A DNA stretch of 64,000 bases from an uncultured Candidatus Saccharibacteria bacterium (GCA_964525315.1 CAZGGJ010000004.1:5675-69674), one strand, 5' to 3'; positions 1-64,000 are shown, counted from the stretch's first letter. Numbers and translations: made by a program. Notes: generated by a model from the letters alone, not told the origin.

Positions 1-1
1 A

Positions 2-655
2 GACAATGTGGTGATTCGCGATACGGAGATAGACGGACGTGACCTAAGCGGTGTCCGTCAATGCGCTAGTTCGTTTGGTTGGAACGGTTCCGGCACCTAT
101 CCAAATATTATGTTTGCACAAAATGCAAAAGTGCTTCGCACCTATTGCCACCATGGTCTCGCTGGGATGCCAACATTTTGGGAAACGCAAACTATCTATA
201 CCGAAGATTTATGGTCGTTTAGTACAGCCAGTGCGAGCGGTAATTTATCGGGACACTGTATTAATCATGAACAGTGCAAAGGGCCGGTCACTCATGTCCG
301 TCCGCGGATGTTTGTGTTTAATGCGCAATCGGCAAGTACGGCACCGCCCTCTCCGTTACCAGATGATACGCGTACCACCAATAGCGGGTTTCATTTCTCT
401 TTGTTTACGACAATCGACGATATCGGGGCAACTACCACCATCATTGAGCCGGTTTGGGATAAGGCATATACCGGCTCGGGCCTGCTTATTATGGCGGGGT
501 ATGATGGCTACAATGGCGGTGGCAGTGGTGGTACGAGCGCGCTTGTCACCGCCCCGACGATTGTCAAAAATGGCGTGACGCTACAGGTATACAATCACCC
601 AACAAGCGGGTGGAATACCGCCGACCCGGCGACGCGATTCGCGTGGTTGCACTAG
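2..655 (+). CDS. 3' part of a gene truncated by the window start; unknown surface-type protein
   Basis: Frame is open from nt 2 (DNVVIRDTEIDGRD...) to the TAG at 653-655. The track ORF 8..655 begins at an internal GTG. Same strand and tight spacing with the following island genes. Confidence 0.45.
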   Translation, partial: DNVVIRDTEIDGRDLSGVRQCASSFGWNGSGTYPNIMFAQNAKVLRTYCHHGLAGMPTFWETQTIYTEDLWSFSTASASGNLSGHCINHEQCKGPVTHVRPRMFVFNAQSASTAPPSPLPDDTRTTNSGFHFSLFTTIDDIGATTTIIEPVWDKAYTGSGLLIMAGYDGYNGGGSGGTSALVTAPTIVKNGVTLQVYNHPTSGWNTADPATRFAWLH

Positions 656-718
656 GGAGAAATGGTGTGAAATATAGCAAGAACGGGGTCTACGCTAGCA
701 ACCGACAGGAGAAAGAAC

Positions 719-1771
719 ATGTCTATTAGCGCAAGAAGGTTATCTCGAGCTACAGCGCCTGAAGTAGACGATTTCATTCTTGGCGTCACGATTCCGGTGC
801 CGGGTGTGAACGTCGGCGTATATAGTGGTGTTGCGCGTACAACCTATAGCGGCCCGACGACGATTACGACGAATGGCACGACTATCCAGAACCAAAACAT
901 TACGCAGTATATCGACGTCAATGCCAAAGATGTCACATTTATAAACTGCTCCTTCTCGGCCGGCGGAGACCTATCGACGGGAGGCATGGTAAACTGTAAG
1001 TCAGCTACCTGCGAAAATATTCGTTTCTATCGCTGTACATTCATGCCAGCTACGATGAGCGACCGCCGAGACGCGGTCTACGGACACGACTATACGGCAG
1101 AACGCTGCCATATCGAGCGCACGGTTGACGGCTTTGCGGTCGCAAATCAGTACGCCGCAGCCGCCAATGTACACCTGCTTGGTAACTGGATTGGTAATCT
1201 CGCATGGTACAACGATGACCGCCAGGGCCAAGGCAACGGCGGGCATAACGATGGTACGCATAACGATGGCGTTCAAATCCACAGCGGCACGAATATTCAT
1301 ATCCAGGGCAACGCCTTTTATGGCTACAAGTTCAACGCGCTTGGCACGCCAGCACTAGATAGTTCTGCCGATAATCGCCATCCACAAATTGGTCAGATAC
1401 TGATGGCCAGTACGGCAGCGTATTATCACGTGGGCGATGTGCACTTCAATAGCAATTTCATATGGGGTGGAGACAATGGCGTCAAGACGTCGTCCAAGTG
1501 TTCTATTCATAACTCCTCAGATGCTGCGTTCGACCTGGAGTGCCGCAACAATACGTGGATGGACGACAACCAGCGTGACTACGGCTATACCTGGAAATTC
1601 TATCTTATCCGCACCGATAACCTAATGACTATTAACGGGCGCGGCCCTTTCACAACGTCGCCCGGGTCAGCAACCTACGACCTGGATGGCAACAAATGGT
1701 CGGCTACTTCGCCCGATGTCAGCCCAGCGCGGCGCGGCGCGGCAGTGTTTGTCCGGGCTGACCCCGCTTAG
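719..1771 (+). CDS. right-handed beta-helix (pectate-lyase-superfamily-like) protein with N-terminal ARRL tag
   Basis: 350-aa ORF. N-terminus is MSISARRLSRA. Beta-helix-type repeats are present (NITQYIDVNAKDVTFINCSF, HNDGTHNDGVQIHSGTNIHIQGNAF). No hydrophobic signal segment. Confidence 0.6.
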   Translation: MSISARRLSRATAPEVDDFILGVTIPVPGVNVGVYSGVARTTYSGPTTITTNGTTIQNQNITQYIDVNAKDVTFINCSFSAGGDLSTGGMVNCKSATCENIRFYRCTFMPATMSDRRDAVYGHDYTAERCHIERTVDGFAVANQYAAAANVHLLGNWIGNLAWYNDDRQGQGNGGHNDGTHNDGVQIHSGTNIHIQGNAFYGYKFNALGTPALDSSADNRHPQIGQILMASTAAYYHVGDVHFNSNFIWGGDNGVKTSSKCSIHNSSDAAFDLECRNNTWMDDNQRDYGYTWKFYLIRTDNLMTINGRGPFTTSPGSATYDLDGNKWSATSPDVSPARRGAAVFVRADPA

Positions 1772-1835
1772 TTTGGCGATAAAATAACGGTTCTGTATAA
1801 TAAACCATAAGTATCTATAGGAGGAAAGTAATCTA

Positions 1836-3050
1836 ATGGGAAGTCCAGGAGTAGGCGGGTCGCTCAGTGCAGCAAGTGACGTAGCGTTTAGTAGTCCTAC
1901 GAACGGACAAGTGATTACGCGTAGTGGTGGGTATTGGGTGAATGCAGACTCAGCTGGCGGTACGGCCGCTGCGACGAGCATTTTACAGATTGATGATTTT
2001 CCTGGTGCCAACGACAATGCCAAGCATGTCGCTGCGTGGGATGCTGCCAGGAATGCGACCCGCAAGCCGATATTACAGTATCCGGCGCGGACCTTTGGGC
2101 CGCTGACGACGCCAATCGCGGCGTTTTCGGGCATGCGGGCAATCGGACCGGACGCCAATGGAAGTGACGGGCCGAAAAACCAAGAAATTGGCGGCGGCAA
2201 CCTCGTGCCGCATAGAGTTAATGTGAACTGCGGCACGGGTACGTCAGCCTTGTTTGTCCAGTCCAGTACTATCCAGGAAGTTATTTTCGCCAACATTTCA
2301 TTTTCTGGCTCGTCCGGCTCGCAGTGGTGGCACAATGTCAACGGTAGTTCGTACTCGATTTATCCGGGGCTGTTTCATTCGCTATCGTTTGATGGGTTCA
2401 ATTCGGTCCTCGGCAACGCCGCGCAGAAGTTTACCGCCACCCAGGTCGTGTTCTCTGGGCACTGGACGGTGCTGAACTACCAGCTGACGCCGCTGCATAT
2501 CGGCGGGTCGGACAACTCGCTGTGGATGTCGGGGTATCTTAATTCCAACTCACCCGCAGGCGTGAGCGGCAATGGTAATCCTATCATTCACTTTGACTAC
2601 CTCGAGAAGTCTAATATCGGCTATATGTTTATTACCGCCGAAAACGATTGGCTAGGGATGCGCGTATCAGGGCCTATCGCTCGCGCTATAAGCGTATACG
2701 GCGGTACGTTTGAGGGTAGGGCCACTGGCAACCCGGCGACTCGGCCAGTGATTGATATCGCTGGCGGGCATGTCACGATGTATAGCCCGGATATCGGCTA
2801 TGTGACGACGGCCAATGGCGCGATTACCCAGTCCGCTGGCGTCTTGGAATGCTATAGTCCACACTACCGCAAAGCATCGGCTGCAGCTGCAACCTTCCCG
2901 ATGCTCTATCAGACTGGCGGCATTGCTCATATTACGCGGCCACTCAGCGCGGATGGCAATGCAATTCGCATTCGCTGGAAGGATGCAGCACTTGGTACTC
3001 AGGATGAGGATATCCCCTATCCCACAGGCAATAGCCGGGAGACCTGGTAA
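1836..3050 (+). CDS. MGSPGVGGSLSAASDVAFS-family protein (tail-fibre/tailspike-like), paralog of 12318..13568
   Basis: 404-aa ORF with RBS AGGAGGA at 1819-1825. The N-terminal about 40 aa are nearly identical to the 12318 product. Shared blocks include FSGHWT..N, GGSDN/GGADC..LW..GY and G.LN.N. Confidence 0.6.
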   Translation: MGSPGVGGSLSAASDVAFSSPTNGQVITRSGGYWVNADSAGGTAAATSILQIDDFPGANDNAKHVAAWDAARNATRKPILQYPARTFGPLTTPIAAFSGMRAIGPDANGSDGPKNQEIGGGNLVPHRVNVNCGTGTSALFVQSSTIQEVIFANISFSGSSGSQWWHNVNGSSYSIYPGLFHSLSFDGFNSVLGNAAQKFTATQVVFSGHWTVLNYQLTPLHIGGSDNSLWMSGYLNSNSPAGVSGNGNPIIHFDYLEKSNIGYMFITAENDWLGMRVSGPIARAISVYGGTFEGRATGNPATRPVIDIAGGHVTMYSPDIGYVTTANGAITQSAGVLECYSPHYRKASAAAATFPMLYQTGGIAHITRPLSADGNAIRIRWKDAALGTQDEDIPYPTGNSRETW

Positions 3051-5642
3051 ATGTCGCGATTTGTTCAGCGCCTGATGCGTGTCGCACACCCACCTGTGAC
3101 GCCGCCTGGCGGAACGAGCCCGACAGCTGATGCCGGCTCAGTGCCGGTCGGTACCGCGAGCTACACGGTGCCGGGCGATGCGATATATGTCGCGACGACT
3201 GGAAACGACACAACCGGCACCGGTGCTGCCGGGTCGCCATACCGGACACTGGCCAAAGGCATTTCGTCGGCCACAGCTGGCAAGACGATTGTTATGCGCG
3301 CTGGTACGTACCACGAAGGCGGCAGCAACCATACATCGGCTATCGGCCTAACTGTTACAAAAAACAATCTCACGATTCAGAATTATCCTGGCGAGGCCGT
3401 ATGGTTCGACGGTTCAAGTACACAAACCGGCTGGACACAGTCCGGCAGCACCTGGTACATCCCATGGACCAAGCAGTTCGACCACAGCCCGACAGCCACG
3501 AGCGGAGCCAACGATGGGACCGATGCTGGCTGGAAATGGATTAACGATAACTACCCATGCGCGCCATTCCCTGAGCAAGTGTTTGTCGACGGCGTGCCGC
3601 TGACGCAGGTAGGCTCGCTCGGCGAGTGCGTGGCCGGTACGCTCTTTGTTGACGGCACGACAGCGGGCAACAAAATCTTTACGCCAACACGTCTCTACAT
3701 TGGCACGAATCCTGCTGGCAAGACGGTCAACGTCACCGACCTGCATGTCTTCCTGAACCTTGGCCAAGGCTACACTAACCTAACGATTCGCGGTATCGGT
3801 ATTCGCCGCTACGGCAATGCTTTGCCGCAGTATGCTGTGCTGCGCTTTGACGGCAATAACAACACGACCAACTCGCTACTCGAAAACGTCGTCATCGAAG
3901 ACACGGCCGGCATTAGCGCAACGTCGAACCAATGCCATGGCAATACCTTCCGTCATATCACAGTGCGCCGGGCTGGCTACCGGGCACTCGGCGGCTATCG
4001 CTCCGACAACCTGACGTTCGACAAAGTCCTTATCGAATACGCTAATACTGAGAATTTCAACTCTAGCCCTGATTCCGGCTGTATCAAGGTGACACAGTCG
4101 CAGCACGTGACGCTCAGTAATAGCATCCTCCGCGACAGCAAGTGCAAGGGTATGTGGTTTGATATGTCGGTGTATGACATGAACGTCTATAACAATGACT
4201 TTCTCCGTCTCAAAGATACCTGCGCGTTCTTCGAAATCAGCGGTACTGGCATCTGCGCCAACAACCTCTTTGTTGACTGTCCATCTGAAGCCATCAAGGT
4301 CAACAACACCGACAACATGCAGGTCTGGAACAATACCATCGTCAATTGCGGCGCGCTCAGTCAGCGATTGACGCCCGATACGTCCAATCTGGGCAATGGT
4401 GACCGCCGCCCATTGGCCGTCTACCAAGAAAGCCGCCGTCCGGCTAATACTTCGTACGGACTGGATGGCCGCTATCCGCTGGGTCACGCCATGTACACCA
4501 CGTACATGACTTGGCAAATCAACGACATCGACATTCACAACAACATCGTTACCGATACACCGGCCAATGCCTACGCGATATTCTGCATCGACGACCAGCA
4601 GGTGCAGTCAGGTGGCGCCAACCAGCTCCTAGCAAGCTATGGTGTTAATATGACAGCTAATGTCTTTCATTGGACAACCGCTCCGACCACTACTTTCCCG
4701 TATCCCTATATCTTCCCGCCAACTACTGTTGGCAGCTCGACACCGGTCGTGTACTCAACGCACGCAGCGATGCGTTCGGCCACGTCGCTTAATGCAAATG
4801 GTGTCGAAATCAACGCCAAGGGTTCGGGCACGTCTAACGCATCACCAATCGATGCCAACTATGCAGTCACGACAGCCCAAGCGGCGCTTCATACGAGTGC
4901 CACCGCACTCAGCGGCACTATCGCAGCGCTTATCGGACAGTCAGCCGGTGCCAAACATGCGGGTGCTTGGCGCGGTGAAACCGAGACACCACCCAGTGAA
5001 GTACGAGAGATAGGCTGGATTGGCGACTCGCTGACGTACCAAGATAGTGGCAACGGACAGACGGCTATCAAGAATCTTCTCGTTGCCGGAGGATGGCAGA
5101 ATACCAATAGCACTCGTGTCGATGGGCTGGTTGGCCGGTCGATTATCAATGGCGTCGCTCCGTATATTCCGAGTTCACAGACGGTGATAGACACCTGGCG
5201 GGCGGATGGATTCAATCCGCGAACCTGGTGTTTTGCGCTGGTGACGAATGACGAGTGGGACACCGATAGCGGCTGGACGAATAAAGTCAACACGCTACTC
5301 GCCAAAGTAAAGGAAGTGCCACATAGTAGTGGTTTGCCATATCGCATCTTCTGGGTCGGCGGACCTATCTATCGGCAAGATATCGCCGATGCTAATAGTC
5401 CGACGTATGCCAACCGCGCTACAAGGTTCGCGGCCGTCATGGCATCGATTCGTACTGCGCAACTGGCGGGCGGGCAGATTGGCGAAATGACCTATATCGA
5501 CTTCCCGGCGCTTTATCGCAATGGCAGGGACGAAACCGGACACTGGCAATCAGGCGACTCAACCGGCCGCCACATGACTGCCACCGGCTACGGGGTTCGC
5601 AATACACTCACCGTACCCTTGGTCACGCCGCCGGGCAATTAG
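3051..5642 (+). CDS. large beta-helix (DUF1565/pectate-lyase-like) protein fused to a C-terminal SGNH/GDSL hydrolase domain; ARRL-type tag variant
   Basis: 863-aa ORF abutting the stop of the previous gene. N-terminus is MSRFVQRLMRV. The signature GTASYTVPG.AIYVATTGNDT..G....PYRTL...., TIVMRAGTYHEG, LTIQNYPGEAVWFDGS and IRGIGIRRYG is shared with the 22686, 24688, 27584 and 39604 products. GDSL block I (IGWIGDSLTYQDSG) has GDS at nt 5022-5030. Confidence 0.7.
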   Translation: MSRFVQRLMRVAHPPVTPPGGTSPTADAGSVPVGTASYTVPGDAIYVATTGNDTTGTGAAGSPYRTLAKGISSATAGKTIVMRAGTYHEGGSNHTSAIGLTVTKNNLTIQNYPGEAVWFDGSSTQTGWTQSGSTWYIPWTKQFDHSPTATSGANDGTDAGWKWINDNYPCAPFPEQVFVDGVPLTQVGSLGECVAGTLFVDGTTAGNKIFTPTRLYIGTNPAGKTVNVTDLHVFLNLGQGYTNLTIRGIGIRRYGNALPQYAVLRFDGNNNTTNSLLENVVIEDTAGISATSNQCHGNTFRHITVRRAGYRALGGYRSDNLTFDKVLIEYANTENFNSSPDSGCIKVTQSQHVTLSNSILRDSKCKGMWFDMSVYDMNVYNNDFLRLKDTCAFFEISGTGICANNLFVDCPSEAIKVNNTDNMQVWNNTIVNCGALSQRLTPDTSNLGNGDRRPLAVYQESRRPANTSYGLDGRYPLGHAMYTTYMTWQINDIDIHNNIVTDTPANAYAIFCIDDQQVQSGGANQLLASYGVNMTANVFHWTTAPTTTFPYPYIFPPTTVGSSTPVVYSTHAAMRSATSLNANGVEINAKGSGTSNASPIDANYAVTTAQAALHTSATALSGTIAALIGQSAGAKHAGAWRGETETPPSEVREIGWIGDSLTYQDSGNGQTAIKNLLVAGGWQNTNSTRVDGLVGRSIINGVAPYIPSSQTVIDTWRADGFNPRTWCFALVTNDEWDTDSGWTNKVNTLLAKVKEVPHSSGLPYRIFWVGGPIYRQDIADANSPTYANRATRFAAVMASIRTAQLAGGQIGEMTYIDFPALYRNGRDETGHWQSGDSTGRHMTATGYGVRNTLTVPLVTPPGN

Positions 5643-5671
5643 GCAACCGTCGTTACAGCAGAAAGGACACT

Positions 5672-6454
5672 ATGCTTGCCAGAAGACTACAACGAGCGGC
5701 GACTGCATCTACGCCTGAAGAGCCGGGCGGATTCGTGCCGAACCTCATAAATAACCCGCACCTGGGCGGCTATCCTGATGCCACGAATACCGGTGTGCCG
5801 GCAGGCGTCACACTCACTAACAGCGGACCTATCACCGTTACTACCAACGGTGCCGTTATCCAAAACCTCAATATCGTCAACGGCAATATCACTGTCAATG
5901 CCAACAACGTAACGATTCGCAACTGCCGCATCACTACCTATGACTATTATCCGATTGACAATGGCGGTACGAACCTCTTGGTCGAAGACTGCGAAATTAC
6001 CGGCACTGACCCGAATGTGGCGGCAGCAATTAGTTTTTCTAATTACACCGCTCGGCGTGTCCATGCAAAGGGCAGTGCCGATGGCTTCAAGGCCAATGCC
6101 AACTGTGTAATTGAGGATTGCTACATCCATGACCTGGCTGTCACGCAAGATTCGCACAACGACGGCATCCAGTCAACCGGTGGCGATAACGTGACCGTAC
6201 GGCACAATACTATCGATACCAATACCGACGGCGTCGCTATCCAGTTCGGTTCAAGTAATACCGGCTGGCTGGTGACGAACAACCTGGTGCGTGCCACTGG
6301 CTGGGCATTCAACGGCGGCAGCGGCACATCGAACTGTACGTTTACGAACAACCGCTTCGCCCGCGTGTCTGGCTGGTACGGCCCTGCCTCCTTGGGCGGC
6401 TCCGGCAACACCTGGAGCGGCAATATCTATGATGATACGGGCAGCCCAGCCTAG
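5672..6454 (+). CDS. small right-handed beta-helix protein with shortened ARRL tag
   Basis: 260-aa ORF. N-terminus is MLARRLQRAA. Motifs: GAVIQNLNIVNGNITVNANNVTIRNCRIT, DCEITG, HNDGIQSTGGDNVTVRHNTI. Confidence 0.6.
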   Translation: MLARRLQRAATASTPEEPGGFVPNLINNPHLGGYPDATNTGVPAGVTLTNSGPITVTTNGAVIQNLNIVNGNITVNANNVTIRNCRITTYDYYPIDNGGTNLLVEDCEITGTDPNVAAAISFSNYTARRVHAKGSADGFKANANCVIEDCYIHDLAVTQDSHNDGIQSTGGDNVTVRHNTIDTNTDGVAIQFGSSNTGWLVTNNLVRATGWAFNGGSGTSNCTFTNNRFARVSGWYGPASLGGSGNTWSGNIYDDTGSPA

Positions 6455-6456
6455 CA

Positions 6457-6480
6457 GTGTAAACTTTATAAAGTTTACAC
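6457..6480 (+). terminator. perfect 24-nt palindrome (GTGTAAACTTTA/TAAAGTTTACAC), possible terminator or insulator before poly-G promoter P1
   Basis: Lies 3 nt after the stop of 5672..6454 and 28 nt before the -35 of P1. It can form a 10-bp stem with a TATA loop. There is no U-run, so intrinsic-terminator function is uncertain. Confidence 0.4.
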
Positions 6481-6507
6481 ACGCCGATACCTACAACTAG
6501 TTTCTCC

Positions 6508-6540
6508 TTGACAACCCCGCATGGGGGGGGGGGGTACCAT
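6508..6540 (+). promoter_or_regulatory. poly-G spacer promoter P1: TTGACA-9nt-G12-TACCAT (spacer 21)
   Basis: TTGACA is at 6508-6513, the G12 run at 6523-6534 and TACCAT at 6535-6540. The conserved leader AGAAGTAACATAACC follows. The start codon lies 38 nt downstream. Confidence 0.65.
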
Positions 6541-6578
6541 AGAAGTAACATAACCACAAGCATCTATGGAGTAGCCAC

Positions 6579-7415
6579 ATGCCACGATTACCACAACCAG
6601 GAGGAGACCAAGGTAACTGGGGCCGAATTCTCAACGACTACCTCTCCCAGGCTCACAAATCAGACGGAACCCTAAAGGACAATATTGTCTCGGCCCCTTC
6701 CATTACTAACAACACCATTACCGAAGACAAGCTTGATACGGCTGTCCGTTCCAAGCTCAATAGCGGTGGTGGTACACAAGGAGCAACTGGACCACAAGGT
6801 CCGCAGGGTGTGCAGGGGCCGGCAGGTATCGCGGGCCAAATGGGTGCGACGGGTCCGCAAGGCCCAGCTGGCGCACAAGGCCCTGCAGGCTCTGTTGGCG
6901 CAACCGGGGCGACCGGTGTTGGTACTCCTGGGGCGACGGGTGCGACAGGTCCACAGGGTAATCAAGGTTCCGCTGGGCCTCAGGGCGCCACTGGTCCTCA
7001 GGGGTCGGCAGGAGTAGTCGGTGCAACTGGGCCAACTGGGACTGCAGGTGCTTCTGGTGCAACTGGTCCTCAAGGGGCCACTGGTCCTGCTGGCGTCGAT
7101 GCCGATGCACTTATTCCTACGAATATACAAACCGGCTCATACACACTTGTTCTTGCCGATGCCGGTAAAGCGATTGACGTCAACTCGGCGTCAGCCACCA
7201 CTATGACTGTTCCGCCAAATGCCAGTGTGGCCTTCCCAGTCGGTACGGTTATAGAAGTGTGTCGTTATGGTACGGGCACTGTTGCCGTCGCCGCCGGGGC
7301 GGGTGTGACGATTCGGTCGCGTGGTTCGTTGATGTCTATCGCGGCTCAGTATAGTTCGGTATCGCTACGCAAGCGGGCGATTGATGAATGGATACTAGTC
7401 GGAGACCTTAGCTAA
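6579..7415 (+). CDS. collagen-like (Gly-X-Y) fibre protein, short form
   Basis: 278-aa ORF with RBS GGAG. N-terminus is [23 protein letters not shown]. Aa 65-172 are about 36 Gly-X-Y triplets. The globular C-terminal domain is shared with the 13722 product. Confidence 0.8.
6771..7094 (+). repeat. Gly-X-Y triplet-repeat coding region
   Basis: GGN-NNN-NNN periodicity ([16 protein letters not shown]...). It generates spurious long ORFs in the other five frames. Confidence 0.85.
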
Positions 7416-7771
7416 TGGCAGCAGTACATCATATTGCACGGCGTGGCCAGATGCAGTATCCTACCATCGCACAGGCTATGGTACAGGCTCATTACCGAGT
7501 GAATCTCGGTAATGTTGCGAGCTCACACCGCTTCCGTGCTCGCTCAACTGACCGCACTGAGCTAGTTATCGTCAACAATTCCGGTGGCGAGCTTCAGCTT
7601 GGCTCGCGTACTACCGATAACCCTGACTATAACTCGCCTTCAACATGGCCTTACACGGTACCAGATGGGAGTGAAGCCGTTATCACTGGCGATACACTGC
7701 AGTGGTACGCGCGCCGAACTGACGGCACCGGAGATATTTTTGTCGATGTGTATGTCAAGGAGATTGCGTAA
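7415..7771 (+). CDS. small conserved protein (118 aa), possible fibre accessory or chaperone
   Basis: The ATG overlaps the upstream stop (TAATG) and its own stop overlaps the next ATG (TAATG). Paralog of 14561..14917 (shared NSPSTWPY.VP.GSE.VIT.DT.QWYARR.DGT.D.FVDVYVKE.A). Confidence 0.6.
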   Translation: MAAVHHIARRGQMQYPTIAQAMVQAHYRVNLGNVASSHRFRARSTDRTELVIVNNSGGELQLGSRTTDNPDYNSPSTWPYTVPDGSEAVITGDTLQWYARRTDGTGDIFVDVYVKEIA

Positions 7772-8982
7772 TGGCCGTTACTGTTCGTTCTGCTCAGACA
7801 CGTAACCCCAGAGTATGGCTCGAAAACGTTACGACTGCAGCAAGTGATTATAAGCCGGTATATATGAGCCATGACCGCACCACCTTGTATGCGGTCAACG
7901 GTGGAGCGAATGACCGAACGCTTCACAAAAGCACCGACGACGGTGCTACCTGGACGGTTATCTTTACTGCTCCGCAGGCAAGCGAGAAGGTGACAGCATG
8001 TCTCGAGCTGTCAGATGGCAGGATGCTCGCGGCAACCTATCTTTTTGCCCAGCGACCACGACTTTATCGGTCAAGCCTTGCCGGCGGTGGCGGTACGTGG
8101 ACGCAAGTGTTTGAAAATAACGGTGTACTCAGTCAGCTCCATCCGTATTGGGGACTAACAGACCGGGGCTTCGATGGTAACGGCCACCTGTGGTTTAGCG
8201 AATATGGCGCACAGACCACTACTTCCGGTAGTCAGTCCGACAAAGCTCGGCGTATTTGGCGCAGTGTCGATGACGGCTCTTCGGCAACACCGATGTTCGA
8301 TATCATAACGTATGCTGAAACGGTGCGCGGTCTCACTGTCCCTGCTCAGACTGGCGGAGTGCATATGCACGCCGTTGCCTACGATAAGTGGGACGACCGA
8401 GTGTGGTTTACGATGGGAGATAACGTCGGTGCTGGTCCAGATATCGTTGTAGGCGGCCAGACAGGGACGAACGTTCAAATTGGTTATACTGATGATAGCT
8501 TTGCGACTGTGAACTGGTTGCCAGCTCCTACGTTCTGGGGAAATACGAAGGAGGCGCTGCAAGTGGTTGGCATCATGCCGCTTGAACATGCAGTTGTATT
8601 CAGCCCAGACGGAGTGGTGAATAGCCCGATTATTTTACCGCGCCGTGGCTACCGGACGTATGGCCCGCTCAAGGCTGGGTCGTATAACGGACTCCGTCAA
8701 GGCTATGGCTCGCTCGGCCAAGGCTTGTTCCAAGCCTGGAATCGTCCTGACCTTCCGGCATTAATGGCGATTGGCATGCCTGTGAGCAACTTCGGCCAGG
8801 CCGCAGCTGGATTATTCGCCGGCCTTGATGGCGGCTTGACGTGGGAGGAGTTGTACCGATTCACGACAGGAGCTCAAATTTCTGTTGGCGGCCTTGTCGG
8901 ACCGACAGTGAACGGCAAGGTTTTGACCAGCTTTAATGACGGTGCCGCCAAGCTGTTTATAGCAGACTTGGTTACGGCTTAG
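7771..8982 (+). CDS. BNR/Asp-box repeat beta-propeller (sialidase-like fold) protein
   Basis: 403-aa ORF. Asp-box motifs: KSTDDGATWT, RSVDDGSS, GLDGGLTWEE. Paralog of 14917..16113. The N-terminus MAVTVRSAQTR resembles a degenerate ARRL tag. Confidence 0.6.
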   Translation: MAVTVRSAQTRNPRVWLENVTTAASDYKPVYMSHDRTTLYAVNGGANDRTLHKSTDDGATWTVIFTAPQASEKVTACLELSDGRMLAATYLFAQRPRLYRSSLAGGGGTWTQVFENNGVLSQLHPYWGLTDRGFDGNGHLWFSEYGAQTTTSGSQSDKARRIWRSVDDGSSATPMFDIITYAETVRGLTVPAQTGGVHMHAVAYDKWDDRVWFTMGDNVGAGPDIVVGGQTGTNVQIGYTDDSFATVNWLPAPTFWGNTKEALQVVGIMPLEHAVVFSPDGVVNSPIILPRRGYRTYGPLKAGSYNGLRQGYGSLGQGLFQAWNRPDLPALMAIGMPVSNFGQAAAGLFAGLDGGLTWEELYRFTTGAQISVGGLVGPTVNGKVLTSFNDGAAKLFIADLVTA

Positions 8983-9001
8983 AAAACGGACAGAAGAACT
9001 A

Positions 9002-10225
9002 ATGGCAATTTCAGCACGACGATTACAGCGAGTACAGCAGAGACTGGCCTACCAAGGCACCAGTATTGGCCCCCTCGGCTATCGTATCGCCGAAATGTTC
9101 GGTGGTGACGGCAATGGTAGCTGGATTAATACGCCCATGCAGGCGAATACTGCGGTACATCCACTATCAAGTCAAGCCGTGGCTGATATTGTGCTGAATA
9201 TTCGTACACACAAGACGGGGCTACCGAGCCAGGTTGCGTGGCCAAGCTTTAGCTACAATAACTGGTCTGCCAGCCTGAACGTTGTCGACTCCGCCAGTAT
9301 GCCCCTTGTGCCAATTTTGGCGCGCGGTGGCAACGTCACGCAGTCATGGGCCTTTGCTACCCAGGCCATGATGTATGCAGGATTTCCGATACCAGATGGC
9401 CTAGAGCCGACAGATGATGGCGATGGTACTATCTACCTGTATGACCCTGACTGGAAGTGGGCCGGACGCCCAAACGACCCGCAATACCATGGAAGAATTT
9501 GGGAACTATGGGGTGCACGGTCACCAGCGCAGAATGCCGCTGATGGGTTGCCTGCGGTCTGGACGGCACTCCATGGCGGACGCATGACAGGTGTTAACAA
9601 TCGTCTTCACGCGCATATGATTCTACGGAATTCGGGGAGTGATGTGACGACACAAGCCATCCCAACTGCGTACGCACCCAAGGCACCCAACGACACCTCT
9701 AGTAATGCAGGGTACTGGGGGTACGGGCCGGATGGTGTGTACGAAAGCTCCACCTGGCTCGCGAGCGCATCACACCTTGCGATGTCTCATCACATTCTTC
9801 GTATTTCCGATATGGTCAACGGTGTTATTAAGCATCCGATGGGATTCTCGTTGTATCCTATGGTTCCTGGCTCCGAAGGTAGTAAGCCCCATGTTTGGCC
9901 AGCGACTGGTTACGACAGTGCGTCGCGCGAATGGCTTCGCCACGGCAACCGGCTGCGTCTGCCGGCTGGCTACACGGCCACCCCGCCACCGAGTATCCCA
10001 GCATCGTGGCATGCTCTATGGCATATGTTCGTAAACTGTTTCCGTGATTACGGCATCATCATGGTTGATACGACAGGCTCATCCTTTGGTATGCGTGGGG
10101 AGCCGGGGCTTGGTCCATACTTACCGTCTGGATGGGATAGTAAAATGTTTTTACAATCTCTCCCTTGGGAGGATATGCAAATGTTAGCCGTCGGTAATGA
10201 CAACGATTTTTATCCGCCTACGTAA
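9002..10225 (+). CDS. ARRL-tagged protein of unknown function, paralog of 45146..46360
   Basis: 407-aa ORF. N-terminus is MAISARRLQRVQQ. It shows long collinear similarity with the 45146 product (GPLGYRI.EMFGGDGNGSWINTPM, DGTI.LYDPDW.W.GRP.DPQY.GR..ELWGA.SP, VWPATGYD.ASR.W..HGNR.RLPA.YTAT). Confidence 0.55.
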   Translation: MAISARRLQRVQQRLAYQGTSIGPLGYRIAEMFGGDGNGSWINTPMQANTAVHPLSSQAVADIVLNIRTHKTGLPSQVAWPSFSYNNWSASLNVVDSASMPLVPILARGGNVTQSWAFATQAMMYAGFPIPDGLEPTDDGDGTIYLYDPDWKWAGRPNDPQYHGRIWELWGARSPAQNAADGLPAVWTALHGGRMTGVNNRLHAHMILRNSGSDVTTQAIPTAYAPKAPNDTSSNAGYWGYGPDGVYESSTWLASASHLAMSHHILRISDMVNGVIKHPMGFSLYPMVPGSEGSKPHVWPATGYDSASREWLRHGNRLRLPAGYTATPPPSIPASWHALWHMFVNCFRDYGIIMVDTTGSSFGMRGEPGLGPYLPSGWDSKMFLQSLPWEDMQMLAVGNDNDFYPPT

Positions 10226-10245
10226 TGAATAAGCCCCCGCCAGCG

Positions 10246-10277
10246 TTGACAAGTTCACATGGGGGGGGGGGTATCAT
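10246..10277 (+). promoter_or_regulatory. poly-G spacer promoter P2: TTGACA-9nt-G11-TATCAT (spacer 20)
   Basis: TTGACA is at 10246-10251, the G11 run at 10261-10271 and TATCAT at 10272-10277. The leader is nearly identical to that of P1 (AACATAACCACAAGCATCTATGGAGTA). Confidence 0.65.
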
Positions 10278-10320
10278 AAGGGAAACATAACCACAAGCAT
10301 CTATGGAGTAACTAACAATC

Positions 10321-12270
10321 ATGCCACGATTACCACACCCAGGCGGAGATAAAGGCAATTGGGGGACCATCCTCAACGACTATCTCTCCGTCGCTCACGA
10401 AGCTGACGGCAGCCTCAAGCCAGGTTCTGTAGCAGAATCCACGCTTGATGCTGCTGCTCGGGCAAAGCTTAATACTACGGGCGGTGCGATTGGCGCCACT
10501 GGGCCTCAAGGCTCCTCCGGTCCAGCTGGGCCCGCCGGCACTCCAGGCGTGGCAGGTCCGACGGGTCCAACTGGACCGGCAGGAGCAACGGGACTACAAG
10601 GCGCGATTGGCCCTGCCGGTACTCCGGGTACGAATGGGAGTGATGGCAATGCCGGCGCTACCGGTCCGCAGGGCACTCCAGGGACACAGGGTGCCACTGG
10701 CCCGCAAGGCTCCGTAGGCACAGCTGGGCCTCAAGGTGCTACCGGCCCCGCTGGTCAAGATGGCGCTGACGGTACGAGCGTTACCATCACTGGCAGTGTG
10801 GCTAATGCTGCCGCTCTTCCCACGGGCCTCACGCCAGGAGATGCTGGTACGGGGTATATCACTGAAGATAATGGGCATCTCCATGTCTGGAGTGGTACGG
10901 CCTGGACGGATGCCGGAGAGATACGAGGCCCTGCCGGTGCCACCGGCCCGCAAGGTGCACCGGGTGCTCCCGGAACGGCTGGTTCTGATGGCAACCAAGG
11001 AGCTACTGGGCCTCAGGGACCCACTGGACCAGCGGGTACGAGCGGCACCACTGGTGCGACTGGCCCCGCTGGGTCGCCGGGTGTGACAGGGGCAACAGGG
11101 CCAAGCGGTTCGGCAGGACTTGCTGGTGCAACAGGCCCGATAGGCCCGCAAGGTGCGACTGGCCCAACTACCGATGCCACGACTTCCTCAAAAGGAGTTG
11201 TTCGGCTTGCCGGCGACCTGGCTGGCACGGCAGACACGCCGACAGTGCCTGGCCTTGCCGCCAAGGCGAATGCCGTGGATACGATTCACAACCAGTCGGC
11301 CACTGCTCAAGCCGCCAATTACTGGGTGCAGAGTGCCGACCCGGCGAATGTCTCGGCGGTAGTGCAGGCTGCAACGAGCCAATCGGCCAATATATTTGAA
11401 GTTCGCGATGCTGGCGGCCAAGTGCCGTTTGCCGTACTGAATAACGGCGACGTCACCATCTCGCGCCGTACGCTCACCCTCGGTACGACCACGACGAATG
11501 CCTCGCGTTTCGTGCTCCAAGGTAATACGCAGACCAACGCTACCAACCAGTATGGGTTTCGCAGCGAGCCGATATTTCTGCCGACGGGTGCGGTGAGTAA
11601 TGTTTATAGCTTGGTGAACCGCGCAGCGCTTGCTAGTAGCTCCCAAAATGTGGGTCAGCTGTGGGGTGCTGTCGTTGGTGTGCAGACACTGCCTAGCTAC
11701 ACAGGCACGCTGGCAAATGCCACCGTACTGGGTGTTTCAGCGCCCGATATGCAGGGCAGCAAGGCTAGTGTGGTATACGGCATATCTATCAGCGGCATAG
11801 CCGCAAATGGTGGCAACACTTCAGGCGAGATTAGCAATACCCAGCTGTATATTGATTCGAGTACGGCTGTCGCAGGCGCTGGCGGCACTGTACGTAATAT
11901 CGGAATTCTTGCTATCATGCCAAGCGGAACTGGCGGTGGTACTACGGTTAATAACGGAGTTATCATCTCCGATACGGCCAATACGCCCAACGGCTCATGG
12001 TCGTTCTATAATAGCAGTGTTGCCAATAGCCACATCAGTGCCAATCTGCTGGTGGGAACCACCTCTAACCCTGCCGGACACAAAGTAAATGTCAACGGTA
12101 GCGTCAATGCCACCAATGTCCTCGCCGGCGGTGTCGACCTCGGCTGGGTATCACCGCCAGCCTCAGCTACTGCTGCTGGTACTGCCGGGCAGAAGGCGTA
12201 TGACGCCAACTATCTATACGTCTGTACGGCCACTAATACATGGCGTCGTGTAGCGCTGGCGGCATGGTGA
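10321..12270 (+). CDS. collagen-like fibre protein, long form with large C-terminal head region
   Basis: 649-aa ORF with the conserved [16 protein letters not shown]-terminus. Two Gly-X-Y blocks are split by the insert GTSVTITGSVANAAALPTGLTPGDAG.GYITEDNGHLHVWSG. The C-terminal motif GTAGQKAYDANYLYVCTATNTWRRVALAAW is of a kind I associate with phage fibre-like proteins. Confidence 0.8.
   Translation: MPRLPHPGGDKGNWGTILNDYLSVAHEADGSLKPGSVAESTLDAAARAKLNTTGGAIGATGPQGSSGPAGPAGTPGVAGPTGPTGPAGATGLQGAIGPAGTPGTNGSDGNAGATGPQGTPGTQGATGPQGSVGTAGPQGATGPAGQDGADGTSVTITGSVANAAALPTGLTPGDAGTGYITEDNGHLHVWSGTAWTDAGEIRGPAGATGPQGAPGAPGTAGSDGNQGATGPQGPTGPAGTSGTTGATGPAGSPGVTGATGPSGSAGLAGATGPIGPQGATGPTTDATTSSKGVVRLAGDLAGTADTPTVPGLAAKANAVDTIHNQSATAQAANYWVQSADPANVSAVVQAATSQSANIFEVRDAGGQVPFAVLNNGDVTISRRTLTLGTTTTNASRFVLQGNTQTNATNQYGFRSEPIFLPTGAVSNVYSLVNRAALASSSQNVGQLWGAVVGVQTLPSYTGTLANATVLGVSAPDMQGSKASVVYGISISGIAANGGNTSGEISNTQLYIDSSTAVAGAGGTVRNIGILAIMPSGTGGGTTVNNGVIISDTANTPNGSWSFYNSSVANSHISANLLVGTTSNPAGHKVNVNGSVNATNVLAGGVDLGWVSPPASATAAGTAGQKAYDANYLYVCTATNTWRRVALAAW
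10483..11166 (+). repeat. Gly-X-Y triplet-repeat coding region (two blocks, about 10483-10773 and 10927-11166)
   Basis: Triplet periodicity is visible in the translated sequence. Antisense and out-of-frame ORFs in this span are artefacts. Confidence 0.85.
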
Positions 12271-12317
12271 TTTAATATAATGAGAAAAAGCATGAGAGCT
12301 AAAGGAGGAAATCTAGT

Positions 12318-13568
12318 ATGGGTAGTCCAGGAGTAGGCGGGTCACTTAGCGCAGCCAGCGACGTCGCGTTTAGCAACCCTGCGACCGGGCAGGTGATTCA
12401 GCGCAGCGGTGCGTATTGGGTAAATGCAGCCCCGGCCGGGGAAGGTACTAATCCATCGAGTTGGATATACCTTGACCAGATGACCGGTGCGAATGATGAT
12501 GCCAAGCTAACGGCTGCGATAGATTTGCAGAAAAACACTGCCGGCATGCCACCAATTGTTCTCGGCGCGCGCAATCATTCGTTCAACCAAACACGTCAAC
12601 TCTATTCCGGCCTCAAGCTTATCGGTCAGTCGACTGGGCCAAAGAACCTCGAGCAAAGCCCCAATTTTGTGACGTCGCGTATTACCCTGGGGAGCAGCGT
12701 ATCGTCGGGCGCGTCCAGCTGGTGGGTGACACCGGGCGGCAACCTGTTTGACATCTATATGGGTGATTTTGCTGTGCAAGGCAATGCTGGGTCGAGTGTG
12801 CACCAGTTTATCGATGTGACGAGCGGCTCGCTCTACGCTTGTCAATTTCATAGTCTGGCCTTCAACTTCATGCGTAGTGTGTTTGGCCGCAAAGACCGCA
12901 AGTGCCTCATGACGCAAGTAGTATTTTCGGGACATTGGACGGCAAATAATCTGTGGGATACCCAGTTTTTCCTTGGCGGTGCAGATTGTCAACTGTGGGT
13001 AGGCGGCTACATCAATATCGGGCCATCATCCTCATCATTACAGACGGGTACGTATGCTGACAACGATTATCAGATAGTCTTCGATAATCTTACCAAGACA
13101 GATATTGGCTATATCTTCACTTCTTCGTTAAATGGATGGAGGGGTCTCAAAGTGACGGGAAACAGCGGGCATGGACTGCGATTTTTCGGTGGGACGTATG
13201 AGGGCTACAAATCTTCGAATGACAACTTAGCTGCCCCAGGGACAGTTATCCGTCTCGAGGGCGGCTCAGGGGCATTCTTCGGCCCAAGCGTGGGGCAAGC
13301 GATGCAGAGTCCTGACGGGGCCGAAGGTGGGCCAATACACATGACCGGTGGTGAATGGTCGTTTTATTCACCGAATTTTTATCGTTCTCCGATGGCAGAT
13401 AGTCAGCCGTGTATTTACCATACGGGCGGTAGGCTCCTCGTGATGGGCGCGACACGGCACGAGGGTGAAGCATGGACGACACGACCGCGCTACCAGACTA
13501 CTCGGAGTGGCCCGAACTCATCAGAAGACTCGTTTTATTGTCCTGATATGTCGATGGTGAGTGTATAA
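12318..13568 (+). CDS. MGSPGVGGSLSAASDVAFS-family protein, paralog of 1836..3050
   Basis: 416-aa ORF with RBS AAGGAGG at 12302-12308. The first about 60 nt are nearly identical at DNA level to the start of 1836. Confidence 0.6.
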   Translation: MGSPGVGGSLSAASDVAFSNPATGQVIQRSGAYWVNAAPAGEGTNPSSWIYLDQMTGANDDAKLTAAIDLQKNTAGMPPIVLGARNHSFNQTRQLYSGLKLIGQSTGPKNLEQSPNFVTSRITLGSSVSSGASSWWVTPGGNLFDIYMGDFAVQGNAGSSVHQFIDVTSGSLYACQFHSLAFNFMRSVFGRKDRKCLMTQVVFSGHWTANNLWDTQFFLGGADCQLWVGGYINIGPSSSSLQTGTYADNDYQIVFDNLTKTDIGYIFTSSLNGWRGLKVTGNSGHGLRFFGGTYEGYKSSNDNLAAPGTVIRLEGGSGAFFGPSVGQAMQSPDGAEGGPIHMTGGEWSFYSPNFYRSPMADSQPCIYHTGGRLLVMGATRHEGEAWTTRPRYQTTRSGPNSSEDSFYCPDMSMVSV

Positions 13569-13629
13569 TCCTGTCTCTTCAGCGAGCGACAAATAGGCAG
13601 CCTAGATTATAGGTAAATACGACTCTGCC

Positions 13630-13659
13630 TTGACCTTTCCGCTGGGGGGGGGGTATCAT
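13630..13659 (+). promoter_or_regulatory. poly-G spacer promoter P3: TTGACC-8nt-G10-TATCAT (spacer 18)
   Basis: TTGACC is at 13630-13635, the G10 run at 13644-13653 and TATCAT at 13654-13659. The leader AAAAGTAACCATTAGC resembles that of P6. Confidence 0.65.
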
Positions 13660-13721
13660 AAAAAGTAACCATTAGCTATACTAGTAGCAACGATTAATAG
13701 TAAAAGGAGATACACCGCTCT

Positions 13722-14561
13722 ATGCCGCGCCTACCCCACCCAGGAGGAGACAAAGGTAACTGGGGAGATATCCTCAACGACTACCTCTCCCAAGCTCATA
13801 ACCCAGACGGTACTCTCAAAGATAACGCCGTTTCTACGCCTGCCATTACCAACAACAGTATTAGTGAAGGCAAGCTCGATGCGGCCGTCCGTTCTAAGCT
13901 CAACTCTGGCGGTGGTGTCCAAGGTGCAACTGGCCCGCAGGGTCCTCAAGGGCCACAAGGTCAACAAGGCGCTGCTGGCACGCCTGGGCAAGCTGGTGCC
14001 ACAGGCCCACAAGGACCCTCCGGAGCACCTGGTAGTCAAGGACTTGCTGGTGCAACTGGTGCGCAAGGAGCTACCGGTCCCACAGGTAGTCAGGGTAATC
14101 CGGGTACAGCCGGTCCTACCGGGGCTACCGGCCCTCAGGGTACTGCTGGTCCCGCCGGTGCGACTGGCCCCAAGGGCGACCAAGGTGACGCGGGTGCTAC
14201 CGGGCCTGCCGGAGCAGCTGGCGCCACTGGGCCAGCCGGCACTGACGCCGAGCCGCTGATTCCTACCAACTTGCAGTCCGGCTCATATACCCTTGTGCTT
14301 GCCGACGCAGGCAAAGCTATCGATGTTGACTCGGCATCAGCCACCACAGTAACTGTCCCGCCAAACGCAAGCGTGGCCTTCCCAGTCGGTACGGTCATAG
14401 AGGTATGCCGCTACGGTACTGGTACGGTTGCTATTGCAGCCGGTGCAGGTGTGACGCTCCGCTCGCGCGATTCGCTTACTTCTATCGCTGTGCAGTACAG
14501 CTCCGTCTCTTTACGCAAGCGAGCAACTGATGAGTGGATAGTAGTCGGAGACCTGAGCTAA
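13722..14561 (+). CDS. collagen-like fibre protein, short form (paralog of 6579..7415)
   Basis: 279-aa ORF with RBS AAGGAG. Same N- and C-terminal domains as the 6579 product, with Gly-X-Y triplets at aa 65-173. Confidence 0.8.
13914..14240 (+). repeat. Gly-X-Y triplet-repeat coding region
   Basis: [22 protein letters not shown]... periodicity. Confidence 0.85.
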
Positions 14562-14917
14562 TGGCAGTACTGCATAGTATGCGGCGAGGCACTATGCAAT
14601 ACCCTGCCGCCACTCCGCAGCTTATGATGACGGCGCACTACAGGGTAAACCTTGGGTATGCAAATAACACGAATCGTGTACGTACACGTTCGGCCGACCG
14701 GCGCGAACTAATTATCGTTAATACGTCGGGTGGCGATATCGAACTGGGAACCCGTACGCAAGATAATCCAGATTTTAATTCGCCCTCTACCTGGCCTTAC
14801 CAGGTGCCAGCGGGTAGCGAAGTAGTAATTACAAGCGATACCACTCAGTGGTATGCCCGCCGCATTGATGGTACGACAGATGTTTTTGTTGATGTCTATG
14901 TCAAGGAGGTGGCGTAA
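14561..14917 (+). CDS. small conserved protein, paralog of 7415..7771
   Basis: The ATG at 14561 overlaps the collagen gene stop (TAATG), exactly as in the first module. The track ORF start at 14534 lies inside the upstream gene and is unlikely. Confidence 0.6.
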   Translation: MAVLHSMRRGTMQYPAATPQLMMTAHYRVNLGYANNTNRVRTRSADRRELIIVNTSGGDIELGTRTQDNPDFNSPSTWPYQVPAGSEVVITSDTTQWYARRIDGTTDVFVDVYVKEVA

Positions 14918-16113
14918 TGGCGCTTTCTGTCCGTGCAGCCCAGGTGCGTGCTCCGCGTGTACGACTAGACAATGTGAACATTGCCGCGAGCCCCTATAGG
15001 CCAATATATATGAGTCGCGACCGTACGACCGTGTATGCCGCTAACGATAAAATACTTGCCAAAAGCACTGATGACGGCGCCACATGGACAGATATCTTCA
15101 CGACGCCGCTGAGTAACGAACCCATCACGGCGTGTCTAGAGTTGCCCGACGGCCGACTGCTGGCGGCTGCTTGGCGGTTTAACCAAGCCCCCAGAATATA
15201 CCGCTCAAGCCTACCAGGCGGTGCTGGCACTTGGACCAATATATTTCAAAATACTGGTGTGCTTAGTCAATTTCAGCCATTTTGGAGCCTTACCGACTCA
15301 TGTTTTGACGGCAATGGCCATCTGTGGCTGAGTGAGTATGGCGCGCAGACGACTACTTCCGGCGACCAGAGTGACAAAGGAAGGCGCATCTGGCGTGGCA
15401 ACGACGATGGTTCGTCGTTTACACCAATGTTTGACTTACTCACTTATGCCGAAACAGTACAGGGCCTGACTGTTCCAACCCAGACTGCCGGTCTTCATAT
15501 GCACGCAGCTGCCTACGATAAATGGGATGACCGCGTGTGGTTTACGATGGGCGATGATGTTGGTGCAGGGCCGGACGTAGTAACGGGTGGTTCGAGCGGT
15601 TATAACGCTGAAATTGGCTATACCGATGATAATTTTGCGACGGTCAATTGGCTGCCACTGCCTGCATTCTGGGGAAATACTAGAGAGGCAGTGCAAGTCG
15701 TCAGTATTTTACCCCTAGAGAACGCCGTCATATTTGCTGCGGACGGTAAGCCAAATGGCATACTGGTCTTGCCGCGACGGGGCTATCGCACGTATGGGTC
15801 ACTGAAGGTGGGGCCGCATAATTCAGTCCGTCATCTGTATGCCTCATTAGGTCAAGGCTTGACGCGCGCCTGGAACCGGCCTGACTTGCCAGCACTTGCG
15901 GCAATTAGTTTGCCTGCTACAAGCAGCCAAGGCGCTGCCGCATTGTTCGCCGGTCTTGATGGTGGGTTAGCGTGGGAAGAGCTCTATCGCTTTCAAACTG
16001 GAGTCATCACTACCCTCGGCGGCTTTGTCGGGCCGACAGTAAACGGCAAAGTAGTGGCATCGGTCAACGACGGCGCGGCCAAAGTGTTGACGGCTGATTT
16101 GGTGATAGTTTAG
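14917..16113 (+). CDS. BNR/Asp-box beta-propeller protein, paralog of 7771..8982
   Basis: 398-aa ORF with a TAATG overlap to the upstream gene. Motifs: KSTDDGATWT, GNDDGSS, GLDGGLAWEE. Confidence 0.6.
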   Translation: MALSVRAAQVRAPRVRLDNVNIAASPYRPIYMSRDRTTVYAANDKILAKSTDDGATWTDIFTTPLSNEPITACLELPDGRLLAAAWRFNQAPRIYRSSLPGGAGTWTNIFQNTGVLSQFQPFWSLTDSCFDGNGHLWLSEYGAQTTTSGDQSDKGRRIWRGNDDGSSFTPMFDLLTYAETVQGLTVPTQTAGLHMHAAAYDKWDDRVWFTMGDDVGAGPDVVTGGSSGYNAEIGYTDDNFATVNWLPLPAFWGNTREAVQVVSILPLENAVIFAADGKPNGILVLPRRGYRTYGSLKVGPHNSVRHLYASLGQGLTRAWNRPDLPALAAISLPATSSQGAAALFAGLDGGLAWEELYRFQTGVITTLGGFVGPTVNGKVVASVNDGAAKVLTADLVIV

Positions 16114-16144
16114 GTATACTAGGGAGAGAGAAAGGAGGGATAGC

Positions 16145-17377
16145 ATGGCTATTTCAGCGCGGCGGCTGCAGCGTGCACAGCAAAATAGTCCAGACAGCGT
16201 GCCATTTGCGTGGCTTACTGGCTCTCCGGTGCCGCCAACTTCTATTCCTGCCATGACCACTGGCTACCGCGTATCTGGTACGCAGATTCTCGGACCAAAT
16301 GGGCAGCCGTTTGTAGCCCGCGGCGTAAATGTTGGGTCGGTCAAGGCCAATGGCGGCGGGTACCCCGACTTCTCAAAAAATCCGCAATATGCAGCCGATT
16401 TCATTGCGCGCGGCGGCAACACCGTTCGCCTCCCGCACTATGCATCGTCCCGCTACTCATGGTCGGCACACAATACTGGCTACAACGGCTACACCGGAGC
16501 TGATGCGACATTCCAGTATGCCAAGGATTTGATTGACTTCTGGCGCGGGCAAGGAGTTGTTGTGATTATCAATACGCACGACTTTATCGCAGAAGGCTGG
16601 ACCCAGGAGCATCTGCTGCAATGCGAGACCTTCTGGTCGCGAATTGCCAATCAGTACAAGACCGACATCGGCGTATGGTTCAACCTGTATAACGAGATAT
16701 CCGTCTATCTTCACAACGAAGACGGGGCATTCAGTGATGGAAATAGAGACAAGGTTCGTGAGCGCTGGACACTCGTGCACGCCAGGGCCTGCAAGATTAT
16801 CCGCGATGCGGGTGCGCCAAACATTATCATTACTGACGGTATGACGATGGCGCAGGATGCCGCAAATCACTGGGATGGCAAGCCTGCTCCCAAGAGCTAC
16901 GATGCAGATGCAGGGCCGCTGCTATCATCACTCTACAAGGGTATTGTCATTGGGTGGCACAACTACGGTGCCCTCGGTAATACTGCTACCAAAATTACGA
17001 ACTATATCAACACCGTGCATGGCGTCGGCCTACCCGTGATTATTGGCGAGTTTGGCTATCCTATCAAGCGCGGGTGGGATGAGATTAGCTATGAGTGGTG
17101 GCCTAATCTGCGCGACGCGTTCGATTACACGATGGCAACCGTGCCGTCTATGGGCGTGGGTATGATGTACTGGTCGAGCACGTTCAAGGATTCATTTAGT
17201 CTGTATAAGCCGTTCTGGAATTGGACGCCCAACGCGACGCTTATCAACGAGTTTGCCCAAACCCTACCGGAGGGCCGTTCGCTTTCTGGTCAGGGTGAGA
17301 AATTCTTTGCCTTTCTGGCAAACGGCCAGGCAGTACCGTACTCTCAGTCACACTCTGGCGGCACTGCCGAAGAGTAG
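16145..17377 (+). CDS. glycoside hydrolase family 5-like (cellulase/mannanase fold) with ARRL tag
   Basis: 410-aa ORF with a strong RBS (AAAGGAGGG). N-terminus is MAISARRLQRAQQ. GH5-like landmarks: GVNVG, NTVRLP, FNLYNEIS (NE acid/base), WHNYG, IIGEFGY (nucleophile Glu). Confidence 0.65.
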   Translation: MAISARRLQRAQQNSPDSVPFAWLTGSPVPPTSIPAMTTGYRVSGTQILGPNGQPFVARGVNVGSVKANGGGYPDFSKNPQYAADFIARGGNTVRLPHYASSRYSWSAHNTGYNGYTGADATFQYAKDLIDFWRGQGVVVIINTHDFIAEGWTQEHLLQCETFWSRIANQYKTDIGVWFNLYNEISVYLHNEDGAFSDGNRDKVRERWTLVHARACKIIRDAGAPNIIITDGMTMAQDAANHWDGKPAPKSYDADAGPLLSSLYKGIVIGWHNYGALGNTATKITNYINTVHGVGLPVIIGEFGYPIKRGWDEISYEWWPNLRDAFDYTMATVPSMGVGMMYWSSTFKDSFSLYKPFWNWTPNATLINEFAQTLPEGRSLSGQGEKFFAFLANGQAVPYSQSHSGGTAEE

Positions 17378-17384
17378 GCATTGC

Positions 17385-17420
17385 TTGACAATGCTCGTGC
17401 TTGTGACTACACTTTATAAT
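17385..17420 (+). promoter_or_regulatory. sigma70-type promoter without poly-G (TTGACA-17-TACACT; alternative TATAAT at 17415-17420)
   Basis: TTGACA is at 17385-17390 and TACACT at 17408-17413. A 6-bp inverted repeat (GCATTG/CAATGC, 17378-17394) overlaps the -35. Confidence 0.5.
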
Positions 17421-17484
17421 AAGCACAGCTGTATATAGCAACATAAATAAATAAACCAAACCAGTAGAGGAGCAAGGAATCGCG

Positions 17485-18471
17485 ATGCCACGCCTACCGC
17501 AACCAGGAGGAGACGCCGGTAACTGGGGTCAAATCCTCAATGAGTATCTGTTGACAGCCCACAAGGCCAACGGTACTCTCAAAGACAATAGCGTTACAGC
17601 AAATAGCCTTGCTCCGGGTGCTGTCACTGTTGCCGCAATAGCCAATGATACTATCGCCGAGGCTAATCTCTCGCCAGCAGTTCGCTCCAAGCTGAATGCT
17701 GGTGGTGGCGCTCAAGGAGCCACGGGTCCGCAGGGACCACAAGGCTCAGCTGGTACACAAGGAGCCACGGGCGCGGCTGGCTCTGCTGGTGCTACAGGCC
17801 CACAAGGTCTCCAAGGTCCCGCAGGAGCGATTGGAGCCACTGGTCCGCAAGGCATTCAGGGTACCCCTGGCACAGCTGGTACCCCAGGTGCAACCGGCCC
17901 TGCAGGCCAGGATGGTGCTGACTCTACCGTACCTGGTCCGCAAGGTGCCACAGGCCCTCAGGGCTCTATTGGTGCGACTGGACCGAGTGGAGCAGGAACG
18001 GCAGGCGCCACTGGTGCAACTGGACCCGCTGGTGCTGACTCTACTGTGCCCGGACCTACTGGAGCAACTGGACCGCAGGGTCAGCCTGGAACGGGTGGTG
18101 CGACTGGGCCCGCTGGCACGAACGGCGCTATAGGCGCTACGGGTGCACAGGGTGCCACAGGCCCAACAGGCACAAACGGTCAGACAGGAGCGACAGGTCC
18201 GCAAGGTCCTGCCGGTGCGACGGGTCCAAACAGCACGACCAATATTACCTTCTCTCGTACAGCGACTACCGTGACGGTCGAGTCGAGCACGGGTACGGAT
18301 GCCGTATTGCCGGCTGCAACGGCAGCGGATGCCGGTGTTATGTCTGCAGCTGACAAGACCAAGCTCGACAGCATCACTACAGGTGCGGCGAATGTGTATG
18401 TGTATCAAAATTATGCTGATGCACCGGCTCTACCTGTTGATACGATTGTAATTTCACGCACGGGGTCGTAA
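17485..18471 (+). CDS. collagen-like fibre protein with tail-fibre-like C-terminus
   Basis: 328-aa ORF. N-terminus is [22 protein letters not shown]. Gly-X-Y triplets span aa 75-248, interrupted twice by DSTVPGP. The C-terminal [21 protein letters not shown] motif is of the type seen in phage tail fibres. Confidence 0.8.
17707..18228 (+). repeat. Gly-X-Y triplet-repeat coding region
   Basis: Triplet periodicity. The large antisense ORF 17746..18408 is an artefact of this repeat. Confidence 0.85.
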
Positions 18472-18474
18472 TAT

Positions 18475-20847
18475 ATGGCAGTTGCTCTACGGGCAGCGGC
18501 TGCAGGAAGTCACCTTGGCTCTGGCGCCACAATTACCTTAGACAAACCTGTCGGCATCGAAGAGGGTGATTACTTGATAGCCTTTTTACACAGCCAGGTT
18601 TCTGCGGCGACGAGTGATTTTATCCCTCCGGCCGGTTGGACGAAGATTGGCCCTACTTTTACTGCTAATAATGCTGCCCAGCGTGTGACATCTATGTTTG
18701 CTAAATTTGCCGGTAGTTCAGAGCCCGGTACTTATACCTTCGATGTCCCCCAGGCTGGTGCTCGAACGCTTGGTGTGGTGCATGCGTATAGCGGCGTCAA
18801 TACGACAAACCCTGTCGCCGCGTCTTCGGGATTTTCTGTCATTGGTACTGCGAATAATACGCTCAATGTCGCGGCTTTTCCAGCTTCGGATTCGCTGTAT
18901 ACTATCGAGATAAGTGGGAGTCAATTTGCTGCGCCAGATTCTTACGCGCTGAGTAGCTATACGGGCGGGCTGACGCTACAGTCTGAGGTTTTTCGTGCTT
19001 CGGGTGCTACTCATAATCCGCCCTCCGAGGATACGACGGTATCCAGAAGTTATTTGCGTGTTTGGAATGGTATGGTTGGTGCTGGTGGGGTTCCGGCGCA
19101 CGTCATCACGACGACCGGGGTTGCTAGTCAACGTTGTGCAGCTTTGATCGCCTTGAATGCCGCATCGATTCCGACTGCCGATTTGCCAACGTTAGCAGGC
19201 TGGACGACTGATTATCGCCCGGCGAACGAGTCGTTGACGCCGACGAGTGGTGATACTGCACATCCTGTCACTCTGACCATGAGCGCTAGCTATAGTGGTT
19301 TGGCGCCAGTGGTGGGCGATTATTATGTACTGGTCCTTCAAATGGGTACGCCGCAAGCCAACGTGAAGCTGCCGAGTACGCCAGCGGGGTGGACGCAAAT
19401 CCGAGCTGCCGGGTCACCGAAGACGGCCGGCACGATGACGACAGGCGCCTGGGTCAAGCGACTCCAAGCCAGTGATATTGCCGGAGGTAACGTTACGGTG
19501 AACTTGACAGTCAACAATGATACCGGACGGGCATCGACGCCGACATTTCTCGGGTTTTGGGTACGCGGAGCAGAAAATGTAGTTATCGGTACGTCTCAGG
19601 ACCGTCAGGACCATACGTCTCTCGATACGTATGGAGCATATCCGCTTGCGCTGACGGTGCCGAATACTGCCCCAAGTACTAAAGTACTTGGCATTACGCT
19701 TGCTACAGAGCGCACCATCGCTGCTGAGACAGCCGGACAGATGTCGTATTTAGCGAGCGACGGTGTGAGCGCGCAGACACGCTGGGCAAATAGTATGTTC
19801 CAGAGTATGGCATTTGCCGACGCGACGTTTCTGACTGTGAGTGCCGACCTCACTGACCAAAAGGGCGGTCAAAGTACACCATTTTGCATTAAATGGCCAA
19901 ATACACACAACTATAATGCCTGGGCAGTGCAGCTGGCGTTTGAGAGCCCAGCCGCTACAACTTCTGGCTTGGTAATCCGCCGCAGTACCGGTACTGGGCT
20001 CCAGGCAGCCTACTTGAAGGTATCGAATGGCAATGGAACGCTCTCAACCCCTGGCGGACTCCGTGTCGTCAAGCCAGGATACACTACTGTCACTACGATG
20101 CTAGCCAGCACGCCGTTTTATGTGGCGCACCGTGGCGGCAGCCGGGATTTCCCCGAGATGAGCTTATACGCCTACGGCCAGTCAGCTCTGCGAGGCTATG
20201 GCGCGCTTGAGATTTCCCTAGCACGTACGAGCGATGGCGTATGGTTCGGTCTGCACGACCAAGATATCAATCGTACCTCTGGTACAACTGGCTTGGGTGC
20301 TGCCTCGACCATGACGTGGGCGCAAATCCAAGGTTACCAAATTCTCGGGAGTATGGCCGCAAATAATACTGGACAGGCTGCTCGGCCCTACATGCGGCTT
20401 GAAGAAATCATCAGCCTCTACTATCCGAGTCATGTTCTCTTCCTCGATATAAAGTATGCCAGCGCCTTCCAAGCGGAATTTATCAGCAAGATAAACGCGC
20501 TGCCGGGTACGCCGCAAGACCACATCGTCGGCAAGGCCTTTGGCGTCGGTGCCAGCTTTACCAATGCCATGCACGCCGCCGGCTACAAGACGTGGGGGTA
20601 TTTCTACGAAGCTGATTATACCGGAGGCACGCTCGCCAGTAATCAAGCGAACTGGGATATATTAGGGATGGATTATGGGGCATCATCGGCTGCCTGGACT
20701 GCTGTTACTGGTTATGGCAAGCCGGTTATCGGCCACATTTGTCCCACTACAGCCGCCAAAAATACTGCCATTGGCTACGGCGCAGCCGGCCTGATGTGCT
20801 CAGGCGCCGTCGCCATCGTTCCAAATACACCGTATAGCAATAATTAG
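18475..20847 (+). CDS. large multidomain protein with C-terminal glycerophosphodiester phosphodiesterase (GDPD) domain
   Basis: 790-aa ORF starting 3 nt after the collagen gene stop. The C-terminal about 245 aa carry GDPD landmarks (FYVAHRGGSRDFPEMS, ALEISLARTSDGVWFGLHDQDINRTSG), with His-Arg-Gly at about nt 20128. N-terminus is MAVALRAAAAG (degenerate tag). Confidence 0.65.
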   Translation: MAVALRAAAAGSHLGSGATITLDKPVGIEEGDYLIAFLHSQVSAATSDFIPPAGWTKIGPTFTANNAAQRVTSMFAKFAGSSEPGTYTFDVPQAGARTLGVVHAYSGVNTTNPVAASSGFSVIGTANNTLNVAAFPASDSLYTIEISGSQFAAPDSYALSSYTGGLTLQSEVFRASGATHNPPSEDTTVSRSYLRVWNGMVGAGGVPAHVITTTGVASQRCAALIALNAASIPTADLPTLAGWTTDYRPANESLTPTSGDTAHPVTLTMSASYSGLAPVVGDYYVLVLQMGTPQANVKLPSTPAGWTQIRAAGSPKTAGTMTTGAWVKRLQASDIAGGNVTVNLTVNNDTGRASTPTFLGFWVRGAENVVIGTSQDRQDHTSLDTYGAYPLALTVPNTAPSTKVLGITLATERTIAAETAGQMSYLASDGVSAQTRWANSMFQSMAFADATFLTVSADLTDQKGGQSTPFCIKWPNTHNYNAWAVQLAFESPAATTSGLVIRRSTGTGLQAAYLKVSNGNGTLSTPGGLRVVKPGYTTVTTMLASTPFYVAHRGGSRDFPEMSLYAYGQSALRGYGALEISLARTSDGVWFGLHDQDINRTSGTTGLGAASTMTWAQIQGYQILGSMAANNTGQAARPYMRLEEIISLYYPSHVLFLDIKYASAFQAEFISKINALPGTPQDHIVGKAFGVGASFTNAMHAAGYKTWGYFYEADYTGGTLASNQANWDILGMDYGASSAAWTAVTGYGKPVIGHICPTTAAKNTAIGYGAAGLMCSGAVAIVPNTPYSNN

Positions 20848-20862
20848 AGGAGTCTTTAGCAT

Positions 20863-21051
20863 ATGTATGACATCACGAAAGCAACGGCAGTCAAAAAAGA
20901 CGACGAGACAATCGGATACCTATTGCAACTAAACGAAGAGACCTGGCTGCCACTCAATATGCTTGGCGAGCCGCTCGGGCCACCGTCGTATGAAGCCGAT
21001 GCCAAGAAGACAGTTGAGCATCAGGACGCAGGCGGGAGCGCCACCTTATAA
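20863..21051 (+). CDS. small hypothetical protein (62 aa)
   Basis: RBS GAGGAG lies at 20847-20852, 10 nt upstream of the ATG. Acidic product with no recognisable motif. Confidence 0.4.
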   Translation: MYDITKATAVKKDDETIGYLLQLNEETWLPLNMLGEPLGPPSYEADAKKTVEHQDAGGSATL

Positions 21052-21076
21052 GACGATGCATGCATCTGAGGATATT

Positions 21077-21100
21077 CCCAAATAAACAGGTAAATTTGGG
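21077..21100 (+). terminator. weak hairpin CCCAAAT-N10-ATTTGGG
   Basis: 7-bp stem (21077-21083 / 21094-21100) after the small ORF and before P4. The downstream tail GATGCTTTGT is weak. Confidence 0.3.
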
Positions 21101-21154
21101 GATGCTTTGTAGCGCGAAATCATCGCTCTAGTTACTTGCCTACGAGGACCGCAC

Positions 21155-21185
21155 TTGACGATTCCTCTGGGGGGGGGGGTATCAT
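21155..21185 (+). promoter_or_regulatory. poly-G spacer promoter P4: TTGACG-8nt-G11-TATCAT (spacer 19)
   Basis: TTGACG is at 21155-21160, the G11 run at 21169-21179 and TATCAT at 21180-21185. The leader AGAAGTAACATAACC is identical to that of P1. Confidence 0.65.
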
Positions 21186-21238
21186 AGAAGTAACATAACC
21201 GCTATAGCAGAGACGATGGAGGGAGCGAGAACAACCGC

Positions 21239-22663
21239 ATGTCAGCGACGCTGAGCAACAACGCTGAAGGGGGAGTAGACGGCGCAAATGTGGCACCGCT
21301 TAACTCTGGCGGTATCTCAGGCGATATCATCACCCATACATATACTGGGTCGGGTGCGTCGCTGAAGTTTTCGAGTGCGGTAGCACGTGGGGCGCTTGCC
21401 TACGAATTCAAGACCGGCGCGACGGCTACCGAGTCGTTCATGACGTTTCTGACATTGCCGCCGGCTGATATCGTATATATGCGCTTTGCATTCTATATGC
21501 CGTCATCAATGGCGGGGGTATCGTTGCGATTCTTGGGAGTAGGGGACGCTGCTTTGACGACGGGCATCACCGCCGGTGTGCGCTCCAATGGGCAGATTAT
21601 CTTTCGTAATGGGGCAAATACCGTTATTGCTAACTCATCAACCACTGTGAAGTTTAATCAGTGGATGCGTATCGAACTGAAGTTTGTGTTGAGCGCGACG
21701 GTCGGGCAAGTAGAGATGAACTTATTTACCGAAGTAGATTCGCCGTATCCGGCTGAGCGACTTGTCTCGCCGGCAAGCTTCAACACACTACCAAATGACC
21801 CAAGTACAGTCCGTTACCAGTTGGGTTTGGTCGGGTTTGCTGTGGCGAACGGTGCACTCTATGTTGATGATATTACTCTCAGCACTGCCCCGATTACTGG
21901 TCCAGCTGACGCGACTCAGCCAGCCAATTTATTGCTGCGTCAAGGCGCTGAATCAGGAACGAATGGCACGGTAGTGACGCGGCTTGTATCGGGGAGTAGC
22001 GACGACCGGTTCCTCGATGACGTGTCGGGTGATTGTACCTATAGCGATGTCCAAACAGCGCACGGCAACCTTGCACTCTGCATGCAGACAACCGACAGTA
22101 CCGCCACAACACTATCGTGGCAGCAGTTCTCAACACCTTCGGTGGCCATGCGGTTCTACGCGTATTTCACGAGTTTGCCGCCTGCTGCGACAGAGTTTGC
22201 TCAGTTGGCAACAAGCCCCTACACCAGCTTTACGCTACTAGCGCGATTTTCGATGAGGGCGGATGGGTATATTCATGTCAACCAACACAGTGCTGCCGGT
22301 GCTTCACCAATTTGGACGTCTGCATCGCCACTTTCGCTCAATACGTGGTATCGATTTGAACTATTCGCGAGCCTCGGCGGCACGACAACGACCGGCACGA
22401 TACAGGCCGCATATTATGCGCTAGATTCGACAACTGCCATTGATAGTTTTTCTACTAATACCGCCTGGCTGGGCTTGGAAAACTTTGGTGCGATGCGCCT
22501 TGGCAAGATAAACGTAAATGCGTGGGCCACGACTATCTATATAGACGATATGGCACTCCAGCAGAACGCGACTGGGTTCGTCGGTCCGTACACGGCTCCG
22601 CCCACGCAGCCCGCACCATATCCGGGAATCATCCCACATCTTGGGTGGGGAAGGCGAATATAG
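21239..22663 (+). CDS. tandem lectin-like (concanavalin-A/LamG-type jelly-roll, tentative) protein
   Basis: 474-aa ORF. Its two halves are alike (..WMRIELKF.. / ..WYRFELFA..). Paralog of 38177..39595, with shared N-terminus M.A.LSNNA.GGV and C-terminus G(I/V)(I/V)PHLGWGR. The same domain type forms the N-termini of the 24688 and 27584 products. Confidence 0.5.
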   Translation: MSATLSNNAEGGVDGANVAPLNSGGISGDIITHTYTGSGASLKFSSAVARGALAYEFKTGATATESFMTFLTLPPADIVYMRFAFYMPSSMAGVSLRFLGVGDAALTTGITAGVRSNGQIIFRNGANTVIANSSTTVKFNQWMRIELKFVLSATVGQVEMNLFTEVDSPYPAERLVSPASFNTLPNDPSTVRYQLGLVGFAVANGALYVDDITLSTAPITGPADATQPANLLLRQGAESGTNGTVVTRLVSGSSDDRFLDDVSGDCTYSDVQTAHGNLALCMQTTDSTATTLSWQQFSTPSVAMRFYAYFTSLPPAATEFAQLATSPYTSFTLLARFSMRADGYIHVNQHSAAGASPIWTSASPLSLNTWYRFELFASLGGTTTTGTIQAAYYALDSTTAIDSFSTNTAWLGLENFGAMRLGKINVNAWATTIYIDDMALQQNATGFVGPYTAPPTQPAPYPGIIPHLGWGRRI

Positions 22664-22685
22664 CATGACGAGAGAACGGTAAATT

Positions 22686-24680
22686 ATGAGTATTGCGGCG
22701 CGGCGATTATCTAGGGCAAGCCAATCTACGGCGGTACCTTCTGGGGGAGATGTTATCGTTGGGACGGGCGCGCTTCCTATTGGTAGCGCCAGCTATGCTA
22801 TGCCATCTGATGGAACAGCACGTTACGTATCACCAACTGGTGCGAATGGCAATGCTGGTACGTCACCGGCTGCACCATGGCAAACATTTGAATATGCAGC
22901 AGCTAACACGCCGGCTGGCGGAACAATCGTATTGCGGGCTGGTGTGTATCATGAGGGTAAAGTATTTACAGGAACGGCCAACAATGCCACGCGTGGGTAC
23001 GTCGCCATTCCTCTCAATAATAGCAATATCACCATTCAGAATTACCCTGGAGAAACGGTCTGGTTCGACGGCTCGTCGGTCTATGCCGGCTGGGCAGCTG
23101 ACGGCGGCTATTGGTCACGGACATGGACGCCAATGCGTCGCGACCTGACCAGCTGGGCATCGTCCTACCCGCCCGCTACCGACACTCAGTCGGCGAGCAA
23201 CGGATGGCAATCGCTCGACAATCCGGCTGTCGGCTGGACCTATGTCGACTACGGCGACACGACGAATGCGTGTGCAGCCAGGCCAGAGCGAGTGTGGGTC
23301 GATGGTGTGCAGCTGACGCAAGTTGCCAGCTTGGCCGACCTTGGTCCGGGCAAGTTCTTCGCCTCCGCACACACCAACAAGATTCATATTGGCACTAACC
23401 CTACCGGCAAGGAAGTGCGGATTACTGACTTGCAGACACTGTTCAACGCGCTTGGTACGGGCTTCACGATGCGCGGTATCGGGATTCGCCGCTATGCTCC
23501 GTCCATGCCGCAGTTTGGCTGCGTCAAAATCCATCAGTCCAATGCCATAATCGAGAACTGCGTGTTCGAAGACATTGCAGCCAAGGCGCTCTCGCTGGTG
23601 GCCGGTGCGGGTACGGAAAAGAACTGGCGAGTGTCGCGCTGCAACTTTGTGCGTATCGGTAATCTCGGCATCAATTTCGGCGGCGAGGATGTCACTATCG
23701 AAGATTGTCGATTCGAGTATTGCAACGACAAGCGGTTCAATCCTGCGCCAGATGCTGGTGGCTGGAAGGGTGGTGGGTGTCGCAATGTGCGTATCCAGCG
23801 CAATTTACACTATCGCACACAGCGTGGCAAAGGTGGCTGGTTTGACGTCGATTGTATGGGACTTACGGTCGTCAACAATGACTACATTGAGGTCGAGCAG
23901 CGCGGTCAAATCTACGAGCTGGCACGCGATATCCTGGATATCGGTAACCGGCATATTGGCGGTGGTGCCGAAGGTATTGTACTGATGGACTGCGAAAACG
24001 CCGAGATTTGGAATGCCAGCTTCTATGACCTTGGCAGCAATCGTGGGCAGGTTATGGGTCAGGACACCGTCAACTGTACTGGTATTTCGGTGCTCACCGA
24101 TAGCCGTGTCGGGGCGAACGCGTCTGGTGATTCGCGCTTTTCGTATCACAATGCGCAGTCGCTGGCGATTTGGCCTACGCCGCAGACGAACCGGTATATT
24201 ATGCAGAACATCAAGGTACGTAACTGTGCGTTTGGTCCGTCGAATTACTGGGCATATTTCCAGTATATGTATTTGGGCACAGTGCCATCTGATGGCGGGT
24301 CCAATCCCTTGCGGCAGTACATGAGCCGGGCCGACCTGGACCGTAACTACTACAATGGACATGGTAGTAAGCAGGTGGCCGCTCGTACCTATCCATGGGT
24401 GCTGCAGATAGGCACGACGACACCGCAGAATCGAATAGGGTCCAGCATAGCTAACTTGCGCAGCCAATCGACCACTGATGGCGACGTGCAGGAACCTAAT
24501 GGTATAGAGTTTACTGATACCGACCGTATGACCGCAGAGGGGTACTTGTCTGCCAGCTATAAAACTGCCGCCGATGCTTTGGCTGAACCTATCCCCTCTA
24601 CTGTAGCCGCATTGCTTGGTGTAGCGAGCGGTACTCAGCTGATGGGTGCTCGTATTCACTCCACGGAAGGGTTGGTATAA
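22686..24680 (+). CDS. beta-helix (DUF1565/pectate-lyase-like) protein with ARRL tag
   Basis: 664-aa ORF. N-terminus is MSIAARRLSRASQ. Motifs: GSASYAMPSDGTARYVSPTGANGNAGTSPAAPWQTF, TIVLRAGVYHEG, ITIQNYPGETVWFDGS, MRGIGIRRYAP. Confidence 0.7.
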   Translation: MSIAARRLSRASQSTAVPSGGDVIVGTGALPIGSASYAMPSDGTARYVSPTGANGNAGTSPAAPWQTFEYAAANTPAGGTIVLRAGVYHEGKVFTGTANNATRGYVAIPLNNSNITIQNYPGETVWFDGSSVYAGWAADGGYWSRTWTPMRRDLTSWASSYPPATDTQSASNGWQSLDNPAVGWTYVDYGDTTNACAARPERVWVDGVQLTQVASLADLGPGKFFASAHTNKIHIGTNPTGKEVRITDLQTLFNALGTGFTMRGIGIRRYAPSMPQFGCVKIHQSNAIIENCVFEDIAAKALSLVAGAGTEKNWRVSRCNFVRIGNLGINFGGEDVTIEDCRFEYCNDKRFNPAPDAGGWKGGGCRNVRIQRNLHYRTQRGKGGWFDVDCMGLTVVNNDYIEVEQRGQIYELARDILDIGNRHIGGGAEGIVLMDCENAEIWNASFYDLGSNRGQVMGQDTVNCTGISVLTDSRVGANASGDSRFSYHNAQSLAIWPTPQTNRYIMQNIKVRNCAFGPSNYWAYFQYMYLGTVPSDGGSNPLRQYMSRADLDRNYYNGHGSKQVAARTYPWVLQIGTTTPQNRIGSSIANLRSQSTTDGDVQEPNGIEFTDTDRMTAEGYLSASYKTAADALAEPIPSTVAALLGVASGTQLMGARIHSTEGLV

Positions 24681-24681
24681 T
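24673..24681 (+). promoter_or_regulatory. extended -10 (TGGTATAAT) 6 nt upstream of ATG 24688; candidate leaderless promoter
   Basis: TGG is at 24673-24675 and TATAAT at 24676-24681, inside the last codons of the upstream gene. No Shine-Dalgarno sequence lies between the box and the ATG. Confidence 0.45.
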
Positions 24682-24687
24682 ACAGCC

Positions 24688-27540
24688 ATGAGCATTGCAG
24701 CCAGGCGTATGCAACGAGTAGTTCAGGTGGGGGCGAGCGCGCCTTCAGCGTATACTTTTGGGTTTGATGCCGGCACAGCTGGCACGGCCGTATCAACGAC
24801 TGTCACGGCAGCCGGCGATAAGCCTTGGGATGCAATTGGCATTGGGGCTGGTTCGGCCTTGAATTATGATGCAGCGCATGTTGCTCATGGTGCGATGGCA
24901 GCCAAACTGACTGCTGTGAGCAATATTCAGACGATTACGCGCTGGACAATTCCTGAGGCCAAGCGTGGTGCGTTTCGCTACTATGTGTGGTGGGATGCCA
25001 ATCCAACGGGCGATACGATTCCGCTGTGGTTTGGTTCGGACAATACCACTGGTTTTTGTAGTGTCATGCTCGGTTCAAACGGGAGCTTTCGCGCCTACAC
25101 GCCGGCGAGTAGCACTGCGCTGTATGGGTCGGCAGCATCAGTCCTCCCCTTAGGTGGTTGGGCGCGAATCGAAATGGTCTACCGCCTCGATGAAGCCACG
25201 CCCGGAAACAGTCAAATTCGTTTTGCTCTCTATGCTGCTGATTCAACTACTGCGCTAGCTGATTCTGGCTGGTTGACGGTGGACCTTGGCACTGGCGGGG
25301 TTACGTATATACGAGTTGGCAAATACGATAGCTCTGTCAATGCAACACCGCATTGGTTGGATTCGATTACGTTCAAGCCTGGTGCGACTGGCTTGCTTGG
25401 CCCAGTTGGAGGTACGCTGGTCAACCAAGCGCCTATTGCCAACGCAGGACAAAACCAGACAGTATCAACCAGCTCAGTAGTAACCTTGAATGGGTCTGGC
25501 TCGAGCGATTCGGATGGTTCGATTACCGGCTATAGCTGGACACAAGTATCGGGTACGGCAGTGACGTTGTCGAATGCAAGTGCTCCACAACCGACATTTA
25601 CCGCTCCCGCAACCGCCGGCTCGCTGGTATTCTCTCTTACAGTAACGGACAATCAGGGTGCCACAAGCACCGATACAGTGACTATTACCGTTACGGTTCC
25701 CCCAAGTGGCTCGCCGATTGATGATGCCGGCTCCCTGCCGGTTGGCAGTGCGAGCTATACGGTACCAGGCGGTGCGATATTTATGGCGACCAATGGTAAT
25801 GACAGCAATGCGGGCACCCAGGCTAGCCCGGTAGCCACATTGACGCGTGCGGTAGCGCTAGTGCCAGCGAATGGCACGATTGTGGTACGCGCCGGTGTCT
25901 ACAACGAAGGCGAAGACACGCAGGATGGCGCTTATCCCATGGGTACCGTTATCGGTAAAAAGCTCACCATACAGAATTATCCCGGTGAGACAGTCTGGTT
26001 TGACGGGTCGGTGCCGGTAACGAACGCTTGGACCCAAAACGGTTCGGTGTGGAGCTGCAATTATGACCAATTATTCGACCGCTCGCCGACATTCTCTTCG
26101 GGCCAAGAGGACGGAGCTGGCTATGCGACCGGGGCTGGCGGCTATTTCTTGTCGCAGTCGCGACCTCAGGCATCGTGGCCAGATATGGTACTATACGACG
26201 GTACTCAGCTGGAACAGGTGGCGACGCTCGGTGAAGTAACGACTGGCAAATTCTTTGTCGAAGGCGCGACCACCACTGGCAAATGGTTCCGGGCAACCAA
26301 GCTGCATATCGGCAGCAATCCTGCTGGCCACCAAGTCCGCTACGCCAATAAATGCAAGCTTATCACTGTCAACGGTGCAAGTTCGGGCATGACCTTCCGG
26401 GGCATCGGTATCCGGCGCTATGCTACATATACTGCCGGTTGGGGAGTGTTCTACCTGCAAGGGCCGACCACGCTCGAAAATGTCGTCATTGAAGATACTT
26501 CTGCCTCCGCGATGTTCATGGGTGGCAACTACTCAGGCTTTACGGTGCGCAAAGTGACCGCCCGCCGGATTGGCCTCAACTTCGTCACCACCAACCAAGC
26601 CGACAATTTGCTGTTCGACCGCATCGATGTGCAGTACTGCAATTACTCCGGCTACAACGTGTGGGGGCCGGCAACCAGGACTATCGCCGTCGCTAAAACA
26701 CAGTTCATTACGCTAAAGAATTCGATTATTTCTAATAACAACTCCAACGGTTTCTGGGTCGACCAAACCACCAATACGCCGATTTGTGTCAACTCACTAT
26801 TCGAGAACAACGTCAATCGCCCCATCGATTACGAAACGTCCTCGGATGGCATCATCGCCAACTGTAAGTTTATCCATAACGGCGCGGTGACGGTGTTTAT
26901 CAACGATGCCGATACCACCCGCATGTGGAACAACGCGCTGGCCGAAAATTCCTGGGGCGTCGCCGGCAACGGCGGACCATTCGGTGAAAGCACGACGACT
27001 AGCGTACCGCTCGTCCAAATCGGTCAATCATCGCGCCGCTACGACATCTCAACCTATTCTTACTGTATCGATAGTCGTTTGCCGAGCTCATACTACACTG
27101 CCACCCCCAAGCACCAGTGGACCATCAATGATGTGGAGATATGCAATAACGTGATGGCTAGGGCAGGGGTCAATACCTATTCGATGATTATCGCCGGTAA
27201 TTCCAGCGACGCCACACGGTCTCCAACGCGAACGTTCCTGGGCAATGTCAACTTGCGTATCGACAGTAACGTCTATCACTGGGGAGGCGATAAGCCGTCG
27301 TATCCATGGGCGTTTGGAAATGGTTATCAGGCAAATTCGACCATCTACCAAACGCTTGCAGCCATGCAGGCAGCAACGGACAAAGACGATAACGGTACGT
27401 TCTATACTAATGACCCGCTCGATAGTAATTACCAACTGACTGATGGCTCCGTTCATACTAAGGCACAAGGTTTGCCGGCAGATATCGCAGCGCTTATAGA
27501 GCAGCCTGCCGGTGCGAAACATATTGGAGCATTTTGGTAG
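24688..27540 (+). CDS. giant ARRL-tagged protein: lectin-like jelly-roll + PKD-like Ig domain + beta-helix
   Basis: Start chosen at MSIAARRMQRVVQ (nt 24688); the track start 24646 overlaps the upstream gene. The PKD-like segment is PIANAGQNQTV....LNGSGSSDSDGSITGYSWTQVSGTAVTL....TFTAP. The beta-helix signature is GSASYTVPGGAIFMATNGNDSNAG, TIVVRAGVYNEG, LTIQNYPGETVWFDGS, FRGIGIRRYA. Confidence 0.7.
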   Translation: MSIAARRMQRVVQVGASAPSAYTFGFDAGTAGTAVSTTVTAAGDKPWDAIGIGAGSALNYDAAHVAHGAMAAKLTAVSNIQTITRWTIPEAKRGAFRYYVWWDANPTGDTIPLWFGSDNTTGFCSVMLGSNGSFRAYTPASSTALYGSAASVLPLGGWARIEMVYRLDEATPGNSQIRFALYAADSTTALADSGWLTVDLGTGGVTYIRVGKYDSSVNATPHWLDSITFKPGATGLLGPVGGTLVNQAPIANAGQNQTVSTSSVVTLNGSGSSDSDGSITGYSWTQVSGTAVTLSNASAPQPTFTAPATAGSLVFSLTVTDNQGATSTDTVTITVTVPPSGSPIDDAGSLPVGSASYTVPGGAIFMATNGNDSNAGTQASPVATLTRAVALVPANGTIVVRAGVYNEGEDTQDGAYPMGTVIGKKLTIQNYPGETVWFDGSVPVTNAWTQNGSVWSCNYDQLFDRSPTFSSGQEDGAGYATGAGGYFLSQSRPQASWPDMVLYDGTQLEQVATLGEVTTGKFFVEGATTTGKWFRATKLHIGSNPAGHQVRYANKCKLITVNGASSGMTFRGIGIRRYATYTAGWGVFYLQGPTTLENVVIEDTSASAMFMGGNYSGFTVRKVTARRIGLNFVTTNQADNLLFDRIDVQYCNYSGYNVWGPATRTIAVAKTQFITLKNSIISNNNSNGFWVDQTTNTPICVNSLFENNVNRPIDYETSSDGIIANCKFIHNGAVTVFINDADTTRMWNNALAENSWGVAGNGGPFGESTTTSVPLVQIGQSSRRYDISTYSYCIDSRLPSSYYTATPKHQWTINDVEICNNVMARAGVNTYSMIIAGNSSDATRSPTRTFLGNVNLRIDSNVYHWGGDKPSYPWAFGNGYQANSTIYQTLAAMQAATDKDDNGTFYTNDPLDSNYQLTDGSVHTKAQGLPADIAALIEQPAGAKHIGAFW

Positions 27541-27571
27541 ATGTATGGTAAGAGTTTTTTTGTAGGTAAGG

Positions 27572-27577
27572 TATAGT
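27572..27577 (+). promoter_or_regulatory. -10-like box TATAGT 6 nt upstream of ATG 27584; candidate leaderless promoter
   Basis: Same box-to-ATG geometry as at 24688, 30698 and 45146. No Shine-Dalgarno sequence. Confidence 0.35.
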
Positions 27578-27583
27578 AGATAT

Positions 27584-30538
27584 ATGAGTATAGCGGCAAG
27601 GCGCATGCAACGAGTAGTTCAGGTGGGGGCGAACGCACCTTCACTATATACTTTTGGGTTTGAAGCTGGTGCGGTAGGCGCGACGGTTGCTGGAGGGCAG
27701 GCTGCTAGCGGTGACACGCCATGGACGGCAGTGGGTATTGGCGCTGGCGCAAGCATGACGTACGATGCGGTGCGTGCTGCACATGGGACAACGTCTGGCA
27801 AGCTGGTCCCAGCAGCCAGTTCAGTGACAGCTCGCTGGACGACCCCCAGCGCGATACAAGGGGCATTTCGCTACTATGTGTGGTGGCCAAGTAACCCAAC
27901 TGAGGATACGATTGTGGCATGGTTTGGTAGTGATGCGACGAACAAGTTGTTTCACGTCACACTAGGTAGTACTGGTGCCCTCCGCGGCTATATTTCGGGG
28001 CAAGTAAACTCGATATTCTCATCAGGCAATGATGATTTGCCACTGAATACTTGGGTACGCATCGAATGCGCGTTTAGCGTCAATGCCGACGACCCAGCCA
28101 ATGGTGCTGTGCGACTCGCGATGTATAGAGGTGAGTCGACGAATGCGGAAGTTGATTCTGGATGGCTGGGTGCAGACCTTGGCGCACTGCCGCTGACATT
28201 TGTGCGCGTCGGCAAGTATGATGCTGCTGGTAACACGACGACGCATTGGTTTGACTCGGTAGCCTACAAGCCGGGAGCGCTTGACCTACTGGGGCCGACA
28301 TCGTCTGGCGGCAATAGCGCGCCGGTAGCCAATGCCGGGCCAGACCAGTCAGTTGCTACTGGTGCGACGGTGGTGCTCAACGGTGCTGGGTCGTACGATA
28401 GCGACGGCACGATTAGCAGCTACAGTTGGGCGCAGACGGCCGGCACTGCCGTCACACTGACGAACGCCGCATCGGCGAATCCTTCATTTACGGCACCAGC
28501 GAGCGCCAGTACGCTAACGTTCTCGCTAACCGTCACTGATAATGACGGCGCCACCAGCACGGCCGATACCGTGTCGATTGCCGTGACGCCAGCAAGTAGT
28601 TTTGTGCGCCAATCTACCTTGGCCGGCTCCGCGGCGGTTGGGTCGCGCAGCTACACTATCCCCGGCGCCAATACTGTGTTTGTGGCCACAACTGGCAATG
28701 ACACGAGTGGTAATGGCACCGTCGGTAGTCCCTATCAGACGCTCAAAAAAGCCGCCAGTGTGGCCCCGGCCAATAGCACCATTATTATGCGCGCCGGCGA
28801 GTACCACGAAGGTGGTGTGTGGTGGCGAGCCGAAGATGCGACGGCACAGGGCAACACCACACTCGGTGGCATCATGTTTGCAAATAACGGTGTGACCGTC
28901 CAGAACTATCCAGGCGAAACTGTCTGGTTCGATGGCTCGGTAGTGGTGAGCGGCTGGACATTTGACGGCACTAACTGGCGCAAGCCGTTTGTGACTAAGT
29001 TTGACCACACGCAGACGCATACGCGTGGTCAAGATTCCTCAAGCTGGCCAGGCGGCGGGAGTTTTGTTCCAACCGCCTACCCGAATGCGGCCGACCCAGA
29101 GCAAGTCTTCTATGACGGCACACAGTTGACGCAGGTAAGCGGCGTGGGCAATCTTGGGCCGGGTAAGTTCTGTGTCGAAGGCGCGATGTATGGCGGCAGC
29201 AGCGTCGATAAAAATGTCTTCGTCACCACCAACTATGTCATGCGCGACAATCCGACCGGTCACCAGGTGCGAATTTCCAAACTTAGCCGGCTCGCGACTG
29301 TCACAAAGGCCAATATCACCATTCGCGGCATTGGCATCCGCCGCTATGCGCCGGCGCTCGTTGATTTTGGTGCGCTGTACGTGAGCGGTCCGACTGGTAC
29401 AAGCGGCTTCACGATGGAGCATTGTATCATCGAGGATATCTCCGTGCTGGGTGTCAACCAAGGAGCCGCCGCTGCCACCTATCGCTACCTGACCGTGCAG
29501 CGCTGCGGCCAAGAAGGACTAGCGCCCAAGCGGCAGTCTGACGGCTCACTTATCGAATATTGCTTGTTCGACAAAAACGTCTACACCCGTTTCAACTACG
29601 GTCCCGATGCTGGGGCTGTCAAGCTTGACCGCGTATGGAACTACACGATTCGTCACAACCGCTTCGTCGATACGTATGGCCATGCGCTCTGGTTTGACCA
29701 ATCGTGCTACCTAAATAACATCTATGGCAATGACTTTATCCGCAGCTATGGCCACGGTATCGCCTACGAAATTGGTGCCAAAGCCTATATCGTCGATAAT
29801 TACTTCGAAGATATCGGCCTTAACTCCGACATCCGAACCCCGCAAACCTGCAACCCTATTTGGTTAAGCGGCTCGAACAATTGCCAGGTATGGAACAACA
29901 CGGTTGTGAACTCAGAGATTCTGGTCAAAATAGCGCAGGACTACCGTACGCCGACCGCACCTAACGCGATTGACCGCTATGGCCGTGATGATGCTCGACC
30001 GGCAGCATTCTACGATGGCAGCAACCCATCGTACGAGCACAACGGACAGATGACCTGGACAGTGACGAATGTCGTCGTCAAAAACAACATTCTGTATAAT
30101 CCGACTGGCATGAATGATGTTTCATCCGTCTTTGTCAGCTTGCTGGATGATGCCAATGGCGTGCTGCGCACCAAGCGTAATACCATCGACTTCGGCATCC
30201 ACACGGGCGGCAACCTGTACAATCGCCTTAGTTCATCCGGGACGCCACGCTTTGCCAATGGGGTCACGGCTAGCGGTGGGGTAGAAATCTACAGCAATAT
30301 GACCGGCAATGCCACGCTCTATCCTGGTGGCGCAAGCGCCCCATCATGGAAGACTATCACTGGAGAAGCCGGTTCAGTCTTCGTCGACAACAGCGATGCC
30401 ACCACGACCAGCAGCTATCCATATACCGTCAAACCAGCCGTTCTGTCTACCATCACCCCGCAGCCGCTCGACAGCATCACTGCGGGCCGTACCGAACGCA
30501 CGCCGGGCCAGACTCATGTCGGTGCGTGGCTGGAATAA
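27584..30538 (+). CDS. giant ARRL-tagged protein, tandem paralog of 24688..27540 (lectin-like + PKD-like + beta-helix)
   Basis: 984-aa ORF. The first about 90 nt are nearly identical to those of 24688 (MSIAARRMQRVVQVGA.APS.YTFGF.AG). It has the same domain order, with the PKD-like segment PVANAGPDQSVATGATVVLNGAGSYDSDGTISSYSWAQTAGTAVTL. Confidence 0.7.
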   Translation: MSIAARRMQRVVQVGANAPSLYTFGFEAGAVGATVAGGQAASGDTPWTAVGIGAGASMTYDAVRAAHGTTSGKLVPAASSVTARWTTPSAIQGAFRYYVWWPSNPTEDTIVAWFGSDATNKLFHVTLGSTGALRGYISGQVNSIFSSGNDDLPLNTWVRIECAFSVNADDPANGAVRLAMYRGESTNAEVDSGWLGADLGALPLTFVRVGKYDAAGNTTTHWFDSVAYKPGALDLLGPTSSGGNSAPVANAGPDQSVATGATVVLNGAGSYDSDGTISSYSWAQTAGTAVTLTNAASANPSFTAPASASTLTFSLTVTDNDGATSTADTVSIAVTPASSFVRQSTLAGSAAVGSRSYTIPGANTVFVATTGNDTSGNGTVGSPYQTLKKAASVAPANSTIIMRAGEYHEGGVWWRAEDATAQGNTTLGGIMFANNGVTVQNYPGETVWFDGSVVVSGWTFDGTNWRKPFVTKFDHTQTHTRGQDSSSWPGGGSFVPTAYPNAADPEQVFYDGTQLTQVSGVGNLGPGKFCVEGAMYGGSSVDKNVFVTTNYVMRDNPTGHQVRISKLSRLATVTKANITIRGIGIRRYAPALVDFGALYVSGPTGTSGFTMEHCIIEDISVLGVNQGAAAATYRYLTVQRCGQEGLAPKRQSDGSLIEYCLFDKNVYTRFNYGPDAGAVKLDRVWNYTIRHNRFVDTYGHALWFDQSCYLNNIYGNDFIRSYGHGIAYEIGAKAYIVDNYFEDIGLNSDIRTPQTCNPIWLSGSNNCQVWNNTVVNSEILVKIAQDYRTPTAPNAIDRYGRDDARPAAFYDGSNPSYEHNGQMTWTVTNVVVKNNILYNPTGMNDVSSVFVSLLDDANGVLRTKRNTIDFGIHTGGNLYNRLSSSGTPRFANGVTASGGVEIYSNMTGNATLYPGGASAPSWKTITGEAGSVFVDNSDATTTSSYPYTVKPAVLSTITPQPLDSITAGRTERTPGQTHVGAWLE

Positions 30539-30682
30539 TTCACATATCAGTACGGTCTAGTGGTTGTTTTACGCTGTGAGCCGCGAAGATATAGAAGGCA
30601 AATAACTCCTCCAGACCATGTGAGAATGCCGTTAAGTGTAGGAAACAATTCCTGAAAATACATGTAAATTTGGGAATGGTTA

Positions 30683-30691
30683 TGGTATACT
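30683..30691 (+). promoter_or_regulatory. extended -10 (TGGTATACT) 6 nt upstream of ATG 30698; candidate leaderless promoter
   Basis: TGG is at 30683-30685 and TATACT at 30686-30691. Confidence 0.45.
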
Positions 30692-30697
30692 ACTAGC

Positions 30698-31846
30698 ATG
30701 GCAGAATACGAACGAACTATTGAAAAACGCATAAACAATACCTTGTTTGATAAAGGTATGATTACCGTGCTATACGGTGCGCGCCAGGTAGGCAAAACGA
30801 CTTTGGCTAAAAAGCTATTGCGTCGACACCATTCAATTGAGGGCTATTACAACTGCGAGCTGCAGGCGGTAGCAGATGTATTTGCGACACGCAACCCCGA
30901 GGCAATGCACGATGAGTTTGGTGGGCGTAAGCTGGTCGTATTTGACGAGGCACAGACCATACCGGATATCGGGCGCAAGCTAAAGCTACTCATCGATGCC
31001 TACCCTGATATGGCGATTATTGCGACTGGTTCGAGCTCGTTTGAGCTAGCCAATCATGTGAATGAGCCGTTGACCGGGCGGCATTACGAATACTTCCTGT
31101 CGCCGCTTGCTACTGAAGAAATGCTGGCACTGGGCACCAAGACCGACATCAAAAACGACCTGCCCACCCGCCTGATATATGGCAACTACCCGGCAATCTA
31201 TGCGGCCAAGAATAATGACGAGGCTCGCCAAAAACTGGAGCTGCTGGCGACGAGCTACTTGTACCGCGATGTTTTGCGGTTTGGGGCAGTGCTGAACTCT
31301 GAAGTGTTAATGAATGTACTGAAGGCGCTGGCGCACCAGGTGGGCGGCGAGGTGTCGTATAACGAAATCGCTAGCTTGGTGGGGATTGACCGCAAGACAG
31401 TCATGAGCTACGTAGGGCTTTTGGAGCAGGCGTTTATTATCTTCCGTTTAACGCCGTACACCACCCGCGCTCGTGATGAAATTAAGAAGCTACGCAAAGT
31501 ATATTTTTATGACAACGGCATATTGAACGCTCTGACAGGTAACTTTACCGGTGTGGAATCTGGCAGGGATATGGGCGGACTGTGGGAAAACTATATGGTG
31601 AGCGAGCGGGTGAAGTACCAGCGGAACCACTTGCTGTACCGCAAAAATTATTACTGGCGCAAGCGCTCTGGTGCCGAGGTAGACCTGGTAGAGGAATACG
31701 ATGGTAAACTGGTGCCATATGAGTTTAAATTTGCTAAAAGCGAGGCAAGCAGAGGGGCGTTTAGCTTTGTAGAGCAGTATGAACCCAAAGGCGGACAGGC
31801 GGTACAGGTGATAAATAAGGACAATTTTATACAGTTTTTGGCATGA
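30698..31846 (+). CDS. AAA-type ATPase of the DUF4143-containing family
   Basis: 382-aa ORF. Walker A is GARQVGKTTL and Walker B is LVVFDEAQ. The overall layout is typical of the ATP-binding protein plus DUF4143 family. Visibly lower GC than its neighbours. Confidence 0.7.
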   Translation: MAEYERTIEKRINNTLFDKGMITVLYGARQVGKTTLAKKLLRRHHSIEGYYNCELQAVADVFATRNPEAMHDEFGGRKLVVFDEAQTIPDIGRKLKLLIDAYPDMAIIATGSSSFELANHVNEPLTGRHYEYFLSPLATEEMLALGTKTDIKNDLPTRLIYGNYPAIYAAKNNDEARQKLELLATSYLYRDVLRFGAVLNSEVLMNVLKALAHQVGGEVSYNEIASLVGIDRKTVMSYVGLLEQAFIIFRLTPYTTRARDEIKKLRKVYFYDNGILNALTGNFTGVESGRDMGGLWENYMVSERVKYQRNHLLYRKNYYWRKRSGAEVDLVEEYDGKLVPYEFKFAKSEASRGAFSFVEQYEPKGGQAVQVINKDNFIQFLA

Positions 31847-31914
31847 TAATTTGGGATTTGAATCCTGAATTATCAGTCTACTGAATGTGCAGCCATGGAA
31901 GAATCTAGCCAGCC

Positions 31915-32772
31915 TTACAGCGCCGAAAGCGGCTTATACCATATCCAATCGACTGACATTTGCGCCGGGAAGTCGCTGGCTTGTGGAGCCGGTAGCCAGC
32001 TAGGTGCAACAGCAAAATTGGTAATGTAGTACATCGGCTGCTGGAAGTGCTGGTTCCAGATACCTGGCGCCATATCCGAGGGACCCCAGTCGCCAATCTG
32101 AATCTGGTCGACACCGACCCGGATACGGTCGGGCTCCCATAGCAACCAGTAGGTGCGATAACCCAGGTTTGAGTCGGTACTATTCACATCGTTATCGAGG
32201 TCGTTGCCATTATTGTTAGTGTACATATGGCTCGCGTAGTTCGACGAGTTGCCGAATTGCTCTATAATGTCGAACTCGGCGTAGTAGTCGCTAGTATTGT
32301 AGCCAACAAGCAGCATCCAAAACGCCGGAAACCAAGCACGGCCGACGCTGCCCTGCGACCGCGGCATCTTGATGCGTGCCGCACACCAGCCGTACTGCAT
32401 GGCAAAGCGCTGGCGCGAAGTGAAGCGGCCTGAGTAGATAGTGCTGCCGGGCCGCGTGGCCTCCATGACTGCATGACCGCTGCCGTCGAGATACATATTG
32501 GCGTCCTGATACACCTGCGTGCCGCCTTGGTTGATGGTATCGCGCTGCCACAAGCGGTTGTCGAGAGTGGTACCGTCGAAGTGGTCCCATACTTCGTTGG
32601 TTGCAAGGCGCGTATAGTCAAATTGACCGGAAGTGCCGACCATCGGGCCGTCAGGGGCAGGGGACGTGCCGGTGGGTGGGCTGGCCAGCATCAGCGCCGG
32701 GAGCGGGTCGCCGGAAGAACCGCCATTTGGCGGCCGCGAACCTTGCTGAAGCCGTCTCGCAAACCTGCTCAT
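31915..32772 (-). CDS. glycoside hydrolase family 16-like (beta-glucanase fold) with ARRL tag
   Basis: 285-aa ORF and the only island gene on the minus strand. N-terminus is MSRFARRLQQG. The GH16 catalytic motif E-x-D-x-x-E is present as AEFDIIEQ, and a WPAFWML block is also present. Confidence 0.65.
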   Translation of the reverse strand: MSRFARRLQQGSRPPNGGSSGDPLPALMLASPPTGTSPAPDGPMVGTSGQFDYTRLATNEVWDHFDGTTLDNRLWQRDTINQGGTQVYQDANMYLDGSGHAVMEATRPGSTIYSGRFTSRQRFAMQYGWCAARIKMPRSQGSVGRAWFPAFWMLLVGYNTSDYYAEFDIIEQFGNSSNYASHMYTNNNGNDLDNDVNSTDSNLGYRTYWLLWEPDRIRVGVDQIQIGDWGPSDMAPGIWNQHFQQPMYYITNFAVAPSWLPAPQASDFPAQMSVDWIWYKPLSAL

Positions 32773-32807
32773 CGCCTTACCCTATTTCCCTCAGTAGTAT
32801 TAGTTCA

Positions 32808-32836
32808 AGTATAGTCAGCGCACAGTGAAAACACAA
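32808..32836 (-). promoter_or_regulatory. candidate promoter for the GH16 gene (TTGTGT-17-TATACT on the minus strand)
   Basis: Plus-strand ACACAA is at 32831-32836 and AGTATA at 32808-32813. The box lies about 35 nt upstream of the ATG at 32772. Confidence 0.35.
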
Positions 32837-32940
32837 GGTGCGATTCCGGGGTCTACAGATTCCCTCCATTTCCTTATGTGAGCGGGCACCATTTACGAGA
32901 GCCATCGAAACACGTCTTGATTGTCGCTACTATTTGTTGC

Positions 32941-32971
32941 TTGACAACCCCGCTAGGGGGGGGGGTACCAT
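32941..32971 (+). promoter_or_regulatory. poly-G spacer promoter P5: TTGACA-9nt-G10-TACCAT (spacer 19)
   Basis: TTGACA is at 32941-32946, the G10 run at 32956-32965 and TACCAT at 32966-32971. The spacer prefix ACCCCGC is the same as in P1. Confidence 0.65.
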
Positions 32972-33020
32972 AGGAGTAAACAAGCACTAGCAACATATAT
33001 CCATGGAGTAACCAACTATC

Positions 33021-34031
33021 ATGCCAAGACTACCCCACCCAGGCGGAGACAAAGGTAACTGGGGAGCCATCCTCAACGACTACCTCTCCGTCACTCACAA
33101 CCCAGACGGCACCCTCAAGCCACACTCAGTATCCGAGTCCGCCCTTGACCCATCCACCCAAGCCAAACTTAACTCAGGTGGCGGTACCCAAGGCGCCACT
33201 GGTCCAGCTGGCCCTCAAGGTCCTCAGGGTCCTCAAGGCCTAGCTGGTGCTCCGGGAACCAGCGGTACCAATGGTCAACCCGGTGCTACCGGAGCCGTCG
33301 GTGCCACAGGACCGCAAGGTCCTGCTGGCACCCAAGGCCCCAGCGGAGCCAGTGGTACTCCCGGTCAACCAGGAGCCACCGGCCCACAAGGTCCCCAAGG
33401 CTCCACTGGCCCCAAAGGTGACAATGGTCAAGACGGTGCAGACGGCACCAGTGTCACCATCACTGGCAGCGTGGCCAATGCTGCAGCCCTTCCCACTGGC
33501 CTGACACCTGCTGATGCCGGCAAAGGCTGGATTACCAACGACGATGGTCATCTCCATGTCTGGAGTGGTACTGCCTTCACAGACGTTGGTACGGTACGTG
33601 GTCCGCAAGGACCAACAGGACCGCAAGGCACCCAAGGAACACCAGGGACAGCTGGCAATACAGGTGCAACAGGCCCTGCCGGAAATGATGGCAGTACTGG
33701 AGCTACCGGCGCTCAAGGTGCCACTGGCCCTCAAGGCACCGCCGGCACCAACGGCCAACCTGGTGCCACAGGCCCTCAAGGTCCGGCTGGTGCCACCGGC
33801 CCCACAGGGACAAGTGGTACGAATGGCCAATCTGGTGCTACTGGGCCGCAAGGAGCGACGGGACCTGCCGGTTCGACGACCATCGGAGGAATTACTGGTC
33901 TCCAGGACGAACTGGATAGCAAGATTACCGGCCTCAATGGTGCGCTTGCGCTGTGGATGGGCACACAGGGCGATTACGACAACCTTGGGTCGTACGATAG
34001 CACGACACTCTATGTTATAAGTGGTACATAG
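33021..34031 (+). CDS. collagen-like fibre protein (medium form)
   Basis: 336-aa ORF. N-terminus is [23 protein letters not shown]. Two Gly-X-Y blocks are separated by the same insert as in the 10321 product (GTSVTITGSVANAAALPTGLTPADAGKGWITNDDGHLHVWSG). Confidence 0.8.
   Translation: MPRLPHPGGDKGNWGAILNDYLSVTHNPDGTLKPHSVSESALDPSTQAKLNSGGGTQGATGPAGPQGPQGPQGLAGAPGTSGTNGQPGATGAVGATGPQGPAGTQGPSGASGTPGQPGATGPQGPQGSTGPKGDNGQDGADGTSVTITGSVANAAALPTGLTPADAGKGWITNDDGHLHVWSGTAFTDVGTVRGPQGPTGPQGTQGTPGTAGNTGATGPAGNDGSTGATGAQGATGPQGTAGTNGQPGATGPQGPAGATGPTGTSGTNGQSGATGPQGATGPAGSTTIGGITGLQDELDSKITGLNGALALWMGTQGDYDNLGSYDSTTLYVISGT
33183..33872 (+). repeat. Gly-X-Y triplet-repeat coding region (two blocks)
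   Basis: Triplet periodicity. ORFs 33240..33851(-), 33514..34020(+) and similar are artefacts of this repeat. Confidence 0.85.
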
Positions 34032-34051
34032 GACAGGAAGGAACGTATTTC

Positions 34052-34495
34052 ATGAGTCAATTTGCCCGCCGCGCCCAGCGCGCTTCACCGCCACAAGGCG
34101 CACGCCTCTATATCACTCCGGCATCCGGGTCGTATAGCAATGGCAGTACTGTCACTGTCACAATCATGGAAAACAGCTACGCGGATGCAGTCAACGCCGT
34201 CCAAGCAAACTTGACCTACCCAACCAACCGCTTGACCTTCCAGTCGATTAGCACCACGAATAGTAATTTCACAACCACTATCCAAAGCGAAGGTGGCAGC
34301 GGTACGGTGCAGGTCGGCGTCGGCTTGCTTGGCAATACGCTTACTGGAGCGCAAGAAGTTGCTCGTGTTACCTTCACGGCAAACGGCACTGGCTCGGCAG
34401 CCATCAGTTTCGCGGCGGGTTCCGGTATTGCGCGCGCGAGCGACTCGACTGATATCTGCCAGCAACAAAGCGGAGCTACCTATACCATTACGTAG
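34052..34495 (+). CDS. single cohesin-like domain protein with ARRL-type tag
   Basis: 147-aa ORF. N-terminus is MSQFARRAQRA. The pattern LYITPASGSYSNGSTVTVTI....VNAVQANLTYPTNRLTFQSI....GTVQVGVG.....EVARVTFTANGTGSAAISF fits a cohesin-type beta-sandwich. Confidence 0.45.
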   Translation: MSQFARRAQRASPPQGARLYITPASGSYSNGSTVTVTIMENSYADAVNAVQANLTYPTNRLTFQSISTTNSNFTTTIQSEGGSGTVQVGVGLLGNTLTGAQEVARVTFTANGTGSAAISFAAGSGIARASDSTDICQQQSGATYTIT

Positions 34496-34518
34496 GTCGC
34501 TTCAGACTGATATTCATT

Positions 34519-35319
34519 ATGAAAAATCATCGATTTATCCCTACACTCGCTCCGCACCATATTCCGCTATTTGTCATTTTGCTGGCGGCTGTTTGCTTGT
34601 CGATAGGGCTCGTACTGACACTCATGCAAAAGGACGCACCAGCCTCATCAGGCAACATTTACTTATCGAAGGCGAGCGTGGCAGCACAAAAGGACCAAGA
34701 AGCGCGCTTCGACGTACGTATTACCCCAGGGGCGCATATCGATACCGTGACCGCTACTGCCAAGTACGATAAGAGCAAGCTCGCCTTCAAGTCGGCTGTA
34801 TATACTGATTCGCCGTTTACGTCTCAGATTCCCGCTACCGACCAGGACGGCCAGGTAACAGTACAGACTGCCAAACTAGGCGGCCAGACTGTCGACAGTG
34901 ATGCGTTTGTCGCGACACTTGTCTTTACGTCGCTGACTGCCGGCACCCAAACGCTTGAGCTTACTGATGGCAACGCTGCCAAAGCGGGAACAGCCACCAA
35001 TCCGACTATCAGCGGCAAAACAATCGCTCGCTCAACCAGCCAATCGACGAGCGGTGCGAGTCAGTCGAGCGCAAATGCTGGTGAGGCTGCTGATGAACCC
35101 AAGGATACTTCTATCATTGACGCAGCTTCGCAGCCGATAGTCGCAGTCTTGAAGGCAGTGGGTGTTGCACCGCAGACTGCGCAGCGCGCAGCGCCATGGG
35201 TGGGCGGACTGTTCCTGTGTGCGCTATTGGTAGCAGTAGTGATAGGTATACGGATACTTCGCAGTAAAAAAGGAAACAAGAAAAAGGAGATTTCTCATGG
35301 CCCTACGCCTCTTTCGTAA
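34519..35319 (+). CDS. membrane-anchored cohesin-like domain protein
   Basis: 266-aa ORF. It has an N-terminal TM (IPLFVILLAAVCLSIGLVLTL), a cohesin-like core (ARFDVRITPGAHIDTVTATAKYDKSKLAFKS...FVATLVFTSLTAGTQTLEL), a Ser/Ala-rich linker, and a C-terminal TM plus KKGNKKK tail. Confidence 0.45.
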   Translation: MKNHRFIPTLAPHHIPLFVILLAAVCLSIGLVLTLMQKDAPASSGNIYLSKASVAAQKDQEARFDVRITPGAHIDTVTATAKYDKSKLAFKSAVYTDSPFTSQIPATDQDGQVTVQTAKLGGQTVDSDAFVATLVFTSLTAGTQTLELTDGNAAKAGTATNPTISGKTIARSTSQSTSGASQSSANAGEAADEPKDTSIIDAASQPIVAVLKAVGVAPQTAQRAAPWVGGLFLCALLVAVVIGIRILRSKKGNKKKEISHGPTPLS

Positions 35320-35962
35320 TACACGTACTATCTTTGTGGCGGCACTTTTCGCGGTGGCAAGCATTGTCGCTGTCAGCCCGGCACCGACGGCTAGCGCTGC
35401 TGCCTGTACGCCGCCCGGAACCGACTACGGCACCGTCACCTATACGGCGTCTATCGGCACTACTGGTACATACCGCATGTGGGTACGTATGTCAGCGCCG
35501 AGCTCATCGGTCAATACCGTGATGCTAGATGTCGATAGCAACACTTGCTACACTGTCGGCGGCTCGACCGTGCCTGTCTATGCGAATGGTGCATCGACCT
35601 ACTTTTTGAGCAACACCACCAATTGGCTCAACCGCACCTCTGGCGGCGCAACGATTAGCCAGAACCTCACTGCCGGCTCGCATACCTTCAAGCTTATCGG
35701 CACCGGCGAGGGAGTGGTGGTTGACCGTGTCATTATTACTGCTGACGATACCTGCGTTCCGACGGGTACTGGCAACAACTGTGCTATGATTTACTTCGCG
35801 CCCGATATCGACATGAACGGCAAGGTCGACTTCCTCGACTTCAGCCGGCTCGCCAGCAAGTACAACCAAACCGGCAGCTCACTAGGCCGCGCCGACGTCA
35901 ACAATGACGGTACCGTCAACTTCCTCGACTATAGCGCGCTTGCTAGTAAGTACGGCCAGTAA
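35297..35962 (+). CDS. secreted carbohydrate-binding-module-like protein with C-terminal type I dockerin
   Basis: 221-aa ORF with RBS AAGGAG at 35283-35288. The signal peptide ends ..APTASAAA. The dockerin duplicated Ca-binding repeats are DIDMNGKVDFLDFSRLASKY and DVNNDGTVNFLDYSALASKY. Confidence 0.65.
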   Translation: MALRLFRNTRTIFVAALFAVASIVAVSPAPTASAAACTPPGTDYGTVTYTASIGTTGTYRMWVRMSAPSSSVNTVMLDVDSNTCYTVGGSTVPVYANGASTYFLSNTTNWLNRTSGGATISQNLTAGSHTFKLIGTGEGVVVDRVIITADDTCVPTGTGNNCAMIYFAPDIDMNGKVDFLDFSRLASKYNQTGSSLGRADVNNDGTVNFLDYSALASKYGQ

Positions 35963-35985
35963 CGCTATTTATTCAGTGCTACAGA

Positions 35986-36014
35986 ACCCGCCCCAGTCTT
36001 ACGGGGCGGGTTTG
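35986..36014 (+). terminator. rho-independent terminator
   Basis: Perfect 9-bp GC-rich stem (ACCCGCCCC 35986-35994 / GGGGCGGGT 36003-36011) with an 8-nt loop, followed by TTT. It lies 24 nt after the stop of the dockerin gene. Confidence 0.7.
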
Positions 36015-36052
36015 CTATGTTGATACGAGAGTGATTACGAGCATCGGCGGCC

Positions 36053-36084
36053 TTGACAACTCCCCTTGGGGGGGGGGGTACCAT
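36053..36084 (+). promoter_or_regulatory. poly-G spacer promoter P6: TTGACA-9nt-G11-TACCAT (spacer 20)
   Basis: TTGACA is at 36053-36058, the G11 run at 36068-36078 and TACCAT at 36079-36084. The leader is AGGGAGTAACCATTAGC. Confidence 0.65.
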
Positions 36085-36108
36085 AGGGAGTAACCATTAG
36101 CAAGTAAA

Positions 36109-36858
36109 GTGACGTCTATCATCCCTATGCCTATCCGTTTATTCCAAACCCCCATCGCCAATCTCTACTTGGGCACTACTCCAGTAGACAAAGTATATAT
36201 GGGTGGCACGCAGGTATGGCCGGAGATGACAGGGTTGTGGCATAGCCGCAGCGTACTTGCCGGCAGCTCGGTTGATGCTAACGGCACTGCCAGCCATACC
36301 TGCACGTTTGCGCCGGCCACGAGCGGACACAGGCTTGTCGCGATTGTGGCCGGAGCAGTGGCGTCATCGACGCCAGCTGGCTGGAGCTTGGTAGTGTCGG
36401 CAGTGCAGTTGACCGGCCTGTATGTATTTACCAAAATAGCAACTGGGGGCGAGAGTTCGTTCACGACGACACATAATAGTGCGAATTACGCTATACGCGG
36501 GGTAGTCTACGAGCTGCCGGCGAGCGCAACGGTACTAGGAAGCAACTCTCAACTCCTCGCTGGTGGCGGAGCTGTTTCTGGCCCTGCCATGACCGGCCTC
36601 ACGGGCACCTATGCGGTGTTTGCGGCGCGCAGTCATGGCCTGACACTGCCTAGCGGCTCTATCGAGGCCAGTTGGACGGCTCCGACCATCGAAGATTACG
36701 AAGAGTTTGTGGGGAGCAACGGCAACGATGGTATTGGGCTATCTGTGGCCGTCCAGAGCGGTGTGAGTGGCGACTCGTTCTCCTGTGTTTACAACATGAT
36801 GTGGGACAATACAGCCATTGATGTCGGTGAAAGCGCCGTGGTGGCAATAAGCGTATAA
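36109..36858 (+). CDS. hypothetical protein (249 aa), start uncertain
   Basis: ORF from GTG 36109, with an alternative ATG at 36127. It is the first gene after P6. No tag, signal peptide or recognisable motif. Confidence 0.45.
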   Translation: MTSIIPMPIRLFQTPIANLYLGTTPVDKVYMGGTQVWPEMTGLWHSRSVLAGSSVDANGTASHTCTFAPATSGHRLVAIVAGAVASSTPAGWSLVVSAVQLTGLYVFTKIATGGESSFTTTHNSANYAIRGVVYELPASATVLGSNSQLLAGGGAVSGPAMTGLTGTYAVFAARSHGLTLPSGSIEASWTAPTIEDYEEFVGSNGNDGIGLSVAVQSGVSGDSFSCVYNMMWDNTAIDVGESAVVAISV

Positions 36859-36871
36859 TGAAAGGTGAAGC

Positions 36872-38059
36872 ATGCATAAGCGTATTGGCAAGTATCTATC
36901 AAACTGGCGGACAGTAGCGCTCGCGGCTACGAGCCTTGTGGCCTGCATCGCTATCGCGACCGTGGTGTATGCTGCCGCGAATACGTACAATTCCCAAGAA
37001 GCCGAAGCTGGCACGCGCGCTGGCAATGTCGCACTCGTGTCCGACTCGTCCGCCTCTAGCTCCAGTGCCGTGAAGTTTGGCACGAGCACTACGGGCGGCT
37101 GTGTCGGCGCAACTAACGAGCCGGGCGGCCCTGACCCATGGGGCGGCTGCTGGCCTGGTCCGCAGAACACTGGGTACCCGCAGGGCCTCCCAGGTGATAC
37201 CCGCACACCAGTGACGTTGACGAACTACACGGGTCCAGCGGAAATCAATTCGTGCGGCACAGTCATTGAAAACAAGCTTGTCAATACCTGGCTCCTGCTG
37301 AAGGTCGGCAACGGCACTCATAGCAAAGACACGCCGTGTCTGACCATCCGCAACAGCAAGATAATTGGTACGATTAACACTATGGATGCGGTCAAAGGCC
37401 CAATCCTAATAGAGGATTCCGAGATTACGACTGTCGATGAGGCTATATCGTATGGCATTCCGTTTGTTGAGAACCTGGGCCGTTACAATATTTTTGCTTA
37501 CCGTGTGAAGAGTCTTGGCGGCGACCCGACCATCAAATGCGCTGCCTATTGCGAGACCAAGGATTCGATGGTGTACGCGCCGACGCTCGGCGGCAACGAC
37601 CGGCACTATAATGCCATCGGCGGCAACGGCATGGAGGCTGGGTCATGGAATATCGAGCACAACTATGCCTCTTGCGGAGACTGGTCGGGAACTTCGACCG
37701 GGTCGCCTCCGACGGGCGATACGGGCTGCTCGGCCGCTATCGGGTTTTACGGCGACTTTTCTCCGGTACGCAATATCACGATTCATCGTAACCTCATCAG
37801 GTCGTCGTATGTCGTCAGCGGCGGGCAAGAATTCCGTCAGGCCGCCTATTGCCTGAACCCTGGCTACTATGTCGGCAAACCATATCCGAATCCAACAAAT
37901 ATGACTATTACGGATAATATTTTCCATCGTAGTCTGTCTGGGAAATGCGGTATCTTCGGCCCGACCAACAGCCTGAATAAGGTCGGCCAAGGCAGCACAA
38001 ATGTCTGGAGCGGCAACCGCTACACTGATGGTACAGCGATTAACCGCGTCGAAGAATAG
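36872..38059 (+). CDS. signal-anchored beta-helix-like protein
   Basis: 395-aa ORF. The N-terminal hydrophobic segment is WRTVALAATSLVACIAIATVVYAAA. Beta-helix-like repeats include TIRNSKIIGTIN and ILIEDSEITT. The similar NITIHRNLIRS block recalls 719 and 5672. Confidence 0.5.
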   Translation: MHKRIGKYLSNWRTVALAATSLVACIAIATVVYAAANTYNSQEAEAGTRAGNVALVSDSSASSSSAVKFGTSTTGGCVGATNEPGGPDPWGGCWPGPQNTGYPQGLPGDTRTPVTLTNYTGPAEINSCGTVIENKLVNTWLLLKVGNGTHSKDTPCLTIRNSKIIGTINTMDAVKGPILIEDSEITTVDEAISYGIPFVENLGRYNIFAYRVKSLGGDPTIKCAAYCETKDSMVYAPTLGGNDRHYNAIGGNGMEAGSWNIEHNYASCGDWSGTSTGSPPTGDTGCSAAIGFYGDFSPVRNITIHRNLIRSSYVVSGGQEFRQAAYCLNPGYYVGKPYPNPTNMTITDNIFHRSLSGKCGIFGPTNSLNKVGQGSTNVWSGNRYTDGTAINRVEE

Positions 38060-38075
38060 TCTTGACGCTCTTCGC

Positions 38076-38106
38076 TTGACAATCCCGCACGGGGGGGGGG
38101 TACCAT
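38076..38106 (+). promoter_or_regulatory. poly-G spacer promoter P7: TTGACA-9nt-G10-TACCAT (spacer 19)
   Basis: TTGACA is at 38076-38081, the G10 run at 38091-38100 and TACCAT at 38101-38106. A second TTGACG lies 15 nt upstream (38062-38067). Confidence 0.65.
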
Positions 38107-38176
38107 AGAGGTAGTCTAGCCACAAGCGATATATTGGCAATACGGTTGTGCTATTCTAGGTAAAGAAGGGGCGTGA

Positions 38177-39595
38177 ATGACCGCGATTTTGAGTAACAAT
38201 GCACGAGGCGGCGTCGCTGGGCAATCGGTGACGCAGTATAACTCTGGCGAAGTGTCGGGCGATTCTTGGCGGTACATGTTTTTAAGCGCTACTGCCACAA
38301 TTACCTATGCCCAGGCACCGGTGCGAAGCGATATTGTTCATAAGTTTAGTAGCGGCTCAACCGCGGGGCAGGCTTATCTGACGTGGGGTATTCTACCAGA
38401 TGCCCCAGTGTATTATGTCCGGTTTTATGTATATCCAGAAGGTCTACCTAGCGTGTCGGTGCGTTTTTGTGAATTGTGGGTAGATGAGTCAACGTTCGGA
38501 TTTACGCTGGGCATGCGGGCCAGTGGGCAGCTTGCGCTGAAGGACAGTCAAGGTGCCACCGTCGGAGATTCGACGATTCGTCTTCGGCCGAGCCAATGGG
38601 CGCGGATAGAGCTAAAAATCGTGGCAAGTCCGACCAATGGACAGGTAGAAACGCGTATATATACCGAGGCAGATTCGCCGTACTATGCCGAACGTATGGT
38701 ATCGGCTGCGACATTCAATACACTTCCACTTGCCAATTCGTCTAGTTTTCGATTTGGCCTACCAACACTCCCTAGCGCGAACTACACGGCGTATCTCAAC
38801 TGTATGAGCATCAGTGACACTGATTGGCTCGGGCCAGCTGACTGGGGCGTCGATGCCCCACTGGTGATTCGTAACGATGCCGAGACTGGCACGCCGGGAG
38901 CTACCGTTGCGCCAAATAATAGTGGTGATGCTCAAAATCGTTTTATCGACGGTGTCGCAAACGCCGTAGGGGCCAGTACCTATAGCACCGCGCAAGCCGC
39001 GCATGGCAGTCAGTCATTTTATTTTCAGCCCGTGGATGGTGACGCACACTTCTATGTCTACAGGCTTTTAGGGACGAATCGAGCGGCAGCGCGGATGTAC
39101 CTCTACCTCACGGCATTACCGGCAGTGGGCGCCGAAGTGATGCAGTTTACAACCCCTGACCTAGGTGGCTTTGCGGCGCTCTCACGCGTCATAATCTCTT
39201 CTACGGCGCAAATTTCACTATGGGATTCGGCTGGTACGGTGCTGTGGACCTCTGCTGCGCCAATGCCACTCAATACTTGGATACGATTTGAAATGTTCGC
39301 GCAGATTGGTGCAACGGCCGGCACGGGTGAAGTTCGGTTCGCATACTACAATCACGATAGTACCACGCCCGTCCAGTCGTTCTCGACATCAACCGCCAAT
39401 CTAGGAACGCTTACTATTGGTGGCGCACGCTTCGGTAAGGTCAATAACAACTCCTGGACCGCACCATTCTATCTCGATGGTCTATCTATACAGCAGGCGG
39501 CGAGTGGCTTTATCGGCCCGTGGGCGACTCCACCAACTCCACCAGCATCCTTTGCTGGCATTGTGCCACACTTAGGGTGGGGAAGGCAGGTGTAA
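38177..39595 (+). CDS. tandem lectin-like jelly-roll protein, paralog of 21239..22663
   Basis: 472-aa ORF. Same N-terminal (MTAILSNNARGGV) and C-terminal (GIVPHLGWGRQV) motifs and the same two-domain layout as the 21239 product. Confidence 0.5.
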   Translation: MTAILSNNARGGVAGQSVTQYNSGEVSGDSWRYMFLSATATITYAQAPVRSDIVHKFSSGSTAGQAYLTWGILPDAPVYYVRFYVYPEGLPSVSVRFCELWVDESTFGFTLGMRASGQLALKDSQGATVGDSTIRLRPSQWARIELKIVASPTNGQVETRIYTEADSPYYAERMVSAATFNTLPLANSSSFRFGLPTLPSANYTAYLNCMSISDTDWLGPADWGVDAPLVIRNDAETGTPGATVAPNNSGDAQNRFIDGVANAVGASTYSTAQAAHGSQSFYFQPVDGDAHFYVYRLLGTNRAAARMYLYLTALPAVGAEVMQFTTPDLGGFAALSRVIISSTAQISLWDSAGTVLWTSAAPMPLNTWIRFEMFAQIGATAGTGEVRFAYYNHDSTTPVQSFSTSTANLGTLTIGGARFGKVNNNSWTAPFYLDGLSIQQAASGFIGPWATPPTPPASFAGIVPHLGWGRQV

Positions 39596-39603
39596 AATAC
39601 CCC

Positions 39604-41283
39604 ATGAGTATAACAGCACGGCGTTTGAGTAGAGCGACACAGGAAGTTACGAGTGGTTGGCCGCAGCTTTCAGCGCAGCGGGGTGCATTGACGATTGGTA
39701 CGGCGAGTTACACAATTCCTGGCAGTGCTGTGTATGTCGACTCGGCAAGTGGCTCGAACAGCAATAGCGGCACACTCAATTCACCATACCAAACAGTCGC
39801 CTATGCCACGTCACAAGTTGCCGCGAACGGTACGGTTGTCTGCCGTGCTGGCGTGTATCATGAACAGTTCGAGCATACGCCTAGCGACAATGCCTGTACG
39901 GTGATGAATTATCCTGGCGAGGAAGTCTGGTTCGACGGCTCGGTCGTTGTTACGAGTTGGACGCAAAATGGCTCGACATGGGTGCATAACGGCATTCCAA
40001 CGAAATTCAATCATACCACTAGTGCCGGCTGGGCAGATTATCCGAATTTTCTGCAGGGCGATATGTACGCCGGCCTGTCCGACCAGGTATTTTATGATGG
40101 GGCTCGTTTGACGCAAATCGCCGATGGTGCAACACCCAGTGCTGGACAATTCTCGGTAAATTACACCGCAAATACTATCACCATAGGCTCTAACCCGAAT
40201 GGTCATGAGGTGCGCGTCTCTGACCTGCGCTACCTAGTGATTGCTTCGCAGCGCATCTCATGGAAGGGAATTGGTGTGCGCCGCTACGCTCCCGACAAGA
40301 CCAGTGATGTCGGCGCCCCATTTTACTACGGTGGCAGTTCAGCTGGCTCCAGCTTTGAAAATGTCGTCGTCAAGCAGTCATCAATTGCCGGCTGGGCACT
40401 GAACAAGCCAAATATGACGCTGCGTTACTGCACTGCCGAAGACAATATGCATACTGGCATCGGCGGTTCGTACTGCGATGGCCTTGTGGTGGATTCGTGT
40501 GCCATGCAGAACAACAACGTCGGCAAGTTCAAAGCACAACCAACCACAGCAGGCATAAAAATCACCGACTGCCTTGGCGTGACAGTCAGTAATTGTTACG
40601 TCGTGGACAATACGGGCGGTATGGGCATATGGTTTGACGTGTCGTGTGTCAAAGTAAATGTGCTGCACAATTACATTAAAGGCGCACACTACGACGGTAT
40701 CACGATGGAGCTAAGTGCGGGCGGCTATATCAGCGGGGTGCAGTACCGAAGCATTGTAGCCGGCAACTACATAGATGGTGCGCAGTTCGGTATCGGTTGT
40801 CTGGATAGCAGCTACACCGATATCTACAACAATACGTTTATCAACTGCACCTCGGCTGATATTATGATGCAGCGTGATGACCGTCCGCTCAATACCGGCA
40901 ACAAAACACGCACGCTTGCCGAATGTTCCTGGGATACGACCTATAACACGAATGTTAACAATATTTTAGGGCCGTGTACCATTCCGATTCGTGTCTTTGA
41001 TAGCAACAATAACCGCAGCGCCGATGTCATGTACAACGAAGTTCGCAACAATACCATCACGAAACTATCGGGTGGGATTATCCAATGGGGCAATGCCAGC
41101 AATAGCTACACGACCTACAATACGCCAGCAGCATTTCAGGCTGCCGTGCCAAGTTTGTCGAGTGGTAATATTCAATCGGCCACTATTGACCACACCCAGG
41201 CGTTTGGCGTGCCAGCTCACGTAGCAAATGCGCTCGGGGTTGCATCTAATACGAAGCGTATGGGGGCGTGGGTTAATTCGTAA
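39604..41283 (+). CDS. beta-helix (DUF1565/pectate-lyase-like) protein with ARRL tag
   Basis: Start chosen at MSITARRLSRA (ATG 39604); the track start 39520 overlaps the upstream gene. Motifs: GTASYTIPGSAVYVDSASGSNSNSGTLNSPYQTV, TVVCRAGVYHEQ, NYPGEEVWFDGS, WKGIGVRRYAP. Confidence 0.7.
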   Translation: MSITARRLSRATQEVTSGWPQLSAQRGALTIGTASYTIPGSAVYVDSASGSNSNSGTLNSPYQTVAYATSQVAANGTVVCRAGVYHEQFEHTPSDNACTVMNYPGEEVWFDGSVVVTSWTQNGSTWVHNGIPTKFNHTTSAGWADYPNFLQGDMYAGLSDQVFYDGARLTQIADGATPSAGQFSVNYTANTITIGSNPNGHEVRVSDLRYLVIASQRISWKGIGVRRYAPDKTSDVGAPFYYGGSSAGSSFENVVVKQSSIAGWALNKPNMTLRYCTAEDNMHTGIGGSYCDGLVVDSCAMQNNNVGKFKAQPTTAGIKITDCLGVTVSNCYVVDNTGGMGIWFDVSCVKVNVLHNYIKGAHYDGITMELSAGGYISGVQYRSIVAGNYIDGAQFGIGCLDSSYTDIYNNTFINCTSADIMMQRDDRPLNTGNKTRTLAECSWDTTYNTNVNNILGPCTIPIRVFDSNNNRSADVMYNEVRNNTITKLSGGIIQWGNASNSYTTYNTPAAFQAAVPSLSSGNIQSATIDHTQAFGVPAHVANALGVASNTKRMGAWVNS

Positions 41284-41314
41284 TGCATGACGAGGCAAGA
41301 GGGACTGAAGCAAT

Positions 41315-42616
41315 ATGAGTAGATTTGCACGCCGACTACAGTATGCAGCCTCTTCCGTGCGGCGCTATCCGGGCTATTTGCCGCCGTTTTTGACACGTCC
41401 AACCGGAACTGATTATGTACGCTATGAAGACTTGGTCCAGGGAGGTGATGCGGTCACAGTGACGACAGTGGGCACGCAACCTGTCTATCAATTCGGCGCT
41501 GGCGTATTCCAGACTATCATTGAACGGTGTCCGGCAAACAAATGGATGACATTTCCGGCGGGCGTCTTTGAAATTAATTCTCCAGGCTGGACGATTGGCG
41601 ACAACGCCGCCTGTCAGTGGCCCAAGACGTCCTACGGCGCTATCGGTAATTGTCCACCCGGAACTGGGTGGGATGACCTCGCGCCCGACAACCAGCGGAC
41701 GGTATTCCGGGTGAAGGCAAATACTGCCCCGAGCAAAAACGTGGCCGGCGCATGGTTCAGGATAGGATATAGTGGCTCGGTAAAGCAGTCGTGGGCCAAT
41801 ATTCATTTTGAAGGCACCGACCAAGGCATGCAAGTATCGGGCGATACGGGCAACAATAGTGGTCCCGGCAATGACGGCACCTCACGGCGTTTGTTTACAA
41901 ATGCCTTTTTCTGGAATGTGGCTGATAATTCCAATGCTCGCGATATCTTGTCAACAGGGAATTTCGGCAATAACGGAGCTCCTCCCGGTGAAACATTCGG
42001 TTTTCAGTGGTATCACTCTACTAATCCCGTACTATGTCGCATTTATGTGGATGGCCGCCGCATGGCGGGCGGGCCTATTTATTCGGCGGCTGGTATTACC
42101 TTTGGCAACACGCTCGGCGGCATCCTGACCGATAGCTGGACACATCACAATGGGCAGGCAGGTGTGGTTTTCTTCCAAACGGCAAATTGCGTCAGTTATG
42201 GCTGCCGGCTAGGTGACCCAAGCGACCACACGACGAATCATGTCAATGGCAAGGCGAATGGCGATTGGCTCAATCATGAGCGGAGTACTGGCAATGTCCA
42301 TACTGACATGAACCTCCATGTCTACAGCGTCGGCAAAGCACAGGGCGAGCATGTTTCGCATTCCAATGATAGCTGGACGCTGTCTCGCTCCGGACAGGAT
42401 ATCCCAGTTGATAATGGTACGGTGAAGTTTATCAACCAGACACACTCGCAGATATTATTTGGCGGTTCTGGGTATCCACTGACTATCGCGACATGGGTGC
42501 CGTATTGGACAGGCAATACCATGCAATCCAGTAATAGGCCTATTATCGTTGCCGCTGACGGCATAACGCCAGTGGCCGCAAAGTGGAACTTCGGAGGGAC
42601 ATGGCTAGATGTGTAA
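41315..42616 (+). CDS. ARRL-tagged protein of unknown function, paralog of 42638..43813
   Basis: 433-aa ORF. N-terminus is MSRFARRLQYA. Shared blocks: YVRYEDL.Q.GD, FP.GVF, G.NGAPPGETFG, VDGRR....YSAAGIT.G, HHNG.A..VF. Confidence 0.55.
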   Translation: MSRFARRLQYAASSVRRYPGYLPPFLTRPTGTDYVRYEDLVQGGDAVTVTTVGTQPVYQFGAGVFQTIIERCPANKWMTFPAGVFEINSPGWTIGDNAACQWPKTSYGAIGNCPPGTGWDDLAPDNQRTVFRVKANTAPSKNVAGAWFRIGYSGSVKQSWANIHFEGTDQGMQVSGDTGNNSGPGNDGTSRRLFTNAFFWNVADNSNARDILSTGNFGNNGAPPGETFGFQWYHSTNPVLCRIYVDGRRMAGGPIYSAAGITFGNTLGGILTDSWTHHNGQAGVVFFQTANCVSYGCRLGDPSDHTTNHVNGKANGDWLNHERSTGNVHTDMNLHVYSVGKAQGEHVSHSNDSWTLSRSGQDIPVDNGTVKFINQTHSQILFGGSGYPLTIATWVPYWTGNTMQSSNRPIIVAADGITPVAAKWNFGGTWLDV

Positions 42617-42637
42617 AGACGTAAGGAGCAGTAATAT

Positions 42638-43813
42638 ATGAGTATCGCCGCACGACGACTAATGAGGGCGCCAGCCGTTACGAGCGACCGTCCGACAGGT
42701 CCGGGGTATGTCCGCTATGAAGATTTGTACCAGCCTGGCGATTCAGTAGGCGCGGCCCTCAATCGCCTCGCGACACCAGCCATTGTGACCTTCCCAGAAG
42801 GGGTGTTCCTGCTCAATGGGTTTCAGTATTATGGCGGTGCCATTGACTGCAAAAAAACAATGGTGCGCGGTATCATTGGCTCTGGCTCGGGAACATTGTT
42901 CGACGAAAGCCGTGGTACGATTTTCAAGATGGTGCCAAATAGCTCGTCGTTCGTCAAAGGTACGTCACCAGAAACACCTACCCAGGCGCAGGGCGGCACG
43001 ACCCAGGTATGGGTAATTCGCTGCGTCGGTGCCGAGGGGGATGTACGGTTCGAAAACTTCCAAATAGTTGGCACCGAACAAGGGCACAACTACAACGGCC
43101 TCTATGCCTACCATGTTCAGGGAAGTACGACGATAAAAAATGTCAAAGTATCGGGAGTGGCTGGCGATAACGGCGCTCCTCCGGGTGAAACATTTGGCAT
43201 CTCGGCGTATCAGGGCAATATGGGCACCACAGTTATTGAAAACTGCGAAGTCGACGGCAGGCGTAGCGGTGCAGCTGGTTCCTCGTGGTATAGCGCAGCA
43301 GGGATTACCAGTGGGCAATCTATTGGTGCGACCATTCGTGGGTGCCATTCTCACCATAACGGTGCTGCGGCGTTTGTGTTCTATCGCGCGTTTGACGGAG
43401 TATTCGAAAATAACATTTGCGGCACGACCGACCCGGCAGCCCACGCCACGACCAATTTGAGGGGCTGGGGCGTTAATCAGGAAGAAACGGCCGGGATTGT
43501 GCACAAAAACTGCACCTATCGCCACGGTGCGGTCAACCAAGGCGTGCATATTTCACACTCTAACACCAATCGGTCGTTCCAGTATACCGGCTGGCCATCG
43601 CGTTCGGTGGTTGATGGGAGCCTTAAGGTCGTCAACCCGACATTCACAGATATATGGGGTAATAATTATTTTTACATTCAGTCATGGCTCACTGGTGTAG
43701 ATGGCACGAGCAATAACGATTCGATGGTGACGCCGCCGCTCGTCACACTGACTGACGGTGTGACTCACCTGCCATACAAATGGGCGCATGGCCCGACGCA
43801 GACTGTAACGTAA
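42638..43813 (+). CDS. ARRL-tagged protein of unknown function, paralog of 41315..42616
   Basis: 391-aa ORF with RBS AAGGAG. N-terminus is MSIAARRLMRA. Confidence 0.55.
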   Translation: MSIAARRLMRAPAVTSDRPTGPGYVRYEDLYQPGDSVGAALNRLATPAIVTFPEGVFLLNGFQYYGGAIDCKKTMVRGIIGSGSGTLFDESRGTIFKMVPNSSSFVKGTSPETPTQAQGGTTQVWVIRCVGAEGDVRFENFQIVGTEQGHNYNGLYAYHVQGSTTIKNVKVSGVAGDNGAPPGETFGISAYQGNMGTTVIENCEVDGRRSGAAGSSWYSAAGITSGQSIGATIRGCHSHHNGAAAFVFYRAFDGVFENNICGTTDPAAHATTNLRGWGVNQEETAGIVHKNCTYRHGAVNQGVHISHSNTNRSFQYTGWPSRSVVDGSLKVVNPTFTDIWGNNYFYIQSWLTGVDGTSNNDSMVTPPLVTLTDGVTHLPYKWAHGPTQTVT

Positions 43814-43829
43814 TAAAGAGGAAGAATAT

Positions 43830-45122
43830 ATGAGCATAGCAGCACGACGATTCCAGCGAGGTATCTCGAATAATACCGAAAACAACGTTCCCGAACGTGG
43901 GCCGGTCAGTTTCGCCAACTTGGCCGCAGCCAGGGCGGCGCTGAATACACCTTCGGATGCCAATTACGTCATGTGGAATTCCTCTTGGCCGGTCAATCGC
44001 GACCTAGAAGACGTCTTTGCGACCGAACTAGCCGACAACGATATTCTGGTGCTGCCGGAGCGTCCGCAGCCCTACGTTGTTGATTCGAGTGAAGGTTTTC
44101 GGGCTGCTGGCGTAGGTTGGGTACAGGGTCGTAACGGCTTGCTGCCTATCGTCAATCGCTACAAGAACATTCGCAATGCCCGCACCTGGTTCGCTATGGC
44201 CAGGGCACGGCGCGGTATCTTGGGGCTAGGTCCAAACGCCGTGATAGAAATGAGTCAATCATCGTGGACGATGGAGCCGCAAATCGAAGACCAAGGCAGT
44301 GTGCAAGAGTCCGACGGCTGGACGTCGATAGGACGATATTACTACGATACGGCTGGTGTCAAGAGGTCCGAGCTGGTCGGCTGTCAAGAGAAAATTATCG
44401 AATCAGCACATGCGACCCCGTATTTTGGTAACTTTACAATGCGTGCGCACGCGCTTGGTGGCATTGCGTTTTCAGGGCTAACAACCAACGGCAATCCAAC
44501 GATGACAACCTTTGAGCGGCTGGACCTATCGGGCTCGTGGTATGGATTCCAAGGGATTCCGAATGGTGAGGCCGGTGGGATTGGCGTAGGCCGCGGGCAA
44601 TACTTGGTGAGCCGTTGTGTTTTGGGTACGCGCGATAGCAATGGCAATCGTTTTGGAACGTCACCGGTTATGATTAACAGCTCGACTGGCGGCCTCATCG
44701 AGCATACTGATGCGTGTGAAACGAATCATGGCATGCTGACGATTTGGAACTCCAGCGGTACGCACACGCTCAATAACGTCAACTTGCGCTTTAATTCGGG
44801 TCCAGGCATGAATCTGGAGAAAAACCAAGCTGGCATGGTGCTCAATATGAACGGCGGCTCAATCTGGTCGGACTATTATGGCAACGGCGGTAAATCGCCT
44901 AAGCCAGCTGACCAAGGTACTAAAGGCAGGCTGCATATAGGGATATTTTCTGAAGTTGGGTCGGCCAAAATTACCCTGCGCGGCGTCGACCTCGATACAG
45001 GCCCAACGGCGGGCGCACTGAACTGTCAATCGTACGGAGCGACACAGCAACTAGCCAGTGACATCAAGTGTTATGACGCGAATAATAATCCCATACCAGT
45101 GAAGGCGTACGGACTCAATTAG
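43830..45122 (+). CDS. ARRL-tagged protein of unknown function, distantly related to the two preceding genes
   Basis: 430-aa ORF with RBS GAGGAAG. N-terminus is MSIAARRFQRG. Contains GIPNGEAGGIGVGRG and NHGMLTIWNS blocks. Confidence 0.5.
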   Translation: MSIAARRFQRGISNNTENNVPERGPVSFANLAAARAALNTPSDANYVMWNSSWPVNRDLEDVFATELADNDILVLPERPQPYVVDSSEGFRAAGVGWVQGRNGLLPIVNRYKNIRNARTWFAMARARRGILGLGPNAVIEMSQSSWTMEPQIEDQGSVQESDGWTSIGRYYYDTAGVKRSELVGCQEKIIESAHATPYFGNFTMRAHALGGIAFSGLTTNGNPTMTTFERLDLSGSWYGFQGIPNGEAGGIGVGRGQYLVSRCVLGTRDSNGNRFGTSPVMINSSTGGLIEHTDACETNHGMLTIWNSSGTHTLNNVNLRFNSGPGMNLEKNQAGMVLNMNGGSIWSDYYGNGGKSPKPADQGTKGRLHIGIFSEVGSAKITLRGVDLDTGPTAGALNCQSYGATQQLASDIKCYDANNNPIPVKAYGLN

Positions 45123-45129
45123 GTAGCCA

Positions 45130-45138
45130 TGATACAAT
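45130..45138 (+). promoter_or_regulatory. extended -10 (TGATACAAT) 7 nt upstream of ATG 45146; candidate leaderless promoter
   Basis: TG is at 45130-45131 and TACAAT at 45133-45138. No Shine-Dalgarno sequence. Confidence 0.4.
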
Positions 45139-45145
45139 CATAAGC

Positions 45146-46360
45146 ATGAGCATCGCAGCACGACGGCTACAGCGAGCACGGCTGGCATCGCAGTCGTACC
45201 AAGGTACGAGCAACGGCCCCTTGGGCTATCGCATCAGTGAAATGTTCGGCGGTGATGGCAATGGTTCGTGGATTAATACCCCGATGCCAGCCAACACAAG
45301 CGTCCACGCGGATTCAGCCACGGCAGTTGCTGACCTCTGTTATAACATCTACGAAAAGGCCACAGGTACGAATGTCGCTGCTTGGCCGATTATCAATGCT
45401 GGCAACTATTGTGCCACTATCAATGTTATCCCGCACGGCACGCCGTTGGTAAAAGTATGGTCAAGCGAACTTCCGCAGCACTGGAATGACCCCAGTAAGT
45501 GGTCGGGCCATGCCATGCAGTATGACGGCTTTCCGATACCGGAGGGCCTAGAGCCAACCAACGACTCGGACGGCACCATCTTCCTCTATGACCCCGACTG
45601 GGAGTGGCCTGGCCGTCCAGGCGACCCGCAGTACAAGGGGCGGGTATATGAGCTATGGGGCGCACAGTCACCAGAACAAAACGTAGCCAATGGACTTCCG
45701 GCACGCTGGACGGCGAAGTATCCGGGGCGACTATCCGGCGTGAACAATCGTCTCACTGGGCATCCTGTCAACCGGACTACCGGTGATGCGCTGAGTACCG
45801 CCATGCCAACCTTTACGGCGCCCAAAGCACCCAATGACACCTCGGCCAATACTGGCTATGTAGGATATGGCCGGGATGGTGTCGCCGAACACTCTGGTAT
45901 GATGGCGAGTGCGTCGCACATCCCGATGAGCCACACGCAGATTCGAATATCTGATGTAGTGAAGGGTGTCATTAATCACCCGCTGGGGTTTGCGCTTTTC
46001 GGCTATGATGGGTCGCCAAAAGGCTACGTGTGGCCGGCAACCGGGTATGATGGCGCCAGTCGACCGTGGATGAAGCATGGCAATCGGTTCCGGCTCCCAG
46101 CCAGCTATACTGCGACCTATCCGGCAAATATGCCTGTCGCGTGGCGTCCTTGGTTCGATATGTTTATCCAGTGTTTCAAGGACTACGGCGTGATGCTAGT
46201 AGATACCACAGGCAACTCATTTGCGCTTCGTGGTGAGCCAGGAGTACAGAATTATTATCCTGCCGGTTTCAATAGCAATACGTTCATCAAGTACTTACCG
46301 TGGGCCGATATGGAAATGCTCGTTGTAGGGAATGATAATGAGTTCTACCCTTCCGCATAG
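45146..46360 (+). CDS. ARRL-tagged protein, paralog of 9002..10225
   Basis: 404-aa ORF. N-terminus is MSIAARRLQRARLA. Collinear similarity with the 9002 product over the full length. Confidence 0.55.
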   Translation: MSIAARRLQRARLASQSYQGTSNGPLGYRISEMFGGDGNGSWINTPMPANTSVHADSATAVADLCYNIYEKATGTNVAAWPIINAGNYCATINVIPHGTPLVKVWSSELPQHWNDPSKWSGHAMQYDGFPIPEGLEPTNDSDGTIFLYDPDWEWPGRPGDPQYKGRVYELWGAQSPEQNVANGLPARWTAKYPGRLSGVNNRLTGHPVNRTTGDALSTAMPTFTAPKAPNDTSANTGYVGYGRDGVAEHSGMMASASHIPMSHTQIRISDVVKGVINHPLGFALFGYDGSPKGYVWPATGYDGASRPWMKHGNRFRLPASYTATYPANMPVAWRPWFDMFIQCFKDYGVMLVDTTGNSFALRGEPGVQNYYPAGFNSNTFIKYLPWADMEMLVVGNDNEFYPSA

Positions 46361-46380
46361 ACAGGGGCCGCTACCCATAG

Positions 46381-46410
46381 TTGACGTATAAGTATATATT
46401 ATGGTATAAT
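46381..46410 (+). promoter_or_regulatory. canonical sigma70-type promoter TTGACG-18-TGgTATAAT
   Basis: TTGACG is at 46381-46386, TG at 46402-46403 and TATAAT at 46405-46410. RBS GGGAGA lies before the ATG at 46460. Confidence 0.65.
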
Positions 46411-46459
46411 ACGCTAAAGCTATAAAATATAGCCGTCTAAGTGTCTATGGGAGAACGCT

Positions 46460-48529
46460 ATGTCGTCATTTCGCCGTCGTTTACAACAATACTCATTGGT
46501 AATCGCTGCGGTGGGATTGGCGCTGCTCACCACTGTGAGTAGCCTCCCAGCCAAGGCCGACACAGCGCCGACATCAAAATCGACGCCACTGACTGTTTCG
46601 GCTGACCCGCTGCCGACTGTCCAGGTAGACGGCATGGTGTGGGACCAAGTGCTGGTAGGTAATACCGTGTATGCGGTCGGTACCTTCCAAGCGGCGCGGC
46701 CGGCTGGCGTGCCGCTTGGTGGTGCGGGCACGGTGCAGCGCTTGAACATTCTGGCGTACGATATCCGGACTGGCGTGCTCGATACGCGATTTGTCCATAG
46801 CCTTACCGGCGCTCCGGCAAGTACGAAGAAGGCAGCCGATGCTATCGCAGCGTCTCCCGATGGCAAACGGTTGTATGTAGGCGGGTCTTTCAGCACTGTC
46901 GATGGCCAGCCGCGGGCCCACTTTGCGGCTTTTGACCTGACGACCAACAAGCTGCTGCCAGGATTTGCTGGCACGAGCGGCCCGGTGTATGCCCTGGCGG
47001 CAACCAACGAGCGCGTCTACGTGGGCGGCGGGTTTACGACTGCCGGCGGCCAAGCGCGGCACAATCTTGCAGCATACCACGCAAATGGCGCGCTCGACAC
47101 CTCATGGAAAGCAGATGTTGACGGTCCGAACGGCTCGCGTGTAGCGGCGCTCGCCATTGCTACCAAGCAGAATAACCTCATCGTGGCGGGTGCCTTCAAC
47201 AAGCTAGCTGGCAGCACCTACCTTTCGTCGGGTGCGGTCAAGCTCGATACGGCCGCCAAGGTAAAGTGGGCCAGCCAAAGCTCGTCGTATCCAATCCGTA
47301 TGCAAATCAGCAAACCAGCGCCGGGTAAGTCGCTCAGCTATAGCGCCATGGGCTTTTCCAGCGCGAGCTACGACGGTTCGCAGGTATATTTGACCGGCTG
47401 GGGCTTCCTAGAGGGCGCAAAAGGCTCAGGCGTGTTTGAAGGCCGGGCAGCGGTGAGCCCGAAAGACGGCTCGATTATTTGGATTAATGCCACGCGCGGC
47501 GATACCTACGACGCCGTGCCTATCGACGGACTGCTGTATTCGGTAGGGCATCCGCACAAGGCGACGGAAGTCGGCGCCTTCCCCGACCAATACACACAGA
47601 TACAGCCGCTGCAGCACGTGGCAGTCGAAACGACAACTCGCACCAGTAAAAAGAACGGCAAATACTACTATAGCCAGCTGCTCCACTGGTACCCCAAATT
47701 CACAGTTGGCGACAAGAGCGGCTCCGGGCAGGCCGGCTGGACAATTACTGGCAACAAGGACTACATTGCAATTGGCGGCGAGTTCCCGAAGGTAGAAGGC
47801 ATGGCGCAGCAAGGACTGGTGCGCTTTACGACCAAAGCCAAGGCCGCCAACAAGATTGGTCCCAACGCGTACCGCTTTGCTGGCTACGGCGTGTCGGCTG
47901 CACCAGCCAACAGCAAGAAAGAGTCGAAAGTCACTGTCTACACCACCAGCGATAACGACAACGTCAATCTCACCTATGAGCTCTACCGCGCCGATGGTAC
48001 CAAGCTTGCTACCAAGACAGTTGCCGCCAATTGGTGGCAGTCCAAGTCGTGGACCTATACCGACAAAAACGTCCCCAAGGGCACGTCATTGCAGTACAAG
48101 CTAGTCGTCAAAGACCCCTTCGGCAACAGCCGCACCTACACCGACACGACGCTCATCGACGATACCGACAGCCGTATCAAATACAGTGGCTCCGGCTGGA
48201 AGTCGTACACCAAGCGCGCCGATACTTCGCCAGACTTTGGCCGCACGATTCACCGTTTGTCCAAGAATGGCAGCTCGATGAGTATGAGCTTTACCGGCAC
48301 CTCCATCACGATGTTTACTGAGATGAATAATTATTCGGGAGTTGTCGACGTCAGTGTCGACGGCGGCCCGGCGACGCGCGTGAATCTAGACCTCAATCAT
48401 CCAAAGGACTACAAAAAGTACCAGCAAGCCACCTTTACACGCAGCGGCCTCGCTCCTGGCAAACACACCATCACGGTCAAGAAAGTCAGCGGCAAGTACA
48501 TCTATATCGACGCCTTCAAGGTGCGATAA
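46460..48529 (+). CDS. secreted beta-propeller repeat protein with C-terminal carbohydrate-binding-module-like domain
   Basis: 689-aa ORF. The Sec-type signal is MSSFRRRLQQYSLVIAAVGLALLTTVSSLPAKA. Repeated LYVGG.F..V.G / VYVGGGFTTAGG blades are present. The C-terminal pattern is IKYSGSGW....MSFTGTSITMF....VDVSVDGG....GKHTITVKK...YIYIDAFKV. Confidence 0.6.
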   Translation: MSSFRRRLQQYSLVIAAVGLALLTTVSSLPAKADTAPTSKSTPLTVSADPLPTVQVDGMVWDQVLVGNTVYAVGTFQAARPAGVPLGGAGTVQRLNILAYDIRTGVLDTRFVHSLTGAPASTKKAADAIAASPDGKRLYVGGSFSTVDGQPRAHFAAFDLTTNKLLPGFAGTSGPVYALAATNERVYVGGGFTTAGGQARHNLAAYHANGALDTSWKADVDGPNGSRVAALAIATKQNNLIVAGAFNKLAGSTYLSSGAVKLDTAAKVKWASQSSSYPIRMQISKPAPGKSLSYSAMGFSSASYDGSQVYLTGWGFLEGAKGSGVFEGRAAVSPKDGSIIWINATRGDTYDAVPIDGLLYSVGHPHKATEVGAFPDQYTQIQPLQHVAVETTTRTSKKNGKYYYSQLLHWYPKFTVGDKSGSGQAGWTITGNKDYIAIGGEFPKVEGMAQQGLVRFTTKAKAANKIGPNAYRFAGYGVSAAPANSKKESKVTVYTTSDNDNVNLTYELYRADGTKLATKTVAANWWQSKSWTYTDKNVPKGTSLQYKLVVKDPFGNSRTYTDTTLIDDTDSRIKYSGSGWKSYTKRADTSPDFGRTIHRLSKNGSSMSMSFTGTSITMFTEMNNYSGVVDVSVDGGPATRVNLDLNHPKDYKKYQQATFTRSGLAPGKHTITVKKVSGKYIYIDAFKVR

Positions 48530-48531
48530 GG

Positions 48532-49545
48532 CTAATTCGTCACGAAATAATCGAACGCAAACGTGCGGTTGGCACCAGCTGCAGTGTTGGTGCAGATGCT
48601 AAAGCCAGTCTTGTCGCGGTCGACATAGTAGGCCAGCGAACCGGCGGCTGAGCCGATGGGGGTGACGAGTACGTGCGGCGCGCTGGTGAAGGCTTGGCGG
48701 AAGTTCAGCCTGATGAAGCAGCCGCTTGACGGACTGCTACCGGTATTGAGGTTGATGGTACCAGTAGTGTCCGAGCCGTCAATCGACGCTGTGCCGCCGC
48801 CGCCGAGGACGCTGGAATTGATGGTGCGCGTTGGCGACGGACCAGTGAAGCTAATGTGGTTGGGCACCTGCAGGACGGCATTGCCGCTCATGATCAGCCG
48901 AGTTACAGTCAGCTGCGATGCCGTAACGGGCCCGCTCAGCGACGTGGTGCCGCTGACGCTGAGATTACGTAGCGTTGTGTCGCCCTGGATGGCAGTATTG
49001 GCCGCGACCTGCAGGCTGTTGATCTGCGTGGTGCCAAGGTTGGACGTGCCCGAAACAGTCAAGCCCGCTGCCTGGATAGACCCGCTCGTCTGGATATTGC
49101 CAGCGACATTGAGCGCACCGCGCATAAGCGTCTGGCCGGCGATGATGGCATTGCCCTGGATAGTCAGCGTCTGCTGCGTGTCGCCCACGCTGGCATCGGT
49201 ATTGGAGAGCTGCTTCAGGGCCTCTTGAGTGAGCGGCTGATTGGCAATGGTTGGCTCGACGGGCGGTTTTTGGCTGTTGAGGTAGCTGACGACGGTGAAG
49301 GCAATGGCGATGATGAGAATCAGTACGAACAGCAGGAAGTAAATATTTGCCCTGCGCAAGAACCGCTTCAGTGCCGAAGGCTTTTTCTCGCCTGGCGCAG
49401 CGGTAGCCGGCGCAGGATTCGCCGCTGCTTGTGCTGACTGCTCCTGCTCGAGGTCATCGGGCGTACGGCTCAGCGCATCGGCTGGCGCTTCAGCCTCAGC
49501 TGGTGCAGTCGATTTAGGCTCATCGGGTTTGGTAGTCGGGTCCAT
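48532..49545 (-). CDS. single-pass membrane protein with bactofilin-like beta-helical repeats and a possible H-type-lectin-like C-terminus
   Basis: 337-aa ORF. It has a Pro/Ala/Glu-rich N-terminus and a TM (IYFLLFVLILIIAIAFTVVSYL). Repeats include LTIQGNAIIAGQTLMRGALNVAGNIQTSGSIQAAGLTVSGTSNLG. The C-terminus is RLNFRQAFTSAPHVLVTPIG....YYVDRDKTGFSICTN. Confidence 0.45.
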   Translation of the reverse strand: MDPTTKPDEPKSTAPAEAEAPADALSRTPDDLEQEQSAQAAANPAPATAAPGEKKPSALKRFLRRANIYFLLFVLILIIAIAFTVVSYLNSQKPPVEPTIANQPLTQEALKQLSNTDASVGDTQQTLTIQGNAIIAGQTLMRGALNVAGNIQTSGSIQAAGLTVSGTSNLGTTQINSLQVAANTAIQGDTTLRNLSVSGTTSLSGPVTASQLTVTRLIMSGNAVLQVPNHISFTGPSPTRTINSSVLGGGGTASIDGSDTTGTINLNTGSSPSSGCFIRLNFRQAFTSAPHVLVTPIGSAAGSLAYYVDRDKTGFSICTNTAAGANRTFAFDYFVTN

Positions 49546-49591
49546 GGATGTTCGTTTTTACGTTTATGCTTACACCTATAGTAGTACACGA

Positions 49592-49600
49592 TGGTACAAT
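49592..49600 (+). promoter_or_regulatory. extended -10 (TGGTACAAT) 9 nt upstream of ATG 49610
   Basis: TGG is at 49592-49594 and TACAAT at 49595-49600. Similar TGTTACAAT boxes occur at about 50407-50415 and 53523-53531. Confidence 0.4.
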
Positions 49601-49609
49601 AGTAAACAT

Positions 49610-50356
49610 ATGGGGTATAGGAGATATGCACAATACGGCGTATTGTTGGCAGCTGGGCTGGTGCTATATGCTTGCAGCAGCACGGTGGCGGCTCTGACTT
49701 CCAGCTCGCCCAACTACCAGATAGTCGAGACCGAGTTCAATGCCGGCACAAACGTCAATAGCTGCTCGGGCGGCGGGCAATACTGCGCTCGTACGACAAT
49801 GGGCAGCCTGATGGTGGGCGATAGCGAAGCGGGCAGCAGGCGCGTCGAGTTTGGGCCTATCACCGAGGACCAGCCAGCGCTTGAAGTGATTGTCGAGCCG
49901 GGCGAGTCCGACCTAGGCGTTCTGACGACTGAGCATACGGCCACCTCTAGCGTCGTGGTCAAGGTGCGCAACTACCTCAGCAACGGCTACGTTTTGCAGT
50001 TCACGGGGAGCCCGCCCAAGTACAGCACGCACGCGCTTGCTACGCCGTCGACGCCAACTGCCTCGGCTGCTGGCACCGAGCAGTTTGCGCTCAATGCAGT
50101 TGCCAATACCGAGCCCAAGACACTGGGCGCGAACCCCGTGCAGGTCCCCTCGGGCCAGTTCAGCTTCGGTGAAATCATGCCTGGCTATGCCACGCCCAAT
50201 GTCTACAAATACACTAGTGGCGATACCATCGCGCGGAGCCTGAGCGAGTCGGGGCAGACCGACTACACCATCAGTATGATAGTCAACATCGCAAACAACA
50301 CGCCCGCCGGCCATTATTCGGGCGAGTTTTCGGCGGTCGTCATCCCTACCTACTAG
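49610..50356 (+). CDS. small secreted WxL-like surface protein
   Basis: Start chosen at MGYRRYAQYGVLLAAGLVLYA (signal peptide); the track start 49529 overlaps the divergent gene. The C-terminus PAGHYSGEFSAVVIPTY is shared in pattern with the 50476, 52443 and 55763 products. Confidence 0.5.
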   Translation: MGYRRYAQYGVLLAAGLVLYACSSTVAALTSSSPNYQIVETEFNAGTNVNSCSGGGQYCARTTMGSLMVGDSEAGSRRVEFGPITEDQPALEVIVEPGESDLGVLTTEHTATSSVVVKVRNYLSNGYVLQFTGSPPKYSTHALATPSTPTASAAGTEQFALNAVANTEPKTLGANPVQVPSGQFSFGEIMPGYATPNVYKYTSGDTIARSLSESGQTDYTISMIVNIANNTPAGHYSGEFSAVVIPTY

Positions 50357-50475
50357 CTGCCAGCCTGACTGTGGAAAACTTCCTCTTGCATACGGCATAT
50401 CGCTAATGTTACAATGCGCAGTGAAACCCTAGTCTGTAGGGCCACCAAAACAAACATAACTAGGAGATATACACT

Positions 50476-52338
50476 ATGTATACACTCAAATCAATCGCCA
50501 GACGCGGTACGATGCTGGGAGTAGCAGCAGCCTTTTTGGCGGCGACTATTGTGCCAGCGGCGCAGGTGTTCGCCGACGCGCTGAACCCGCTGACGAATCG
50601 TAGCTTGACGCTGTCGAGCTCGTCACCGGGCTGGAGCAATACCGACGGCTCTGGCAATACCAAGTATGCACCACCAAACAGCGGTGCCAACGGTAAGCAA
50701 ACCGGCAATACATTCGAGTTCAACGTCAGTACCGACAGCTCAGCCGTAGGTGCCGACCCCGTCAAGACCATGACCTTCCAGTACTGTACCACCTCAGCGG
50801 GACTCTGCCGCGCGCCTGGTGACAACACCACGGCAGGCACCGACACCACGACTACTTCCGACCTCAAGGTCGTGACGAGTAGCCCAGCGGAAGTTGGTAG
50901 CGGTAACTTTTCGACAGTTGTCGACACAGCGACCACAGGTCTTGCTGGTGGTCGCGTCAAAGCCGTCCCAGGCTTTACCAACCCCGACAATCCAAGCGAC
51001 ACTACTGGTGTCTACGCTGCCAAGAACGTCACTGGCAACTTCGTTGTCTACTACCTCGACTCCACTGACAGCACTTGGAAGCAAAGTAGCGGCTGGAGCA
51101 TGTATGCCGTCAACCGCGAGAACGCGACAGCTACTCTATCCGGCTTGCCAACAGTGACTGGCCAAAACAACTACATCATCCTGAAGAAAGCTACCGGCGA
51201 AACCTTCAAGCCAACCAACAAGGTGCGCGTCGTCTTCTTCGGTACGACGGCCAACTACATTCAGAACCCTGGTTCTGGTGCATTCTTCGTCAAGATCAAT
51301 ACCTACAACAAAGAATACGTTCCTTCAGGCCCATCGACCGGCCAGGTTGCTCTATCAGGCCTTGCTCCGACAGGTTTGGATGAGGACATCATCGACGGCG
51401 GTGTTACCGTAGCCAACGTCATGAACCAGTCCATCCAGATTACCACCAAGGTGCTGGAAACCATGCAGTTCTCTGTGGGCACGGTAGATCCGAACACGCT
51501 CAACAGTGCTCGCGTAGGTGAAACTGATTCAAGCGGTGCAGATGCTACCGCCGTAAGCGAGCTCGATGCTGCACATGGCAACACTAACTTGGTTAACCCT
51601 AAAATCCGGCACCAGGTATGCGACACCATCCTCAAGGCAATGACGCCAAACGACCCGGCCAACGTACTGCGGCTTGGTAACCAAAGCGCTGAGAGCTCAC
51701 TCGAGACCGACCACACCTACAGCACACACAGCTACTGGCGCCTCAGCTCCAACTCTAGCGCTGGTGCGACGGTATACTACTCTGGGCACACACTATCTAA
51801 TACTGTCGGCGACCAAATCGACCCTATCGGTAAAAACAAGCAGGGTCCATCACGCGGTGCAGAGCAGTTCGGTCTAGCACTTGCGAATACGGGGCACCAG
51901 GCAAGTGACATCACTGCCAATGGTGTGACGCCGGAGTATGCGGCCGACACTAGCGGTTCAAACCAGAACTACAGCGTCAACTATGCTCAGGAAGCAACCT
52001 ACGAGAACGGTAACGACAACGGCAAGACGTCTATCCATACGGCCAGCCTGACAGCCGACGGTGTGATTGGCAACCCCAGTTGGCATGCACCACGCCTGTA
52101 CCCGCTTCTTGCAGATGCTAACTACAATAACGGAACGGGTGCGATTGATGGCACGCCAACAACTGAATTCGCCTTTGACGATACCTCTGACACTATCCCT
52201 GTGGCACTTGCTACCGAGAGTGACCAAGTCGTCGACTGCGTCACTGGCAAGATGCGCTACATCGCCAACATCGCAGCGACCACCCCAGCTGGTATCTACA
52301 CTACCAAAATCAACTACATTGCAGCTCCTCAGTATTAG
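50476..52338 (+). CDS. large secreted WxL-like surface protein
   Basis: 620-aa ORF with RBS AGGAG. The signal peptide ends AAQVFA. An internal YWRLSS (W-x-L) motif is present. The C-terminus is TPAGIYTTKINYIAAPQY. Confidence 0.5.
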   Translation: MYTLKSIARRGTMLGVAAAFLAATIVPAAQVFADALNPLTNRSLTLSSSSPGWSNTDGSGNTKYAPPNSGANGKQTGNTFEFNVSTDSSAVGADPVKTMTFQYCTTSAGLCRAPGDNTTAGTDTTTTSDLKVVTSSPAEVGSGNFSTVVDTATTGLAGGRVKAVPGFTNPDNPSDTTGVYAAKNVTGNFVVYYLDSTDSTWKQSSGWSMYAVNRENATATLSGLPTVTGQNNYIILKKATGETFKPTNKVRVVFFGTTANYIQNPGSGAFFVKINTYNKEYVPSGPSTGQVALSGLAPTGLDEDIIDGGVTVANVMNQSIQITTKVLETMQFSVGTVDPNTLNSARVGETDSSGADATAVSELDAAHGNTNLVNPKIRHQVCDTILKAMTPNDPANVLRLGNQSAESSLETDHTYSTHSYWRLSSNSSAGATVYYSGHTLSNTVGDQIDPIGKNKQGPSRGAEQFGLALANTGHQASDITANGVTPEYAADTSGSNQNYSVNYAQEATYENGNDNGKTSIHTASLTADGVIGNPSWHAPRLYPLLADANYNNGTGAIDGTPTTEFAFDDTSDTIPVALATESDQVVDCVTGKMRYIANIAATTPAGIYTTKINYIAAPQY

Positions 52339-52362
52339 ACTGAACGAGCCACTCTATGCAGC

Positions 52363-52395
52363 ATACCGACCCTCCTCTGGGGGTCGGTATTGCCT
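52363..52395 (+). terminator. rho-independent terminator
   Basis: 10-12 bp stem (ATACCGACCC 52363-52372 / GGGTCGGTAT 52381-90) with a short loop, followed by a T-containing tail. It lies 25 nt after the stop of 50476..52338. Confidence 0.6.
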
Positions 52396-52442
52396 TATGT
52401 ATGCTACTACGCATACCGCCTATTCTTTAGTACAATGATACT

Positions 52443-53522
52443 ATGCTGCGCCATAGGTTTTTCAAGCTGCACCCGGCATTACACAAGTGGCGCCTGCTTT
52501 TTTCCGAGGAAATGCTGGCGCTGTTTCTGGTGCTTGTGGTGTTCGTGGTGCCGGCCGATGCATCGACGCGTTTGCAGCAGCGCGGCTTGTTTATGCGCAA
52601 CAACGATCCAGGCGCGACGACCGACTACACGGTGTCGTTTCGCTATGTGACGCCGGCGGCGATCGGCTCGGTTGATATGCTGTTCTGCGAAAATCCTATC
52701 CCGTACGAGCCTTGTGTGACACCTGCTGGGCTATCGGTAGCAGGCGCGACGCTCAGCAGCCAGACGGGCGAGACAGGGTATACTATCGGTGCCAAGTCGA
52801 CCAACCACATTGTGCTGACGCGCGCGCCCAGCATGACGGTGAGCGGCGGCCTGTCGTCGTACACGCTCAGCGGCGTGGTCAACCCGACCGATACGGCTCA
52901 GGCGTTTTCGATTCGGTTGCGTACGCATACGTCTACTGATGCCAGCGGCACCCAGGTCGACTTCGGCTCGGTGCGCGGCCAGGTGACCACTGGCATACGA
53001 CTTGAAACCCAGGTGCCGCCTATGCTGATATTTTGCCTGGCCGAGCAGGTCGAAGAGAACTGTACCGGCACTAACAGTGTCTACTACACCGACATGGGCG
53101 ATTTGACGCCCACGACGACACTCACGGCTCGTTCGCAAATGGCAGTGGGTACCAATGCCACTGGCGGCTTCGCTATTACGGCCTATGGTACGCCGCCCAG
53201 CGCTGGTACGAGCGTGATAGATGCCTCGACCACGCCCACCGAAAGCCGTAAGGGTACCAACCAGTTCGGCATCAACCTCGTTGCCAATACCAGCCCTGGG
53301 ATAGGCAGCGACCCCGAGGGCACTTGGGCCAACGCGCTCGCCTCGCCGGGCTACGACACGCCGAACAAGTACAAGTATGTGTCTGGCGACGTCATCGCCT
53401 ACTCGGCGGATGTTAGCCTGATGAAGAAGTTTACGGTCAGCTATATCATTAACTCCAAGCCGGATTTGCGTGCTGGTGTATATACTACAACGATATCGTA
53501 CATAGCCAGCGGACGCTTTTAA
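52443..53522 (+). CDS. secreted or anchored WxL-like surface protein
   Basis: 359-aa ORF. The N-terminal hydrophobic segment is MLALFLVLVVFVVPADA. The C-terminus is LRAGVYTTTISYIASGRF. Confidence 0.5.
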   Translation: MLRHRFFKLHPALHKWRLLFSEEMLALFLVLVVFVVPADASTRLQQRGLFMRNNDPGATTDYTVSFRYVTPAAIGSVDMLFCENPIPYEPCVTPAGLSVAGATLSSQTGETGYTIGAKSTNHIVLTRAPSMTVSGGLSSYTLSGVVNPTDTAQAFSIRLRTHTSTDASGTQVDFGSVRGQVTTGIRLETQVPPMLIFCLAEQVEENCTGTNSVYYTDMGDLTPTTTLTARSQMAVGTNATGGFAITAYGTPPSAGTSVIDASTTPTESRKGTNQFGINLVANTSPGIGSDPEGTWANALASPGYDTPNKYKYVSGDVIAYSADVSLMKKFTVSYIINSKPDLRAGVYTTTISYIASGRF

Positions 53523-53578
53523 TGTTACAATACGGCTTATACTTATAGTCAATGTAACAGTGTAGGGGAACAATAAAC

Positions 53579-54646
53579 ATGAAACATATCAAGCTTCTTG
53601 TCGTGGCTGCTGTGGTAGCACTTTCTGCATGCGTCGCTAATTTGCCCGGGGCATCGGCTTCGGCGGTTTCGTCGTCGTCGCTTAGCCTCGTCCCGAAGAA
53701 GAATTACGTTATCGACCCAGGCAAATCAGTCAAAGACAAGCTGGTCATTCGCAACCTCGATAAGACAGCCGAGCTTGACCTGACGCTGCGTGTCGTCGAC
53801 TTTACCTACACCGACGATAGCGGCACGCCCAAACTGATGCTCGACCCGAAGGCCGAGCCGACGCCATGGTCGCTCCGCTCCTATATGACCGTGCCAGAGT
53901 CGGTGACTATCCCTGCCGGCGAGTCCAAGTCGCTGGATATGAAGGTAGAAATCCCGGCAAATCGCGGTGGCGGTACGCTCTATAGCGCCATCATCTACTC
54001 ATCGGGGTCGGGCGGCGCGAACAATATGAGCAACGTCGGCCTGAGCGCTTCGGGCGTCACTCTGGTATTTACCAACATCCCGGGCAAAGTGCACGAAGAC
54101 CTCCAGCTCGAAAAGTTCGGCCCCTACAGCAAGGACAGCCGCGACTATATGCCATACTTTATGGCTGCCGAGCCGCAAGCCGCTGCATATACGCTGAAAA
54201 ACAACGGTAATGTCGCTGAGGCTCCGGTTGGCAGCATCACTATCAAGTATATGTTCGGCCAAGAGTACAAGATTACTGAAGTGAATCCCTCCAAGTCTCT
54301 CGCACTCATCGGCCAAACACGTACCTTCGTCGCGTGTATCAAGGCCAAGGAAAACGAAGCCGAACGTCGCGAGTCGAATGTTTCGCCAGTCACCTGTGTC
54401 TCGCCAGGACTCTGGCCAGGCTACTACACAGCAACTGCCGACCTCTACTACGGCCAAAACGGCAACAACACGCAGGAAATCATCAAGACCGTCGGCTTCT
54501 GGTACCTGCCATGGTGGTTCGTCGCGGTGTGCCTGGTCGTCCTGGGAGTCGCTGCCTTCTACATCTGGAAGCTCGTCCGCAAGATTCGCCATGCCATGTA
54601 CGGTCCGCAGGGCAAGTCGCGTCCGGCCAAGCGAGGCCGCCGCTAA
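53579..54646 (+). CDS. DUF916/DUF3324-like cell-surface protein with C-terminal membrane anchor
   Basis: 355-aa ORF with signal peptide MKHIKLLVVAAVVALSACVA. The Ig-like N-terminal pattern is SLVPKKNYVIDPGKSVKDKLVIRNLDKTAELDLTLRVVDF. The C-terminal TM is WWFVAVCLVVLGVAAFYIW, followed by a basic tail. Confidence 0.5.
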   Translation: MKHIKLLVVAAVVALSACVANLPGASASAVSSSSLSLVPKKNYVIDPGKSVKDKLVIRNLDKTAELDLTLRVVDFTYTDDSGTPKLMLDPKAEPTPWSLRSYMTVPESVTIPAGESKSLDMKVEIPANRGGGTLYSAIIYSSGSGGANNMSNVGLSASGVTLVFTNIPGKVHEDLQLEKFGPYSKDSRDYMPYFMAAEPQAAAYTLKNNGNVAEAPVGSITIKYMFGQEYKITEVNPSKSLALIGQTRTFVACIKAKENEAERRESNVSPVTCVSPGLWPGYYTATADLYYGQNGNNTQEIIKTVGFWYLPWWFVAVCLVVLGVAAFYIWKLVRKIRHAMYGPQGKSRPAKRGRR

Positions 54647-54691
54647 GCCGGCCTCGAAAGCCCTTTGGCAATCCCGTAGCAACACGCTACA

Positions 54692-55627
54692 ATGAGCATA
54701 AGTATGATACGACCAACACGAGTTATAGCGCAGTGGGCACGCCTGATGAGCATCGGGGCGTGCTTGCTGGCTGTCGGCTTGTCGCAGTCCGCCGCGGCTA
54801 TTACGCCGTTGCCAACGCCTGAGCCCAAGCCCGGCGCGTACGGTATCGAGGCTACCAAGAAGAAAGCGCCGCCCACCCAAGCCGCGTCGATCACGACGCC
54901 GGGCAATGGCTCGTCGTTTTCGCGCTCGCCGATTACTGTCAATGGTATTTGTCCCAAGGACACGCTGGTGCAGGTGTACAACAACGGCGTTATGGTAGGC
55001 GCTGTGCCCTGCAAGTCCGGCAGCTTTAGTTTGCAGGTGAGTCTATTTGCCGGCACCAACGAGCTCACCGCCATTGTCTACGATGAGCTAGACCAAGCCG
55101 GACCAGTGTCAAATAAAGTCACCGTCCAGTACAAAGATACCAACCTCGCCAGCTTCGGTCAGGCTATTACGCTGACCAGCACCTATGGCCGCCGCTCAGC
55201 GCCTGCTGGGCAGCAACTGAGCTGGCCGCTGCAACTGTCGGGCGGCACCGGGCCGTATGCCTTCAGCATCGACTGGGGCGATGGCAGCAAGGCCGAGCTG
55301 AAGAGCCAGGCGATGGCCGGCCTCGTGACGATTACCCACGTGTATGAAAAGGCCGGCATCTACCAGGTGAATATTACTGTCACCGACAAGAACGGCGTCA
55401 GCGCCTTTCTGCAGCTGGTAGCGGTGTCGAGCGGCAAGGTCGACGAAGCTGCTACGGCGGCAACCGGCACAGGAAGCGCCACGGCATCACCGCCGCAAAT
55501 CCTCTGGATTCCGACGGCCATCGCACTGATACTCCTCGTACCAACCTATTGGCTGGGCAAGCGCAGTCAGCTGGTCATCATCCGCAACAAGATGCTCAAA
55601 GAGCGCGACAGCTATAGCGCTAAATGA
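54692..55627 (+). CDS. surface protein with bacterial Ig-like and PKD domains and a C-terminal membrane anchor
   Basis: 311-aa ORF, with a possible alternative ATG at 54704. The PKD motif is GGTGPYAFSIDWGDGS....HVYEKAGIYQVNITVTDKNG. The C-terminal TM is ILWIPTAIALILLVPTYWL. Confidence 0.55.
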   Translation: MSISMIRPTRVIAQWARLMSIGACLLAVGLSQSAAAITPLPTPEPKPGAYGIEATKKKAPPTQAASITTPGNGSSFSRSPITVNGICPKDTLVQVYNNGVMVGAVPCKSGSFSLQVSLFAGTNELTAIVYDELDQAGPVSNKVTVQYKDTNLASFGQAITLTSTYGRRSAPAGQQLSWPLQLSGGTGPYAFSIDWGDGSKAELKSQAMAGLVTITHVYEKAGIYQVNITVTDKNGVSAFLQLVAVSSGKVDEAATAATGTGSATASPPQILWIPTAIALILLVPTYWLGKRSQLVIIRNKMLKERDSYSAK

Positions 55628-55676
55628 CGCTTGCCCTCGTCATGCTGAACTTGTGGAAAACTCGCACAAAAAGTCC

Positions 55677-55707
55677 TTGACAACCATAGGCATAACCGTG
55701 ATACACT
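55677..55707 (+). promoter_or_regulatory. promoter TTGACA-19-TGaTACACT
   Basis: TTGACA is at 55677-55682, TG at 55699-55700 and TACACT at 55702-55707. Confidence 0.45.
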
Positions 55708-55762
55708 GATAGCGTTACTAAACAAAACAAATATATCTTAAAAAGATGTGAGGAGAAGTGGT

Positions 55763-56923
55763 ATGGGTTCCGTAGGAGCAATAAACCGCCAAACACGCCG
55801 TATGGTCGTGGCGTTCGCCCTTGTGGCAGCTATGATCGTGGCGAGCTTTTTGCCGACGCTTGCGTGGGCGGCACAGTTGAGTGATCGATCGGTTGCGGTC
55901 GATAGCTCAAAGATTGGCAAAACAGGGGTAACCTACAATATTAAATTTGATCAGGCGACCAACGCTGACGCGGTGGTGATACAATTTTGTACCAACACGC
56001 CACTGATTGGTGAGTTCTGTGATGCGCCAGGCGGTATGGTAGTCACGGGTGCGACAGCTGGTACGGGCGTCACGGCTATTACCTCGGCGACAGGCAGCAC
56101 TATCAAGCTGACAAAGGCGGGTGCTACCGAGGATTTGACAATCACTGGTATCACCAACCCAGCTGCCAGAGGTACGGTATACGCGCGTATCTTGACGTAT
56201 GTCGATTCGACGGCCGCAGGTGCGTATACTGTAGATGAGGATACCAATAAGGCTATCGGTACGCCAGTCGACCAGGGTAGCGTGGCAATCGCCTTTACTG
56301 ATGACATCGAAGTATCGGGTGCTGTCCTAGAGACCTTGACCTTCTGTGTGTCCAGGACAGATCTCACTAGTACTAACTGTACTATCGGCTACAATGCACC
56401 AGTATTGACACTTGGTGAAGACGATGGTAACGGGGTGGTTGCCCTGAGCTCATCCAAGGTATCGACCGGGGATATCTACACCAAGATTTCGACTAATGCT
56501 GTCAAGGGCGCGGTCGTCAGCCTCAAGAGCACGGCCGGTGTCAATCAGCCAGGCAACGTGCCTTGTGCCGGACTGGCACTCGCTGGCACGGGCGCATGCA
56601 ACATTGCTGCTGCTGGTACTACTGGCACATTCGGCGATGCCTCGCCTGATGCGAAGTTTGGCGTCAAGCTTAAACTGCCAGATACTAACGACAACTCTGA
56701 CGGCAATGGTATTATCGCTCTCGACTCAAACTACGACACCTCCGACTACAGGCTTGATGGTGCTGCAGCTATCGGTACATACGGCGACGCGATATATACC
56801 ACAAACGGTGGCTATGCCAACAACCGTAATGTGATGCTAACATTTGGCGCCAAGTCGGCTGCCAATACGCCAGCCGGTAAGTATTCTGCTGCTATCAGCT
56901 TGATCGCAACAGGCACATTCTAG
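55763..56923 (+). CDS. secreted WxL-like surface protein
   Basis: Start chosen at ATG 55763, with RBS AGGAGA at 55751-55756; the track start is GTG 55748. The signal peptide ends LAWA. The C-terminus is TPAGKYSAAISLIATGTF. Confidence 0.5.
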   Translation: MGSVGAINRQTRRMVVAFALVAAMIVASFLPTLAWAAQLSDRSVAVDSSKIGKTGVTYNIKFDQATNADAVVIQFCTNTPLIGEFCDAPGGMVVTGATAGTGVTAITSATGSTIKLTKAGATEDLTITGITNPAARGTVYARILTYVDSTAAGAYTVDEDTNKAIGTPVDQGSVAIAFTDDIEVSGAVLETLTFCVSRTDLTSTNCTIGYNAPVLTLGEDDGNGVVALSSSKVSTGDIYTKISTNAVKGAVVSLKSTAGVNQPGNVPCAGLALAGTGACNIAAAGTTGTFGDASPDAKFGVKLKLPDTNDNSDGNGIIALDSNYDTSDYRLDGAAAIGTYGDAIYTTNGGYANNRNVMLTFGAKSAANTPAGKYSAAISLIATGTF

Positions 56924-56945
56924 TACGAATACGTTGCAATAGTAA

Positions 56946-56978
56946 CAACACCTCCTGCGATGGGAGGTGTTGTGCTGT
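56946..56978 (+). terminator. rho-independent terminator
   Basis: Perfect 10-bp stem (CAACACCTCC 56946-56955 / GGAGGTGTTG 56963-56972) with a 7-nt loop and a T/G-rich tail. Confidence 0.6.
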
Positions 56979-56979
56979 G

Positions 56980-56988
56980 TGGTATAAT
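56980..56988 (+). promoter_or_regulatory. extended -10 promoter TGGTATAAT
   Basis: TGG is at 56980-56982 and TATAAT at 56983-56988, about 30 nt upstream of GTG 57019. Confidence 0.5.
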
Positions 56989-57018
56989 CAGTAGCAGTTA
57001 CAAGTAAAGGGGAAAAGT

Positions 57019-58035
57019 GTGTTGGTAAAACAACGAGTGCAGATGAGTCTTCGTGTAGTTATGGCGTTTGCGATTATTGCGAGTGCTACTGTGTTTGGCG
57101 CGCAGCATGCATCCGCCGACGAGCAGACCAACGCGGCTAATACGCTTAAGATATCGCCAGTTCGTAGTGATATCGAAGTGAAGGCGGGTGAGACCAAGAC
57201 TGTCGAGGTGATCGTTACCAACGTGAGCGGCGCACCAATCAAGGTACGGCCGGTCACCAATGACTTTATCGCTGGCGATGAGCGCGGTACGCCGGCGCTA
57301 ATACTTGATGCCAAGCAATTCGCACCAACCCATAGCCTGAAGCGCTATATCCAGCCGCTAGAAGATGTTGTCATTGAGCCGGGCAAAGGCAAGAAGGTCG
57401 ATGTCGTCATCAAGGTGCCCAAGGATGCCAAGTCAGGCGGGTACTTTGGCGCTGTCCGCTTTGCACCGTCGAGCCCAGATGATGGCGGTGAGGTTAATTT
57501 GAGTGCCAGCGTGGCTTCGCTTATCCTTATGACCGTCCCTGGTCCTGTGACTGAAAAGCTTGCTCTTACCAACTTTGACATCCAGCAGGGCGGCAAGAAC
57601 GGCACGCTCTTCCAGAGTGCCAACGACCTACAGTTGGCGCTACGCCTCGAGAGCAAGAGCAATATCCAGGTGGCACCATTTGGCAAAATATCCGTCAAGC
57701 AGGGCGACAAGGTAGTCTATGACTACGACTTCAATAGCAGCACCGATACCCCGCGCGACATGATCCTCCCCGACAGCGCCCGCCGCTGGGATATCCCGCT
57801 CAAAAACATCGATAGCTTTGGCAACTACACCGTCTATGCCACGCTAACCTATGGCAAGTCCAACCAAACCATCGAGGTCAATCAGTCGTTCTGGGTGATT
57901 CCATGGATTGTCATCATTATTGCAGCCGGCGGGGTATTGCTCCTGGTAGTTGCTATCCTCTTCGTCATCTTCGCCGTTCGCCGCCGTCGTCGCAACGTGC
58001 AGCTAAGGCGTCATGGCGGTCTACGACGCTACTAA
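57019..58035 (+). CDS. DUF916/DUF3324-like cell-surface protein with C-terminal membrane anchor (second copy)
   Basis: 338-aa ORF from a GTG start, with an alternative ATG at 57043. A signal peptide is present. The Ig-like pattern is LKISPVRSDIEVKAGETKTVEVIVTNVSGAPIKVRPVTNDF. The C-terminal TM is WIVIIIAAGGVLLLVVAILFVIFA, followed by RRRRR. Confidence 0.5.
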   Translation: MLVKQRVQMSLRVVMAFAIIASATVFGAQHASADEQTNAANTLKISPVRSDIEVKAGETKTVEVIVTNVSGAPIKVRPVTNDFIAGDERGTPALILDAKQFAPTHSLKRYIQPLEDVVIEPGKGKKVDVVIKVPKDAKSGGYFGAVRFAPSSPDDGGEVNLSASVASLILMTVPGPVTEKLALTNFDIQQGGKNGTLFQSANDLQLALRLESKSNIQVAPFGKISVKQGDKVVYDYDFNSSTDTPRDMILPDSARRWDIPLKNIDSFGNYTVYATLTYGKSNQTIEVNQSFWVIPWIVIIIAAGGVLLLVVAILFVIFAVRRRRRNVQLRRHGGLRRY

Positions 58036-58055
58036 TTGAGGAGCGGTGGGAGTTT

Positions 58056-58841
58056 ATGAATATGCAGCGACCAGACAAGCAAGGCTTTACCATTGTCGAG
58101 CTGCTCGTTGTCATTGCTGTGATAGGCATATTGACGGCAATTGGTATCGTTTCGTATAGCGGCGTGCAGCGCCACAGCGTAGAGGCTGTCGTGCAGACGG
58201 GCTTGAAAGAAGGCCACGACCAGATGGAAATACTACAGCTTCGCACAGGAGCCTATCCTACTGCACTGCCAGAGGATATCAAGCCTTCGCCCGACGTCAC
58301 TTTTCAGTTGGTGACGAGTAGTTTGCCGCACTATAGCGGCTTGGGTACGGTTCAAAACGGCGTGTTATTTCAGAAGGTATGCGCCGACCTCATAGGCGAA
58401 GGCTACGGTACAGGCACTAACAACGGCAACCAAAGCGAGCAATACGTCACGGCGTGTAATGTCTATGGCCGTGCCGCTATGCAAATAAATGGCTGGAACG
58501 CGCATGACTTCAATGTCCCTATCGACAGTGCAACGGTGCGCGACTGGTACGAGGCCAACATCTCGTACGACTCGTATCGGCCTCATCACAAAACTGATGT
58601 TGTGACGTTTGCAAGCGCGCTATCGAGCCGCTTTACGGCTATGGGTGGCAGCTTTCCGGTGACGTCGTTTTGGGATCCGTGGGCAAGCCCTGGCAATGGT
58701 GTTGCCAAAGTAGACTTGCCGGAGCCCGATGCTTCAGGCGGCGGAGAGACCTACTGCCTGCAGGCCACAAGTACGCGTTTTAGCGATGTCGTATGGCATG
58801 TGTCGCCGAGCGGCAGAGTTATGAACGGTGCTTGCTCGTAG
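58056..58841 (+). CDS. type IV pilin-like protein (prepilin-type N-terminal cleavage/methylation domain)
   Basis: ATG 58056 is preceded by GAGGAG at 58038-58043. The class III signal is MNMQRPDKQG/FTIVELLVVIAVIGILTAIGIVSY. The track start 57903 overlaps the upstream gene. Confidence 0.8.
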   Translation: MNMQRPDKQGFTIVELLVVIAVIGILTAIGIVSYSGVQRHSVEAVVQTGLKEGHDQMEILQLRTGAYPTALPEDIKPSPDVTFQLVTSSLPHYSGLGTVQNGVLFQKVCADLIGEGYGTGTNNGNQSEQYVTACNVYGRAAMQINGWNAHDFNVPIDSATVRDWYEANISYDSYRPHHKTDVVTFASALSSRFTAMGGSFPVTSFWDPWASPGNGVAKVDLPEPDASGGGETYCLQATSTRFSDVVWHVSPSGRVMNGACS

Positions 58842-58843
58842 CT

Positions 58844-60055
58844 CTAGCGGTTAATACCCAGTACTTCACGAATCGACAGCTTGCGGCTGTATTCCAGTGC
58901 GCCGTAGCGGAAGACACGTACGGCCAGCACCAGGATGATAGCACCGGTGATGATGATAATTGGTACAGCTAGCAACACTTCCCAGCCGGCGAGATTGCCG
59001 ACGGCGTTGCGCAGGAGCAGCGGAATAGGCGACGTCAGCGGGAAGAGCGACAAGAAGGTGATGATAGGGCTGTCGGGCGCCGAGACAAAGAGCGGCGCGG
59101 CATAGAGCGGTCCGAAAATCAGTATCATAATGATGCCGAAGAACTGTCCGGCTTCCTTAGCGCTTGGCACTGATGCACCAATAAGGACGAGCAGGCCGGT
59201 AAACATCATGAAGCTTGACGCAAAGATGACGGCTCCGATACCGATGCGGCCCCAGTCTACCGGCAAGGCACTTAGGTCGATGAGCGGTAGCTGCAACTGC
59301 TCGTGCAGCAGGAAGTAGCCGACAAGCGCTGGTGCAACGATAAGCACGGCTTGGAACAGTGCGAGTATGACAAGGGAAATGATTTTACCGATAATCAATG
59401 TCCGCGCTTCGATGGTGGTGAGAATCATCTCGATGACGCGGTTTTCTTTTTCCTCGGTAGTGCTGGTGAGCATTTGGTTGCCAAAGAAGGCGATGAGCAG
59501 GTAAAAGAGCAGCAGGAATACGCCCGGCAAAATCATTTCCTTGAACGGGTCATACTCGCGGCCATCGCGGTAGGTTGTCATGGAGGTGGTGATTTTGCCG
59601 TTGATGACTGCACGCTTGGCGGAGTCGACGGTTTGTTCGACTGACTGCGAAAGCAGGTTGGTGGCGACGCCGCTGTAGCGGCCGTTGTTGAAGACGCCGA
59701 CGTCTTTGCCGTATACCTCGAGCTGGTCAGTCGTGAGGTTGCGGGGGATGTAGATGTAGCCGTCGACTTTGCCTGACTGGACATTGGCAATGCCTTGCTG
59801 CTTGTCGGTGATGGTCTGGGCACCGATGGCCTTGGTGAGCGCCGGGTCAACTAGCTTGGAATCGTCGGTGATTTCGAGTGAGAAGCGTTCTTTGCTGAGT
59901 TTTTCGGCAGCGTCGCTGGTGGATTGATTGGAGGCGATGATGATGCCGAAAATAGCCGCCATCATGAGCGGGAAGCTCAGCGCCATTATCCAGAAGGACT
60001 TCTTCTTGAGCGTTCGGATAATTTCGAAGCGGATGACTGTCGATAAGTTGTGCAT
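58844..60055 (-). CDS. ABC-2 type transporter permease
   Basis: 403-aa ORF. It has an N-terminal TM, a large extracytoplasmic loop and then about 5 TM segments. Its ATG overlaps the stop of the upstream ATPase gene (TAATG on the minus strand). Confidence 0.7.
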   Translation of the reverse strand: MHNLSTVIRFEIIRTLKKKSFWIMALSFPLMMAAIFGIIIASNQSTSDAAEKLSKERFSLEITDDSKLVDPALTKAIGAQTITDKQQGIANVQSGKVDGYIYIPRNLTTDQLEVYGKDVGVFNNGRYSGVATNLLSQSVEQTVDSAKRAVINGKITTSMTTYRDGREYDPFKEMILPGVFLLLFYLLIAFFGNQMLTSTTEEKENRVIEMILTTIEARTLIIGKIISLVILALFQAVLIVAPALVGYFLLHEQLQLPLIDLSALPVDWGRIGIGAVIFASSFMMFTGLLVLIGASVPSAKEAGQFFGIIMILIFGPLYAAPLFVSAPDSPIITFLSLFPLTSPIPLLLRNAVGNLAGWEVLLAVPIIIITGAIILVLAVRVFRYGALEYSRKLSIREVLGINR

Positions 60056-60795
60056 TATTCGTTACCTCCGTGAGTGCCGTAGACCGACAGGAATATATCG
60101 TTGAGTGATTTGCCGCCGAACTTCTTGCGGACGCTCGGGATGGTGCCGTAGGCTGCAGCCGCGCCGTCCTTGAGGAGAATCACGCGGTCGCAGAGGCGTT
60201 CAACCTCTTCCATTTGGTGCGTCACCATGATGACGGTCGTGCCCTTGGCTTGGTGCTCCTCGATGATGTCCATCAGTAGCTTGCGATTGACCGGGTCGAA
60301 ACCTTTGGTCGGTTCGTCCAGGATGAGTAGCTCCGGGTCTGCCATAATGGTGATGCCGAGCTGTACCTTCTGCTGCTGGCCGCCAGAGAGTTTGTCGAGG
60401 CGAATCTTGGCCTTGTCAGCGAGGTTGACGCGCTCGAGGTAGTCGAGCGAGGTTTGGCGTGCGTCGTCGCGCGACAGGCCCTTTAGCTGGCCAAAGTAGA
60501 CCATGGTGTCGATAACCGACTCTTTCTTATAGAGGCCACGCTCCTCTGGTAGATAGCCTAGCTTGACGCCGCCCGACACGCTGTAGGGTTTGCCGTCGAG
60601 GAGCAGCTCGCCGCTGGTGGGCGGATAAATACCGAGCAGGGCGCGGATAGTCGTGGTCTTGCCCGAGCCGTTGGAACCAAGCAGCCCGAAGGTTTCGCCG
60701 CGCTTCACCTCAAACGACAAACCGTCGATAACCGTTTGAGCGCCGAACCGCATAGTGAAATCCTTGATAGTGATGATAGCGTCGCGAGTAGTCAT
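60055..60795 (-). CDS. ABC transporter ATP-binding protein
   Basis: Walker A is GSNGSGKTTT, the ABC signature is LSGGQQQKV and Walker B is LLILDEPT. ATG 60795 lies 6 nt downstream of a TATACT box (60802-60807, minus strand). The alternative GTG start at 60810 is the one in the track. Confidence 0.85.
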   Translation of the reverse strand: MTTRDAIITIKDFTMRFGAQTVIDGLSFEVKRGETFGLLGSNGSGKTTTIRALLGIYPPTSGELLLDGKPYSVSGGVKLGYLPEERGLYKKESVIDTMVYFGQLKGLSRDDARQTSLDYLERVNLADKAKIRLDKLSGGQQQKVQLGITIMADPELLILDEPTKGFDPVNRKLLMDIIEEHQAKGTTVIMVTHQMEEVERLCDRVILLKDGAAAAYGTIPSVRKKFGGKSLNDIFLSVYGTHGGNE

Positions 60796-60918
60796 ATATC
60801 CAGTATACACTATCTGTATCGCTGGTTAAGATATCAGTATAGATTATTGACAATAATACCACTATGGTGTAATGTATAACACATTATTACTGCAAGTAAT
60901 GCGTGGGCGAGGTTTGAA

Positions 60919-61554
60919 ATGGGATATGATGTATATCAGCCGGCTGCCGGACTTGGCGGCAATTCACTAGTCATTGATACACCAGGTGTGATTGAAGCTA
61001 CGCAGCGAGGCGAATGGTTCGACATGCGCTCTCACGACAATACACCGTATTCGCTCGATAGAGTACTTCAGGTACTACAGCACGATGCACCGACCTTGGC
61101 TGACTTTGCGGACACCAACAGGGTGTTTTTCGTAGGCACAGTCCATGCAGCTGGAGAAGGATCAGACTGGAGTATAATGCCAGGCTCCAAAGACCCCGAA
61201 ATAGCCAGGATGGCACGTGAACTCTACCGTACTAAGCTGATGGGAGCCAGAGCTCACTTTATCGTGGGGCCGAGCGGTGATTATTTCACTGACTCAGAAC
61301 ATATCGGAGTCATGGACGAGGACACCGCTGGTTGCGAGGTGGCGATTGATGTTACGAGGGAGGATGGCTTGGCTGTCGATCATTTCAAACGGGGCCTCGG
61401 CAAGCTTGTTTTCCAGCCCGGGCCGTGGCGTACATGGAACGGTGGTCATGCACTCGATGGACATGATGATTTGACCCCCGGCATGGTAGAGGTTGAACTG
61501 TCGCGAGCCAAGCAGTCGCTCCTCGAAAGTATGCGCGCATCACTAGGAAGGTAG
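60919..61554 (+). CDS. hypothetical protein (211 aa)
   Basis: Clean ORF with no recognisable motif. Its stop lies 5 nt before the next long ORF. Confidence 0.45.
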   Translation: MGYDVYQPAAGLGGNSLVIDTPGVIEATQRGEWFDMRSHDNTPYSLDRVLQVLQHDAPTLADFADTNRVFFVGTVHAAGEGSDWSIMPGSKDPEIARMARELYRTKLMGARAHFIVGPSGDYFTDSEHIGVMDEDTAGCEVAIDVTREDGLAVDHFKRGLGKLVFQPGPWRTWNGGHALDGHDDLTPGMVEVELSRAKQSLLESMRASLGR

Positions 61555-61559
61555 CCCCT

Positions 61560-64000
61560 ATGCCGCATGTGGAGAGTTTGAAGCCATCGCAGCCTGCCGA
61601 GCGGCCTTCGCTTGAGGCTATACAGGCGATGATAGAGTCGCCAAGTGAGCTTGCCTTGCAGCGTATCGAGTGGTTGGGGGTAGACCATACGGTGTATGTG
61701 GGCGATACGAAGCGGCTAGGGCTTTCACCCATGCAGTATTTTCTGAATGGGTACTCATTGGACCATGATTCTCTAGGGTTTTATGATGAAGTCGTCGAGG
61801 CTTTGCATGGGAACGAGGAGCAGTTCAATGCACTACTTAGAGGTGCCGTGGACCGAACGCCTTCGCTCTTGGTAAGGCACCCGAGGATTTTTGAGCCTCT
61901 CTACAACCAAGAGGAGATACGCCACCTCCATAGAGTAGTCGGAAATAAGCAGGGTGTCTTGTACGAGCACTTCAACAACTTGATTGCTTGCTGTAGCGAT
62001 GAGGAGAGGTTGAGTGTTGCGAATAAGCACGCTTTGCAGGCTGGCAACATACCCTTCAATCCTGCTGTTACTATCCTGGCTTATACGACTGAACTCAGTG
62101 TCTCTGAGAAGCGGCGGGCACTCAAGAGGGCAATAACTGGAAAGCATGCATTTAATCAATCACCTCTTAGCTATTACGGTGCTGGTTATGACGGTAAGGT
62201 TGCTCAAGTGGATGTAGCAGTGGCGATTGATAGCGCCAAAAAGTTAATTACACAAGGAATTGTCGATCCTACGGAGCTGTGCGATACGCTTAACTTGCTA
62301 TTAGGAGAGCTACGGCCCAAAAACCTACGTGCATTGGAAGCTAAGCTGGTACTGACTGCAGCTGAGGTGCTGCCGAGCGATTCTGAGGGCCCTTCCTGTG
62401 TAGTCAGTATGGGGCGAACCTTTATACAGAAGTCATTGGAATATGAATCTAATAGTTTCGATGCATTTCGTCTGGTTGTTTCAGGGTTATTTCCACATGA
62501 TGAGGCGAGTGCCATCATCAAGGCCCATGACGAAGCAAAAGGAACATCTATCCAGCAAGAGTTTGAGACGAGGGTACGGTGTTTCCAGGATAAGGAGCCT
62601 TTCAACCATGAACTCTACAAAAGGAGCGAGCACAAAGACACCGACCTGGTCAAAAGGTGGCACCAAGCGTATGTCGTAGAACGGCAAAGTTGGGAGGGGC
62701 TCGATACCGGTGATATGCTACGACGCTTGCTTCCCTACACAGGGTCTGAGAAGGCTCTGGTTCGTGATATTATAGAGTGCTGGCATGCATCACATCCCTT
62801 GTCAATGTGGCAAGACGATGTTTTTGATAAATACGAAAAACTCTTCGATGATGAGCCGAATCGCCTGCGAGCGATTATTGAGAAGAATATCGATACCGAA
62901 AAACAGCTTAAGTTTGCGTTGCAGTGCTGGCGACCGGTGGCGGATTTTATGGACTTCTCCAAGGACAAGATGCGAGAGCTTGCCCTTGCTCGAGTGACCG
63001 AGGATAGTATGTACAATGCGCGTATCTGGCTTGGCCAGATACTTGACGCGGATGAGCCGCTCCTTACAAAGTATGAGTGTCTAGATGTGCTGCTGGAAAA
63101 GATGCAAAAAGATGAGATCGATAGCACTACCGCCTTTGGTGTGAAGCACTTTGCTGAACAGCACCTGGGGCGGGACCTCACCGAGCAATACTTATTTCCG
63201 CTTTTTGGAGAATTGCCCGAGCTTGAAGCTGCATTTGGGTATACGCCGCATATCGCACGCCAAAGACTTAATCAGGATGACATGTATGAAATCTACAGAA
63301 ATAGCTTTTCGCTGAACGCACTGGCTGAATATCTCACCGACACAGAGACGGAGCAGTTTGTCGCAAAAATACTTGAGCTGCCTCCGGAGTTGGTTGCCGA
63401 TGCTATATACACCATATGGGATGACCTTTCTGGCGCACAGAAAGAGCAGGCCGTCGGTAGTATCCTGCGCAACCCTGCGCTCGCTGACCTTACATTTTCG
63501 GGTGTGGACATGAAGCTTGTTCACGAGGCTATGAGCCTAGATTTAGAAGACGGACAGAGGCTGGCCATACTTGAGCAAGGACCGTCTATAGATTTGCTGG
63601 AACGCTATGCGCCAAAGGCCTTTGCGACCTATCGCCGTAGACTGGCGTCTAAGGATGCTCGTGTCGCTACCGCACGGGACATTTATGCGAGTCCAGATGC
63701 TAGTCCTGAGATAAGGGCAGCTGCACATCGTTTGATAGACGCTCACTATGCTCGCTTGGAGCAAGGTGGGACTGATGGCGAGGGCAGACGGCGTGATATC
63801 CTGACGCATTATGCATACTACTACGACCTATGTATTCGGCTCGAAGCCTTTATGGGTGCAGCGACCATTCCCGCGCACATTAGAGGGAAAAACGAACCCA
63901 AAAACGAACTCCGCTCACTTGAGCTCTTCACGCTGCTGCACGAAGCAGGAGGCGTGGCCAACCTGTCGGATATCGACGGTATGAGTAAGGCAGAGCTGGA
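61560..64000 (+). CDS. large hypothetical protein, 3' truncated by the window end; absent from the supplied ORF track
   Basis: I translated this frame codon by codon from ATG 61560 (MPHVESLKPSQPAERPSLEAIQAM...) to nt 64000 and found no stop in 813 codons. GGAAGG lies 8 nt upstream. The listed minus-strand ORFs in this span (61833..62159, 62204..62605, 62735..63181, 63192..63524) are short and low in complexity by comparison. Confidence 0.7.
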   Translation, partial: MPHVESLKPSQPAERPSLEAIQAMIESPSELALQRIEWLGVDHTVYVGDTKRLGLSPMQYFLNGYSLDHDSLGFYDEVVEALHGNEEQFNALLRGAVDRTPSLLVRHPRIFEPLYNQEEIRHLHRVVGNKQGVLYEHFNNLIACCSDEERLSVANKHALQAGNIPFNPAVTILAYTTELSVSEKRRALKRAITGKHAFNQSPLSYYGAGYDGKVAQVDVAVAIDSAKKLITQGIVDPTELCDTLNLLLGELRPKNLRALEAKLVLTAAEVLPSDSEGPSCVVSMGRTFIQKSLEYESNSFDAFRLVVSGLFPHDEASAIIKAHDEAKGTSIQQEFETRVRCFQDKEPFNHELYKRSEHKDTDLVKRWHQAYVVERQSWEGLDTGDMLRRLLPYTGSEKALVRDIIECWHASHPLSMWQDDVFDKYEKLFDDEPNRLRAIIEKNIDTEKQLKFALQCWRPVADFMDFSKDKMRELALARVTEDSMYNARIWLGQILDADEPLLTKYECLDVLLEKMQKDEIDSTTAFGVKHFAEQHLGRDLTEQYLFPLFGELPELEAAFGYTPHIARQRLNQDDMYEIYRNSFSLNALAEYLTDTETEQFVAKILELPPELVADAIYTIWDDLSGAQKEQAVGSILRNPALADLTFSGVDMKLVHEAMSLDLEDGQRLAILEQGPSIDLLERYAPKAFATYRRRLASKDARVATARDIYASPDASPEIRAAAHRLIDAHYARLEQGGTDGEGRRRDILTHYAYYYDLCIRLEAFMGAATIPAHIRGKNEPKNELRSLELFTLLHEAGGVANLSDIDGMSKAEL

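Follow-up and report, generated by a model that had tools for sequence, protein, structure and literature searches.

Seven promoters carrying a G10-G12 homopolymer inside the predicted -35/-10 spacer were found in the analyzed window, a 64-kb stretch of DNA from a wastewater-type Candidatus Saccharibacteria (CPR), a tiny bacterium with a parasitic lifestyle. They are probably switches of the kind known from porA, tp0126 and vlp, working by slipped-strand changes of poly-G in the promoter spacer. The mechanism is already known, and its occurrence in CPR bacteria is new. Each site would be a sigma-70-type promoter with a hypermutable poly-G tract adjoining the -10, at which slipped-strand mispairing during replication would add or remove single G's. 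These slips would stay uncorrected because Saccharibacteria are reported to lack MutS and MutL, neither having been found in the group (PMC8406219). A slip would alter both the distance and the rotational phasing of the two hexamers, and hence the frequency of initiation by RNA polymerase; with one operon per site, it would therefore switch or dial a whole operon. The products of the controlled operons are predicted to act in host contact, as collagen-like fibres of phage type, tandem-lectin proteins and glycan-active enzymes of the beta-helix and GH5 types, and, because each site would switch its own operon, a population would contain a mix of cells with different fibre and enzyme combinations.

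The distribution of G-run lengths in the window was bimodal: G5 occurred 16 times and G10-G12 seven times, with G6-G9 absent. The seven long runs were all intergenic and on the + strand. Non-coding DNA represents 8% of the window and holds all seven long runs, and GGGGGGGG was counted 26 times (2.1 expected from shuffled sequences, with 26 reached in 0 of 100 shuffles). The alignment of the seven sites yielded a common layout, (C/G)TTGAC(A/C/G), 8 or 9 nt, the G run, TA(T/C)CAT and A(G/A)..., in which TTGAC was identical and the second hexamer directly adjoined the G run at every site. A homopolymer of at least approximately 8 nt between -35 and -10, one of the features of this class of phase-variable loci, was therefore present between the predicted hexamers in all cases. 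A C-rich stretch preceded each poly-G run, and a motif A(G/A)AAGTAAC, located 3' of the -10, was common to the seven sites and restricted to poly-G promoters.

The seven promoters, all on the + strand, were P1 (6508-6540; TTGACA, ACCCCGCAT, G12 at 6523-6534, TACCAT; spacer 21 nt), P2 (10246-10277; TTGACA, AGTTCACAT, G11 at 10261-10271, TATCAT; 20 nt), P3 (13630-13659; TTGACC, TTTCCGCT, G10 at 13644-13653, TATCAT; 18 nt), P4 (21155-21185; TTGACG, ATTCCTCT, G11 at 21169-21179, TATCAT; 19 nt), P5 (32941-32971; TTGACA, ACCCCGCTA, G10 at 32956-32965, TACCAT; 19 nt), P6 (36053-36084; TTGACA, ACTCCCCTT, G11 at 36068-36078, TACCAT; 20 nt) and P7 (38076-38106; TTGACA, ATCCCGCAC, G10 at 38091-38100, TACCAT; 19 nt). 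Each of them preceded, and faced, the first gene of a same-strand operon, the second hexamer ending 38, 43, 62, 53, 49, 24 and 70 nt before the start codon for P1 to P7, respectively. Two ordinary promoters were present in the same window, one, tract-free and on the + strand, at 17385-17413 (TTGACA-17-TACACT), preceding a fifth collagen-fibre paralogue, and the other at 46381 (TTGACG-18-TATAAT). A recount of the sequence agreed exactly with the coordinates, G-run lengths and spacer lengths reported for the seven sites by the initial annotation, and bore out its description of the shared layout, of the position upstream of a same-strand gene string, 24-70 nt from its first gene, and of both ordinary promoters; no C run of at least 7 nt and no further G run of that length were detected in the window, as it had noted by eye for long runs.

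All seven operons lie on the + strand. The P1 operon (6579-10225) comprises ORFs for a 278-aa collagen-like fibre (Pfam Collagen) and for proteins of 118, 403 and 407 aa, with PHROG matches to tail fibre and minor tail proteins; the C-terminal ~100 aa of the fibre share 57-61% identity with the C-termini of minor tail proteins from Gordonia phages. Based on Pfam and PHROG, the products of the P2 operon (10321-13568) are a collagen-like fibre of 649 aa that contains DUF5907 and a second protein, of 416 aa, resembling pectate lyases. The P3 operon (13722-17377) encodes a 279-aa collagen-like fibre together with ~118-aa, 398-aa and GH5 cellulase-family proteins. A 474-aa tandem lectin-like protein is followed by three large beta-helix / PKD proteins (Pfam) in the P4 operon (21239-30538). 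When searched with Foldseek, the structure model of this lectin-like protein (pLDDT 88) matched tandem CBM22, galectin-8 and sialidase lectin domains. Four products were assigned to the P5 operon (33021-35962): a collagen-like fibre bearing a phage tail tip domain, a protein of 147 aa, one membrane protein and one dockerin protein. The P6 operon (36109-38059) consists of two proteins of 249 and 395 aa, for which no Pfam or PHROG family was found. In the P7 operon (38177-46360), a 472-aa tandem lectin-like protein, a paralogue of the one in P4 according to their alignment, precedes five beta-helix or unknown-family proteins. The fibres, the tandem lectin fold, and the beta-helix, PKD, GH5 and dockerin proteins assign the controlled genes a surface or host-interaction role and confirm the surface-type genes that had been proposed downstream of the sites.

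Tract lengths were compared at three sites (P1, P3 and P4) among consensus assemblies from different samples, mostly automated per-run Logan assemblies, and at all three the number of G's differed between independent, otherwise identical or near-identical assemblies. P1 was G12 in the window and G11 in an independent assembly (L161), with the G run as the sole difference over 970 bp without mismatches. P3 was G10 in the window and in seven independent assemblies, G11 in L145 and G12 in L148, with identical flanks throughout, and the G run was again the sole difference between L148 and each of L145, L146 and L147 (4,030 bp each, 0 mismatches). For P4, the window and L146 shared G11, against G12 in L145. 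Over 8,697 bp, L145 and L146 differed by only two gaps, which were attributed to the G runs of P3 and P4, where both assemblies differ; in one strain, P3 and P4 were both one G longer. In this polymorphism, P1, P3 and P4 resemble promoter-spacer phase-variable loci, whose tract lengths vary between clonal or close genomes far above background mutation, and at these three sites the proposal withstood the check set by the initial annotation, for which tracts of one fixed length across strains would have counted against it. Slippage would be the mutational process acting on the tracts, and such run-length differences between otherwise identical DNA are what host-contact genes under random on/off control should show.

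It is very improbable that these differences are sequencing or assembly artefacts and that the true lengths are fixed. Long G runs are error-prone on Illumina and assemblers break at them (five of the six distinct contigs of the L001 lineage begin inside or just after a G12 tract, and the L140 contig terminates inside a tract), and the automated origin of most comparison contigs is also compatible with error. However, the consensus contigs differed by up to 2 nt (G10 vs. G12) with no other difference over 4 kb, the G11/G12 state of L145 was recovered in an identical contig from two samples, and G10 at P3 was reproducible across the seven independent assemblies and the window. Moreover, no indel was found in any other homopolymer across 9-12 kb, including 18 control runs of 5-6 nt in the compared 12 kb, where the only other real indel site was a tetranucleotide repeat. 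The recurrent contig breaks at the tracts are also an argument for their hypermutability.

Related species of Saccharibacteria have a G9-G16 tract before the same gene families. The orthologous fibre operon is preceded by G12 in L001 and by G9 in L139, the lectin operon by G10 in both L139 and L108, a fibre gene by G10 in L074 and a lectin-like gene by G16 in L023. Among P4 orthologues from three lineages, the total spacer was 19 nt in every case, with non-G and G portions of 8+11, 9+10 (L139) and 9+10 (L108); a constant spacer with a changing split suggests that selection acts on the length of the spacer and not on the number of G's, and it gives the only indirect hint that tract length may affect transcription. 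The tract is nonetheless dispensable, since the related lineage L007-L016 runs the orthologous fibre operon behind a tract-free promoter.

This last observation fits the alternative that the tract is hypermutable but neutral for regulation, being a static promoter feature (a G-rich spacer or a partial extended -10) or the leftover of a duplicated promoter module, so that its length drifts in the absence of mismatch repair and spacers of 18-21 nt are equally tolerated. The narrow band of 18-21 nt, the dominance of G10 at P3 and the whole -35 to +20 module common to the seven sites, consistent with spread by duplication, also agree with such neutrality, which we nevertheless regard as rather unlikely. 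An organism without MutS/MutL should purge useless long homopolymers, yet the window combines an absence of G6-G9 runs with seven G10-G12 runs, all at one promoter position. Furthermore, tracts are kept across species while their lengths and the adjacent spacer bases change, the 19-nt spacer retained by P4 orthologues with differing G numbers is unexpected if length is neutral, and a 1-bp spacer change alters output in porA and tp0126 (PMC7864442).

Based on their sequence, the seven hexamer pairs are probably active promoters, and a change in tract length would be expected to alter downstream transcription. The poly-G layout was also searched in GTDB genomes, where 117 hits showed TTGACA in 81% and TATAAT in 71% of cases, vs. 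25% each by chance, including unrelated phyla with perfect TTGACA/TATAAT hexamers. The promoter reading of the initial annotation thus fits the sigma-70-like hexamers, their position before the first gene of the operon and the recurrence of this layout elsewhere, where more than 100 promoters with strong consensus share it. In contrast, its ranking of the sites as near-optimal, +1, +2 and +3, which takes 17-18 nt as the optimum, is unsafe: the spacers of poly-G promoters in reference genomes peaked at 19 nt, not 17, and the 19 nt shared by P4 orthologues in three lineages also speaks against it. All seven spacers exceed the textbook 17 nt, so that most sites may be OFF, unless G-rich spacers have another optimum or spacing is less important than assumed. 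The G provided by the tract at -14 could give these promoters a partial 'extended -10' character and make them tolerate more variation in spacing.

The 19-nt peak also hints at a role of G-tract geometry, and could thus be taken as a sign that the tract works by binding a factor or by adopting a DNA structure (A-form or G-quadruplex-like, next to the -10) rather than by setting hexamer spacing. The factor could be a regulator of the type proposed for the poly-C tract of opc, recognising G/C tracts, and tract length would tune the interaction. The constant contact of the tract with the -10, the C-rich stretch before it and the motif after the -10, which could be a factor site, are compatible with this alternative, but we consider it unlikely. 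No candidate regulator was detected in the window by Pfam scans, and single-strand folding of the seven sites was no better than that of shuffled sequences (z from -0.55 to +1.3). In addition, runs of G10-G12 are too short for a canonical three-tetrad quadruplex, which counts against the quadruplex version. The perfect consensus hexamers that accompany the layout in unrelated phyla favour instead a generic effect of spacing on the polymerase.

The region is abundant in paralogous cassettes, and strains differ in gene content upstream of the orthologue of ORF 12318-13568. Both features would suit DNA inversion or recombination (an inverton or shufflon) as the switch, with poly-G incidental, an explanation to which we assign hardly any probability: the promoter is oriented toward its operon at all seven sites, none of which has an inverted-repeat pair bracketing the promoter, and Pfam scans of window proteins detected no recombinase domain. 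For the latter two reasons, classification of the sites as invertible promoters (invertons) was rejected.

Among known systems, a locus with many independent switches is best matched by vlp of Mycoplasma hyorhinis, in which paralogous surface genes each have a homopolymer in the -35/-10 spacer and generate combinatorial ON/OFF repertoires. There, the tract is poly-A and controls single lipoprotein genes for immune evasion in an animal host, whereas here it is poly-G and would control operons of fibres and enzymes for attachment to a bacterial host. Switching at the seven sites may be reversible and independent per site, in which case it could give the up to 128 ON/OFF combinations proposed by the initial annotation. 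Neisseria meningitidis porA, like the sites described here, has a G homopolymer (~9-11 nt) in the sigma-70 spacer of a surface-protein gene, whose length sets hexamer spacing and hence the volume of transcription (PMC7864442). It is, however, one gene with a 17-nt optimum and a demonstrated effect of length on expression, while here the effect is predicted from sequence for seven promoters located in 32 kb, every one of them followed by an operon of several genes, with spacers of 18-21 nt and in a CPR episymbiont reported to have no MutS/MutL. Treponema pallidum, also a host-dependent and hard-to-culture bacterium, has promoter poly-G tracts at several paralogous surface-protein genes (tp0126; tprE, G, J and L), and their lengths vary within and between isolates (PMC7864442). 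The tract of tp0126 is located between -35 and -10 and, as in porA, controls expression (PMC7864442), while in the tpr genes it lies just upstream of the start site and not in a clear spacer. The T. pallidum tracts are mostly 7-11 G, against G10-G12 here, and their variation and reporter effects were measured, whereas the present differences are those between consensus assemblies.

In a broader reading, which includes the host, the loss of repair and the spread of the design, and which is offered tentatively as quite possible rather than probable, the seven poly-G promoters would serve an episymbiotic CPR bacterium as a stochastic 'host-range switchboard'; its host likely belongs to the Mycobacteriales and is Gordonia-like. 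With each switch, a different combination of lectins, phage-like receptor-binding fibres and enzymes that degrade cell-wall glycans would be turned on, and a clonal population would hedge its bets across host strains or surface states. In this view, the bacterium would have its own equivalent of the diversification of tail fibres in phages, enabled by lineage-wide loss of mismatch repair. Diversity-generating retroelements and shufflons possibly serve the same goal of varied receptor-binding fibres, and a tail-tip domain of Gordonia-phage type occurs in one kind of fibre here; they differ in that here a promoter repeat would pick the expressed gene without sequence rewriting or inversion, and neither a reverse transcriptase nor a recombinase was found in the window. 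Promoters of this design also seem to be common, although for the most part overlooked, in uncultured Firmicutes, spirochaetes and other CPR groups, and many of the poly-G promoter hits in GTDB genomes precede genes with signal-peptide-like N-termini.

In the window (54.7% G+C), G runs of at least 7 nt occurred exactly seven times, once in each of the candidate promoters P1 to P7: G12 at 6523-6534 (P1), G11 at 10261-10271 (P2), G10 at 13644-13653 (P3), G11 at 21169-21179 (P4), G10 at 32956-32965 (P5), G11 at 36068-36078 (P6) and G10 at 38091-38100 (P7). These positions and lengths were identical to those in the initial annotation, which had proposed the sites as slipped-strand phase-variation switches, and its statement that the window holds no further long G or C run was borne out (no other G run, and no C run, reached 7 nt in the 64 kb). 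G-run lengths were bimodal, with 16 runs of G5, none of G6 to G9 and seven of G10 to G12, and all seven long runs fell within the non-coding 8% of the window. All were on the + strand, preceded by TTGAC(A/C/G) and 8-9 pyrimidine-rich bases, and all abutted a second hexamer TA(T/C)CAT, with spacers of 21, 20, 18, 19, 19, 20 and 19 nt for P1 to P7, respectively (range 18-21, median 19). The first start codon followed 24-70 nt after the second hexamer, and the genes beyond were tightly packed on the same strand. The sequence GGGGGGGG was present in 26 copies in the window, versus 2.1 expected from dinucleotide-preserving shuffles.

The module common to the seven sites spans approximately -40 to +20. 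Directly 3' of the second hexamer it includes the motif A(G/A)AAGTAAC (6541-6549, 21186-21194, and equivalents at the other five sites), which, chance-level matches aside, was found in the window at the poly-G sites only and could represent a start-site region or a factor site. The same motif follows the -10 hexamer in poly-G promoters of several Saccharibacteria species. Tract-free copies of the module were not detected in the window above chance-level matches, and scanning the window for Rfam families and tRNA genes gave no matches. Both tract-free promoters used as comparators in the initial annotation, at 17385 and 46381 (TTGACG-18-TATAAT), proved to be real. Since the promoter scan was limited to spacers of 16-18 nt, only P3 and the 17385 promoter were listed by it among these sites. 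A hairpin formed by pairing of the C-rich spacer with the G run was considered and rejected, as folding of the sites was no better than that of shuffled sequences. This result, together with the absence of a regulator nearby, also weighs against an effect of the tract mediated by a factor or by structure, which appears quite unlikely. Inversion switches are extremely improbable, given that flanking inverted repeats were absent at the seven sites. Neither recombinase nor regulator domains were found in the window proteins scanned.

In order to compare tract lengths between close relatives, as proposed in the initial annotation, a set of nine other assemblies (eight Logan-assembled SRA runs and one from NCBI) encoding the P3 fibre protein residue for residue was used; their identity was 97.6-99.9% to the window and 99.6-100% among themselves. 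Lengths were not fixed. At P1, the G12 of the window corresponded to G11 in the independent assembly L161, with 0 mismatches over 970 bp; at P3 (G10 in the window), seven assemblies had G10, L145 had G11 and L148 had G12, while the flanks (32 nt 5' and 40 nt 3' of the tract) were unchanged across all compared assemblies; at P4 (G11), L146 had G11 and L145 had G12. All three comparable sites were therefore polymorphic. Exact-protein look-ups for 5672-6454, 7415-7771, 36109-36858 and 38177-39595 returned no gene on record, and the contig matching 34052-34495 ended short of P5, so the comparison was confined to P1, P3 and P4.

The G run was the sole difference between L148 and each of L145, L146 and L147 over 4,030 bp, and L148 (G12) differed from L149 (G10), from a run with a neighbouring accession number, by one substitution in 4 kb. 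With 0 mismatches across 4 kb despite the tract differences, the tract thus changes faster than a 4-kb flank gains one substitution. L145 and L146 were separated by 15 substitutions and two gaps in 8.7 kb, and both gaps are attributed to G runs, which differ in length between the two. None of the 18 control homopolymers (5-6 nt) in the compared 12 kb showed an indel, and the L145 contig was recovered identically in two samples. That the length differences reflect a sequencing artefact is very unlikely, considering that differences of 2 nt were present in consensus contigs, that lengths were reproducible across samples and that the controls were clean. The sole other genuine indel site in the compared 9-12 kb, with an 8-nt difference between strains, was an ATAA/ACAA tetranucleotide repeat (17443-17458). 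The fifth fibre gene (17485-18471), whose promoter is tract-free, carries this repeat in its 5' leader. A further pair, L032 and L107 (G12 and G13 with identical flanks), was considered as within-sample heterogeneity and rejected, since the upstream DNA differs and the two are paralogous promoter copies. Gene content varied as well: L145 1-6008, compared with window 6500-12300, carries different genes upstream of the orthologue of 12318-13568 (97.6% identity in the shared part) and matches the window only in a 74%-identical stretch (679-1960) and a short piece of a fibre gene, so the island has been rearranged between strains.

Tracts of the same kind were found in other Saccharibacteria. In L001, from a lineage approximately 71% identical at the protein level, TTGACA-8 nt-G12-TACAAT precedes the orthologous fibre operon, and five of six distinct contigs of this lineage from other samples start in or just past the G12 tract. 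In the L139 lineage the fibre operon follows a G9 tract and the lectin operon a C7G10 tract, and its contig from a second sample (L140) ends in the C7G10 tract. Such tracts are recurrent contig breakpoints in metagenomics, and their assembled lengths should be read with caution. The C7 and G10 of this P4 orthologue (L139 15131-15147) form a C/G-tract palindrome inside the spacer. Among more distant Saccharibacteria, a G10 tract precedes a fibre gene in L074, and in L023 a lectin-like gene follows a G16 tract. In the lineage represented by L007-L016, the orthologous position holds an ordinary promoter that lacks a tract, which makes the tract an add-on rather than a requirement. Judging from the sequences compared, the tract is kept in kind across species, while its length is not conserved. 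P4 orthologues from three lineages had spacers of 8+11, 9+10 and 9+10 nt, with varying G number and a constant total of 19 nt. The main rival explanation, that a static G-rich spacer drifts neutrally, fits poorly with this constant total and with purifying pressure on homopolymers, and is considered improbable.

Poly-G promoters were also searched in one genome per GTDB species with the pattern TTGAC-N9-15-G9-TAYMATAR, which yielded at least 117 loci (L020-L136). Among the matches listed, 81% had a full TTGACA and 71% had TATAAT (25% expected at random), and the G run abutting the -10 hexamer ranged from G9 to G23. The matches listed came mostly from uncultured Firmicutes, and also from Treponema, Fusobacterium, Streptococcus suis, other CPR phyla and several Saccharibacteria; some genomes held several copies (e.g. 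at least six loci in Oscillospiraceae MAG CAZSIF01), and the first gene downstream often had a signal-peptide-like or pilin-like N-terminus. Spacers among these matches were 17 (n = 11), 18 (n = 34), 19 (n = 50) and 20 nt (n = 13), those below 17 nt being outside the pattern, and the window spacers resemble this general distribution. The peak at 19 nt rather than the textbook 17 nt means either that most promoters were caught OFF or that G-rich spacers have a longer optimum; the earlier ranking of P1 to P7 against an optimum of 17-18 nt is therefore unsafe. A scan of viral contigs gave three unrelated matches, and JGI metagenome contigs searched with a Saccharibacteria-style pattern gave four, none like the Saccharibacteria loci.

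The best-supported reading, which is considered likely, is that a slippage-prone spacer tract changes promoter strength at these sites. The homopolymer would slip in length, and the change would alter the spacing and phasing of the hexamers and hence promoter strength; we infer the transcription start, the dependence on G number, reversibility and independent switching of the seven sites. MutS and MutL have been reported absent from Saccharibacteria (PMC8406219), a background in which G10-G12 runs would be very unstable. Against that background and the complete lack of G6-G9 runs, the persistence of long runs at one promoter position only is difficult to account for unless selection acts. Among known systems, porA of Neisseria meningitidis and tp0126 of Treponema pallidum (PMC7864442) come closest. 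Both have a poly-G in the promoter spacer, as predicted for the sites described here. The vlp genes of Mycoplasma hyorhinis are likewise a precedent, being a multi-gene family, like the seven sites in the window.

The surface-type genes described downstream of the tracts in the initial annotation were identified by family and fold searches as fibre, lectin-like, beta-helix, GH5 and dockerin products. Relatives, both close and distant, were Candidatus Saccharibacteria assembled from metagenomes of sewage, activated sludge and laboratory reactors. The collagen-repeat fibres match phage tail-fibre and minor-tail families, and five of them have the common N-terminus MPRLPxPGGDxGNWGxILN(D/E)YL. Over its C-terminal ~100 residues (encoded at 7098-7412), the P1 fibre (6579-7415) showed 57-61% identity to the C-termini of 'minor tail proteins' from 223 Gordonia phages (E down to 6e-23), e.g. 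gene 38 of phage Fitzgerald, located just before lysin A. The P3 fibre (13722-14561) is a paralogue of the P1 fibre (77% identity). The other fibre tips (ORFs at 10321, 33021 and 17485) had no match to phages by tblastn. The lectin-like proteins are two paralogues of 470 aa. Searching PDB sequences with a profile of this family gave nothing significant, so a fold search was needed; the confident structure model (pLDDT 88) consists of tandem lectin/CBM-type beta-sandwiches, with tandem CBM22, galectin-8, sialidase lectin domains and the botulinum toxin receptor-binding domain as best structural matches. Right-handed beta-helix proteins were also numerous, some of them carrying PKD domains, and the remaining products included GH5 and one dockerin protein. 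Ca. Mycosynbacter amalyticus, a cultured relative, is a parasite of Gordonia. The phage-type fibres, lectin folds, glycan enzymes and the Gordonia-phage tip match, along with this parasitic relative, make it plausible that the products of the poly-G operons are host-contact proteins. The tip match suggests that the Saccharibacterium and Gordonia phages may share one receptor on a Gordonia-like host, and is a concrete lead to both host and receptor.

In full-text literature searches, no paper connected repeat-mediated phase variation with either Saccharibacteria or CPR bacteria, and the Ca. Mycosynbacter papers make no mention of collagen-like fibres, homopolymers or phase variation. The mechanism has long been known; what is notable as new here is the presence of seven candidate switches in 32 kb of an episymbiotic CPR bacterium, in front of phage-like putative host-contact proteins. 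If the proposed switching is true, it would bear on gene regulation in ultrasmall CPR episymbionts and on how they select and retain their bacterial hosts. Attachment fibres and wall-degrading enzymes of Saccharibacteria would then be expressed stochastically and in combinations; this would account for variability in host range and for the dynamics of host resistance in co-cultures, and functionally different subpopulations would be hidden behind a single consensus genome.

Other features of the window were also observed. An N-terminal motif near M-S-I-A-A-R-R-L-Q-R-A was shared by at least 14 proteins that differ in other respects (beta-helix, GH5 and unknown; ORF starts at 719, 3051, 5672, 9002, 16145, 22686, 24646, 27584, 34052, 39520, 41315, 42638, 43830 and 45146), and MGSPGVGGSLSAASDVAFS was common to two window proteins. 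These motifs and that of the fibres could be export or docking tags. Between the P4 operon and P5 (30698-32772), the + strand array, uniform elsewhere, is broken by an AAA ATPase gene (AAA_14 + DUF4143) along with a convergent minus-strand GH16 gene. At 49529-58035 lies a series of secreted proteins with common C-terminal endings (...IPTY, ...IAAPQY, ...IASGRF, ...IATGTF), two of which are WxL-interacting-like and have a membrane anchor at the C-terminus; a type IV pilin-like gene (57903-58841) comes next. The genes at 49529-58035 may form an operon for the assembly of a pilus or fibre; Pam pili specific to CPR bacteria, encoded close to a tail-fibre-like gene, have been described in a recent preprint.
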